Origin: Antechinus flavipes
Taxonomy: Eukaryota
Assembly: GCF_016432865.1 (NCBI RefSeq)
Contig: NC_067401.1
Span: 296,980,001-297,044,000 of the forward strand
Direction: 5' to 3'
DNA: 64,000 nucleotides
Made by a program: the position numbers and the translations under genes. A model generated the notes under the pieces. The model was not told where the DNA came from. It searched no databases and saw only the letters and a program-made list of their open reading frames with translations. Positions 1 through 64,000 of the stretch are shown piece by piece. Every line of letters starts with the position of its first letter. Within the stretch, counting starts at the first letter, position 1.

Positions 1-1543
1 AATTGGAAGGATGATATGCTAGCTCAGATCCACAGAGAATGGATTTAACTGGCAGTTTTACTTCAGTGTTCACATACCAGAGACCTCAATTTAACTCACC
101 AGATGCATGGAAGAAACAGTTCCCTTTTGTACTGCATTTCCCTAGAGTTATAAAAAAAGCTATGGCTTAACATATTCTGCCAAATCTTTGAGAATAGGTT
201 CCTGCCCAATAAGAATTGGGTTACATGGAATGTATAATAACTTCAAGCAAATTTATGCTGTGCTTTGTTTCTTCCTGATGAACTTCAAAAGTGCTTTCAT
301 AGGCCTAAGATGCTCTAAATAACACTCATGTCTGAAATGTTTAAGACATACATTGATTTCTTTGCTACCCAAAGGGAGTCAATTTCAGAGAGCTCTAAAA
401 TAATACTATAGGTTCAGAGCTGGACTATCTCCACTCAGAAAGCCAAGCAAATTCCCATGATGCCAGACCACTGGGCAACTTTCCCCAGGAATGTGACTTC
501 TAGAGAGCAGGACACTCAAGGATTAGTGGCATTCTCTGTAGTGTCATGGTGGGATAAGACTAGGGAGGAACAAAGGTGGAATTAAACAGTTGGTTCCTTT
601 CTCCTAGCCTTTAAAAATTAAAGACTATTTTTTAGATGAATAGGTATTTGCCTACATTCCCTTTAGAATAACTCATCTCTGCAGAAATATTCTTGAATAG
701 TCTAGGGGTTCCTGAAAAAGCCTCTCCACAGAATATTCTTTGGTACTACTTATTTCATACAAACACACACACATACAAATTTCTTCTTAAAAATTGAGAT
801 AAAAGTAGAAATTTGATTGTTCTTGATTGTGACTTTAATTTATAGGAATAATCTCCTCTATTCTTCACTTTATGTTGCTTGAGTTTTTAGTAAAATGAGT
901 TATTTAGAACCATAGCTGTTTTTATATTGAATAGTAATTTATTAGCATCAACTATGTAATAGTGTTCATAATATATGATGTCTAAAAAAAAAAATCTTAG
1001 TTTCTTTTTTAGGTATAATAACTCCCATCGTAATCAATAGGAGAGCTTTGAACCTGTTCATTCTTCCCTCAGCAAGACTAAAGGTGAGTGAAGAATGAGG
1101 TAGCCCCCACTCCTATGGGCTCACTCTATTAATGGACATTAATGATACTAACACCTTTGGGAGCCCTTTTATTAAAGAGTAGCCACCCTGCAAAAATCAT
1201 CCATATAACAATTCACTCTGTCCAAATAATTAAGCACATTTTAAAATTTTATTTTGTTCCTTCTATATCTCCAGAAGATAAAGTAGGAGCTAAAAGCATT
1301 TTTTGTACTTACTCTGAAACACTGTACTATTTTCCAATATATGCTATATAGTATATTGTACAATACATAATAAAGTCATATCTATAAAGTTAGGAAATAG
1401 GTGTTTAAGTAAGGAAATGGAACTGGAATAAAATTTTGTGGACATTAGTATCTTCATAATTAATTCTATCTTATGAGAATCTATTGTAGACCTAATGGTG
1501 CACTTTTATACTGGTCTTCTTTTATTTATTTCTTATTTGGTCA

Positions 1544-1762
1544 CTTTTCAGTCGTCTGTTCATAACCCCTTTGGGGGAATCCTTAGCAAAGATAGTAGCA
1601 TGCTTTGCCATTTCCTTCTCCAGTTGATTTTACAGATGAGGAAACTGAAGTAATCAGGGTTCAAACCTTGTCTAGGAATTACACAGTTAGTAAATGTCTG
1701 ACACCACATTTGAATTCAGATCTCCCTGACTCCAGACCAGGTGTCAATCCATTGTACCACTT
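1544..1762 (-). mobile_element. Mar1 SINE
   Basis: GCAAAGATA...TTTGCCATTTCCTTCTCCAG...TTTACAGATGAGGAAACTGA core. Confidence 0.85.
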
Positions 1763-4652
1763 TATTGCCCTAGTTATTATACATGACACCATCTCTCATT
1801 TCTGCATCTTTATACCAGCTCTTCAGAATACCTTGATATTCTCCTGCCATATATTTCCCTATTTAAATGGATGTTGTTTGTTTATTTGCTTGCGTTGGGG
1901 TTGAAAGGAGCTATTGGTGGGTTTTGTTTTGTTTAGTATTTTAAAGAGACTCTGCAAGTGCCACCTAAAGGAGATCATTTATTATTTCTTCCTCAAAAAA
2001 AAAAAAACTACTTATATTTTCTTCTCCAAGGATTAAACTAGAATTTGATTTGCTGGTGTCATAGACACTAACCAAATATCATAGAATTAGAATCAGAAGC
2101 AACTTTAGAGGTCAAGTGCAACCCTTCCAGACTATTTTACAGAAGAGGAAACAGGTTTTCAGACACATTAAATGACTTGCCCAGCGTTACATGGCTAGTA
2201 AGTGACTGAGATGAGTTTCAAATTCAGATCTTTATGACACCAAATCCAATATTGTATCTATTAAATTTTTGATCTTTATGTATTTATTAACTCCCCCACT
2301 GCAATGCAAGTCTCTTGAGATCAAGAAATATTCTACTTTTGTCCTTTGTTTCCCCAATATTTAGTACAATGTCTGGAACAATGTTTTTAATAAATGCTGG
2401 TGGATAAATTCATTTATTGAATTATCTTCAATTTGACAATGTTACATCAGCACATTTATCTACATTTCCTAAATGATCTAGATAATTAATAAATTCTCCT
2501 TTATAATAAACTGTGTAGAAAAAATGTTTAGAAAAAGTATCACTTCAATGCATTTGGAAAAATTCTGTTCTGAAATCTTTTCTGATACTTTCTATTTGTG
2601 ACTCTGAAAAAAATCATTCTTAGTTCTCTCAGCCTCTATTTCATTATTTGTATAATTGCAATTATAGCATTTGACTTACCCAGCTTTTAGGGATGTTATG
2701 AGGAAAAGATTTTGAAAATATTAAAGTGCTAAATATGTTATTATCTCTAGTGATTCCTGAAAAATTCTTTGTAATTGATTTGGAATGTAAAAATGATGAA
2801 AAATTTAATTTGCATTTTAGATGTTGTAATAAATCATTTTTTCCCTTTAAAATGTAATGTTTGGTTTTGTGAATAAACGGAAATAACAGAGATCCCAAAT
2901 ATATTGAACTTAAAGTCCACTGGATTAGTTAGCTGTTCTGAGACACTTCCCTGCTAAATATCACATAGTATCTTCAAGGCATTTTTGTTTATTTATTAGT
3001 TTGTTTTTATTTTTTAGTTTGGATCTTACCCAAGCTGGAAGTGCAGACTCTTCATAGCACAGATCCCATTCTGATAAACAAGGAAGTTTTGACCTGCTCC
3101 ATTTCCAACTTGGGCAACTAGATTCTTTTAGGCTCTCTCTTTCATAGACACATGATCACTTAGCCTAGAATTCTTGCAGTTTAGAATTCCTGAGTTCAAG
3201 AGATAGACTATCCTCAGTCTCCCTGTTAAACTGCCATAGCTACTCCACCCCGTTTTAAATCAGTTCTTTGACTTCCTGAGTAAGAATTACTCAATGAAGA
3301 AACTCCCTCTATCAATGGAAATCAACAATTAGGCTGCTATTTGCTTTGAGGCTTTGAGAAATTAAGGTTCCTCTAACCATTGTGTCAAATGCAAGATTCA
3401 AATCCTTGTCTTCTTGATTCTTGATTCCAACAAGATTAGTTGTGTTTATCTGCTACCAATCTTTACTCTAGATTTACCTGTGGATGTTTCTTTTTAGAGT
3501 TTTTTTTTTTTCCCTACAATTAAATAATGTGCATAGCTGTCGCTGAGTTCCAGGGACTAAGGAGCAAGCAATGAGAGAGTACAGGCAGCCCTGAGAATCT
3601 CTACATGTATGCCAAGAACAAAGTTAGTGAAAGGAACTGTTTAAATCCCTGGAAGAATGTGACAGGACATCATCCTCAAATGGAGATCTTCACCTTCTGT
3701 CTGTTATTAGTGCAGTCACCCCTTAATCCCTCTAGCATTCTGCTCAAACGAAGTTTGTAAACAGAAGTTTGGGGGAGGATCAACACTGATACTGTCAAAT
3801 ATCTAAGTCAACAGTTTAAATCTTTTAGTCACCTCCCACCATCCAAACCTGCACATACTTCTCATATCCTTGCTTCTATAGCAGGAACTTCACACGTCCT
3901 TCCATGACTACCCTGGCACCTCTAGACCATGGACCCTGGAAAACAAAATTCTGATAAAATTCAGAGTTCAGGAGTTAAAGCTACAATTGGAGGGACAATC
4001 CTAGTAAAATGGAAATGAAAAACTTTCTCAGAGGTGTTAAGTCAAAAAGCACTTCTTAAGTACCCATTATCTATCAAGTACTATGTAAAGTGCTGGGAGT
4101 ACAAAGAAAGGGGAAGCCAAAGAAAGTAGTGTTCCAACACTTCCGAGCCCAAAAGAAAATCTAGATCTTTCTAAAAGATGGAATCAAGAACTAAGATCTC
4201 TCATCTCTTGAACTCTTGCCAATTGCAATACAATTGTGGAACATTGAGTAATTACCACCAGTAAAGTCTTATGTAAATGGTTTATTGAACCATGGGATAT
4301 ACATACATACATAGATACATTCATATAAATGTATGTATATATGTATATATACACATATTGGATTATACAGATATATATTGTATACAAAACATATATATTG
4401 TCTCAGACATGCTTTATGCATTTGACACTTTAAAGTTTCCAAAGCATTTTTCTCATAAAATTCCTAGAAGGCAAGTAATTCAAATATCAATTTCATTGTG
4501 CAGATGTGCTAATGAAAACTCAGAGTGTTAAAAAGGATCGAACAAAGAGCAGCAGAGGGAGGCTTAAGATCTTGGTCTCTCTTTTTTTTTTTTTTCAAGT
4601 TTTGAGGTAATATCTTTTATAGTCATTTTCTAAAATATATTATATATATATC

Positions 4653-5008
4653 TAATGAGGTGTGAGAATTAAGGGCAAGAGATCCCTTCAGGTAGATGTC
4701 GAAGATTCCTTTCAAAAATTCGAAAACCCGAAGTCTGTGGCAAAAGGGGATTTATTTTCACTAAGAAGGCAGCTTGCTAGAAAAACAGCTTTCTTAGTGG
4801 GCAAGGATTATTGCAAAGGTGGGTTGACATTGAGAAGAAAAGATCTTCATCAGTGGGCTAAATCTAGAAGGGCAAATAGTTCCTGATTAGGAATTAGCAC
4901 AGATGTGTGAAGGAAATAGTATGCTAAGAAGATAGCTTTCTTAGCCGGCAAACTCCTGATTAGGAATCTGACAAAGACCCTCTTGCCCTCAATTCTTACA
5001 CCTCATCA
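4653..5008 (-). mobile_element. Solo LTR (ERV1-like) with long terminal inverted repeats
   Basis: Minus strand starts TGATGAGG and ends CCTCATTA. Exact 4-bp TSD TATC (4649-4652 and 5009-5012). AATAAA on the minus strand (4751-4756). 29-bp TIRs, 26/29 matching. Confidence 0.65.
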
Positions 5009-6393
5009 TATCTATATATACCTATATGTATCCACATATGCATGTTAATGTGCATGCACACCCACACATACACACACTCATATATTCAGACTTCTTACTA
5101 ATTCAACTTAGATTTCCTTCAATTAGTCTGAAATAGAAAGGTTATATAGCAAAATAGTGAAGGAGAAATAGCAACACTTCCTTACCTTTAGAGTTCAGAG
5201 TAATGTTTCCAAACTCTTCTTTCAATGCAGTGAAGCTAAGGATCAGCAAAAGAAATGTCACTGTCACACTTTTCTGAGTACTAGGAGGAGAAAAGGAGAA
5301 AAAAGGAGGAGGAAGTAAAGGAAGGGAAGGAAGGAGTGGGGGAGGGAAGAAAAGCTCTCATGATTGATGTATAAAAGTAAGTTAAGAGCAATAGTTTTCC
5401 ATTTCCGATTTTCTTAGGCTCAGCAAGAAGAAAGACAGTATCATGGAAAGAATATTAGATTTAGAGTTATGAAGAACAAGATTCAAATTCTGCCTCAAAT
5501 AGCTATGTAATTCTGACTGAGTTACTTAAACTCTGTCTCAGACTCTTGTTTGTAAAGTAGAAATAATAATAAAACCTACCTTATAGATTGTTGTGAGACT
5601 CAAATGTGATCATGTATTTAAAAAAAATCAAGTACTGATAGTTGCAAAGAAGCTAAACTTATTGGTTAGTTGGACAAAAAAGAGGTGTCACTGAAACTGA
5701 GGCAAAGATTTCAGTGAAATGACTGGGGCTGAATTTGGATAAAGGATCTTGAAAACTCATAAGGTGTTGAGAATAAAAACCTGAGAAAGTGAGGTTTATT
5801 TGGCTTTAAACCCTCCTCACCAAGGACTTGTGAAAAATTCTGTGTGGTCTAAACTGATTTGCTACTAATAAAGTTATGTAAAATAAATAGCTTTGCTATC
5901 TATGTGGCTTTGGACCAATAACCACCCTTCAATGCTTCTTTACTCTTGGGTTTAGATGAGGACATTGAACTAGATGATCTCAATAGTCTTCATTCCTGTG
6001 ACATCTACCTACAATTTTTATGTGAAAATAAATTTAATTTTCTCTACTTGGCTTTTAAATTTACCTGATTTCCCTTAATTCTTGAATTTCCCCCCATATC
6101 TTCAGTCTGTGTCAGTCAGCTCATACCCTCATATATATTACCAAGATATAGGATCTTCACTGATCTATTCCATGGCCCAAGGTGTAAGTTTACAAAAATT
6201 GCTTAAAAGGCATTATTGATAACAGAAAGAAATCCCTCAAAGAAATTATAGATATAAGTTGTTTTATTGTTATTCTTCTTGTTGTTATAAAGGTAGGTCT
6301 TTGGGGGGGGGACACAACTAAAAAATGACTGAACAACAAAAAAGTAATTATTCAAATTGAATAGACTCCTTCTGGTACCAAAAAAGAATGTTG

Positions 6394-6623
6394 CTTGTTG
6401 TTGAACCATTTCAGTAGTGTCTGATCCTTTGCAATCCCATTTGGGGTTCTCTTGGCAAAGATACTGGAATGGTTTTCCATTTCCTTTTCTAGATGAGGAA
6501 CTGAAGCAAACAGTCCATGTGCACAGAGCTAGTAAAAGGGTCTAAGGCCACATTTGAACTCATGAAGATGAGTCTTCTTGATTTCAAGCCCAGTGCTCTA
6601 TCTACTTGGCCACCCATTTGCCC
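6394..6623 (-). mobile_element. Mar1 SINE
   Basis: CCCATTTGGGGTTCTCTTGGCAAAGATACTGGA...GAAGATGAGTCTTC. Confidence 0.9.
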
Positions 6624-6804
6624 TAAGATGTGATAGTAAGGATTGACTTTTGAAACACTGATTGTGTCTTCCTGAAGACCTAACCAACATTTAACCCTGA
6701 ACCAAGATAATTAAACAACTTTTTTCCTATTCCCTACCCCCTCCACTTCTATTCGCTTTATCATCCTCCCCACTCAGATCAGGAAGACTTTGGAAGAAAT
6801 GCTA

Positions 6805-7272
6805 TAAATTCTTAAGCAAAGGAATACTTGGAGTCTATGAATAAATTCTGAGAGATCTGTAAACATGGATAGGGAAAGAAATTGCATCTTTGTTTTTACT
6901 GATCTCTAATTAAAATTTAGCATTTCCTTCCCAATTAATAAGTAGGTAATAAGTCACAGTAGTATTATCAATACCTATGACTTTCTCACCAATAAAAATC
7001 AAAGATATGTTCATATCAGTCTACAGTTATTACAAATATCTCAAAATATCATCAATTCTTATCACTTTAAAAATTCCTAAAATTAATGAACCTACTGGTA
7101 GATATGTTACTATGTCAAAATTTTCATATATCTTCATAGTACTATTTCAATATGCTTTCTTTTGTAATTTTATGTATTTTACTTTATACATTTAAAAACC
7201 TTTTTCTGAGAAGTCTATAAATCCATGTACTATCAAAGAAGTCCATGCCACAAAAAAGGTTAAGGATTCTTG
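6805..7272 (+). mobile_element. hAT-Charlie (Charlie4-like) non-autonomous element
   Basis: AAATTTAGCATTTCCTTC...GTAGTATTATCAATACCTATGACTTT...TTCTGAGAAG...CCATGCCACAAAAAAGGTTAAG. Confidence 0.75.
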
Positions 7273-7639
7273 TTATAAAGGGAATACAAACAACCATTTA
7301 AAAAATCTTACTATTCTCACATAAGATCTAAGATAGCACTGGGTCCAGAGCATCCTTTCATTCCTCTTTTATTGCCATGCATGATGATTGTCTTTTAACA
7401 TTCCCCACCAGAGTTATTTCCAACTTATCACATCCCTTTCTCTCCAGCCCCTAGCTGCCCCCAGGCTTCCCTCTTTCAGAATATAGCTTTGTGTCCAATT
7501 CAATTCAAACTAACAAGAATTTAAGAGTTTCCTATATGCAAGATATTGTGCTAGTTTCTGGGAGTACAAAGAGAAAAGGCAATCTCTCTCTCATCAAGGA
7601 ACTTACCCTCCTACTTAAGTAATTAATGTAAAGACTGAG

Positions 7640-7790
7640 ACTGTTTTATGTTCTGAAGAATTGTTGTATGAAAGAAAGATTGGATTTGTTCTATTTGATC
7701 TCAGAGAGAAGATTCCAGAGCAATAGGCCAAAGTAGCAAAGACCTTCTTTTACAAATAGAGCTGTCTATCTTTAAGAGGAAGCTCGATTG
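7640..7790 (+). mobile_element. CR1/L3 3' fragment
   Basis: GAAAGATTGGATTTGTTCTATTTGATCTCAGAGAGAAG...AGCAATAGG (EGLDLFCL.PEGRTRSNG-like). Confidence 0.55.
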
Positions 7791-8956
7791 CCCAGAGGAT
7801 AGAGTGCTAGATTTGGAATCCAGAAGACTTCAGATGAAATCTTATCTCAGCCACATACCGGCTATGTGACCCTAGGCAAGTGCCTCTGTTTCCTCATCTG
7901 TAAAAGGAAGATAATAGCATCTACCTCCCCCAGTAGTTGTCAAAAACAACCAGAAAACATGTGTAAAGTGCTTTGAAAATTTTAAAGTGGTATCTAAATG
8001 CTAGATGTTTTTGTTATTATTATCCAGAGGAAGTATTAAGATGTTTCAAGAAACTGTCATTATCAACTCTGTGCTAATTGCTTCTAGTGAGAAATCGATT
8101 TAAAGAGGTAAAATAAATCAATAAAATAAAAACAGAGATAGAGTATCAGAATGGAAGAAAAATTGCAGCAACCTCATCTAGCCCACTCAAAAACTGAACT
8201 TTAATTATATTAACAAGATCTATAAACTTAGTTAGGTTGAGATTAGCAGGGAGAAAATGTTCAGTTATCTAAATGGGAGAAGTAGGAGCAATTGAAATAG
8301 TAGCTTCTATTTATATTGTGCATTAAACTTTGCAGTGAGCCTTTCATGCACTATACTTATTGACTCAATAAAGGTAGATGTTGTTATTCCAATTTTACAC
8401 ATGAAAAAACTAAGGCTCAAAAATGTCTGATGATCATCCAGGGTCACACAACTAGTAAATATTTGAGGTAGGATTCAAATCCAAGAAAGCAATGCTTCAG
8501 CCTCATGCTGTCTCTCGATAGTTTGCTATAGAATACAATGCAAAGCTCCAATCTTTTTTACATGCTATATTATTCAAGTTTCTTGCTGGGGAAGAAGATT
8601 GGCTTAGTCGGACTGACTATGCTAGAACACAGGAAAAAAGAGAAGCCCTCAAAAGTAGCACACATCTAGGAGAGAGAAAAAGCAGGGGGAGGGAATAGGT
8701 AACCAGCACTTTAAAAGTAGTAGAGTAAAGACATTCCTCTTTTTGTCCCTCTGAAAACAGAGAAATCGAAACCCTCTCTGACTCCAGAAACATGAGTCTG
8801 TGCCATGTCCATGTACTACCTCATTTTTTAACAGCCTACAAAAGATGCAACAAGCTTTCCTTTTTTTTCTGGAGGAGGCCAAATGAAGCTGAAGGATGCA
8901 GCAGATGCCTTTTGGAAATGAAGTCCTTCCAAAAGCAACAGTTGCCAAGCAATATG

Positions 8957-8957
8957 T

Positions 8958-8988
<31 letters not shown>

Positions 8989-9120
8989 GCTGAGGCAACT
9001 GGGATTAAGTGACTTGCCCAGGGTCACACAGCTAGGAAGTGTTAAGTGTTTGAGGTCAATTTGAACTCAGGTCCTTCTGACTTCAGGGCTGATGTTCTAT
9101 CCATTGCAGTACCTAGCTGC
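8957..9120 (-). mobile_element. WSINE1-type SINE with (TTTTG)n tail
   Basis: GCTGAGGCAACTGGGATTAAGTGACTTGCCCAGGGTCACACAGCTAGGAAGTGTTAAGTG...ACCTAGCTGCC. Confidence 0.85.
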
Positions 9121-9154
9121 CACCAAGTATATGATTTCAATGGTAATTGTCTTG

Positions 9155-9620
9155 TTGTTGTGGTGGTTTTTTGTTCTGGAAGAAAACCTTGGCATCAGGA
9201 AAGTGATGTCATGACTTGCAAGTGAATTGGCTTTAAGTAAAGCAGGATTGTACAAAGTCACCAACCTATCTCTCTCTTTTCTGGTGCCAACAGGGTCCAG
9301 TGGCAAAAATATAAATCAGGACGATTGAAGATGACCCTAATGTCCCATTGCAATGGAAGACCATGGCTTTTTAAAATTTAGGTCTCAAACAGGTCGCAAA
9401 TTGTCTAACTCATTATCATTCAGTCATTAAGACTAGGTAAAAATGAATCATAGAATGGCCTCTTTCACTAAATCAAAAAAAAAATCAATCTGAGAGGGGA
9501 AGACTCTCAGGATTTCTGAGCAAACAGAAACATTTGCTATTTACACTCACTCTAAGCCATCAGAGTGATCAAGTGAGGCTTTGGCTGGGACTTATTGTTG
9601 GCCAATGAATGACAGACAGA
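9155..9620 (-). mobile_element. RTE-associated marsupial SINE (WALLSI/RTESINE type), copy 1
   Basis: Shares the exact 28-mer GTGATGTCATGACTTGCAAGTGAATTGG (9203-9230) with 10113-10140. Family name is from memory. Confidence 0.55.
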
Positions 9621-9772
9621 GTGATTTGATTTATGAACCAGAGGCATGGTTCATAAAAAAGAAATTTAGCCTGTAAACCCCAAGATATCTTGCTAAGTGT
9701 CATTGATCAAAATTTACATTCCTTAAGAGTATGATTTCCTATGTGGACAGAGGGAGAGAAGGGAGAGGGAGG

Positions 9773-10009
9773 NNNNNNNNNNNNNNNNNNNNNNNNNNNN
9801 NNNNNNNNNNNNNNNNNNNNNNNNNNNNNNNNNNNNNNNNNNNNNNNNNNNNNNNNNNNNNNNNNNNNNNNNNNNNNNNNNNNNNNNNNNNNNNNNNNNN
9901 NNNNNNNNNNNNNNNNNNNNNNNNNNNNNNNNNNNNNNNNNNNNNNNNNNNNNNNNNNNNNNNNNNNNNNNNNNNNNNNNNNNNNNNNNNNNNNNNNNNN
10001 NNNNNNNNN
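9773..10009. other. Assembly gap (237 N)
   Basis: N run following a GA-rich repeat. Confidence 1.
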
Positions 10010-10064
10010 TGCCCAACTGAAAATGGCTAGTTGAGTCCCAGTGGGGCTACTACTGCTAATTAAA

Positions 10065-10190
10065 AGTTGCTGCTTGTGATTTGTTCTTGAAAAGGATCAC
10101 GATGTCAGGAAGGTGATGTCATGACTTGCAAGTGAATTGGATTTGAGTGAAACAGAGCTGTGCGAAGTTACCAGCCTCACTCCTCTGGAG
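10065..10190 (-). mobile_element. RTE-associated SINE, copy 2 (truncated)
   Basis: Homologous to 9155-9290 but diverged outside the shared 28-mer. Confidence 0.55.
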
Positions 10191-11899
10191 TGAGAAAGTG
10201 GAAAAATAACTGTCTAGACTGTATTAGAAATCCTTCTGGCTGTGAGATCTGTTGGAAAAGCAAAGCAACTTTCCTCTGGTTGTAGTGAAGAGTCAAATCA
10301 AGCACCATGCTTAGCACTGAAGATACAAAAAGAAGAAAAAGATAGTCCTAGCCCTAAAGTTTACAATCTAATGAATATACATTAGGGATCATTTATTATA
10401 AAAGGTTTCACCAAAATGGGGTAGAACAAGTAAAAGTCGATACTGAAAAATCACTCCCAAAACCAGTAAACTTTTTTTGCTACCTGGAAAAGAAATGAAG
10501 ATAAACAAAAGCAATTTCTTCTCCTCTCTCCCTATCGCCCCCCTCCCTCAAGATTCCTATTCCTCAATATAGTCAAGGAAGAAATAGTTTTGCTTACATT
10601 AATTTCCCTCTGACTGGAAGAAAAGTTTCCCAAAGCAACTATGTCTCCACTTGTTTGAGCAGAAAGTCTGGGGATTGTTTTTTTCTTATTCCTTCTAGTT
10701 TTCTTGAGGGAACAGGGTCTATTAGATAGTAAGCACTTGCTTGCTGACTGATGGCTTGCTTTGCTTTTAAAGTTTCTCCCAATATTCATTAAGAAAAACT
10801 ACTTTCACTCTAAGGCTGTTTCTAGATTTCAAGGAAAATAGCAAACAAAACAATTCTCTGGATTGTAAAATTAGAACCACTTGATTGGAAATATCTTAAT
10901 AATTGAAGCTCCTTTATTTTGTGATTAACTTATTCAAGCAATTGCTTGGTTCTGCACCTCCCTTGGCCTTATTATCTCAAACTGTGGAGAATGGAACAGT
11001 TACTTTTCTGGCTAGTGCTGTTATACTCGGGCATCTGCTCTGAAACCTACCTGGTTTCTGCCTATCTGAATTCTGCCCGAACTAAATCCCCTAAATACCT
11101 ACTCCTGTCCTCCTTCTCTCCCTTCGACCTTGCTCCAATCTTAGATAGGTAGCCTATAATTCAAGTAGGAATGAATTTTTTTTGAAATTGGTCAAAATAA
11201 AGGGAAGCTCAGTTTTCAGTGACTTAGAAAGTGATTCACCCTTTGAGACGGAACGACGAGGGAAAAAAAAGATAATATGGGTGAAAAGAGAATCTTCTGT
11301 AAGAGTCTAAAGTTGTGCATGTCGGAAAGAGGCAGATAAGGTGGTGGTGGGGGTTAAAGCCTTTGTTGCTTTGTAAATGCTTTCACAGTTGTCGCGAAAT
11401 ATCATCTGCAACTTCTTTTACTTAAGATGCACAGAGAGAATAAATGCAGCTGTCCTATCTCCCCCACACTCCCACTCTTGTTGAGAGGGTGCAACTCGAA
11501 AGCCTCTTTTTTTCCCCGTCCAATACCATCTTTTTATCCACTGAATTCGGTATTTCTTATTTGCCACTGAAGCTACTTCCCAGCAGTCATTCTTTGAACC
11601 AAAAGTCATTTTAAAAAATTAAAAAGGAAATAAAATTCCTCCCAGATAGAGGTAAAATCCCTAACAGCGTGGACCTGGAAAGATCTTGTATGGGAAGAAT
11701 TGGAATAAATAGTTCTCCCGAACTCCTAGAAAGCTGCTCAACAACACAAATAGGAAGAATGGGGAGCTAGTGAAGCTCGGGATGGAAGAAACAAAAAGGA
11801 ATGCGAAGATTATTATTTTTTTTTAATGGGGAAAGATTTGCGATCCACTGCAATTCTGTTGCAGAAACTTGCTTTCTTAAGCATCGGAGTGACTAGAGA

Positions 11900-13130
11900 G
11901 TATTATTCAGACACTCCGCTGCCAAGTGCCTTTCTCCAGAACCAATTTCCAGAAGGTCCGGGATTGGTCGAGGATTCCCCTGCTCATATCTCAGGACCTA
12001 ACTAGGAAGAATACCCTTAGTCTCCCAATTGCTGTCCCCTCTTTCCCATCCGCTGTCTCGAAATCCTCTGCCTTATTTTGCCCCGCCTTCCCTGCCTCTT
12101 TCCCTTCGGTTTTGGGGACTCCGAACCCCAACTGCTTCCCTGCCCCGAGTGCCCCGAAAACCAACGCACCCCTGCCGAGCGGCCCCCAAATGGCGAAGTC
12201 AGTGCTCCCTGCAGCCTCTGGAGGACTGCCGGGGTGCCCCAGGGAGTTGTAGAGCGAGCTTACGCCCGAGCCAGGCGTTCCTCCCCATTGGCCCCCAGCT
12301 CCCCGCCCACCTTCCATAACTTCCACCTCCTACTTCGGAGCCCCTAGAGTGGCGTCACTGAGCCGTGTTTGGGGTTTAAATTCCCCCTGGCTGAAACCCG
12401 GGAGTCGCTCTCCCGAAGCTCAGTCACTGGACTTGTTATTGCAGGTGAGGGAGCGAGCCAAACAAGAGTTAAGAACGTGCTGCTACCCCCCCCCACCCCC
12501 TCATCCGCCGCCAATGAATAAGGTTCCTAGCACCAGGCACCGCCCCAGGCAGCATCACTTCGCTTGTCTGGACAGGAGTTGATGATCGAAAAAATTAATT
12601 TCCCGCTGCGGTTAGCCATGAGCTGTCTGGATGTTATGTACCAAGTCTATGGTCCTCCGCAACCTTATTTTGCAGCAGCTTATACTCCCTATCATCAGGT
12701 AGGTATGCGTCGATCTTAGATCAAAGGGGGTGGAGGCGGGGTGGGCACCGGTGAAATTGGGAAGCAACTCAAGTTAAGGATGAGGCATATCAGGAGCTGT
12801 CAGAGCAAAGTGACCCGCACTTCAAGGATCCGGTTCCCTTTTGTGTGTGCGGTTCTCTTCCCGCATCTCAAGGCGGCGTAGGCTCTCGTGGACCAGCATC
12901 GTCCACACGCAACAGACAAACAGTCGGAGCAAGACACCGAACTTGGGCTGGCGATGAATGGGATTTCTGACCTTCTGACACGGACGCCATTTGTACTCTA
13001 GGTTCCATGGCTTTTCTGAGAATTCCCAAGGAATCGCACTACTCCTTGCCCCCAAAACAGTGAGCACATCTTTAATCGTGTACTCCGATGTCTGAGCAAT
13101 TAGCAAACAAACGCCTCCCAGAAGCAGGGG
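11900..13130 (+). promoter_or_regulatory. VGLL2: CpG island / promoter of VGLL2
   Basis: GC- and CpG-rich block in an otherwise CpG-depleted window, surrounding exon 1. Inverted CCAAT boxes (ATTGG near 11963 and 12286), GC box CCCCGCCC (~12301), CRE-like GCGTCA (~12352) and AT-rich TTTAAAT (~12376) lie upstream of the ATG. Confidence 0.85.
12618..12698 (+). CDS. VGLL2: VGLL2 coding exon 1 (MSCLDVMYQVYGPPQPYFAAAYTPYHQ)
   Basis: GCCATG Kozak context. 81 nt encoding the characteristic VGLL2 N-terminus, ending CAG|GTAGGT (phase 0). Confidence 0.97.
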
Positions 13131-15488
13131 CTGCCAAGTAGGACAACTCTTCTGCTATCATATTAAGCAAAACCTTTTTTGCTTGTTCCTTTGCTTCTGC
13201 TGGAATGTTTCAATTGGGTTGTTAATCCCCTCTTTGGTTTGGGGTTGTTGGGTTATTTGTTCACTGCCCGGTTAACGGCCACGTGATGATGATGCTATGT
13301 TAGACTGAATTTAAATCTTTTTGATTATTTTTCTTTCTTCTTTTCGCGATCTTATTCTCAGTTGCTATTAAGTTTTCGAATGAAATATGCGAGATGATTT
13401 TTTTTTAAAGGAAAACTTAAATCGCGCGGGAGCCATCACAAAATTGCATTCCCTTTATATTCAAACGAATGCGCTCGTAATTTTGATTTCCCTGAGTGTA
13501 GATTCGGTTTACGTCAAATTTGTGAATTCTATGATGTTATATATTTTGTTTTTGTGTACGGGTTGGATTAGATGGCTGCCGAGGTCCTCTCTAATTCTCA
13601 AAATTTGTGGTTTATGGTTCTGCAGGCTCTAAGCTTGCAGTTTTCACGGAGGGAATGTTATAAATGACATTGCATAAAATACAAAATTTCCAACATATTA
13701 TATATGTGGATATATATATATATATATATCCATATATATGAGCACACACACATTAATGGGCGTATATGGTGTAGTTTTCCCTGTTTTGTTTAGTTTTCCG
13801 CAGGAAAAAAAAAAAGGAATTAGAACATACCCCCCTGGCCTGAAACTCATTCATCGAAATGGGAGCCATCCTTGCATCTCACAAACTGCTTTTCTTTTTG
13901 TCGGGTTCCTTTACCCTTGATTTTTGTAAACTTTTTTTTTTTTTTTGGGCGGGGTAAGGGTAAGAGGAGAGATAAAAGATCTCTCTTCATGAAAGGCTGT
14001 GCCTGTTGGAAAGAACACTTTGCTCACACCTCTTTCCTCCCTCTGGTCCATGCAACTTAAACATGGACTTTCAAGTCAGGGAACGAAACAATGACATGTA
14101 GTGAAGACTCCCCAATCTTTAGAAGTACAAAGAAGAATTGGTTTCCTATTGAAGAACATTTAGATCAAACCTCCCTCTCCCATTTTCAAATCTTTTTTTT
14201 TTTCATTTGTATGATCAGAAAGCCTTAATTCAGTATAGGAAATGAATCGGTGAATTGGAAACTTGAAATTTTCTTTGCCTTTATTCTATTCTAATTTTAT
14301 TTTATCCCTCTAATTTCGCAGTACTGTTTCAATCGGACACTGGTTTTAGAAAACAGACCTTTTAAGCTAAGTAAAGAAATGGCATTTAAGAAGTGGTAAT
14401 ATTTGTAGATAGCATATGTATTCTTATTAAGGACTTTGAGATGAGTTTTTTGCCAGCCAGAGAGAAAGCTTGAGGAAAGGTAGCAATACTTTCCTATTAG
14501 GTTTTTTCAGTTTCTCATGGAATTTGTTTCATTTGGATGATTTCTTTATTCATTGATTCATTAGAGAACCAGACAAGAGATGCTAGTCCTACTTTCAAAT
14601 AAGGAATTAATTATTTCTTCACAAAAAATTAGGTCTTAATGATACAACGGTGTTATTATCAACCAACTACAAGTACAAGCTTATGGGGGGAAAAAAAAAA
14701 CCTCCACCTTTTTAGTGACAAACGATTTCGATGGTCTCAGGAGAACATACATTAATCTTGAAGGAAGCTATCTTTCTCCTCCTTTGCAGATTTGACTAAA
14801 TGAAGAGAGAAAGAATTTTAGTATTTGTAAATGCTCAGAAAAACGCCTTTTTTGTTGTTTTTTTTTTTTCTGACGTTGCAAGACATAGAAAGCCCTATCT
14901 TTAATAAGCCGATGACAAGCAACCAAAGTAACCATGAGCTATTTATTGAAATGATCTACTGCCTCGTGGTTGTGATCTTTGTTCTTTATTTCCCACAAAT
15001 GTGGTTTGCTCATTCCTAATTAAAACTATATATAAACTTTCTGCTACCAATTCTATCTAACGTTCCACAACTTCGTTGAATTTGTTGGTTTTCTTTGCCC
15101 TAATTTTTGGAGAGCTTTTCTTTATGGTCCCTCCCTAAATGAATACAGGTTATCCAGGCCCCGTTTAGGTTGATCTATAACCTTTACCGGGTCTCCCGAA
15201 AAGTGAAGTTTTAGTTTCTATATATTGGTTTTAAAGAGCGGAGATTTATAGATGCATCCATTTGCAAACTTTATCTAACCCAGAATTTGTCCAAAATGTT
15301 GCTTGTGCTTTGATGGATGGACAGGGAGGATGACTATGAAGGCGGTAGGAATCCCTTCAGCGCTTAGCCACTGACTTATCATTGTTGGAAAGGTTTCTGT
15401 TATCTGTTAGCAATCTGGAAAAGGTGATACTTGACAATACCTGATTTGGGTGGCTCGTCTCACCATCATTGCGAGCAACAAATAAACA

Positions 15489-15490
<2 letters not shown>

Positions 15491-15534
<44 letters not shown>
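15491..15534. repeat. (AC)n microsatellite in VGLL2 intron 1
   Basis: About 22 perfect AC units. Confidence 0.98.
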
Positions 15535-15535
<1 letters not shown>

Positions 15536-15705
15536 ACAATGAGGATACCTAAATTGCACATTTTAGGGACCCAAGTATGGTTGACGGTACTGGATGGTTA
15601 AAGGATCCTGCGGCCTCACACCAAATTGTTCTCGAAACTAGGGTTGACTTTTTCTTTTCTCCCATTCACTCCACTCCCATCCCCTATCCCCATCCCACCT
15701 GGCAG

Positions 15706-16012
15706 AAACTAGCCTTTTACTCGAAAATGCAAGAAGCCCCGGAGAGCAACAGCAACGCTAGCACCAGCAGCGGGAGCTCTTCTTTCTCCAGCAACACTCC
15801 GGCCAGTATCAAAGAGGAAGATTGCAGCCCGGAGAAGGAGCGCCCCCCCGAGGCAGAGTACATCAACTCGCGCTGCGTCTTGTTTACTTATTTCCAAGGA
15901 GATATCAGTTCCGTGGTGGACGAGCATTTCAGCAGGGCCCTGAGCCAGCCCAGCAGCTACTCGCCCGGTTGCGCCAGCAGCAAAACCCCAAGAAGTTCTG
16001 GGTCCTGGAGGG
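15706..16012 (+). CDS. VGLL2: VGLL2 coding exon 2 with Tondu/Vg TEAD-binding domain
   Basis: Pyrimidine tract plus GGCAG|AAA CTA GCC. Encodes KLAFYSKMQEAPE...EYINSRCVLFTYFQGDISSVVDEHFSRALS...GSWR. Donor G|GTGAGC, 307 nt, phase 1. Vg motif at about 15859-15942. Confidence 0.97.
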
Positions 16013-17269
16013 GTGAGCAAATGTGGCTTTCTGTGTAGGGAGGTGGGCGGGATAGGTGAAAGTGTTTCCTCGTCCCTTTTTCCATTCAAAGGAGTGGGCC
16101 CTACGTTTAAAGGAGAATAAATTCTCAAAAATTCTACCATATAGAGGATAGGGATGGAAGTGGAAAGAAGGAAAGAAGAGAATGAATGGGAGAAAGGAAG
16201 GCAATATTCATTTAACAAATATTAAAGAGTATCTATTATATCAAAAGCTTTCTGGAGGAAGGTTAACTAGAAATTAATGAAAAGGCATTCATTAAAGAGC
16301 TTACTGTATGTCAACCATTATGGGGGGCGCTGAGGATATAAAGACACACCAAAAAAATTAGCCTATGCTCTCGAAATCCTACAAAGACAAATAAAACATT
16401 GTAATTGAGCTCAATGAACTTACACAATGGGAAAAGAAAGAACTATTTTAGAAAGTTGAGTTTAACAGATACATAGATCAGAGAGGTACAAATAGGGTTC
16501 AATTGGGAGCACCTCTTTTTTTTCAAAAGCTGTCCCACTTCATAAGTATTCTCCTTCAAATCCCAGAACATTAGGTTTAGTCACCACACATTATTCTCAG
16601 CTTGTGGTGACGTCAGATGAGTGCAAATCTCAGATTCCCAAGCTTTCCTCACTTCTACTACCTGATAGGGGTACAACTACTCCTGTCAGGGGATCACCTC
16701 ATCCCCTCTCCTATCAGAATCTCTGATAGGCCAGATGATTTTATTTGGCATGCTAATTTGCAATTAATTAGTGAAGGGAAAAGTAAGGCTGAGAATTTTC
16801 TTGCTAAGTTAAGAATTTACAATATGAATAAATTCTGGAATGATGTATTTGGACTGTTAAGAGAGAATGGAAGGTTTCCACACACACACACACACTATCC
16901 CAGGCTTCTTTTCTTCTTAAGAAAGGGAATTGTGATTTCCACACATCGTTCCGCCAATTAGGGAAGGTTGAATGGACCTGTGTGATTTTTTGGATGGAGT
17001 TCCTAATGAAGAAACATCCTCTATCAAAGCAGATAAGCATCTCATTTATATTATGGCAGTCGTTAATTAAGGATGGATCAAAGATGGGACTTGAAACCAG
17101 GTTTTCCCAATTTTGAGGTCAGATCTACCTACAGTACACCACAGCTGCCTCTGCCCAAATAATATTAATGTTAATAAACTGCACTATCCAATTGATCCGA
17201 CCCTAAGTATTCGAAATTCTTTTAATTTTCCACTGGCCTAAACATAAAATCAGTTTATGATGCTATGCA

Positions 17270-17465
17270 AAAAGAGAGACGGAGTGCCTTGGGATCCCTC
17301 TTCCGGCACTTAAATTTACGTTATGAATCTGGGCAAATTTCTCTTGCTATTTTATTTCCTTATCTGTAGCACTGGTTTGATGATAATAGAAATCACTTTA
17401 CGAAGCCACCGTGATGATCAAATGAGCCAATGTTGGTACATAACGTAGATGCGAGCTAGTATTAC
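17270..17465 (+). mobile_element. MIR/core SINE in VGLL2 intron 2 (CpG-retaining)
   Basis: ATCTGGGCAAATTTC...TTTCCTTATCTGTA...GATAATA...GATCAAATGAG...TAGTATTA. Many other degraded MIR/MIR3 copies occur, e.g. near 2080, 5440, 7800, 8370, 19590, 21830, 22940, 23730, 24170, 25340, 31070, 32060, 32455, 33265, 46950, 50665, 51500, 53020, 54225, 56130, 60895 and 62540. Confidence 0.7.
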
Positions 17466-18795
17466 TAGCGGATTTTAGTTATAGTCTGGGAAATTGAATG
17501 GTAATAATGAAAACTTGGAAAATGCCGTCATCTACAAATGCCTGAGACAGCGCTTTTCCTTCTTTTTTCTTTCGGGGTGGGGGTGGGGGGGATCTGAAAA
17601 CTGCTCTTCTTTCAGTGCTGTGGGACTTACTTCCAAGGCAGTATTTGAAACCCAGTTTTTTTTTTGAAAGGAAGAGAAGCACCAAAACGTTCCAGATACT
17701 TAGGAGGAATTCTCCGCATTTTGCTTCAGAAACACTCGGCAACTTCTTGCTGAGCTAAAGCGGCTAAGCGAGAAGTGAGCGGGGCGAAGAAGGAAAGGAG
17801 AGGAAATGAGTGCGATTGGCTAACTGAGAAATCTGGCTTGTGAATACACATTCTTAACTATATGGGAAGCGTTTATAGTGAAGATGCCTGGGGGCAATTA
17901 TGTCAGCTATGCTAGAACTCAGCAGAAGCAGAGAGTGCAGAAACCCCTTGTAATCCTTCTTTTTCCTTCCTCCCCCCCGCCATGACTTAGGACAGCCTTG
18001 TGGGAAATTCTAGTTTTTGAAAGTTGGGTAAGATTTCCTCTGTGTCCACTGCCCTCCAACTTTTCAGGGAATATTCCCAGAGCATAGAATCAGTAGGACC
18101 ACTCCCTCTCTTCTTTCCTTCTCTCCTCCCCCACTAGCTGTCTGCATTTGTAACACCTACAATCCAGAGGTGTTTCCAAGCAAAAGTCAATGAGAGTTCT
18201 TTCTTGTCTGTCTTCTTCAGTGACAAAATCCATGCAATAGGATGCATACGGCGCATAAAGAGGAATGTCCCCTTTGAGAAAAGTTTACTATGACTTTCAG
18301 AAGAGAACTACTGACTCTCCTGGGGAGAAAAAAAAATAGAATTTAGAAGTGAAGGGGAGTTTAAAAGTCAAGTCCACTCCTGGGTTACAGTTAAGGAAAC
18401 TAAGTCTTCAGAGAAAGATGTCTCCTTTCTACTTTTTTCCCATCTCTGTCCCAGACAACCCTGCTGTTTGGTTTCAAAACTGGGCATAGGCTAGGGGGAG
18501 GGCGGCTTAGTGGTGTACCAGCAAAGTCTCCAATTGTTTGGTTTGGGGTTTTTGGAGAAGTCTCTAGTCTAATGGGAAAACAATTCCCAATTAAAAGATT
18601 TTGAGGAGTATAGGAATTTTAGAACTGAATGGTGTGTAGTCCGAACCCATTATTTTCCACATGAGATGCTGAGGCACAGATAGGTGAAGTGTCATTTTCA
18701 TGGTAATGATTATGATGATGATGATGGTCTCACTAGGTGGCTACTGTCTTTCTTTTCTTTGTCCTTTCTATTCCTATCCCATGTCTTTCCTGTAG

Positions 18796-19341
18796 ATGGT
18801 TCCTTCCCGATGAACCAGCGCAGTTTTCCCCCTTCTTTCTGGAACAGCACGTACCAGCCAGCAGTTACAGCTTCCTCACTGAGCAGTCCGTTGGCTGCAG
18901 CCCACAGCGACCTCCCCTTTGCCGCAACAGACCCCTACTCCCCAGCCTCTCTGCACAGCCACCTTCACCAAGGGGCTGCCGAACCCTGGCACCATGCGCA
19001 CCATCATCATCATCACCATCATCACCACCCGCACCCGCACCCTCACCATCCTTACTCCCTGGGCGGGCCAATCGGGGCCCAGGGCACCACCTTCCCCCGG
19101 CCTGCCTCCATGCATGAAGTCTATGGTCCCCATTTCGACCCTCGCTACAGCTCATTGCTGATGCCCCCGGCCTCAGTCAGACAGCACCGCCTCACACCAG
19201 CTTCAGTGCCCACACCAGTCAGCCCACCCTGCGAACTGGGCAAAAGCGAGTCAGCTGGCTCAGCATGGACCACACCAGGGGGGCCCTTTCCTAGCCCCGC
19301 AGGAGATATGGGACAGAGCCTGGGCCTCAATGTGGACTCAG
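18796..19341 (+). CDS. VGLL2: VGLL2 coding exon 3 (His/Pro-rich region)
   Basis: TGTAG|AT acceptor. Encodes DGSFPMNQRSFPPSFWNS...HHAHHHHHHHHHHPHPHPHHPY...HFDPRYSSLL...LGLNVDS. Donor G|GTAAAG. 546 nt, symmetric phase 1-1, so it can be skipped in frame. Confidence 0.97.
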
Positions 19342-20397
19342 GTAAAGTGGGGGAGGGGGAGGGGGGCGCGGGATGAGGGCTCTTTTCCCATATATTTCTC
19401 TTTTCCTAGAACCATCTGAGTGACCCCTGGTCAGGCTTGTTCTCAAATTCCATTGTATGAGGAATGCAAATTTTCTGATTCACAATAGTTTCTTTTCCTT
19501 ACCAGCCGAATTACTTCCAGTCCAGGATGCAAATAGGTCCCTCCGCTATTTTGATATGATCCTTATTTTAGTTGGAGGATTCGATAAAATTACAACTTGA
19601 AAAAAAATACTTAGAGGTTATCCAATCCAACCCCTTCATACTGCAGATGAAAAAAACTGAAACTATGGTTGAATGACTTGCCTAAGATGATAAATTTAGT
19701 AAGTTGCAGTACTGAGACTGGATTCTAAGACTCCTGACTCTGAGTGCAGTGCTTTTTCTACTATACCATATATGTCTGGGTTATTTTGCTTTCCCTCCCC
19801 TCCTCCATGACTTGTGCAATTTGGGAGTGAAAGATTGCAATGGAATCTATTATTTGCAACTCCACAAAAAAGAATTGTAGGAATAGTATTGCCAGACAAA
19901 GAAACAAAGCATGGCATACCCACTGTAAAACACTACTATTCAACCACTTTACTAGAAAGAAAATAAGTGATTGGGGCATCCATGTAATAACAAATCATAG
20001 GAATGTTTTAAAGATAACAAAGAAAAAAACATTAGATGTTATAGTTACTCATCAGGCATTTCACTTGAAAAGTGCATTCAAAGAAGATCTCTTTTAAGGA
20101 AATAGTGACAAATGTATTTTTGGTTACATGAAAATTTGTAAATCCATTATTAACACAATAAACTCAGTCACTGATTTTTACCTACCTTACTTACTCCACC
20201 CAACCCCCACCCAGAGGTCTAGATTTGAAATTTCTCTGTGGTTTTTTTTTTTAAACTTTTATTCAACCTTTAGCTCAGTTCTTTGATTCTCACAAGTAAA
20301 ACAGTGGTGTTTGTCTTTCTTTGTCCTTAAATATCTTGTGCCTTTCTTCCCCCCTTTTCTCTCTCTCTTTTTTGTTTTGTTTTCTCTCTGTTCTCAG

Positions 20398-20441
20398 GTT
20401 TGCAGCCTCAGGACAAAAGCAAGGATCTATACTGGTTTTAG
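20398..20441 (+). CDS. VGLL2: VGLL2 terminal exon, proximal acceptor (GLQPQDKSKDLYWF*), giving a 325-aa protein
   Basis: Long pyrimidine tract then TTCTCAG|GT. In frame with exon 3 (81+307+546+44=978 nt). Tail resembles the recalled VGLL3 C-terminus GLQHQDKSKE. Confidence 0.85.
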
Positions 20442-20548
20442 ACTGCCCTCCACCTTCTCCTTCCTTATAGGTCTCTGCCTAGTACAATTGGTGACTTTCA
20501 GAGCTGAAATCCAGTTGGTTTGTAACAGCTTCTGATCTTGGTTTGCAG

Positions 20549-20589
20549 CTCGCCGTTATTCCTTCTGTGGTGGATCCCTCCTGAGCTGA
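20549..20589 (+). CDS. VGLL2: VGLL2 terminal exon, distal acceptor (ARRYSFCGGSLLS*), giving a 324-aa protein
   Basis: GTTTGCAG|CT CGC CGT TAT TCC TTC TGT GGT GGA TCC CTC CTG AGC TGA. Matches the recalled human VGLL2 C-terminus ARRYSLCGASLLS and is in frame with exon 3. Confidence 0.88.
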
Positions 20590-21735
20590 GCTGATCTGAT
20601 GACCGAAAAGGTCCTGAGTTTTCCCTTTCCTTTCCCTTCAGACCAGCCCACCAGGCACAACATCCATGCCCCTCACTTCAGGAATAAGAACAGAGGGAAA
20701 GCAAAGACATCAAACTACTTGGTATATCAGGAAAAAAATACAAGCAAACATATCCTTAAAGACTTTGTTAAAAAGAAATTCCTTCTGTTCAAAGAACATG
20801 TCCAAAGACCCTCAACTTGATTTAACAATTTTTTGGCTGATTCACTAGAAATAACTGTGGTCAGATTTGGCACTTGGGTGAACATTTTATGTGGTGATAT
20901 GAAATCACAGGAGGTGGAAAATAGACTTTTGTGGTGTGAACTATTTTCTGTTCATGTGGATTCTTTTGTGTAGTGTGAGGGTAACACTACAGACTTCAAA
21001 TACAGATTTTAAAATGGATTTGTATTCTGCATTGAAGAAGTAAAAAGGAAGTTTTCACTCCCTGCCACACCTTCATTCCTGCCTGAAATGTACTTCCCAC
21101 TCCTCTGTCTCCATCCCCAACAACAACAAAAACAAACAAAACCCCCCCAAAACACAGACTTTTTCTTTTAGACTATGAACACTGGGCAACATGGCTCATC
21201 CTGACTATGAATGGCAAGTGGTTTATCTGGGGCCACCTGCCCTCAGCTTACTAAAATGCAGCTGTTATAGAGACAACTGTTCAAACTCCAGAAATACAAC
21301 AACTGAGGTGGCACTTCGCAGCGATTGGCACAACAATTGTATTGGATATATCTATTTTTTTTACAAGGAACATTTTATGAAACATGAAACTCTTCTCCTC
21401 TTCTCTGCCCCTTGTGTCACAAATTTGCCCCCAAGGGAAAACATCCCAAAACACCAAACCTTGACAAAATTTGTGGTGAACAACTGGGAAGCACCACAAG
21501 AAAGAGAAATGTCCAGGGTGTGTATCATGGACAATTAATTTCAGCTTCTTCCAATACTTCTTTGTACTAGCTGTGTTTTTTCTCTTTCTGTCACTTTAGA
21601 TGTTTTAAGGGGTGAGGTGACAAAACAGGAGTGGGGATAGTAAGGAGGATGAAACATACATTAAAGATATGTTTATTATATAGTCATTGTGTTACTTCAT
21701 AAGAGAAATACACTTCCCATCATTGTTTCTGGTAG

Positions 21736-21741
21736 AATAAA
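21736..21741 (+). terminator. Candidate VGLL2 polyadenylation signal AATAAA
   Basis: AATAAA at the end of a repeat-free, roughly 1.2-kb putative 3'UTR, followed by T-rich sequence. MIR sequence resumes at about 21830. Confidence 0.5.
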
Positions 21742-23065
21742 AATGCCCAATCCATTTGTAGTTAAAGACTTAATTTATAGAAAAATATTTTATGCTGATA
21801 ATTTTATTTTGTACTGTACATTTTTATTAACAATGCTCATTTAGACATTTTGTAAGTGTTATCTCATTGCCACTTTACAACAATTCTGAGAAGTGAATCA
21901 GTAGCATATCCTTTCCCTCATTTTACAAATGAAGTAATTGCGGCTTGGAAAGGACTTTATCACTGTCATTCATACAAGAAGAGGCAGAGCCAGGACAAAA
22001 ATCCAATCTCTTGATCAATCATCCTCAGTTTTTTGAGGCAAACCAGAATTATCAACTCTTAGAATATTTTTGAGATTTGTATTTGCTCTTTTTTTTTTTT
22101 TTTACTCAAGCTAATCCCAGAAACCAAACCCAAATTAAGATCTGACATTATTACTAAGAAATAGTATGGTTTTCTCTTTACCACTATATCCTGCTATTCA
22201 GTATCTTTGGTATGCAATTTACTGAGATTTAGGAGGAAGACATTTAGAATTGTTTTAGAATGCCTTCACTCAATTAGCTGATAGCTAAAACCTTGACCTC
22301 CATTGAAATTTGAGAAGTGTTCAGTCCTGTACATAGAACAGTCTCAAGAACTGTGAGAATTATCACAATGTGCTCAGCGATTAGTTTAGGAATATCATGA
22401 TAGTTGACAACAAATGTATTGGAGTTTTTCTATCCTCATGTGAAAGGTACTATGTATTAGTCTGAGAACTTGAAAAATGTGGGTAAGGTTTATCTGGATA
22501 CCCCAAGTATATCTCAGATCTATAATCCTGATTATTGATTTTTGTTTTCTCCTGAGTAATTTGAGACCTAACTTTGCTATAGAGTAGGAAAAAAAAATGA
22601 GGCTGTGTAACAAAGCTTAAGTACCACATTTCAAGTGCTAGAGTATAATGGATGAAGGGATGAAATTATCCATTCTGCTTCAAGTAGAAGTACCATGAAA
22701 CTATCCATATGGGTTCTGTCTATCCTCTTCATAATTCTAAAGAATAATTACAATATTTTCTCTCTAATTAATTGGGATTTTAAAAATGCTTTCATCAAAT
22801 TCTATCTCATTTAACTACCACTTCTCATAAAGATTTGTCTAGAGTTGAGGACTCAAAAAAATAAATAAATAAATTTTAGGTCTACTTGAAGATCTCATTT
22901 AGTATAATTCACTGCTCATATCTAAGAAGGGGAGACATAGGATCATATATTTAGTGCTTTAGGGGTCAAAGCCCCTCATTTTTATAGATGAAGATTTAAA
23001 GATAAGATGTGAAGTGATTTGCCCCAAGTAGCATAAGTGGGATTTGAATCTAGATCTTCTGACTG

Positions 23066-23311
23066 AGGCAGCTAGTGACAAAGCAGATAGAGTGCTAGGA
23101 CTGGATTCATCTTCCTGAGTTCAAATCCAATCTTGGACACTTACTAGTTGTATGATTCTGAACAAATCATTAAAACTTTTTTGCTTCAGTTTTTTCATCT
23201 ATAAAAGTGAGTTGGAGAAGGAAATGACAAAACCCTTTATCTTTGCCAAGAAAACTCCAAATAAGGTCACAAAGAATTGGACATGACTTAAAAGACTGAA
23301 CAACAGCAACT
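23066..23311 (+). mobile_element. Mar1 SINE
   Basis: GGCAGCTAG...GGAGAAGGAAATGACAAA...ATCTTTGCCAAGAAAACTCCAAA...CTGAACAACA. Confidence 0.9.
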
Positions 23312-23979
23312 TCTGACTCCATCAACTTCATTGTATAGAGAAGGTGACAGTATAATTCCCAAATAAGATAAAACTTCATCTTCTGGGTACCTCTTCCTGT
23401 TAAGAAGGGGAAGCTTCATCTGTTTTGTATTCTATGTTCTTGAAATAAATAGTCAAAACATACTGAAATGGACATTGCAGTCCAGAGTTCTAATTGCTCA
23501 GTCCCTTTGAGCCATAAGACTCAGAGGTTTAAAGACTGGAGGTTCTAGTTAAGTGATCCAGGATATGTAAGGTACTTAAACAACCTGGACTTCAGACTCT
23601 TAAACTATAAAATTTATTGATGCTACATCTAACTTGCAGGCTCATTGCAGATGATTCTTAATATGGGATCCTTAGATAAATTTCAGAGGGACTGTAAATT
23701 TGTTTTGTTTTGTTTTAATCAGGACAATAATAAGTAATGCATACAAGTATTTGATTCTTGCAAAACCCTCTGAATTATGTGCTATTTTAAAATCCATTTT
23801 ATAGTTGAAGAAACTGTGGCAAATAGAGACTAATGGTTTTCCCAGGTAGCACAGTTAGTAAGTCTGAGGCCAGATTTGAATTTAGAGTTTCCTGATTCCG
23901 GGTCTAGTCCTTTATTTACTCCATCACATAGTTGTTTCCTGATAAGTTAAATAGACAGACAGGAAGATAAAATTTATAT

Positions 23980-24115
23980 TTCCCAATAATCGTTTTCCTT
24001 TTTGATTTTATCTACTTTATTTTAGGCACTCAGAAACTTTATTCTGAGAAGGGGCCCATAGGTTTTACTGGACTATCAAAGAGGGGCAAGATATAAAAAA
24101 AAGCTAAGAAGTCCT
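23980..24115 (+). mobile_element. Charlie4-like fragment
   Basis: TTCTGAGAAGGGGCCCATAGG...AAAAAAAGCTAAGAAG, the same end motif as 6805-7272. Confidence 0.65.
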
Positions 24116-27100
24116 CCCTAGAGGAAAAGTAACTTCACCTGATAATAACTCTTATTTTCAGAAGACTTCAAGATTTTCAAGACACTTTCCTCAACAGCCT
24201 GAGAATTATATAGCATAAGGATTCTTATCTCTGCTTTACCAGTTACAAAACTGTCTCATAGAGATTGTGACTTGCCCACTATCACACAGCTAGTGAATGT
24301 TGGAGCTCAGATTGAAATCCAGGATATCTGACTCTAAATCCAGTACTCTTTCCAGCTACCATACTGGCTACTGGGAATTCCTGGCATTGGTGTTTTCTTA
24401 CCTACTGACTGGACTGAGAAAGAGGCGATGAAAAGGGGAGAGACAGTTCTCCGCCACCAAGTAATCCCTTTGCTGCTTGCCCTCTGGCTGAGAACTTTTG
24501 TCACCCATCTACAGGGAACTTTATCTGTCCTATCTTTTCCTTTGGTCTAAGAGGAGTTACCATCTCCTCTCGTTTTCCCTTTGAAGTTCTATTTCCATGC
24601 ATGGCAAGTCCTAGCAGGGGCTTAAGATTTGTTCAGGTCCGGAATGGGGGAGGGTAGAGGTGGTGGGTGTTTTGGAGTCAGGGATCGCTGACAGGCAGTC
24701 TCACTTGCCAGTCTTCTGGAGTTAGTAGTAAAGTTTCTAGTCCCTTTTACACTTAGGTGAAGTTGGGCTTCGAGCACCAGGAAATATAATCTGCAATCCT
24801 GTTCGGAGTCACAGACACGTGTGTGTCCTCGAATATTCGTGAAAACATAATGAGGTTCCAAATATTATTGAAATTGAAATATTAAGGAAGACAGAAATAA
24901 TTATTGGATAAGCCTTATTATATAGAAGTACCAACCATATAAAAGGTATCTAAAATGCATTAAATGGTTCTATGGAGGTACACAATGAAGTACAAATTAT
25001 ATTAGAGAAGAAAATCTGAAAGACATTAAGGGGAAAAACCGTTTGAAAGAAAAATTTATCCGATTAAATCAAAACCCTAAAAAGTTCCATCACACCTATT
25101 CTCTAAATTATCTAAAATTTTTACCAGAGAGTATTTTTTTCTCTTTTAGTGAATATCCTTTGTATGTTTTCAGCATTATATTTTCCCTTATTAGATGTTC
25201 AAGATTTAATTTACAAATGTAACCACTAATAAAAGCATAGACTTCCTGCTGACATGTTAGTTTTTCAGTTGCAGTTTAAATAACCTGAAACTTTGGCATT
25301 TAAACAATTTAATTAGACCCTACTTGAAACAATAATCGACATTTATATATTGAATTAAAGTTTCACATCCATTACTCATTTTAGCCTCACAGGCTGAGAC
25401 AGGTACTACAGATATTGTTATGTCCATATCATAGATAGAAAAAACAAGCCTTATCTAATACAATTATTAAGTTTCAGGGCAGAAATTTGAACTCAGTGCT
25501 TCCTGAATCCATTTCTAGAACTCTTCCATTCTTTCCTGAATATCCTGATTATTCTCGGCTCCAAACTAGATTCTAATCCAGTGTGGTATCTGTACACATA
25601 TGCATGTGTATAAACACATGTATATTATTTTATAATTATGAAGCAAGACAGAAATGACAGCTATACTTGTGTCCTTCCTCCCCCCCAAGATAGACCTAGA
25701 CACAAATGATTATTCTCATTCAGCAGACCAACTGTACTGCCCTTTCCTGTATTTAACTACACCCCCAGAGGGTTGAATCAGGAAAGGGACACTTGATAGC
25801 TGCTGTTTCCGTGGTTGAAATATTTGTGAAGTTAACGCATAATCTGAAAGGAGAAGCTAATAAATTATAGAGTGCTAATTGGGGCTGGAGTGAAGCTGTC
25901 AATCATTTTATCCTAAACACACAGAGACCCTCATAACCTAAAAAGGAAAGACAGACTCTAAGAACAGCTTCCAGTTGTCTCTAGCCATGACCTCCACTTT
26001 AGAAAGAACATCAACAATCCAAGGAAAGAGAGGCTATGGAAAGAATTGGCAAAGGTTAATTTGACCAAGGGAAACAAACTTGAGCAAAATAGGCATTTGG
26101 GTAGCAGGGCTGGTGGAAGACAAAAATATTTTGCTAAGCAGAGGTCAATACTTAACCTTTGAAGAAGCATGTATTTAACTTTTTTTTTTTTTATTAAATT
26201 AGCATTCTTTTGGCACTTTCTCTGGTCTTACTATTTGAAACTTCTAATTTCAAGAACATTGATATATTAATTCATTCAGGAAAAAAAAAGGAATCCAGGT
26301 TTTAATATTAAATGTTATTCCACCTACAAATTCAACATCTCTTAAAATAATAAGCTCTATAGGATGACAAGCCTGTGAAAATCAAATTTCCTGAAGGGGT
26401 TGGGGGGGAGAGGGGAAAATGAAGTGAAGAACTGACCTGTTTCAAGAATTGATCTGAAAAATATGCCCTGAAATATCAGCAGATCTAAATAACATTTCTA
26501 TTTCTAAGCTCTCCCATTCTTCCCCACCCCCCTGCAAGATAATGTGGTATACATTACTTCATGAGCAACTGAAAGGATTTTTATTTCTCCTTAAATACCA
26601 TTACCATTATTTCCATTTGACAGCAAGATATAAATATTAATTGATACATAAGTGGAATGAAAGAAAAATATATGTTCATAATGTTTTATGGGGGGTATTT
26701 TGTTTTTAGCTTTTCAAAGAAACTGCATATTAGAAAGTTTTAGAATTCAGTTTAGAATTTAGAATCAATCTTTTCATGATAATAAAACTAGCAATTATGG
26801 TTCCAATTAAAATTTTATCATTTTTATGGAACTTATATTTCATCTGAATATATTTACAAAGACAATACATTATCAGAGCAATTTAATTTACTATTTGTTA
26901 TAGAATTCTTTGGAAAAATTCTTCTTTCTTTTACCTGCTTACTACTTGTATGATCTTCATTTTGCCCATCTCTCTTTTCTGCTTGAAAAAAATGGTGAAA
27001 GAGAGGGAGAGGGATTGGACTAGATGGTTTCTGAATTATCACTCTAAATTCATGATCTTAAATTTTTTAAATGGTGGAAAATAAAAGCTCCAGAATCTCA

Positions 27101-28013
27101 AGAACCTAAATCTAGATAAATGTTAACATTTGCTAAAAACAGGAACTATAATTAAGACCTGGTCATGTCTTCCCTCACATTCTTTCTCCTAATTGACATA
27201 TTTCTGCCACCTTTACCTTCAATGGCAATACACCCCCTGCCTTTGGTGTAATTAAAAGATGACAAATAAATTTATCAAACACTTTAAAAAACACCTATAC
27301 CTACTAAGTTCAAAGGTTATTTTTGAAAAGAAAATTTTTCAATGATACTTTAAAATTGTTGTTTTAAGCTAGAAGTAAAAAAAGAAAGTGGAGAAATGTT
27401 TGTCCTACCAATTCTGATAGGGGTGAAAGTTGGACAATAATTAATGTTATGCTTTTATTCAGATATTATGCAATTTCATATTTTGAATTTGCAAATTCAT
27501 GTACTAATGAATAATGGCAGTAATAATTATGAATTATTATACTAATGAATAATAATGATGGTTTTAATCACCACCTATTTTTGAACCAAAGGATTCCTAG
27601 CTATTTAATGGAGTCAAGGAACAATGTCAACAAGAAGTGAGAGATGTCATTAAGAATAGAACTGAAGATACAGAAAAATCTACCTGGCAAATAAACTTCC
27701 ACCCTTTTTCATATTCATTGTAAAACTATTAAAAGTTGAAGATAAAATAAAATAGTATTTGTACAGCACTTTGCAAACCTTAAAGTGATATATAAATGCT
27801 AAATCTTTTTTCTATTATTTTTTTTTTGCCATCATTTAACTTTTTATTTAAAACAAAAAGTTTCAGGATAATTTTATTTAGAACTATAGATTAAACTCAG
27901 GATTACAATAAATTAAGAAAATATAAAATAATAATCCAGAATAGAAAAAGCACACTTGTTAATGCCTAAATTATTACATTTCTTTGAATCTTATTTCAAG
28001 TATACATAAAAAG

Positions 28014-28145
28014 GAGGGCATCTAGGTGGCACAATAGATAGAACACTGACTCTAAAGTCAGGAAGACCTGAATGCAAATCTGGTCTGAGATATTATTAGC
28101 TGTATTACCCTGGGCAAGTCATTTAACCCCAATTGCCTACTCCCC
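28014..28145 (+). mobile_element. WSINE1-like SINE
   Basis: GGGCATCTAGGTGGCACAATAGATAG...CCCTGGGCAAGTCATTTAACCCCAATTGCCT. Confidence 0.75.
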
Positions 28146-28639
28146 ACAATATATATATATATGTTTGTATGTATGTATACTTATAATGCATAAAGTTTAG
28201 ATTTCCATTTTGCTTTAAAGTTAACATAAATATAGTACATTTATTTTATACTATTATTTTAAAATAGTTTATTTTTATATAAAAAGCCTTATCAAGTGGC
28301 CGAATATTGTTTTATCATGTTTTTAAGCTATATATCAAATTATCACCTTTTAGTTACCTGACAACTGCTACACAAATTTCAGAATCAAATTAACCTCTAA
28401 AGGGCACACATCTTTGAAAATTCTATTTTGTTAAATGTTATATTTCTATCTGTTTCTCTGTTCCTTAAGTATTTGTTGAATGAATGAGTGGTGAGTATGA
28501 TCTGGCTCTCTTCCCCAAAGTCAGATCCACTCTGTCTGTTCTGGGGGATTTTAAAAGGTTTGGAATATCTATTCTATTGGCATTGACTTAACATTCCTCC
28601 CCATTTCCATGATTTCATTCCCCTACTTACATTATAAGA

Positions 28640-29228
28640 TGTAATAGTCTCTTTAAAATGTAATGTTCTCTTTTGAGGTTTAATCACCACACAAGTAATC
28701 ACAGGTTAAAGTCCAAATCCTTTATTGTCTCCTTCAAAGTCTTGGCTCCTTCACTTGGGGATCAGCTAGTTTTTCTGGAGGCCTTTCTCTCTCCTTGGTT
28801 CCAAGAGCTTGAGCTCCCACCTGCCTTCTCTGGCTTCTGAATCTTCCTGACTCCAAAAGTTTGTGCTTCAGCCTCCAGCCACCACAAAGATGGACCATGG
28901 AATGAATCTATCTCCACTTCTAGTGCACTTGTCCTCTCTGGCTCTGAGAGCTTCTAACTTATATGCCCCACACTGAGTATACACCAATCATTATATCACT
29001 ATGAAACTATTGTTGTAGGATTAAATCAATGCTAAACTAGATTTAACCATTGTCTCCTCAATTCCACTTAATACCTTGTTTCAAATTCTGGCCCATAACA
29101 TCTCCTTGTAGGATTAAATCAATTATACTGAACCATGCTAAATTAGATAACTATTGTCTTTATCAATTCCAATAACAACCCCTTGTAAGAATCCTTTGTT
29201 TCAACTTCAAGAGTTCTGGCCCATAACA
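28640..29228 (-). mobile_element. Solo ERV LTR with internal tandem duplication
   Basis: TGTAAT...ATAACA termini, with TATA-like and AATAAA motifs on the minus strand. Duplicated block TTGTAGGATTAAATCAAT...TTCTGGCCCATAACA at 29013-29100 and 29106-29228. No clean TSD. Confidence 0.75.
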
Positions 29229-31623
29229 ATTAGGTGTCAGGGACTAGATCCCAGTTTCATTCAATGACTTAACAGGAAATAGCTTAGACAAAGGGATATT
29301 TACTTCAAAGACATAACAAGAATAAAAGTATCTATATTTCCTTCCAATACTTCCTGGCCACACTCTTATTCCATAGCTCAATTCTTAGAACAACATTTGT
29401 TCCACTAATAAATTATTATTTCTTATACCTGGTCAGATGTTCCTTTGGGGCATCAATGCTGAATTAGCTGGATGTTGGGACTCTAGAAAAGTGCTCTCCA
29501 TTTTTTGAGCTAAAATGGAAAAGAGTAATTGTTTAGGTGGGCAAAGAACTCAGATTTGTATTTAAAGAAAAGCATATAGTGGTTAGGGGGAAGAGCCTAA
29601 GTCTTCTCCCATTACAGTACGGTTTCTGACTGGATTCCACCAGCAAATGAATTAACCCAAACATAGATAATAATGCAAAGAGATTAGTCCAAAGCAGAAT
29701 TAAGATCCTTTTGAAGATCTTCCTATTTTTAGATACTGAGCTGATCAGAAAGTTTTTTTCTAATCAAGTGGGGTCAGCAGACAGGAACCAGTCACAAGAT
29801 ATATGTGCATACTCTACAATCTCTCCAAGATGTTTTCATTTCATCCACACAACTCTCCAGGAAAAAAGCCTCTTTCTGACCTCTCCACTTGGGGAATTTG
29901 CATTCGCTGAGATACTGATGCACTCTATGCATGTGCTCCAATCAATCGCACTTGAATATATTAATGAATGAATGAATGCATTATATGCACTTGAACATTT
30001 CAGCCTTATTCCATTAGGCAGCACTTTGTCTTGGTGCAGGTTTTCAAACAAAATAGAAATTCATTTGCTGACTTACATCTCCCAGATTTGAAGTCCTTAG
30101 ATCTCATTAACTTTGAAGTTAAAACATCTCTAAGAACCCACAAAGCTCAACTGGAATTGACATCCTCTAAACATTTATCATGGTAGTTTAAGATATATTG
30201 GTTCCAATGTTTCATCCCTAAAAGATGTATAACTAATTTTAAATTAATAGAAGACTTATTTATCTTTAAGAAGACACAATGCTAGGTTTCAATGATGTAT
30301 CTGCAACTCTTCTCTAAAAAAGTCTACAATATACATGAGAAAAACATTTTTGTCATTGTTGTTGTTTTTTTAATTTAAGGTAAGTCCACATCATTGTCTT
30401 TATACAAAAGCTGTATTTGAGTTATCTGACTATGGAAGTTATTGAATAATTGATATATTCTTCATCATTTATGGAAAATGACATTAATAATGTTAAATTT
30501 CTATTCTTATGTTATAAGAATCTACATAAGTAGCCCTTTACAAACTCAGATTGCAACCCTTTTATGCCTCCATAGATCATCTCCTTAAGATGTTGTGGCT
30601 ATTTTTTTCATTAAAAATTTATTGATTTCATGAAAAAAAAATCAATCAATAAAAAGGAGGGAATAATCATGTTTTTACCTGATATGGCCTGGAAAATAGT
30701 CACATCCACAGATAATAACTGGGGTTTGCAAACTTTTTCACAGAGAGAATTTGGTATTGCTATATATGACCTTCAAAGAAAGAAAAGTGAACTGGTATTC
30801 TCTAATTTCTTCTGCCCTATTGCTGTGGCCTCTTGAAACTTCTAAAAGCCCTGTATATGCTGGAATAGGTGCTTAGTAAATGCTTGTTGATTGCCTGAGA
30901 TGAAAGAACAGCCTGATCCTGGTTTTACTCAGCCTTACTGGACTAACTTCAGCCAACTGGGAATAGATGGATGTCATCACCGAGTCAAATGCATACTGGC
31001 ATCATCTAACCCCTATATTTCCAGAGGTCAGTCTACTTCTGATCCATCTTTGAGGGACAATGATGAAAACAGCTAGGTGGCTCAATGGATCCAGCGCTGT
31101 ACTTCAAGTCAGGAAGATCAGAGTTTGAATCCTCCCACAAACATATTGTGTGACCCCAGGCAAATTTCTCAACCTCTCTCAACCTCAGTTTCCTCAATTG
31201 TATAATAGGGCTAGTATAATATCTACCTCACAAAGTTGTATGGCTTAAATTGGCATATAGATAGTGCTTTGCATTTTGTTATATATTTATACATGCATAT
31301 AGAGAGACAGAGACAGAGAGATCTGCAAAACTTAAAGCATTAAAAAAATGAGAGCTATCTGAAGAGAACTAAAGGATTTGTGTTCACTGCAGAGCAGATT
31401 AAAGTCAAGAGTTCCAACCCATTCTAGAAGCTAAAATCAACCCAATCATTTGAGGAAATGAGCAGACACCACAGGCCAATCCAGAATACAAGTGTAGAAC
31501 AAATTTCTAGAGGACCAGAGAGGGGTTGTCTATGCTGTTTCCATAGATTGAATCTAGAATCAAAATCTTCCTGAAACCATAATATGAGTAAGATAAAATC
31601 AATCAATTGGCAAAGGTTTATTG

Positions 31624-31625
<2 letters not shown>

Positions 31626-31656
<31 letters not shown>
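31626..31656. repeat. Poly-T tract
   Basis: 31 consecutive T. Confidence 0.95.
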
Positions 31657-31659
<3 letters not shown>

Positions 31660-31837
31660 AATGCTAGGAAACATGAAGAATGAAAAGAAGGATAAACAGG
31701 GTCTCTTTCCTCATTCTTCCTTCCCATTCTGCTCCTTTCTCTAGTCAGAAGTATATATTCTAATTATGAAAGATCAGATATTTTCCCTGACAAGATGATT
31801 CAAGGTAACATGTAAGTACCATATTAATGGCATAAAT

Positions 31838-32058
31838 CAGAGGCATAAAGTGTGTCCCATGGTCCATATATGGCTCACAATACTCCTAAATGCAACCTGA
31901 CCAAGGTTAAATAGCAATTGGGAAATACTTAACAAAACAAATGAAATACAATAAAACAGAAAATATTAATATGTGGTTTTCTAAGTCAATATGAGGCTCC
32001 TAGAGATCCTTATGTATGGTGTAGTGGCCCCTATTTTTATTGGAATTTGATACCACTG
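31838..32058 (+). mobile_element. ~220-bp hAT-type MITE, copy 1
   Basis: CAGAGG...ATATGTGGTTTTCTAAGTCAATATG...TAGTGGCCCC...TTTGATACCACTG. Homologous to 36445-36651 and 37846-38035. Confidence 0.7.
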
Positions 32059-33035
32059 GTATAGAAGATGGGATCCTAGATTCAGTGCTGAAAAAGAGAT
32101 TATCTAATCCAATCCTTTCATTTTGTAGATAGGGAAAGTGGGGCTCCTAGAGGCTAAGGAATTTATCCAAATTCACATCAGAGCCAGAATTTGAAACAAA
32201 ATCCTATTCCAAATCTAATGTTCCTGCATTGTGCCATACTATCTCCCATATTAATAGTGCTATAAGAGTTAATAATGTTAGTAATAGTACAAAGTAAAGA
32301 GAGATCATGTTAAGCTAAAGTGGACAGGGGAGAAAGAAAGGAAAGGTTCTGAGTTTGGTCTGGAGAAATGCATAGGATAGAATAAAGAAAGGGAGTGTGT
32401 GGAGGAGCACTTCAGGCCAAGGAATGCCTATAGAAAATCCATTGTGCATCTGGGCATAGAAACAGCTAGATGGAGCAGTAAATAGAGCACCAGGCTCAGT
32501 CAGGCCTGACTTCAATCTGGTCTGCGACATTTACTTACTCTAGGAAAATCACTTAATCTCTATTTACTTCAATTTCTTTAACTGTAAAATGGGGATAGCA
32601 CCTTCTTTGCAGAGTTGTTATGAGAATTACATGAAATAATCTTTGTAAAGTATTTGTCTAACACATATACACATACATATATATTTTTTTGGCAAAAGAA
32701 CTAACAATCTTAATAAATTATTTTATCTCCACCTTCTACCCCCATTCCTGGCTTAAAATTTTTTAGAGTAAATTCTAAATGATCAGAGAACACAGAATTG
32801 AGATTTGCATAAATCTTGGAAGAGTATATGGGTAGGTAGGTGGTATTGTGGATAGCGTACCAGACCTGAAATTAGAAACACTGGCCTTAGACATTTACTA
32901 GTTGTGTGACACTGGGCTGACTGAAGAACAAAATAAAAGATTGTCTAAGTTTACGCCAATCATTTTTAAGGATGGCAAAATTAAGATTTTTTCTAAGATT
33001 ACACAGATTTTACATAGCAGCAAAAAGATTTAGGA

Positions 33036-33258
33036 TTGTGTTCAGTCATTTTTCAGTTGTGTCTGACTTTTCAGGACCCAATTTGGGTTTTTTTTGATAA
33101 AGATAATGGAGGAATTTGCCATTTCCTTCTCTAGCTCATTTTACAGATAAGAAAACTGAGGGAAAAAAGGTTAAATAATTTGACAAGGGCCATATAACTA
33201 GTAAGTGTCTGACACTGGCTTTGAACTCATTCAAGCCTGATATCATGTACCACCTGCA
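33036..33258 (-). mobile_element. Mar1 SINE
   Basis: TTCAGTCATTTTTCAG...TTTGCCATTTCCTTCTCTAGCTCATTTTACAGAT. Confidence 0.85.
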
Positions 33259-34254
33259 CATTAAGGATCATGGGATCATATATTTAGTTTTGGAAAGAGA
33301 ATTTGGAGGTCATCTGAGCCACCTCCCTCTCATTTTACAAGTAAGGAAACTGAGGCCCAAAGATAATAAAAGACTTGTCCAAAGTTGACCATACAAAATA
33401 GCAGAGCCAAGATTTTTTAATTCTACTCCACCACAATCCCATAACTTGAATCAGCTGAATTTATAGCAAAAGATTTCCAATACAATAACTTATTTGGCCT
33501 CAAGTATAAATATAAGTATTTTATTTATAAAAGCAAATGCAAAAACTGCAGATTTCTTTATGTTTCTATGTAACTTCCAAAATACTAAAAGGCAGGGAGC
33601 AGTATTTTTGCAAAACAATAAAGACCATTCTGTAAGCTTTCAGCCTGATCAGGATAGAGAAGATGTTATAGAGGCAAATAAGATAACAGTCTTAAATAAC
33701 ACATTTTCAAATGAACATTCTGCTTTTGATAGTCCTTTCTTTTAGGAGGAATGGAGCTTCATGGGCCTCCTATTCTACTTCCTTTGGAATCCTCCTCTGT
33801 GCAGACATTTACTTTTTTAAAGATATCATTCCCTTGAATAATCATTATTTGGGAATCTCCTCCTTTCATGATTCCTTAACTTATCTAGTACTTTGCCCAG
33901 GAGGTTATTTTGATGTAGCTCTGCATAAAAGTTAAGGAATAGGCCTAAGATTAGGTGACTTCTGAAAATCCCTTCCAATCTTGTGATTTTTTTTTTTTAA
34001 CTTCCAACTGCTTTCCAATTGCTTAGTAATTCACCCTGCAGTGAGGGTTAAGCAGTTGGGATGGTACATGGCATTCCTGAAACCTCAGCAAGAATGAACA
34101 TCAGAGCCAAGATAAGGATTCGGGAACTTTCTACTTTTAGTCCCGAGTTCTAAATCATGACTCCTCCCTGTCTGCTAGAATTGTAGCTTTCATTAAGTCT
34201 CAGATTAATGGGACTCAGTATCTTGAAACCCACATTTCCCAAATGTAGCTGATA

Positions 34255-34566
34255 TTAATTGGGCCCATCTTCATAATCACTGTGAGTGAGATGAACATAG
34301 TTCATGTTCTCAGGCTTGCCAAGAAGAAGGCAGTAAGCCGCTTGTTTATCTTGGCAGATTTCTTTGTGTATGATTCCTTCTCTTCTTTCCTAAGGTCAAA
34401 GTATCTTATTTCTACTGAGTTAAGAGGACTTTTTGAATTTGGTTGATCTTTGGTGCATTCTTTAGCTATAATACCTTGTAATTTAGGCCCTTCTTGTCCT
34501 TGATTTCCGTGAAAGCTATTGAAGGCCCATCAGCTGAATTGACATAAATAACATCATTATCTTAAC
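34255..34566 (-). pseudogene. ROS1: ROS1 pseudo-exon 43 (terminal coding exon)
   Basis: TTTCAAAAG| then G*DNDVIYVNSADGPSIAFTEIKDKKGLNYKVL(+2)AKEC...LRKEEKE(-4)KEICQDKQAAYCLLLGKPENMNYVHLTHSDYEDGPN*, versus human GEDGDVICLNSDD...GLNYMVLATEC...LRKEEKE...GKPEGLNYACLTHSGYGDGSD*. Native TAA at 34255-34257. Confidence 0.93.
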
Positions 34567-34639
34567 CTTTTGAAATTAAAAAAAAAAAATCTACTATTAA
34601 TTTAACATAGGAGAGAGAGGAAGCATTACTCATTGGCTA

Positions 34640-35028
34640 CAAGATGCAAAGGCCAAGTTAGTACTTGAAACAGTTGTATATTACTAAATGTGTAGTACCT
34701 ATATGGTATGGTTTAAAGAACACTAAGAATGATCACAAGAATGATCTTAGAAAAACACGGAAAGATTTATATGATATAATGAAGAGCAAAATGAGAAAAA
34801 CCAAGAGAATGCTGTATACAATAACAGAAATATATTTTTTAAGAATGACATTGAGCAATTAAGTCATTTTGACCATTATAAATATCCAAATTAACTATAA
34901 AGGACATATGAAGAAGGACTCTATCTGCATCCAGAGGAAGAAAAAACCTGATAAAAAGGAGTTTGAATAGAATAATCATTTATATAATACATATATATGC
35001 ATATTATATATATATATACACACACACA

Positions 35029-35074
<46 letters not shown>

Positions 35075-35395
35075 TAATGGTAGCCATCTTTAGTATAGGG
35101 GAGAGAAGGAAAAAAGAAAAAATGAAATTTACATGATAACTTTATTATATATTTAAAATAAAAAGCAAGTTTTATATAACAGACTTGCAGTTTCATGAGC
35201 AATCATATTTTTGTCATATTATGTTATAGTCACAACTTTGAGTGGCTATATGATAACTTCATTATATATTTAAAAAGAATAGCAAGTTGTACAAAACAGA
35301 TTTGTAATTTCATGCTTAATAATTTTTTATTCTACTGTGTTATGGAAGTGCTTGTTTTATTTCATAAATTAAAAATAATAAAATTTAAAAATAAA
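34640..35395 (+). mobile_element. L1 3' end fragment with embedded microsatellite
   Basis: Marsupial L1 ORF2-end/3'UTR motifs (AGAAAAACACGGAAAGATTTATATG...AAATGAGAAAAACCAAGAGAA), ending AATAAAG. Internal ~70-nt direct repeat at about 35126 and 35247. Confidence 0.75.
35006..35073. repeat. Compound (TA)n(CA)nCG(TG)n microsatellite
   Basis: Uninterrupted alternating purine-pyrimidine run, palindromic around CG at 35031-35032. Confidence 0.97.
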
Positions 35396-35787
35396 GTGTA
35401 CTGAGAAGCCCCCTGCCACCCTGCCACAGTCTTAAACTCCTAGCAAAAGCAAAGAAACATTGCTTTGGATTAAGCCATTGTTCTCCCTAGGAGTTAATTT
35501 TTATAAATGCAAATATGCCCTGGAAGTAGCAACATATATAAAATCATGTTATTCAATTAATTAAAGAGAACTAATCAATCCAATCCTTTCAAAAGACTTA
35601 GTAGGAATAGGACACAAACCAGATAAATTCTGAAGGAACAGGACTGAAGGATTGGATAGGATGCTGTACTGAGGATTTCAGCTAAGTAATTATTGACATT
35701 GTTGCCTACCTAACATTTTTTTTTTCTGGGATTAATTTTAGCTCAGATTCACTGTATAAACTGTAAGACTTAGCACAGTGCTGTGTT

Positions 35788-36038
35788 TGCTGTTGGTGTT
35801 CAGTCATTTCAGTCATGTTCAATTCTCTGTGACTGTATTTGGGATTTTGCAAAGATCCTGAAGTAGTTTGCCATTTCCTTCTCCATCTCATTTAACAGAT
35901 TAGGAAACTGAGGCAAACAGGATCAGGTGATTTATCCAGGGTAACATAGCTAGTAGGTATTTAAGATCTGATCTGAGCTCAGAAAGAATTTTCCTGACTC
36001 CAAGCGTGGCATTCTATCCATTGAACCACCTAGCTTGC
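35788..36038 (-). mobile_element. Mar1 SINE
   Basis: GTTCAGTCATTTCAGTCATG...TTTGCCATTTCCTTCTCC...CCACCTAGC. Confidence 0.88.
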
Positions 36039-36444
36039 TCATAATGCTGTATATCCAGCAGGAAAAATTAGTTGAATTGATATGGATCAGGGATGGCTAA
36101 CTATATTTTTATATTGACATTGATATCTGTTAGAACAAGTGATAGCGTTTTTATTGGACACATACTTCTGGAATTTCAGTGAATCAGAAAAACTATTTGT
36201 TGAATGAATGAGAGGAGATAATAGGGATGATTAACTTGGATCAATGAGTTTCTACACTGTCCTAATTAGACAAAAAAACAAACAAAACAACCATTTAAAA
36301 AAATGATTCTCGCAAAGGTGATAGTCGTTAAAAATCTGTTAATCCTTCTAATAGTGCCATAGATACCTATTTGTTTGTTCCAGAACAAACCACCTAACTA
36401 TTCTGCCTTCATTTTCCTCATCTCTCCAATGAAACAACAAAAGG

Positions 36445-36651
36445 AACTCAAATAGAAACAGGGGCCACTAAATTATACGTAAGGATCTCTAAGGGTCATA
36501 TATTGACTCAAAAAACTACATATTCACTATGTTTTAATCTATTTTTGTTTATTTCATTAAATATTACCCTATTACATTTTAATCTGGTTCAAGCCCTCTC
36601 TGGAGTATAGTGGGCTCCATGTACCCCATGGGCAATTGTTTGACACCACTG
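36445..36651 (-). mobile_element. hAT-type MITE, copy 2
   Basis: Reverse complement of copy 1 (GGGGCCACTAAA...AAGGATCTCT...ATTGACT), ending TTTGACACCACTG. Confidence 0.7.
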
Positions 36652-37009
36652 GATTTAAATGATTTTTAAGGACTCTGAAATGTTATGCTAGATATTACCT
36701 TTTCTTTCTAACTAACTTTCCAGCATTTAGAACCTCCAAAGGATATTTTCTGTTTATTATTCTGGTCTACATTCTGAGTGTAATGTATACTTATTTCCCT
36801 TTTACAATGAAATAAAATGAAACAATTTTGGAACATGAAAATATCATAGAGGAACAAAGAAAGTGATATCTTACCTTAGCAATTTCAATTTTGTTAAGTC
36901 TCCAGGTATGAATAATAAATTCACTGGAATACCAAATACTTATTAGCAGCATTCCACCATATCTTTATTCTTAGTAATAGGTTTCTTTCCTCCCCTCTAA
37001 GATTTAGGA

Positions 37010-37110
37010 TAGTCAGTCAATAAAGATTTAAGTATCTACAATGTGCCAGACACTGCATTAAGCTCTAAGAATATAAAAAGAGGCAAAAGACAGTCCCTGA
37101 ACTCAAGAAG
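37010..37110 (-). mobile_element. L2 3'-end fragment (similar fragments near 4060, 7500, 16290, 59430, 60020)
   Basis: TCAGTCAGTCAATAAAGATTTAAGTATCTACAATGTGCCAGACACTG...AAGACAGTCCCTG. Confidence 0.6.
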
Positions 37111-37111
37111 G

Positions 37112-37267
37112 NNNNNNNNNNNNNNNNNNNNNNNNNNNNNNNNNNNNNNNNNNNNNNNNNNNNNNNNNNNNNNNNNNNNNNNNNNNNNNNNNNNNNNNNN
37201 NNNNNNNNNNNNNNNNNNNNNNNNNNNNNNNNNNNNNNNNNNNNNNNNNNNNNNNNNNNNNNNNNNN
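37112..37267. other. Assembly gap (156 N)
   Basis: N run. Confidence 1.
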
Positions 37268-37845
37268 AAGAACAACAATACAATGATTCCAGGGTCACTA
37301 ATTTTCAAAACTCTACTTTCCAGACAAACCAGACCAGACCACTTGTCTGTGTCTTTCCCAATATCAGTCTGTCTTTCTCCTGCCTCCATGCCTCTTTTTT
37401 AATTTGACTTCCATGTCTAGGATGTCTTCTCTCACATCTCTACCTTTTGGTATCCTTTCCTCCCTGCAAATTTCAATTCAATTAATACCTCCTCAAAGAA
37501 TGCCATTCAGTTTAGATTTCTCATAGCCTTATATTCCAATATGACTTATACTAGTTGTAAATTCACTCAAAATTGCAATGGACTTCTGAGGTTGCTGCTC
37601 CAACCTATTCCTTCACAACAATTTCTGTTATATCATGACCACAAAGTGTTTTTTTTTTAGCCTTCCAGTAACAGGAAACCCAATTTTTATTGGGATAGCC
37701 TAGCTCCTTGGAGCAAGGACTTATTTCCAGTGCTTAGTATTATATACACTACATAGAAGAAGTGTCTGACAATTTTTTAAAATTAATTTCACTTCTATCC
37801 ATTTTATTTCCCCAACCATTATGTTTAAATTTAAATATTACAGAA

Positions 37846-38035
37846 CAGAGGTGTCAGGCACACTTCCTAAAGGCTGTATGGCCAATAACACTCCCAAATG
37901 CTGCCTGAACCAGATGAAAATTTAATTAGGAAATAATGAACAAAACAAACAAACAAAACCATAATAGAAGACAGATACTGCAAATATGTTGTTTTATAAG
38001 ACTATATGTTTTAGTGGCCCCTTTTTGATTTAATT
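37846..38035 (+). mobile_element. hAT-type MITE, copy 3
   Basis: CAGAGGTGTCA...AACACTCCCAAATGCTGCCTGAACCAGATGAAAATTTAATTAGGAAA...TTTAGTGGCCCC. Confidence 0.65.
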
Positions 38036-38244
38036 TTAAAAACCAATGATCAAGAATATTCCTAACTATTCTCTAGCCCACTGGAAAAAGTTTAATCAGC
38101 TGCCAAGTCTAATTGGTGCTACCTCAGTTTCTATCCCTAAGTAATATTAGCTTAATACAATCTATCATCTATTTTTGTTCTATAAGAAATGATCAATAAT
38201 GTTGTAAAAAATTACCCTGGCATGGGTTCTGTCAATAAAAAGTT

Positions 38245-38770
38245 ATTTTAAAAAAATGATCAACAGCATGATTTCAGAGAGGGCCAGAGAGACTTACATG
38301 AACTGATGCAAAGTGAAGTAAACAGAACCAGGAGATCATTGTACACAGCATAAACAAGATTATATGATGATCAATTTTGATGGACATGGCTCTTCTCAAC
38401 AATGAAATGACTTATGCCAGTTCCAGTGATCTTGTGATGAAGAGAGCCATCTACACCCGAGAGAGGACAGTGGGAACTGAGTGTGGATCACAATGTAGCA
38501 TTTTCACTTCTTTTGTTGTTGTTTGCTTGAATTTTATTTTCTTTCTCATTTTTTCTTTTTTGATCTGATTTTTCTTATGCAGCAAGATAATTATATAAAC
38601 AGATATGCCTATATTAAATTTACATATATTTTTGCCATGTTTAACATATGTTGGATTACTTGCCATCTAGGGGAAAGGGGGGAATTGGAACACAAGGTTT
38701 TGCAAAGGTCAGTGTTGAAAAATTATCCTTGCATATGTTTTGAAAATAAAAAAGCTTCGATTAAAAAATA
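38245..38770 (+). mobile_element. L1 3' end (marsupial), 5'-truncated
   Basis: GAGAGACTTACATGAACTGATGC...AGAACCAGGAGATCATTGTACAC...GAAAATAAAAAAGC A-rich end. Confidence 0.9.
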
Positions 38771-38926
38771 CATTCTCTCCTCATACTTAAATGACTCAAA
38801 ATGTGTTTCGTGGGGAGATGCCACCAGCACCACTGCAGAAGAGCCATGGAAATCACCTCTTGGATTCAATGTGCCAAAGAAATCACCTCTGTCCCTGACC
38901 CCTTTACCCCACCACTCTCAGGAGCC

Positions 38927-39473
38927 ATGGGTAGCTTGAGACAATGCTTCCAGAGGTTCTTGAAGCAGAAAAACATTATCACAGATGTCTTCAGGAAGCT
39001 GAGGAGATCACCAGTATCAAAAAGTACTACTTGGCTACAAATTCTATCTTCTTCATGGCTCTCTATCTCATATTTGGCTATGGTGCCTCCTTGCTTTGCA
39101 GTCTCATTGGATTCATCTACCCAGCATATGACTCCATCAAAGCCATTGAAAGCCTCAACAAAGATGATTTAACTCATCTAGTGGCTGGAATATAGCACAT
39201 GTAGTCTGGCTGACTTTTTCTCTGACATCTTACTTTCTGGTTCCCCTTCTTCTCTGCAGGAAAATGTGCCTTCTTGCTATGGTACATACTTCCAGTGGTC
39301 TGAAATGGCTCGCAGATCTTGTATTATTACTTGATCCACCCCATTTCCTGATGCATCAAGCTTCCATGGACAGTCTGGTGACTTACCTAAGTGGCCAAAC
39401 CTTGGACATGGCAACCAGTTTGAACCAGAAAGCAACCAAGGCAGGCATGACTCACCTACAGAAGAATAAGTGA
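38927..39473 (+). pseudogene. REEP6: Processed (intronless) REEP6-like pseudogene
   Basis: GCCATG then [22 protein letters not shown](-1)..[72 protein letters not shown]. No introns, several frameshifts, TGA at 39301. N- and C-termini fit REEP6 better than REEP5. Putative 3'UTR runs to A-tracts at about 39819-39850. Confidence 0.85.
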
Positions 39474-40304
39474 AGAGATCACTCTTGAGCCAGAGGCTTC
39501 TAATGTTCAGTCATTAGACTGAAAAGCCTCCTCCTAACCCCCTTAGGTTCAGGAACTATGACTCCCCAATTCTGGCTCATATTCATGCAGCTGTCTCTTT
39601 CCTCATGGGCTTTAGGGCACTCCCAAGATTGGGAGATGGGGTGAATATGGTAGGGACTTCTGCCTATCTAAATTCTAACAGCACCCCTTAAGAGTCTGTT
39701 GTTGTTCAGACTGTTCTAAGTATACCATTGACCTCTGTCTCTGGCCCCTTCCACACACCACTAGTCTCACCCCAGGACTCTTGGAGTGTCCTGACTATTC
39801 CAGTTGCCCATGTATTAGGAAAAAAAAAGAAGTCTACACAGAAAAAAAAATACTGTATGCTATACAAGAAAGAATGCTACACTGGGGAGTTAAAGGACCT
39901 GGGTTTAATTCCTGGATCTACTTCTTACTATTTTGGCAGATATTTAACTTCTTTAGGTCTTCATTTCTTGTAAAACTAAGAGGTTGGTATAGTTAAGCAA
40001 CAAGATATTCTCTAATGATCTGGTATAATTAAAACAATTTAAATAAAGGTTCAAGGATGATTTAGTATTGTAACATAAATAGTAGAATACATAAGAAATC
40101 ATCAGAAGAAAAAAGATAAGTAAGTTACCAGGGTTTCAGTGTCAGAAAGCAAAAATACTTCTTTACAATAAAGGATTGGACATAGAGAAAAAAAGGAATT
40201 TCAAAGAAAAACTTGCAATGCAACATGTTTTTGTAAATCAGCTATTTGTTGATATATTAGTCAATGTGAAAAAAATTAATAAAACTAGTGAAATTCCTTA
40301 CAAA

Positions 40305-40535
40305 CAAAGGTTTTTAACCTGGAATACATTGGCCTCCAAGGAATTTATGGATAGATCATAGGGAGTATATGAATTTGCATAGGAAAATGTGCATCTTTAT
40401 TTTTACAAGTCTTACATTTCCTTTGTAAGTTGTATATTTTATTTTATGCACTTGAAAACTTTGTTCTGAGAAGGGGTCCACAGGTTTTATTAGATTGCCA
40501 AATAGGTGCATGACACAAACCAAGGTTAAGAAAAG
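40305..40535 (+). mobile_element. Charlie4-like short element
   Basis: GGTTTTTAACCTGG...TGTTCTGAGAAGGGGTCCACAGG...CATGACACAAACCAAGGTTAAGAA. Confidence 0.7.
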
Positions 40536-41467
40536 AAGGAGATTAAAATGTTCTAAGAATGGACATGGAAGGAAAACCATTAGCTAACCACTTCATGGAT
40601 TCAGAATGCTTGCACCAACTTGGTAATTCAACCCCAGCAAAGCTTTCAGCAATCAGTGTGGCTCCTTATTGCATAAAGATTTGGGGAAGCATTTTCTTCT
40701 GCCTCTTCTCCCTCCTCTCCTCTCTTTTCTTTTTTCTTTCCCTTAAAGTCACTTCATAGAAAGCCTACAGGTCAAACTGCCTTAAAACAGATATTCCAAG
40801 CAAAGGCTGAATGTACTTCAGGAGTCCACGCCTAAGAGGGAAATATCAAAATAAAGACTTCCAAGTAACCCTGGATATTTACAGACGAGACATATGCCAG
40901 CTGACTAGCTATGTTTAGAATGGCCGAGGAGCATTTAGATTTGTTTCCTGTAGAAGTATCTGGGACTGATGAGGTGATGTTTACACAAATGTGAGGATGA
41001 AGTCACTAGGATATTTTTACTTGATATACAGATATGTTATTAATCCTTTCTCCTCATCCCCTTTCTACTCCATTAGGTCAGTAGGACCACAGAATATATG
41101 TAGCACTGACTCTTTATAATCTAAATATTCATGTGTCAGAATTTTAAAAAACTAAAGTCTTTCCATTAGACATTTTCTTTTTATACTGCTCACCACATTT
41201 CAAAAGTAATAAGCAATTCAACAGATTCTGTTTTGTTAAATGCCTTTGTTGGCTGGAGTCTGACCTTTAAATGGATTGCCTTGCTATTTCTAGTCACAGA
41301 ATTCTTCTTTTGTGTCATTCATTTTGTTTGTTCTTTCTAGGCATGAGGTTCTGCTTAATCCTATTCCCTCACCTAGAAGTGATCCTTTTCCTCTTAAGAA
41401 TTCTCATAGAATCTGTAACTCTCATGCCCTTTTCACACACTAACTTTCACTGTGACAGCTAGAAGGC

Positions 41468-41940
41468 TTAGTGGATAGAGCTCTGGATCTGGAGTCAGGA
41501 AGAACTGAGTTCAAACTCAGACACTTATCAGTTCTGTGATCTTGGGCAAGTCACTTAATCTATATTTGCCCTAATGGAGCAGGAAATGAACTAAGCCCTC
41601 CAGTGTCTTTGCCAAGAAAGATCAACCATAAATGATATGGTTGATGATAAAGAGAGGGTGAACAACTTCTCAACCTTCCTAGTCATCTATATTCATCAGC
41701 TGCATTTTGAGGCAACTAGGTGATACAGTAGCTAGAGCCTTAGCTCCAAGAAGATTCATTTCACGAGTTCAAATCCGGGCTCAGACACTTACTAGATGTG
41801 TGACCCTGGGCAAAGCACTCATCCATGTTTACCTCAGTTTCTTCATTTGTAAAATAAGTTGGGAGAAACTTTGCCAAAAAAAAAAAAAACCCTCAAATGA
41901 GGTTCTAAGAGTTAGAGACACCAGAACAACAATAATAATA
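41468..41940 (+). mobile_element. Two adjacent Mar1/core-SINE copies (about 41468-41625 and 41710-41940)
   Basis: Each has GAGTTCAAA...CAGACACTTA...GTGA.C.TGGGCAA...TTTGCCAA. Confidence 0.75.
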
Positions 41941-42434
41941 ACAGAGAGACTTGAGTTGTTGTTTTTTTGAAATTAACGGGCAAAATACAGCACCCAAACA
42001 ATTAGAATAACAAAGACAGAACTGTGGATTGGAGGATTGGAGGACAATGATCTTGTTTACTTAGTTTAATTTGCGTTCTGGCTTAAATTCATATGCATGT
42101 CAAACCAGAGAGGATTTGTAGGGTATCCCAAAGTATATAATACTAAGTATTATCCTCAAAACTAAAACTTTAAAAGATGGGAAAAGACAATTTTTGCTCT
42201 CAAAGAACTTATAATTTGGTTCAGGAGAGAGAAATACACTACAGTAGTTCCTCTCAAAAAAGAAGTCCTCAGAATTATTATATGGTTCTCTGTGGATTTG
42301 ACTCCACTCAAAATCTATAACAATAATCCTTACTGATGTATTTTCCTCCCATTAGTCAGTCAGATCAAAACATATGCATAGAAGCACCCTTCTTTAATAT
42401 CAAAAAGATATATTTTAAAACTATGAACTAGTAT

Positions 42435-45170
42435 TGTTTTCAGTGGAGAAATACTAAAAACTTTCCAAAAACAAACTTGGATAAAATAAGAATATCTATT
42501 CTCCCCATTATGATTAGCATCTGGAAATGCTATTTAACCTCTCGAGGTCTTAATTTTTTGATCTATAAAATTAGAAGATTGGTATAATTGAGCAATATGA
42601 TCTTTTTTCATCCTAAATCTATGATACAGTACAATTAAAGTAATTTAAATAAAAGCTCAAGTGATTTATCACAAGAAAACAAAGTGATGTAAAGAATTAA
42701 CAAAAATATAAAATCCTCTCATTCAAAATGACCAAAACGTATATGTTTAAATATCAAATAATCAATGAAGAAAATGAATTGAGAAATAGCTTCATTAAAT
42801 TAGCAGGATGCAAAATAAATACACAAATAAAATTTGCCTTTCTATATGCTATTTAAAAAAGCAGAAATAGATATATTTCATTCAAAATAGTTAAAAACAT
42901 AAATATGAAAAATATGGATTTATATGAATATAACTGCAAAATAATTTTTCACTAATAAAAGGATGCAAGTAATTATAGAATTAGTCAGTCCTCATAATTG
43001 GACTATTAAAAATAACAATACTATCTAAATTAATTTACAGATTTTGCACTCTAGCAATCAAGTTGCAGAGATAATATTTTGTAGAATGTGAAAAAAAATC
43101 ATTATCTTAAGGAAGATATAAGAGGAAAGACTGAATAGAGAAAAATGTAGTATTACCAGATCCCTATTGTAAAGCAATTGTCATTGAAACTCTTTAACAC
43201 TGTTAAAAATGACAACAACAGGAAAGTAGATCAGTAACAGCAAATTTTGAAGCAGAAAAAAGAAAGAGAAGACATTTTGAGAAGCCTAAGAAACTAAATT
43301 CCTGACAATAGGGCTTTGTTTTTGATAAATACATAAGGAAAATCTGAAAAACAAATTAGCAGAAATTAGGATTAGATGAGTACCTTATGCCACAAACCCA
43401 AAATACTCTAAATGGATATATAATCTAAATATGAAGGATTACAGTATTTTTAAAAAGATAGAGAATATGTTTAGATATCTTTCACAGCAATGGTAGGGGG
43501 AGAATTCTTACTGAAATAAACTATTTTCACCAACTGTAATCAAAATCTGATATCCAAAATATATAGGAGTTGATATATGATTATATTACGCTAAGGGCCA
43601 CTCCCCAATAAATTTAAAGATATGTTTGTATTTCAAAAACATTACAATTATAAATTAATACATGAAAGCATACACCAAATTTCTAATAGTATGAAAAATA
43701 CAAATTAAACAATTCTAAGGATTTACCTCACATCCTGAAATTTGACAAAGGTAACGAAAAATAAACCAGTAACAATCAAAGTTGGAGGTGCTGTGGGAGA
43801 ACCAGGACATGAGCATATTTTGGTAAAGTTGTAAAATTAATAAATAATCTACATTTGTCTAAGGATATCAATAGTCAGATTCTGACAGAAGAAATCTAGA
43901 TGATTTTATAACTATATGAAAAAAAGATGCTCTAAACCATTGATAATTGGAGAAATGCAAATAAGATTCCATTCCATACACAACAAGTTGGCAAAGAATA
44001 CATAAAGAGAAATAATAAATATTGGAGAAGCTGTGTGGAAAAAGTATATATTCTCCAATTGATAAAATCAAAATATAAGAACATGTAGCTTTCAGAAGAA
44101 GAAATCAAATCTATCTGTAGTCCTATGAAAAAATGTTCTAAAATCAATACTGATTGATTGTTTTTCAGTTATTTTAGTTGTGTTCAACTCTTTATGACCC
44201 CTATTTGGGATTTTCTTGGAAAAAATAGTTTGACATTTTTTTCTCCAGTTCATTTTACCTATAAGGAAATTGTGGCAAAGCTAAGTGACTTGTCCAGTGT
44301 CATACATCTAGTAAGTGTCTGAGGCCACATTTGAACTCAGGAAGGGAATCGTCTTGACTTCAGGCTCAGCACTCTATCTCCTGTACTATCTAGATGCACA
44401 AATCACTGTTGATTAGAGAAAGGGAAATTAAAACAACCCTGAAGAACTATCTCATATCTATCAGATTAGTTAATATGACAAAAAAAGAATATGACAAATG
44501 TTGGAGGGTATGTGGGGAAATAGGGAAACAAATGCATTGTTGGAGTATAGTTGCAAACTAGATCAACCATTCTGGAGAATCATTTGGAACTATTCCCAAA
44601 GAGTTATCAAATTTCTGAAAACTACTCACCCTTTGACCTAGCAACACCAATACAAAGTCTATATCCCAAGGAGATCAAAGAAAAAAAATATTTATAGTAG
44701 CCCTTTTTAGTGGTAAAAAATGGAAATTGAGGTGATATCCATCAATTGAGGAATGGCTGAAAAAGTTGTGATATATGATGGAATACTATTGTGTAATACG
44801 AAATGATGAGAAAGATTTCAGGAAAAACTGGCAGACTGTAGTAAGCAGTTCTAGGAGAACATTATATACAGTAATAGTAAATTTGTATGATGATCAACTG
44901 TAAGTGATGAAGGCAATAATCCAAGACAATTCTGAAGGACTTATGATTAAAAATGCTACCCATCTTTAAAGAGAGTGAATATTGAAATATATTGAAATAT
45001 GTTTTTCAGTTGATTTTTCTTGCTATATTTGCAACATAGTTAATGTATGAAAATGTTTTACATAATTTCATATGCATGGGTGAGATCAAATTTCTTGCCT
45101 TCTTAATGAGTATAAGTGAAGAGAATTCAGAATAGAATTTTTAAAATAACTGTTAAAAAGTAAATCATAA
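42435..45170 (+). mobile_element. Old degraded L1 ORF2/3'UTR with nested fragments, interrupted by MIR and Mar1
   Basis: RT-like NGE.LK.F..GI..ECPLSP remnant at about 42440-42530. CCHC-region remnants at about 43655, 43910 and 44090/44400. CCATCAATTGAGGAATGGCTG end motif at about 44740. Confidence 0.8.
44156..44399 (-). mobile_element. Mar1 SINE inserted into L1, with 15-bp TSD
   Basis: Flanked by AAATCAATACTGATT (44141-44155) and AAATCACTGTTGATT (44400-44414), 12/15 identical. Confidence 0.88.
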
Positions 45171-46489
45171 ATTTATTTTTTAAAAAGAACTCCATATTTT
45201 ATATAAATTTTCCTTGCTATTATTGTTTCAGAAACATGTTTTAAATATATATCAGTTTTCCATGTGTATATCAGATATTCTGGTATTCTTAAAGAATGTT
45301 CTTGAGCATATTTTAAACATGAATAAGCTATGAACATAGAACTGAGTCAAAAGTTTTGTGATAATCAACAAAAACAGTATGTAGGTTATTATTATGGTAT
45401 TTGGGAGATGACTTGTTCAATAGTTATTTAATTGATAAGTACTCTTTACAACCCTGGAATGTTTTTTTTTAATCCTTAGTCCATTTTAAGTATATTTCTA
45501 GTTTGCTTGTTTTAGTAATCAGTATATCTGTACAGAAGCATTTCTGGAAGATGGAGTATTGGTAGTGTTGATTTGTTCCAAAGTGTCCTTCCCTCTTGTG
45601 GTAGTAGCACTGTATCTGGCATATAAGCATCTAATAAATGTTTTATCTAGTCATTTCTATCTAGATAGTTAGATATCCATCCATTACCTATCTACCAATA
45701 CATGAAGAAACATTAATACCAAAACACCAAGAAAACTAATACTCATTTATCATCTGTCTCAAGCTAACCATCAAAATGATATTACAAAGAACCAGACTGC
45801 AACTTTCTACCTCTTAATCTATTGCTCATCATTATAGGAGCACTTTTATCATGTTGGCTGGGGAATTTGCTTAATTAATGGTGTCAGAACCCAATTTGTT
45901 GATTTAATGGTTGATTTTAGTGGAGTAGCCAAATTTTGATCTAGGATTATTTCAGAGCAATTCTCATTAAAAATCAAATAAACAAAAAACAAAACACACT
46001 CACACAATCTCTCTCACTTATGACTGTTTTAAATTGTAAGATCAGGTTCTATGTCCACATAATTCCTTTTATTCAAGACCATATTATAGTTTTATCTATG
46101 CAAAATAATGTACAAAGAGAAATAATAACAGTAGTAACTAACATTTATATAGGGTTTACTATGTGCCAGACATTTATTAAGCACTTTACAATTATTACCC
46201 AATTTGATTTTCATTAATAGCACATTGTTGTGATGTTTGGGAATCCCAGGGGTTCTGGGACCATACTTTGAGAACCACTATCTTATTCCATTTGGGGCAT
46301 TATCCTTAGTACTGAGTATGCAAAGAAAAAAAAATAGAAAAGAATCCCTACCTTTAAAGAGGTCACATTTAATCAGGGAAGACAAGTTCTTGAATTCCTT
46401 ATCATACCATTTACTCATTTTGACACAGTGGTCCACTAAAACTCCCAGATAATTTTCAAATGAACTGCTTAGGTATACTTCTTCACCCT

Positions 46490-46700
46490 TTATACTACAG
46501 AAGGTGCTTCCTTAAACCCAAGAACAAGACTTTCCATTTATCCCTGTAAAATTTAATTTTACTAGATTCATCTAACTGTTCTAACCATCTGAAAGATTTT
46601 TGTGAATCCTGACTGTCATCAAGTATTCTGACTGAACTTTTCACTTTTATGTTAGCAGCAAATTTAGGAAGCAAGCATTTGGTCAAGTCATTGAGAAATG
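46490..46700 (-). mobile_element. CR1/L3 reverse-transcriptase fragment
   Basis: Minus ORF PKFAANIKV...QKSFRWLEQLDESSKIKFYRDKWKVLFLG matches the CR1 RT motif IKFADDTKL...QKDLDRLE.W...MKFNRDKCKVLHLG. Confidence 0.85.
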
Positions 46701-47179
46701 GCTAATTAACTCTACAGTCTTGATTAAAATAATGTAAATTAGGCTAGACTCTTTGAGATGATAGTCTCCTCTAGCCCTGGGGATCCATTAGTCCCAGTAT
46801 TTCTCTCCATTTAATAAACTATTGAATTGGTCTCTAAAAAAAAAAATAAATAAAAAATAATGTAAATTAGAGACTCAAAAAAAGAGATTCCATAATTCTA
46901 GAAAGCATTTAATTTTTTTGAATAGCTTTAACCAAAACATCACTTCTATAGATTATTAATTTAGAGTTGAAAGAGAATTTAGAAAGATCATCTAACCCAA
47001 TACCCTCATTTAATTCATGCAGAAACAGACCCAGAGAGGTTAATTGGCATTTTTGGTGCTTCATAGAAAGTAAGTAGCAAATACAGGATTTGAATGCAGT
47101 CCATCTAATTATGTCCAAATCTATTAAAAAATCCATGAAGCTTTCATATATGATACCCCCCACAAAGGCTTTTCTTTAT

Positions 47180-47929
47180 GAAAATTCATTCTCAGATACC
47201 ACTACACACTTCTCAGATTGGCTAAGATGACAGAAAAAGATAATGATGAATGTTAGAAAGGATATGGGAAAACTGGGACACTGGTGCATTGTTGGTGGAG
47301 TTGTGAAAGGAAGCAACCATTCTAGAGAGCAATTTGGAACAACACTCAAAAAGTTATCAAACTGTGCATACCCTTTTGATCTAGTGTTACTACTACTTAT
47401 TACTACTGGGCTTATATCCCAAAGAGATCTTAAAGGAGGGAAAGGGACCCACATGTGCAAAAATGTTTGTAACAGCCCTTTTTGTAGTGGCTAGAAACTG
47501 GAAACTGAGTGGATGCCCATCAATTGGAGAATGGCTGAGTAAATTGTGGTGTATGAATGTTATGGAATTTTTTTTTTCTGTAAGAAATGACCACTAGGAT
47601 GAATACAGAGAGACTTGGAGAGACTTACATGAACTGATGCTAAGTGAAATGAGCAGAACCAGGAGATCATTATACACTTCAACAACAATACTATATGAGC
47701 ATCAATTCTAATGGAAGTGGTTCTCTTCAACAATGAGAGGATCCAAATCAGTTCCAATTGATCTGTAAAGAATAGAACCAGCTACACCCAATGAAAGAAC
47801 TCTGGGAAATGAGTGTGGACCATGACATAGCATTTATACTCTTTCTGTTGTTCTTTGCTTGCATTTTTGTTTTTCTTCTCAGGTTATTTTTAACCTTTCT
47901 AAATCTGATTTTTTCTTGTGCAGCAAGAC

Positions 47930-47979
<50 letters not shown>

Positions 47980-48000
47980 TATATATATATTTAACATATA
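47180..48000 (+). mobile_element. Younger L1 3' end (ORF2 CCHC region plus 3'UTR)
   Basis: Reads ...GKLGTLVHCWWSCERKQPF.RAIWN..., GGATGCCCATCAATTGGAGAATGGCTGAGTAAATTG, and ends in a (TA)n array. Confidence 0.92.
47933..47990. repeat. (TA)n microsatellite in L1 tail
   Basis: About 29 TA units with one interruption. Confidence 0.97.
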
Positions 48001-48064
48001 TTTTAACATATTTCTGTAAATTTCTGTAAAATTGTTAACAAATTTCTGTAAATAATGAATCTAA

Positions 48065-48545
48065 ACAAATTTTAGAGCATCAGAACATCCAAAAAGATGA
48101 AGTGGAGCATTTTCCAACTGAAGGCAACTTAAAAGCTCAGCAGACCAGGGGGAGAGTCCAGTATTGCAATCGTGGTGCAGGACATGCCAATGCAGCTCCA
48201 GATGTAGTCCTAGCCCCAGTCCTGGGCTCAGCCTGATCTCTGAATCAGTGGCTGTACTGGTGGCTTCCAAATTTCTCAGCCCAGAGACCCCAAAGAGGAC
48301 CTAGAAGTTCAGCAGAAAAGATCTATGACACCATGGTGGGAGTCATGCAATCCCAGTGCAGGCCATGACAATGCAGCCCAGATCCAGTCTCAGCCCCAGT
48401 CTTGGCCCCAGACCCATTCACAGGCCCAGCCCATCCTCTGAATCACTGGCAGTACTGATGGCTTCAAAAACTCTCAGCCCAGAGATACCAAAGAGAACCT
48501 GGAACATCAGCATAAAAGATAAGAAACCAGGGTGGAAACCCAGTG
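48065..48545 (+). mobile_element. L1 5'UTR-like fragment with two ~198-bp tandem units
   Basis: CTCTGAATCAGTGGCTGTACTGGTGGCTTCC... at 48238 recurs as CTCTGAATCACTGGCAGTACTGATGGCTTC... at 48436. Resembles recalled marsupial L1 5'UTR monomers. Confidence 0.6.
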
Positions 48546-48559
48546 CTCAATTCCAAGAT

Positions 48560-49205
48560 TCACCTTTGCAAAACCCCATGTTCCAAATTTTTCTCCCTGT
48601 TTCCCTCCCTTGTTCCTCCCCAAAACAGCAAGCAATCTGATAAAGATTAAACATATGCAATTCTTCTAAACATATTTCTAGAATCATCATACTAATGCAA
48701 GAAAAATCAGATCAAAAGGGAAAAAAGTGAGAAAGGAAAAAAACCCACAAACAAACTAAATTAATTAACAACAAAAAAGGATAAAAATACTATGCTTTGA
48801 TCCACATTTAGTTTCTACAATTCTCTTTCTGAATGTGGATGACATTTTCCATCACAAGCCTATTGGAATTGCCTTGAATCGCCTCATTGATGAAAAGAAC
48901 CACATACATGACAATTAGTCATCACATAATCTTGTTATTAGTGTACAATGTTCTCTTGGTTCTGCTCACTTCATTCAGCATCAGTTTATGTAAATCTTTG
49001 TAAATCGTTTTCTGAATTCAGCCTACTCCTCATTTCTTATAAAATAACAATATTGGCCTTAACTTATTCAGCCATTCCCCAACTGATAGGCATTCACTCA
49101 ATTTGCAGTTCCTTGCCACTATAAAAAGGGTTGCCACATTTTTGCATGTGTGGCTCCTTTTCCCTCTTTTACAATCTTCTTGTGATATCGACCCAGTAGA
49201 GGCAA
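48560..49205 (-). mobile_element. L1 3' end, minus strand
   Basis: Reverse complement of the same motifs as 38245-38770 (GTGTACAATGTTCTCTTGGTTCTGCTCACTTCATTCAGCATCAGT; TTATTCAGCCATTCCCCAACTGAT). Confidence 0.9.
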
Positions 49206-51749
49206 GCATAGTACTCTTTATACAGAAAGCACTCCAAAAATTTGCCGAATAGATAAATGAATGAACATTACATCTATTGCCTGAAAAAAATATTCTTTGG
49301 TTGACTAACCTGTCCCAGGTCTCAAAATAACCATCCAACCTTGTTTTGACCACGTTAATGACAACACAGAGCCATTAAATTAATGTCTCTAGATTCAGAT
49401 TGTAGCTTAGATTCAGATTGACCTTGGGCAAGTAACTCTGTTTAGATTTAAATTTCTTCTTTTATGTAATAGAAAGATTGTACCAAATGACCTATAAAGT
49501 CTGTTCAGGCCTAGGTCTGTAATCCCACGAGCCCAAAATTTTTGAATCACAAAACTAAAGTACCTGGCATTCAAAAACTACCTGTGAAGATTACTTTACA
49601 TATTTAATGAAACTTATTAATAAAAATGTTTAGAGTACCACAGAAATATTGTTGTGAAAGCCATTATTATTTAACAGTATGTATGGGGTTTTGGGCATTT
49701 AAATAAATCATATATCATAGTGTTTATAGATTCAAAGGCTTTTCCAGTCATTTCAGCCATTTAGAAAAAGATACCACCACCCTGTAGAAGGAAATTTCTT
49801 TTGATGAGCTAAAAGAAAAACACAGTCTCTTCATTCTCTTATTGTTACCTGTTGTGCCTCAGGATTCTTTAGCAAATTTCCTTGCCACAGTGATGTAAGT
49901 CTATCACAGACCCCCAAAGAGCTGTCCATTGAAACTGCTTGCCCTTTGAACCTGCTTCCTCTCAGGAGTAGTTTGGATGGTGTACAAATTAAAAAGCCAA
50001 AGAGAGGATTGATGATTGGGGCTGTCCACTACCTGGACTAAGCCATGGATAGAGGGCCAGGAATGCCAAGAAGCCACACATTCCATTAATAGCTGAGCAA
50101 AGCAGCCACAAGCTATTGACTGCTCTGACAGAGAGAGCCCCCAGGTGCTGAGTGTTTAGTCCATGGAAAAAAAAAGGTGCTGCATGGCTCAATTCAGACT
50201 TTCAGCTCTTTAAGCTGGGCCTATGATCTTAGAGGATGGCTTCAAATAAAAACCGAACTGCTTCCTCTGTGCTTTCAAGAGAGGAGTTAATCTTTATCAT
50301 GACAACTTAAGGCCATGGTCCAGTTTGAATGGCACCCACTACAGATGTATTTCATCTCATGTTTTGTTTTGTTTTGTTTTCCTATTGGCAATGAGTCTTA
50401 ACCCTTCCACAAATGACACAGAACCCCACTGCCTTTGGAAGAACTTGCTATCATTCTTGGGCCAAACTTTGAAATTGTGGGAGAGAAAGCTTCCATTTCT
50501 ACAGAAATACACCACTTTTAAAAAGGTATGACAATGATGACACATTTCCTTAAGGAATGGATGGATGAAATCTACAAAGAACATTACTATCACTTACTAT
50601 TAACTTTCTAAGAGGAATTGTCTCTGTCTAAGAAAGGATAGGCTTTTTTGCTCCAGAACTTAGTTACACATAGAATTACAGATGTAGAACTGGAAAAGAC
50701 TTCAGAGGTCATCCAATACAATCCCCTTATTTTACAGTTGAGGAAACTGAGTTCCAGGGATTTTAAAAGATTTGCCCTAGAGCACAGTAATAAATGTCAC
50801 AGATTAGATTTGAATTAAAGTCCTCAGATTTTGAAGCCAGTGACCTTTACAATGTACCTCTTTTCCCTCAGAAAGGGATCCTCACTGGCTGAATATACTG
50901 ACAAATATTTTAAATGACTCCTATGGTATTTTCACAATCGAGACACAAGCTTGTTAAATTATATTCAACACTGGGAAATGTGGCCAACAAAGTGAAGATA
51001 TAGGGTGACTAAATTCCATTGTTGATTTCTGGGTACTTGCCAGGTGTGTAAGGAGATGAAATTGTGATGAAGTTGATACCTATTCAAAACTCATGTCATA
51101 CTCAATTATTCTATTTTAAGCCTTTTATCTATCCTCACACCAGAGATCTTCAAACATTTTTTTATCCTATGAATCCTCTAAACTTTATCCTTCCACTCTT
51201 CCCTGTCCCCCTTCCTCTCCAAAAAGGCTACACTTGATCCCTTCAGTACTGCTACAAAACAGGTGTTTTGATGTTTAAATAGGCAGTCTTCCTTGAAGGC
51301 TTACAGGAAAATTTTTTAAAGAATAGGACCATTTCCACAGTCTGAGAAACATAACCCTCAATAAGACAGAGGCTTTAAAAATCAGAGGGGAAAAAGCACA
51401 TTCTGAAATATTATTCAAATTTTCTATCTATACATATAATGAACAAAACATTCCTCTCTGAAAAAATAACCAATAGAGAAAATTCTATCAACTTTTAAAA
51501 GGTTGTAGCTTTAGAGATCTCTTCAACCAATCTTCATTTTACATATAAGGAAATGCAGATTGACTAGGATCATACAAGTAACAAGGAATAGAGATGGGGT
51601 TTGAACCTGTGAACTTTGCCTCCAAGTCCAGCTTTCTTTCCACTGAATCATGCTTCTTCTTTTAGCTTACTTCCTTCATCTACCAAATATACATTACAGT
51701 CAAAGTGAGAATAAATATAATATTCATCTCTCTACTATTTATTCCATTT

Positions 51750-51975
51750 GGATGGCTCAGTAAATAGAGTACTTAAGTTGGAATCAGGAAGACCTGGGTT
51801 CAATGCACACTCAGACATTTACTAGTTATGTGATCCTGGGTAAGTCACTTGACCCTGTTTGTCTCAGTTTCCTCATCTGTAAAATTAAATGGAGAAATGA
51901 CAAACCAATCCAGTATCTTTGCCAAGGAAACCCCAAATTTTCAAGAATTGGACATGACTGAAAAAACTAAACAAC
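51750..51975 (+). mobile_element. Mar1 SINE
   Basis: TCAGGAAGACCTGGGTTCAA...CTCAGTTTCCTCATCTGTAAAAT...CAGTATCTTTGCCAAG. Confidence 0.9.
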
Positions 51976-52381
51976 CATTATTTATAATGCACAATTAAAC
52001 ACAAGCTTTGTTCAACAACATTTATTCAAAATATGCCAAATGGATACTGAAGACCTTCTGTTTCTAGAACATTGGACTAGAGGACACTCAAGGAGATAAG
52101 AAATCTAGAAAAAACATGGTCCTTATCCTCATAGAGTTAATGGTATTGATATATTAGAAAATTATGTTATGTCAATTCCTTGAAACCATTGTTAGAAACA
52201 TACTCCGTTGTATTAAGTATTGAGGTGATCAACTGAGTAAACAAAAAGTCACCATCAGTGTGACCTCTATTAGTGTACTAGTTCCAATTTCTACTTAAAA
52301 ATCAAACTCTAGGGAAAATATTATGAGTGAATATTTACTTTTTTGATTGGTATTGCTGGCACTAATGGATTTTTAACTTAC

Positions 52382-52512
52382 AAATCATCAGGGCAATTTC
52401 TCAGTGGCTCTACTCTTCTTCTTGATTAGATATAAAACATCAGAATTGGAATGATCTGGATAAGGTTCATGATCAAGAGTTAAAAATCTCCTAAATCATA
52501 ATTCTAAAAACT
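52382..52512 (-). pseudogene. ROS1: ROS1 pseudo-exon 41
   Basis: TTTTCATTTTTAG| then VFRIMI*EI(+1)TLDHEPYPDHSNSDVL..(-5)..EPLRNCPDD|GTAAGT, versus human SFGILIWEILTLGHQPYPAHSNLDVLNYVQTGGRLEPPRNCPDDL. TAG at 52491-52493. 131 = 135+1-5. Confidence 0.93.
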
Positions 52513-53324
52513 CTAAAAATGAAAAGGACTAATATCACAGTTTTAGCCCTTTTACAGATAGGTAATCTACACTTAACTATTCCTACAACTAATAATCTGG
52601 ATTATTAGCATCATCTGCTGGGCATCTGTCTATTAACTGTTGAATTAATTTTTCCCTTAAGAGATTAGCAAGAAATTCAAAATCAGGGTCAATTTTATAT
52701 GTAGGCAGAGCAGACAACTGCTTGATATGATTCATAAAATAATTATTTGCCTCATCTGACTGATGTTTACAATTTTTTTGGTCAGGAATTCATATCATTA
52801 ATATAAGAATTTGATATCTGTTAAATGCAGATATTCCAGGAGATGAGGTATAAGGTGAAGATTTAAAGTTGTAATCATTTGGGAACTTTTACCAAAAAAA
52901 TACTACAACAACCTGGACCAATAATAATAGTAATAATAAAGATGATGATTATGATAATTATCATTACCATTTGCATTGAACCATATTTATTGTTTCTAAG
53001 CAATTAATTTGTAAGATAAATTAGAAAAGCTGAAGTTTTATTCCCATTTTGTCGATGAGAAAAATGAGGCTCAGAGAGATGAAGTGACATTTTTATGATT
53101 ACATGGTGGCAGTAGAACCAAGATTCAAATTCAAATCTTCTAACTCCAACTCCAATCAATATTATTTTCATTACTCTATTTTTACTTTTCAGAGAAGCAT
53201 GCCCCCAACTTTTCAATTTTGCATTGGCCTAGTAACACTTAAACCTTACTGAAATTCAAGTAAATCAATAGTGCAAGGATCACAGACTCTAAACATGGGA
53301 AGGAACCTCTATCTATGTACTCTT

Positions 53325-53570
53325 TATATGTTTCTGACAAGACCTCTGATGATGAGAAAAACAGCTCAAGCCACTTAGAGGAGCTAGAATTTATTAGGAC
53401 ATTTTTCTTACATCCTCCCAAAATCTGCTAACCTGCAACTCTCAATTATTGCTTCTGGATTTGTCCTCTGAGACACAGAAAAATTAGACTTCCCTCTCTT
53501 CCACATTACAACCCTTCAAATTTCTAAAAACATCTATTGTGTCTCTCAGAGAGACTTTGGGCTAAACACC
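53325..53570 (-). mobile_element. CR1/L3 3' fragment
   Basis: CTTCCCTCTCTTCCACATTACAACCCTTCAAAT and TTCTGGATTTGTCCTCTG resemble the L3 ORF2 end on the minus strand. Confidence 0.6.
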
Positions 53571-53719
53571 TCATTCCTATTTGAATGGATCTTGTAAGTG
53601 GTTCAATGGTCAGAAAACCAACATGAATGGATTTGTGAGCTTTTGAAGTTAACATATATTTGCTTTTCCCTTAACACCACGGATAATGGTAAATTTATCA
53701 CACTTAACAGAAGGCCTTC

Positions 53720-53882
53720 AATTTTTCAGTCATGTCTAACTCTTCATGACCCTACTTTGAGTTTTCTTGGCAGAGATATTGTTGAGGTTGTTTGCCATTT
53801 CCTTCTCCAAATCATTTTACAGAGAATAAGTGTCTGAGGCTGGATTTGAATTCAGGAAGAGAAGTCTTCCTGACTCTAAGTC
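53720..53882 (-). mobile_element. Mar1 SINE, internally deleted
   Basis: TTTTCTTGGCAGAGATA...TTTGCCATTTCCTTCTCC...TAAGTGTCTGAGGCTGGATTTGAA. Confidence 0.8.
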
Positions 53883-54921
53883 CTTTACTTAGTCTATCAT
53901 TTTTTAGATATATGACTTTAATGGCTACTAAATCAATGACAACATACCTCTAAAATATCATACTCTAATTTAAGCTGACCATATTCTTCCAACTACGGAT
54001 GTAAAACAAATTTAAATTAAAGATACATATTTTATTACTTTAGTAATGAAGGAGTGATGTTGACACAGTAACAGGAGACAGTGTGGTATGATACAAAGAG
54101 TACTCAATGGACATCAGGAGACTTGAATTTGAGTTCCATCTTTGTCACTAAATATCTGTGTGATCCAGGATAGGTCTCGTTGCTCAGGGCAAAATCATGA
54201 TTGGGTGCTTTCATGGGATGATAGGATCATAGATTAGAGTTAGAAGGGACTTAGAGGTCATCTACAAGTCATGTAGTTCAATTTCATTACTCAACAGAAA
54301 AACTGAATAATTTACACAATGTCATATAAATCATATAAGTAGTAAGTAGTTCCAGATACAGGATCTAAAACTAGGTCCTTAGGCTTCAGAGCCTAATATA
54401 TATTGCCTAAGGCACCAAATGTAGAAGGCACTCAAATGGGGGGAAGGGGGAGAGGGGGTAATTATATTTGTAGTCTTTTATGGAAACAGTTCATTTATTT
54501 AAATTTTTATTTAAAATAGAAATTATTTAACTTATTGTTCATTTATTCAATCATATTCAATTATCTAATTTAGTTATTTAAATTAAACAATTAATTAATT
54601 GTTTGAGTAGAATGGAGGAGCTTCTTTTCACTTGTAACCTATTTCTCTCCCTAGTCTACCAGTTAGTGGAGAGTTCTGTGAGTTTTTCACATGTCCCAGG
54701 CTATGTAACAAGAACATGCATTATGTCCTGTTTTCCATAAGCATAAAGATTCCTAGTTCCAGGTTGGATTACAGAACCTATTTTCCTACAAGCAAAATGA
54801 AAGTATTGGGTTTTAGAAATTTTTTCAAAAGTCTTTTCCATTGCTAACTTTCTACAACTTTTTTTTGGCTATGTTAATATGTTGTAGTTCACATCCCACT
54901 GAAGTTCTACCATATATTTAC

Positions 54922-55115
54922 CACATGTCCAATTGAGTAGCAAATATCCCATCAATCAAAGTTTTTGGAGCCATCCAATGAATTGAAGTAGCCATTCTTC
55001 TCTCTTTCTGTAGTAAGCATTTTTATAGATGTCTCCAAAGTCCCCAATTTTCTCTATCTCAGATACAATGGTATACTATTTCATTTAGACAAGGCAGTTC
55101 CAAGTAGTTGGTTCT
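54922..55115 (-). pseudogene. ROS1: ROS1 pseudo-exon 40 (catalytic loop, DFG, activation loop)
   Basis: CCACATCAG| then EPTTWNCLV*MK*YTIVSEIEKIGDFG(-9)DIYKNAYYRKREEWLL(-1)IHWMAPKTLIDGIFATQLDMW|GTAAAT, versus human [67 protein letters not shown]. 194 = 201+3-9-1. Confidence 0.95.
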
Positions 55116-55264
55116 CTGATGTGGAAAGGAAAATTATGAATATAAACTATGATGAGAGCAGAGAACTAGTGCATCAGTCAGAGGCCACAGATCTCACTTT
55201 CAAAAATATTCCACCCAAAACAACAAAGCCAAGTATCTCCCCTACACCTCCATAGGAGATAGAT

Positions 55265-55749
55265 CAACAATTCTTAAACTTTTTCGTCTCATGACCCCTT
55301 TACATTAAAAATTCCTGAGGCCCTAAAGAACTTTTGGTTATGTGTGTCCTATGTATCAATTTTTATCATTTTAGAACATAAAAGTGAAATTTTAAATCTT
55401 TATTTGTTCATTCATTTTAAAATAGCAACAATTAACCTACTACCTATTAACATAAATAGTTAATAAAAACATTTTTTAAAATATGTGAGAAAAGTGGCAG
55501 TTTTAGATATCATTGCAAATTTCTTTAATGGATAGCATAATAGAAGACAGTAGGATTCTCACATATTCTTCTGCATTCAATCTGTGGCAATATGATGTTT
55601 TGATAGAAGTAATGAAGAAAAATATTGCCTCACATAGATATTGGAAAGGGACAATTTTAAAAGACAAATAGTATTTTGACTTCTCAGGCTGTTTTAGAAA
55701 GAGTTTAAGGTATCCTTGGTTGGACAAAGACCACACTTTGAAAAGTGTC
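55265..55749 (+). mobile_element. hAT-Charlie (Charlie1-like) deleted DNA transposon in ROS1 pseudo-intron 39
   Basis: Starts CAATTCTTAAACTTTTTCGTCTCATGACCCCTTTACA, contains TTCTGCATTCAATCTGT, and ends GACCACACTTTGAAAAGTG. Confidence 0.75.
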
Positions 55750-55910
55750 AAATAAATTACTATAAAAATGTTTTGAGGAAAAATCATACATATTCTAACA
55801 CAAATTTAAGTAATAAATTAATCTTGCCTAACTCATCCAAACTAAGGAGCCAACATTCCTAAATAATACACATAGATTTATGGCCAAATGATGTCTAGGA
55901 AACATTGTAC

Positions 55911-55996
55911 ACATGAATGAGGTGTAGTTGTTCAAAATAGACATAGCCGGAAGAGATGTTCAAAAGGGCATCCAAAGTGAGAGCAGAACTTCAGAA
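55911..55996 (-). pseudogene. ROS1: ROS1 pseudo-exon 39
   Basis: TTTCTCTTCATTTCCTGTAG| then F*SSALTLDALLNISSGYVYFEQLHLIH|GTACAA, versus human FYGPLLTLVDLVDLCVDISKGCVYLERMHFIHR. TGA at codon 2 and a 12-nt deletion (86 = 98-12). Confidence 0.85.
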
Positions 55997-58292
55997 CTAC
56001 AGGAAATGAAGAGAAACAATAACTGCTAAGATCACACACACACATATATTTCTATAAAGGACTTGTAGTTAAGCCTATTAGGGATATAATCAGTTTACCA
56101 AATGTACACAAATTGTGCCAACTTATAATAATGATAATGATCATAGCTAGACTTTATATGGCAGTTTAAGACTCTTGCAACACTTCACATATGTTAACTT
56201 ATTTGATCCTTATAACAATTCTGTGAAATAGATGCTTTTATATTATCCTCATTTTGCAAATGAGGAAACTGAGGCACAGAGAGGTTAAATGATTTGCCTA
56301 CTTCACATAACTAGTAAGCATCTAAGATTTGAACTCATTTCTAAATAATGAGTCAAGCTTATAGTCTTGCTCTAAGTCTATAATCTTATTATTCGAATTG
56401 GATTTTTTTGTGAATAAGTTAAAAATTCCAGCTATATTTTTGTTCTTTGTACTTCTCTGTACTTCTATCAAATTTCTATACTTTGGTACATGATTGTATT
56501 GTTAGTAATAATCCATAAAATAAATGATAGTATGTGCAGTTTCTTATCTTGTATTTTTAATCTAAAAATAAGTGATATTAAGCAGATCCTACTTTACCCA
56601 AGCTCTATGACATCTAATGACAGACATTAGTCTGCCATTGTACTTGGGCTTCTTCTCTTGAAAGGATTTACAGTACAAGAAGAATACCTACAGTGCCTAT
56701 ATTTTGGGTATACACTTCCTTCCTAGGTAGGTATTTTTCCTCCCCATGATGACTACCAGTCCTATGTCTTGTCTCATTTTTTTTTTTTACTGGCCCATGC
56801 CATTACAAGTGTGACCATCATCCTCAGGGTCCTGTCACTGTAACACTCCTCTCTTAGACCCACCTATCTTTCAACTCCCAAGGGGGGGCAATAGATAAAT
56901 CACCTCTTATAGGTACCTATGATCAAACTGCCATCTGAACCAAATATCAATTCCCCAAACTGCAATTCCAACTGTTTTTGAACCAAGTAAATAATTTCTA
57001 GTTATGGTTCTATTTCTCTTACTTTATCTCATTTATTTACACTTCTGAAATGCAAAATAAATAAGTGCAGGTACCATCACCTATATTTTACAAATGAGCA
57101 AAATATCCCATGAAGGAATTAAGTGCCTTCTCTGAAGGACACGTGGCAAACTTGAACAGATCTCTTAGAGTTAGAGAAACCAGTACTTTGAATGTCAGGG
57201 CACTCTGCTTCTCTTAAAAAAAATAAATAGCAGGCTCATATTACTTCAAAATGTCAGAAATGTGAGGTCAGTTTTCTAATGGCCCTCATCCAGTGAGTAT
57301 CTGAAAGTAAGGTAAGAATATATCACAAAATAATCTGGAGAAGACAGCATAGCACAGTGGAAAGAACACAATATCTATCATTTTGGGGTTACAGAAAATG
57401 CATTTAACCTTTCTGGGATTCAAATTCATCATTTACAACGTAAGGTAGTTGATCTATAGAAGTCCCTCCCAATCAATGTTCCTAGATAATTAATATATGA
57501 GTTCAAAAAGCAATTGACTTTCAGAACTTTGCCCAACATGGGATTTTTTTTAGGACAGCAAATAAAGTCAATGAGTAAACTATCTCCAGTTTAAGACTAA
57601 CATTGTGAACCATATCTTCTACTATTATTATATATGCTTTTCATAAATACATCTTTCCATCTATTCTAAGATAATATATTGGGGATCAGTCAACCAACTC
57701 TGGGCTGAGGAGATGCAGGAATAAGTCATTCTTATAAAAATAAACAAACAACAAATATGAAACCCTCAGCTTCTAGAAGCTATTTAAAATACTTAATTTT
57801 CTCTGAGGAGTATTTCAGCATCCTCAACCCCCAATTATTTCCCTTTATTTGAAATATACTGTTCTTGTTCTGAATCGTTAAGGAGGTATATGGTACCCTC
57901 TAGTGGTTACTGGCTGTGTATAAGAATAAGCTGATCCTAAGAACTAAAACTTTGCCCAGTGATTTCAACCTTGTGAAGAGAAAAATATATTATTCAAGTT
58001 TCCCCAAGACCTTTCATACCAAGACCTTGAAAACCAAGGCTCTTTGGTTCTTAAAAATATGAAGTATATTCTATTTTTGTCATCATTTTATAGAAAGGCT
58101 AAGAGACTTTTACCAAAATACGAATGCAAGAAAAATAGTGATAATATTTATTCATTCACATTTCTAAATAGTATCAGAACTTGTAATTCTTAATTCCTCT
58201 TAGCCATTACTTTATAATTTATCTGACTGCTGAAACAGCTTGTTGCCCATAGGCAGTTTTCATTGCTTAAAATTCATTTCTCTGTGTTTGTG

Positions 58293-58405
58293 TGTCAAAA
58301 ATATTAGTTTATAGGAATTTTGCAACAAAGCTAAAACTAACATAAGGCAAATAAGGCCTTGCCCTCAGGCACTGATATCTAGAGGGAGAAATGAAAATTT
58401 GTCCT
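58293..58405 (+). repeat. 113-bp direct repeat, copy A
   Basis: Ungapped, 96/113 identical to 60639-60751 (manual count). Confidence 0.9.
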
Positions 58406-59035
58406 AGGAGAGGTAAACATTCTTTTTTTTTCAAGACCTTCTCACAGTCCTATTTATCACATATACCATACTAGGACCAACATCCCTAGAATTTTTTCAA
58501 TCTGGTGCCCATCTCTGGGCATGCCAGTAGAGATAAAGATCAGACTTCTCACTCTTATTGTGAAACTATACTTATAGTCAGAATGTTTTCTGAGCCACAA
58601 CCATTCTTTTCAGATCACTATCACTTTCTCTCTCAGTTTCAATTATTGCAAAAATTCCTAGTTACAACTCTGCTTTGCAGATGACCACCACTCTTAAATT
58701 TTTACCAGCACCATTTATGATTACTAATACACTCAACAATCCTTTCCTATTGTTCTCATTTCCATCAGTTTAAGGAAACACAAGATTATGCTAACAGTAC
58801 AACAGCTTCCAAAATTCAACAATACGCAAATTCTCCTTCAAACTAATGAAAAGATAAGAAAAGGAAAGAAAAAGTTGATAGCATTTCAATTCTTTTAGAT
58901 TTACAGATTTGAGTGTACCTGTTTATTACTGATGTGTTCTATTGCCTCAGTTCATTTAAGATATGAAAAATGATCCAATACACAGATAACAAGCTTCCTG
59001 AATGTGTCAAAGGAAAGTAGTTTCAGAACTGTTAC

Positions 59036-59100
59036 CTCATCAGGTGTGCCTCCTTCAGGAAGTCAATCTTCTCTTCCGCTGTTGAGCCTTTCTTTAGAGT
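59036..59100 (-). pseudogene. ROS1: ROS1 pseudo-exon 37 (alpha-C helix)
   Basis: 65 nt, TLKKGSTAEEKIDFLKEAHLM-AG|GTAACA, versus human TLKKGSTDQEKIEFLKEAHLMS. Acceptor reads CAC| instead of CAG|. Confidence 0.93.
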
Positions 59101-60363
59101 GTGCTCAGTATAAGATCAAATGACTGGTTAGTGTAACTTGATCACTATGAGTAACTTACTCTGATGGAAGTATAATGGATTAATGTCAATCCTTCTTTGT
59201 AATACCCATGCTTAAAGCAAAAGGAAAGTTTGCTTAGGAAAGCATATTGAGAAGAATTTTCAAATGAAGTGTCTGGTATTTTGTGCTAAGTGTACCAAAA
59301 GAAACTAATTGTAAAGATGACAAGTTTGATTGTTAGCTGATCATTTCTTGATTTTAAAAACTCTCACTATCCTTTTGTAAGACACAAGTCCTTGATGAAG
59401 AACTACCCTGAAGTTAATTAAATATGAATCAGCAAATATTATGAAGTGCCTACTGTGTTCAAGAAACTGAGCCAGACACTACCCAGTTTTCTCCAAAATG
59501 AAAAGCTTTTGGTTGATGTGGGATAAAGGGAAAGATAGAATGTTATGAGAAAAGCAAGACTTTCTTATTTTAAATTTCAGTTCTCTAAAATAATCACTTA
59601 CATAACAGGATAACTACTGCAACAGAGTGGAATAATGTATCAAGTATTAAACCTTACATCAGGAAAGCCTAGGTTCAAATATTGCTTCTGTATGTCATCT
59701 TGCATAAGTTATTTCATCTCAGTTTCCTTCCCTGCCCAGGGTCTAAATAACAACCTAGTTTTCCTGCTATGTTGCCCCAGGTATTGAAGTTCCCTTTTTA
59801 ATCAATTTTGTAAAACTGAGATTCCTTCTGGATCTGAATCTGTGATCCACTTACTGGTTATATGACCATGGACAAATCATTTCAACTTTCTAAATGTCAT
59901 GTAACTCTTTAATACTATGTTACAAATGTATCTCAAATCTGTTCAGTAGAAGATATTCTCATGTTGGCACAATCATACATCCTTGACACAGAAATATTCT
60001 AAACTAAATTAAATGTGAATCAACAAACATTTAAATGCTACTGTATTTGAAGTACTGTGCTAGCACTAGAGATAAGACAAAAACAAAGCAGTTGGTTATT
60101 GTTACCAAGAAATTTATGATACATTTTTAAACAGGTAAGTGAAATAGAAGCCAATTTGAGGAGGAAGAGAGAGTCCTGATAACATGATTGAAGGGCTTTG
60201 TAGGAGAGGTGGTATCTTAGATGATCTTTGATAATAAAGTGGTATTACATTACATTAGTTCAGGCACTCAGCAAAATTACAAAATAGACAAAATCTGGAT
60301 TCAACAGTTGATTGATATAAGCTTTGGTTTCTTCTTCTCCCAGTCTCACTTCTAACTGGAATT

Positions 60364-60618
60364 ATTTTGTTATTATTGAGTCATTTCAATCGTTTCTAAC
60401 TCTTTGTGACCTCATTTAGCGTTTTCTTGGCAAAGATATAGGAATCTCTGTTGGTATTTCCTTCTCCAGCTTACTTTCACAGATGAGGTATTGGAATACA
60501 AGATGGTAAGTGACTTGCCTAATATCACACTCTTATCTGAGACTGGATTTGAACCCAGAAAGATGAGATTCCTTGACTCCAGGCCTAGCACTCTATCTAT
60601 TACATTACCTAGCAGCCC
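60364..60618 (-). mobile_element. Mar1 SINE with 12-bp TSD
   Basis: Flanked by CTAACTGGAATT (60352-60363) and CTAATTGGAGTT (60619-60630). Confidence 0.88.
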
Positions 60619-60638
60619 CTAATTGGAGTTGTTGGTAC

Positions 60639-60751
60639 TGTCAAAAATATTAGTTTATAGAAATCTTGCAACAATGCTAAAACTAGCATGAAGTAAATAA
60701 GGCTTTGTCTCTAGGCACTGATATCTAAAGGGATGAATAAGAATTTGTCCT
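60639..60751 (+). repeat. 113-bp direct repeat, copy B
   Basis: Same start (TGTCAAAAATATTAGTTTATAG) and end (AATTTGTCCT) as copy A. Confidence 0.9.
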
Positions 60752-61284
60752 TTCCCTGTTTAATCTATTTTCTAGAACTTTTCTCCATCCTCATTCCTAT
60801 TAAAAACTTACCTGGTTTGTGACTTAGCTTTTGTTGGATGACTCTGGGTGTCAATCAATTGTATAAATTTGCTTGTATACATGTCTGCTGGCTGAAGGTC
60901 ATAGATCATAATATTTAAAACTGGAAAGACCTATAGAAATCAATTCTAACTCCCTCATTTTATAAATATGGAAATCATCCTCAAAGGTTGCACACCCAAA
61001 TTTATATAAGTAGAAGATTCAGGATTTGAATCTAAAAGTTCTGATTCTAAATCCAATGTTCTTACCAGTATACCACTCTACCTCCCAAATAAAAAAAAGT
61101 TGAACCCATAAAAATACATATGTCTCCAGAAAGATCCCACAAAATAAGAATTCTAAAAAACCATGGTTTGCGATGATGAAATACCTCAACAGTTGAACCT
61201 TTAGGTACCCTGTAAAATATGTCATGACTTTTGATCTCTGTATAGGGTTAGCTACATGCTTATGTTTCCATTTCATAAAAACTT

Positions 61285-61800
61285 TTTAAAAAAATTTAAA
61301 TTTATTTATTTATTTAAAGCTTAAAAACAAATTAGAGTAAGAATGAAAACTATTACCATGTGCAACAGCAGAACATAAAAGAATATTCAAAATATAAAGC
61401 AAAAGTTTTCATTTCAAGAGAGCCCAATAATAAATACTACACTTTGTGTTCAAAAACTATCTTTGCTTTCATGTGGGTTTTCTTTTGTTCTCTGCTATGC
61501 ACTTTTTATCTTATTCTTTTTCCCTCTTTTGTTCCCCCTCCCCAATAAGGCTACAATAAATTTTATATTTATATTTACATATATATGGATATGTGTATTG
61601 TGACACAAATATACACATGCATATACTTAGATATCTATAATAATGCATATATATTCTTATACATCTTTGTAAAACCCATACTATACTTATTTATCCTCTG
61701 TTCTTTGAAGGTGGATAATATCTTTCATCAGTCTAAGTTCTTCCATATTTTTCTAAACAAACCAAATCATCGTTTCTGATATGACAGCAATATTCCAATC
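61285..61800 (-). mobile_element. Old L1 3'UTR fragment
   Basis: T-rich tail on the left and marsupial L1 3'UTR-like body (CAGCAGAACATAAAAGAATATTCAAAATATAAAGC; CTTTGAAGGTGGATAAT). Confidence 0.65.
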
Positions 61801-61987
61801 TTATACTCTCAATTTTATTTTAGTCTAAAGCTATATTGAGCAATATGGTTTACACATATGTAGTTTCTTGATTTTTCTCTTTTTATTAAATTTGTAGAAC
61901 TTTTTGATTAATGTGACTTCATATAAGCTTACCAGAAGCTAGTCCATCTCCTTCCCCTGATAATCCTTTTCAATGAACTGTAAGTTT

Positions 61988-62245
61988 ATTGTTGTTCAAT
62001 TATTTTTCAGATACGTCTGATTCTTGGTGACTGAATTTTGAGTTTTCTTGGCAAAGATATTGGAGTGCTTTGCCATTTCCTTTCCAGCTCATTTTACAGA
62101 TGAGAAGCTGAGACAAATAGCATTAAGTGATCTGCCTAGGATCATACAGCTAGTATGTGTCTGAGGCCAGATTTAAACTCAGGTTAATGAGACTTCTTGA
62201 CTTTGGGTTCCACATTCTATCTACCTACTGTGGCTGCCTAACTGC
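61988..62245 (-). mobile_element. Mar1 SINE inserted about 12 bp from the ROS1 exon-36 donor
   Basis: TTTTCTTGGCAAAGATATTGGAG...TCATTTTACAGATGAG...GTGTCTGAGGCCAGATTT...GGCTGCC. Confidence 0.88.
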
Positions 62246-62257
62246 CTAAAGCTTTAC

Positions 62258-62419
62258 CTTCACTGCTATTAATGTCCCTGCTTCCAACACCTCAGATATC
62301 TTTTGCTGTCCCTACATACACCTCTCCAGAGACCCCCACTTCTCAGCAAGAGACACAAAATCAGTTTTTCCCAGGACACAGAAGAAACATATTTAATCTT
62401 ATGTTAGGTCAGAAGAGTA
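62258..62419 (-). pseudogene. ROS1: ROS1 pseudo-exon 36 (kinase subdomains I-II)
   Basis: Minus strand reads TLLT*HKIKYVSSVSWEKLILCLLLRSG(+1)VSGEVYVGTAKDI*GVGSRDI(-2)AVK|GTAAAG, versus human TLPTQEEIENLPAFPREKLTLRLLLGSGAFGEVYEGTAVDILGVGSGEIKVAVK. Acceptor is AT instead of AG. 162 nt = 163+1-2. Confidence 0.92.
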
Positions 62420-63164
62420 ATATTGATATTCTCTCAAGCATGTCTGATCCATATATTCATGGATGTATGTGTGTTAGTGTGCATCATGGGATCTTAAATT
62501 TAAAGCTGGTAAGCAATGAAGTGGAAACCAAGTCTTACCCTTTCACTTACATATGAGAAAAATGAGATGAATTGACTTACCTAAAGTCACAGAGCTACCA
62601 AGTATTTGTGGCAGTATTTGAACCCAGCTCTTTCTGACTTATACTAGTATGGTAGCTGTTGATACTGAGAGGGAGAAAAAGAGAATCTATCATTTGAAAT
62701 CCCCTGGCTTCCTGTCTTTACTCTATGCTTAGTCCTGCATTCTATGAAATAGAAGGATTCAGGAGCTATTCATTCTACTATCTATTCTGCATTTTATTAC
62801 TTGGGAAAGATAATGCTTTTTATTTTTTAGAAAATTTTTGCTTTCTGGTACCTTTGTTTTTGAAACCATCACGACAACAAAAAAGGAATATTCACAACGA
62901 TTTGCCTCATGTTGTTGTTACTAAGGGTCATTTTTCTTAGTAATATGTTGTTGATTGATATTAAGATTTTCCAATTTTCAGGTTTATATCTTTTTTTGTC
63001 AAAAATAATTCTACATGCCTCTACAATCTCTTAGCAATAAATAGAGCTGGATTAGCCCATGAAAAACCAAAATTCAAAAAAATAGAAATAATTGTGGAAA
63101 ACCCCAGTGGCTTCTGAATTACCTACTCTTCCAGCCATAGCAAGATTCCCTCATATATCTCTGT

Positions 63165-63465
63165 GTTTAATTGTTGCTTGCTTGGGAGAGGTGGGGTGGG
63201 GGGGAGAAGAATAAAAGGGAAAAAAAAGAATAAAGCAAAAAGTGTACACAGGGAACAAAAGAATAATCTACAAGGAAGTAAAGAAAAGATGGACAGTCAT
63301 GAATGTAGTGTCTTTTATTATTATATATGCTTTCTTGAAATGGAAATGTATTGTTACATATTTTTAATCCTCCCCGATGTTCTGCTGAATACATGGCTTT
63401 TTTTCCCTTTTTATGTCTTTCTTTTTCTGTTTTTTTTCTTATTTTGTATTTAGTTTTAAATAATT
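63165..63465 (+). mobile_element. L1 3'UTR fragment
   Basis: GGGAGAGGTGGGGTGGGGGGAG...GAAATGTATTGTTACATATTTT...CCTCCCCGATGTTCTGCTG. Confidence 0.6.
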
Positions 63466-64000
63466 TTAAAGGGAGTTTTTTTCCCTAATTAGTTCAGACA
63501 GCTCAGATGAGCTGAATATCTGTCTGTTCCACAGGTTTACAGTGAGGATGGATTTATTCATTCACTCATTCATGTGGAAAATGTTTAACGAGTTCTTTAC
63601 AAGGAAGTGCTATAGGATCTAAGGCATTGTGATATTTATTTTCTCAATCAGAAGTCACTTTTATATAACCTAGTTATTTCACCTATGTGCCTCCAAATTT
63701 TATTTTTTTTCAATTACCCTGGAAGTCAAGGTCTTGGTATGTCATCAAAAGTTCTTTTGTGAAAATGGATATTTATTCTAAAAATTCATCTCTACCAAAA
63801 AGGTTATCCTGGGAACAATATTGGTACTCTCAAAAAAAATGGATTTTAATGACATAATGATACCAGACAGTAGGAATTCCAATCTATTCAAATACTCTCA
63901 AATTCTACTGAGTATGCTATCTTTTCTTCTCTTCTCTCCTCTTGATATTTATCTCTCCAGCTTAGGATATAAAGCAATATATCCTAGGGAGAATATATTA

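Follow-up and report, generated by a model that had tools for sequence, protein, structure and literature searches.

Has a marsupial dispensed with a receptor on which male fertility depends in the mouse? ROS1, a proto-oncogene receptor tyrosine kinase, has been conserved from flies, where the gene is called sevenless, to mammals. In the mouse epididymis it receives the testis-derived NELL2/NICOL signal of the lumicrine pathway, which induces the initial segment. Mouse ROS1 is essential for differentiation of the epididymis and for male fertility, and males are infertile when ROS1 is knocked out or inhibited by drugs (PMC12476209, PMC10125973). Because ROS1 is required for male fertility in the mouse, its dispensability in another mammal would be notable. 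The searchable literature contained no account of a marsupial having lost ROS1. The locus studied here lies on chromosome 4 of Antechinus flavipes, the yellow-footed antechinus, a small carnivorous marsupial, in a stretch of 64 kb (the window) that is 100% identical to CM028220.1. Our analysis is based on this one assembly of one individual, and the window covers ROS1 exons 36–43, with exons 1–35 lying outside it.

The ROS1 locus beside VGLL2

The minus strand of the window carries seven collinear remnants of ROS1 exons, namely exons 36 to 41 and exon 43 (Table 1). A first-pass annotation of this DNA had listed six of them in order, all of which were found again, and had missed the seventh, exon 38. 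Introns of 0.8–3.2 kb separate the remnants, and ROS1 runs tail-to-tail with VGLL2, its stop codon lying 15 kb from that gene. VGLL2 was assigned through a match to Vg_Tdu (E = 3.6e-21), has an alternative 3' exon near 20545–20817 (+), and served both as a synteny anchor and as a local control of base quality. Human ROS1 has the same neighbour in the same tail-to-tail orientation at 6q22, an arrangement that is presumably ancestral.

Since the remnants keep their introns, a processed retrocopy was ruled out. The earlier proposal that this is the original locus, made from the retained introns and the tail-to-tail position with VGLL2, is borne out. Alternatively, ROS1 could have been duplicated or relocated, leaving these remnants as the dead copy and a functional gene elsewhere in the antechinus genome. 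We consider this very improbable, as the locus holds the ancestral position with its introns in place and the relocation of a 43-exon gene of more than 100 kb is rare.

Two exons were not detected. Sliding BLOSUM scans of the interval between exons 41 and 43 gave no exon 42 signal that exceeded the shuffled background, and exon 35 is absent from 62420–64000. Exon 42 could sit hidden in the assembly gap, which lies 2.5 kb from exon 43 and 15 kb from exon 41 and has SINE-like sequence on both sides. A match reading FLNSI*KG (asterisks denote stop codons) at 42836 was dismissed as a chance hit in AT-rich sequence. No RNA family of Rfam matched in the 64-kb window.

Table 1. Gene remnants, neighbouring gene and assembly gap in the window.
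Feature	Position	Strand	Description and matches
ROS1 exon 36 remnant	62419–62258	−	juxtamembrane end, G-loop, VAVK; motif z = 10.9
ROS1 exon 37 remnant	59100–59036	−	65 nt; PDB: 9qek_A 49–70, E = 1.4e-5, ROS chains only
ROS1 exon 38 remnant	57730 to about 57640	−	motif z = 6.4
ROS1 exon 39 remnant	55996 to about 55913	−	motif z = 8.3; PDB: 9qek_A 126–146, E = 0.73, just three matches, all ROS chains
ROS1 exon 40 remnant	55115–54922	−	catalytic loop, DFG, activation loop; PDB: 9qek_A 165–196, E = 6.3e-5 (best ROS chain 5.2e-5); second piece, 9qek_A 192–214, E = 1.1e-4
ROS1 exon 41 remnant	52512 to about 52381	−	PDB: 9qek_A 223–246, E = 3e-3, ROS chains only
Assembly gap (N)	37112–37267		inside the exon 41 to exon 43 interval; intronic
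ROS1 exon 43 remnant (last exon)	34566–34255	−	C-terminal motif z = 12.4
VGLL2, intact	12582–19370	+	exons 12582–12698, 15694–16011, 18795–19370

Identity of the remnants

When single stop-free pieces were searched against the PDB, the human ROS1 kinase was the best or sole match for pieces from four exons (Table 1). ROS chains ranked first for every piece that matched, and INSR, IGF1R and ALK scored 10 to 1000 times worse. The five matched segments of chain 9qek_A, taken in ascending order of residues, correspond to 59.1, 55.95, 55.05, 54.95 and 52.45 kb of the window, and the C-terminal tail of ROS1 maps to 34.3 kb. The kinase exons follow the order of human and mouse ROS1, and the tail ends at the same stop. 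At precisely the positions where they are expected, short ROS1 motifs reach z values of 6–12 relative to shuffled sequence, and the remnants share only about 63% identity with the human kinase.

Several pieces gave little or no signal. A 44-residue frame piece of exon 36 alone had no PDB match, and neither did the exon 38 piece, as its conserved stretch is too short. Pfam returned one weak PK_Tyr_Ser-Thr match (E = 0.035) for ten stop-free pieces. A 39-residue exon 40 piece, which scores about 26 bits, had no match at E ≤ 0.001 among 1.84 billion protein representatives, and a search for homologous proteins with a 75-residue exon 43 piece gave zero candidates. Since the searches yielded no full-length ROS1 reference, several alignments lean on short motifs of human ROS1, and the exon numbering and the alignments of exons 36, 38 and 43 to the human protein are provisional in part. 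Judged by sequence and synteny, we identify the remnants as the ancestral, intron-containing ROS1 locus and the antechinus orthologue of ROS1.

Lesions in the kinase and tail exons

Together, the seven remnants hold eight in-frame stops, at least seven frameshifts, at least five in-frame insertions or deletions and two lost splice acceptors. Stops occur in six of the seven, and every kinase exon save the 21-codon exon 37 carries a stop or a frameshift.

Exon 36 contains two stops (TAA at 62406–62404, TGA at 62294–62292) and two frameshifts, a +1 insertion in a G-run (62337–62333) and a −2 deletion near 62270. Its 5' end was placed at what we take to be the human exon boundary, where the acceptor dinucleotide (62421–62420) reads AT instead of AG; the donor GT is kept (62257–62256). 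Exon 37 reads TLKKGSTAEEKIDFLKEAHLM, without stop or indel, and matches human ROS1 at 18 of its 21 residues. The exon has a clear boundary and an intact GT donor, and its acceptor AG has mutated to AC (59102–59101). Exon 38 reads ..LTDPQYIILE*ME.. with a TAG at 57663–57661; its 5' half can no longer be recognised and lacks about 9 nt, and its 3' half is shortened by deletions, so that the 3' boundary is uncertain. Exon 39 reads F*SSALTLDALLNISSGYVYFEQLHLIH (TGA at 55993–55991), has a 9-nt in-frame deletion and keeps its acceptor AG.

In exon 40, which keeps both acceptor and donor, the RDLAARN of the HRDLAARN catalytic loop is replaced by REPTTWN, and a 9-nt deletion at 55033/55032 takes out LAR after DFG. 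The exon also carries two stops (TAA at 55087–55085, TAG at 55078–55076), a +3 insertion and a −1 frameshift within 54991–54971. A TGG codon of exon 41 has become TAG (52493–52491), and this exon shows a +1 insertion in a T-run (52485–52481), a −2 deletion near 52425 and the loss of 2–3 nt beside GTAAGT at its 3' end. Exon 43 can be read only by switching among three frames. Besides a TAA at 34564–34562, it shows insertions of 2 nt (TA) near 34468 and of 3 nt near 34335, and a 4-nt deletion near 34368; its natural stop TAA (34257–34255) is retained.

This inventory agrees with the first-pass annotation, which had given in-frame stops for five of its six exons (two each in exons 36 and 40, one each in exons 39, 41 and 43), frameshifts for four of these five (exons 36, 40, 41 and 43) and a destroyed acceptor at exons 36 and 37; exon 37 has neither stop nor frameshift. 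It had further argued that lesions of so many kinds are hard to ascribe to assembly error, and we concur. An intact ROS1 garbled by assembly or sequencing errors might be suspected given that the assembly was built from PacBio CLR reads, that two of the frameshifts fall in runs of five G and five T, and that a gap lies within the locus. However, only these two frameshifts are in homopolymers, and the gap touches no remnant, so that no lesion depends on it. All eight stops are base substitutions, and several of these required two changes. Other sequence stands in place of catalytic motifs, 9-nt deletions are present, and identity to the human kinase is down to about 63%. The A. flavipes assembly, made from 100x PacBio coverage, was moreover polished by Pilon with 50x short reads (PMC9290055). 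Since the adjoining VGLL2 is free of lesions over about 1 kb of coding sequence, assembly error does not explain the decay, and an intact ROS1 at this locus is exceedingly improbable.

In contrast to human and mouse ROS1, the antechinus remnants have no open reading frame, and their G-loop, catalytic loop and post-DFG residues are wrecked by the frameshifts, the replacement and the deletion described above. Exons 36–43 at the A. flavipes locus are predicted to be incapable of giving rise to a ROS1 kinase, because of the stops and frameshifts, the destroyed catalytic loop and start of the activation loop, the loss of two acceptors and the missing or unrecognisable exon 42. The 3' third of ROS1, comprising the kinase domain and the C-terminal tail, is in all likelihood a long-dead pseudogene that keeps its introns and stands at the ancestral locus.

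The earliest disabling stop observed comes five codons into exon 36, which would be compatible with a kinase-less ROS1 (ectodomain, transmembrane and juxtamembrane parts, exons 1–35) that continues to be produced and binds NELL2 as a decoy or co-receptor. We give this idea a small chance. The deep decay of the 3' end suggests that the whole gene has long been free of constraint, and receptors that persist only in truncated form with 35 conserved exons are unusual.

Age of the loss

Indels in the ROS1 remnants amount to about 12.5 per kb; some of the in-frame ones may precede inactivation or belong to the human lineage. For comparison, Antechinus and Sarcophilus differ by 8.0 indels per kb pairwise, or 4.0 per lineage, and Antechinus and Sminthopsis by 11.2 per kb pairwise. 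The number of stop codons corresponds to neutral decay of roughly 0.12–0.18 substitutions per site, whereas each lineage has accumulated about 0.024–0.03 since the Antechinus–Sarcophilus split. This dating is rough, since the counts behind it, about 13 indels and eight stops, carry Poisson error.

With an indel density about three times the per-lineage Antechinus–Sarcophilus value, the remnants would have been decaying neutrally for tens of millions of years, so that inactivation would predate both the crown dasyurids and the semelparity of antechinuses. A recent loss could instead be specific to Antechinus and Phascogalinae and tied to semelparity, with its regression of the testis before mating and epididymal storage of sperm. 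The unusual male reproductive biology of A. flavipes (PMC9290055) and the nearly pristine exon 37 would fit such a scenario, but the threefold indel density speaks against it, and the excess of substitutions estimated from the stops places inactivation well before Phascogalinae. We therefore regard a recent, semelparity-linked loss as quite improbable.

The degree of decay argues for an old loss predating crown Dasyuridae, and is consistent with, though no proof of, a broad one. With inactivation probably reaching back tens of millions of years, to before dasyurids radiated, the loss may be expected in other dasyurids and perhaps in additional marsupials; relatives of the antechinus are probably also without a working ROS1 kinase. 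We consider it possible, if somewhat doubtful, that the inactivation of ROS1 goes back to the stem lineage of Australasian marsupials, or even of marsupials as a whole, in which case the epididymis would differentiate and sperm would mature without the NELL2-ROS1 lumicrine receptor that the mouse cannot do without. The VGLL2-anchored loci compared from Sarcophilus, Sminthopsis and Dromiciops extend to within 2.5–6 kb of the last ROS1 exon. In the cuckoo, no ROS1 exon was found in the 10-kb flank of the VGLL2-anchored locus.

Comparison with known gene losses and implications

Unitary pseudogenes such as GULO in primates are well known, and lineage-specific losses have been catalogued by comparative screens. 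Antechinus ROS1 resembles these cases in having decayed at its syntenic position while keeping its introns, and in carrying multiple independent disabling lesions. It differs in that the gene concerned is needed for male fertility in the mouse.

If a mammalian lineage has done without ROS1 kinase for tens of millions of years, the NELL2-ROS1 axis would not be universal. If the loss is common to marsupials, differentiation of the marsupial epididymis would be independent of ROS1 kinase signalling, and if it dates to the marsupial stem, a whole mammalian infraclass would use a different receptor or control logic. This raises the question of what replaces the axis in marsupials, and whether NELL2, NICOL, OVCH2 and ADAM28 are also relaxed or lost. 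Such a loss would bear on the use of marsupials as models for cancers driven by ROS1 or for male contraception. For annotators, there is the risk that pipelines working by homology impose a gene model on the antechinus ROS1 locus.

The strikingly good preservation of exon 37 is not quite what one would expect of a sequence that has decayed neutrally for a very long time, though the exon is only 65 nt long.

A syntenic ROS1 pseudogene with recognisable kinase exons

ROS1 in A. flavipes is a true pseudogene of long standing, seen in its syntenic position as remnants of kinase-coding 3′ exons. Reading the minus strand of the window in three frames revealed seven collinear exon remnants, whose coordinates were set via exact string look-up. 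All six remnants called by the first-pass annotation are present and in order, and E38 (..LTDPQYIILE*ME..) had been overlooked. Aligned stretches are ~63% identical to the human kinase.

To identify the remnants, we searched the full set of PDB sequences with single stop-free pieces. For the pieces that matched, the top or sole match was human ROS1 kinase, with ascending positions in 9qek_A; E36, E38 and E43 are covered by no significant PDB match. Short motifs of human ROS1 were scored against the 31-kb minus strand and 100 shuffles, and every scored motif had its global top score at the expected collinear site.

Features of the ROS1–VGLL2 locus. E36–E43, remnants of ROS1 exons (human numbering); z, motif score relative to shuffled sequence.
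Feature	Position	Strand	Match	In-frame stops	Indels and splice sites
E36	62419-62258	-	z 10.9	TAA 62406-62404; TGA 62294-62292	+1 within G-run; -2 ahead of IAVK
E37	59100-59036	-	9qek_A 49-70, E=1.4e-5, ROS chains only	none	no indels
E38	57730 to ~57640	-	z 6.4	TAG 57663-57661	5′ half short by ~9 nt; 3′ half truncated
E39	55996 to ~55913	-	9qek_A 126-146, E=0.73, three matches in all, each ROS; z 8.3	TGA 55993-55991	9-nt deletion
E40	55115-54922	-	9qek_A 165-196, E=6.3e-5 (best ROS chain 5.2e-5; insulin receptor 0.078); second piece 192-214, E=1.1e-4	TAA 55087-55085; TAG 55078-55076	+3 insertion; 9-nt deletion of LAR behind DFG; -1 frameshift
E41	52512 to ~52381	-	9qek_A 223-246, E=3e-3, ROS only	TGG to TAG, 52493-52491	+1 within T-run; -2 deletion; donor side short by 2-3 nt
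E43	34566-34255	-	C-terminal end z 12.4	TAA 34564-34562	+2, -4, +3; natural stop kept
VGLL2	12582-19370	+	Pfam Vg_Tdu E=3.6e-21	none	no frameshifts
Alternative 3′ VGLL2 coding exon	20545-20817	+
SINE copies	33039-33229; 35787-35987; 44159-44344; 51793-51975; 61990-62183
Assembly gap, E41–E43 interval	37112-37267
Assembly gap (237 N), upstream of VGLL2	9773-10009
REEP5-like fragments	38800-39500	+
Adjoining ORF segments, ROS1 intron	48100-48650	+

Lesions and the VGLL2 control

Read straight from the window sequence, ~1.04 kb of remnants contains 8 in-frame stops alongside no fewer than 7 frameshifts and no fewer than 5 indels that keep the frame. The earlier tally of stops in five exons, four of these also frameshifted, is exact across the six remnants it covered. 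Both acceptors described as destroyed read as such: AT where AG is expected before E36, whose boundary is placed after that of the human exon, and AC before E37. The E40 catalytic loop reads REPTTWN where RDLAARN is expected. An apparent further stop in E41, behind NCPDDL, was rejected, as it is a GTAAGT donor.

VGLL2, the plus-strand neighbour, is 94–100% identical over its full length to VGLL2 of eleven marsupials and thus serves as both synteny anchor and local control. Its alternative 3′ exon is part of the longer isoforms annotated in Antechinus, Sarcophilus and Dromiciops. A ROS1 retrocopy can be rejected, since introns of 0.8–3.2 kb are kept between the remnants and VGLL2 lies adjacent, in agreement with the first-pass reading of an original locus. 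That reading had also held assembly error to be an unlikely cause. We likewise reject an artefact, because ~1 kb of adjoining VGLL2 coding sequence contains no lesions versus >20 in ROS1, every ROS1 stop is a substitution and just two of the frameshifts fall within homopolymer runs. The assembly combined 100x PacBio data, canu correction and wtdbg2 with Pilon polishing by 50x short reads (PMC9290055); the karyotype is 2n=14 (PMC9290055). The window corresponds to CM028220.1:296,980,001-297,044,000 (GCA_016432865.2, chr4, 486 Mb), as the VGLL2-anchored locus of that assembly matches it at 100.000% over 7.2 and 20.8 kb. The gap upstream of VGLL2 is also in the public record.

Age and meaning of the loss

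Non-coding alignments of the same locus gave rates of 0.0485 substitutions per site and 8.0 indel events per kb for Antechinus–Sarcophilus, and 0.069 and 11.2 for Antechinus–Sminthopsis. The remnants show ~12.5 indels per kb in a single lineage, ~3x the per-lineage Sarcophilus amount and ~2.2x that for Sminthopsis. The 8 substitution stops in ~350 codons correspond to ~0.12–0.18 neutral substitutions per site. Set against quoted divergences of at most ~22 Ma for Sarcophilus–Phascogalinae, 56–64 Ma for Dasyuromorphia–Diprotodontia and ~72 Ma for Dasyuridae–Didelphidae (PMC9290055), these densities suggest inactivation ~40–70 Ma ago or earlier, with wide error. ROS1 would then have been inactivated well before Phascogalinae and semelparity arose, near the Australasian marsupial ordinal splits. 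For American marsupials the dating accommodates either option, a loss common to them or not. The near-pristine E37 (18/21 residues as in human) is a mild anomaly against long decay; it may reflect chance in 65 nt or, alternatively, some remaining constraint, for example from a regulatory element within it.

ROS1 in A. flavipes is probably a unitary pseudogene. With A. flavipes as the one species considered, a marsupial-wide loss is plausible; a literature search on ROS1 with marsupials, pseudogene or gene loss returned no report of the ROS1 loss seen here. The pseudogene is of biological interest because male mice require ROS1 for fertility (PMC12476209, PMC10125973).

Other content of the locus

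No exon 42 was detectable across the 17.8-kb E41–E43 interval; it may have been deleted, have decayed past recognition or lie inside the gap there. This gap, 2.5 kb from E43 and with SINE-like sequence on either side, adjoins no remnant, and no lesion relies on continuity across it. The SINE copies (~190 bp, 71–75% alike) include one immediately past the exon 36 donor; similar sequence lies beside the gap, and the same SINE occurs downstream of VGLL2. The E41–E43 interval also holds intronless fragments, spread over frames, that resemble the REEP5 / TB2-DP1-HVA22 family and are probably a processed pseudogene. ESM Atlas features assigned them to TB2_DP1_HVA22 (80/100 hits, top score 0.92); Pfam gave no match to these fragments. 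A ROS1 intron contains two adjoining, similar ORF segments, ..SESVAVLVASKFLSPETPKRT.. and ..SESLAVLMASKTLSPEIPKRT.., in a stretch where GC content is locally higher; they probably represent a repeat or LTR fragment that was duplicated.
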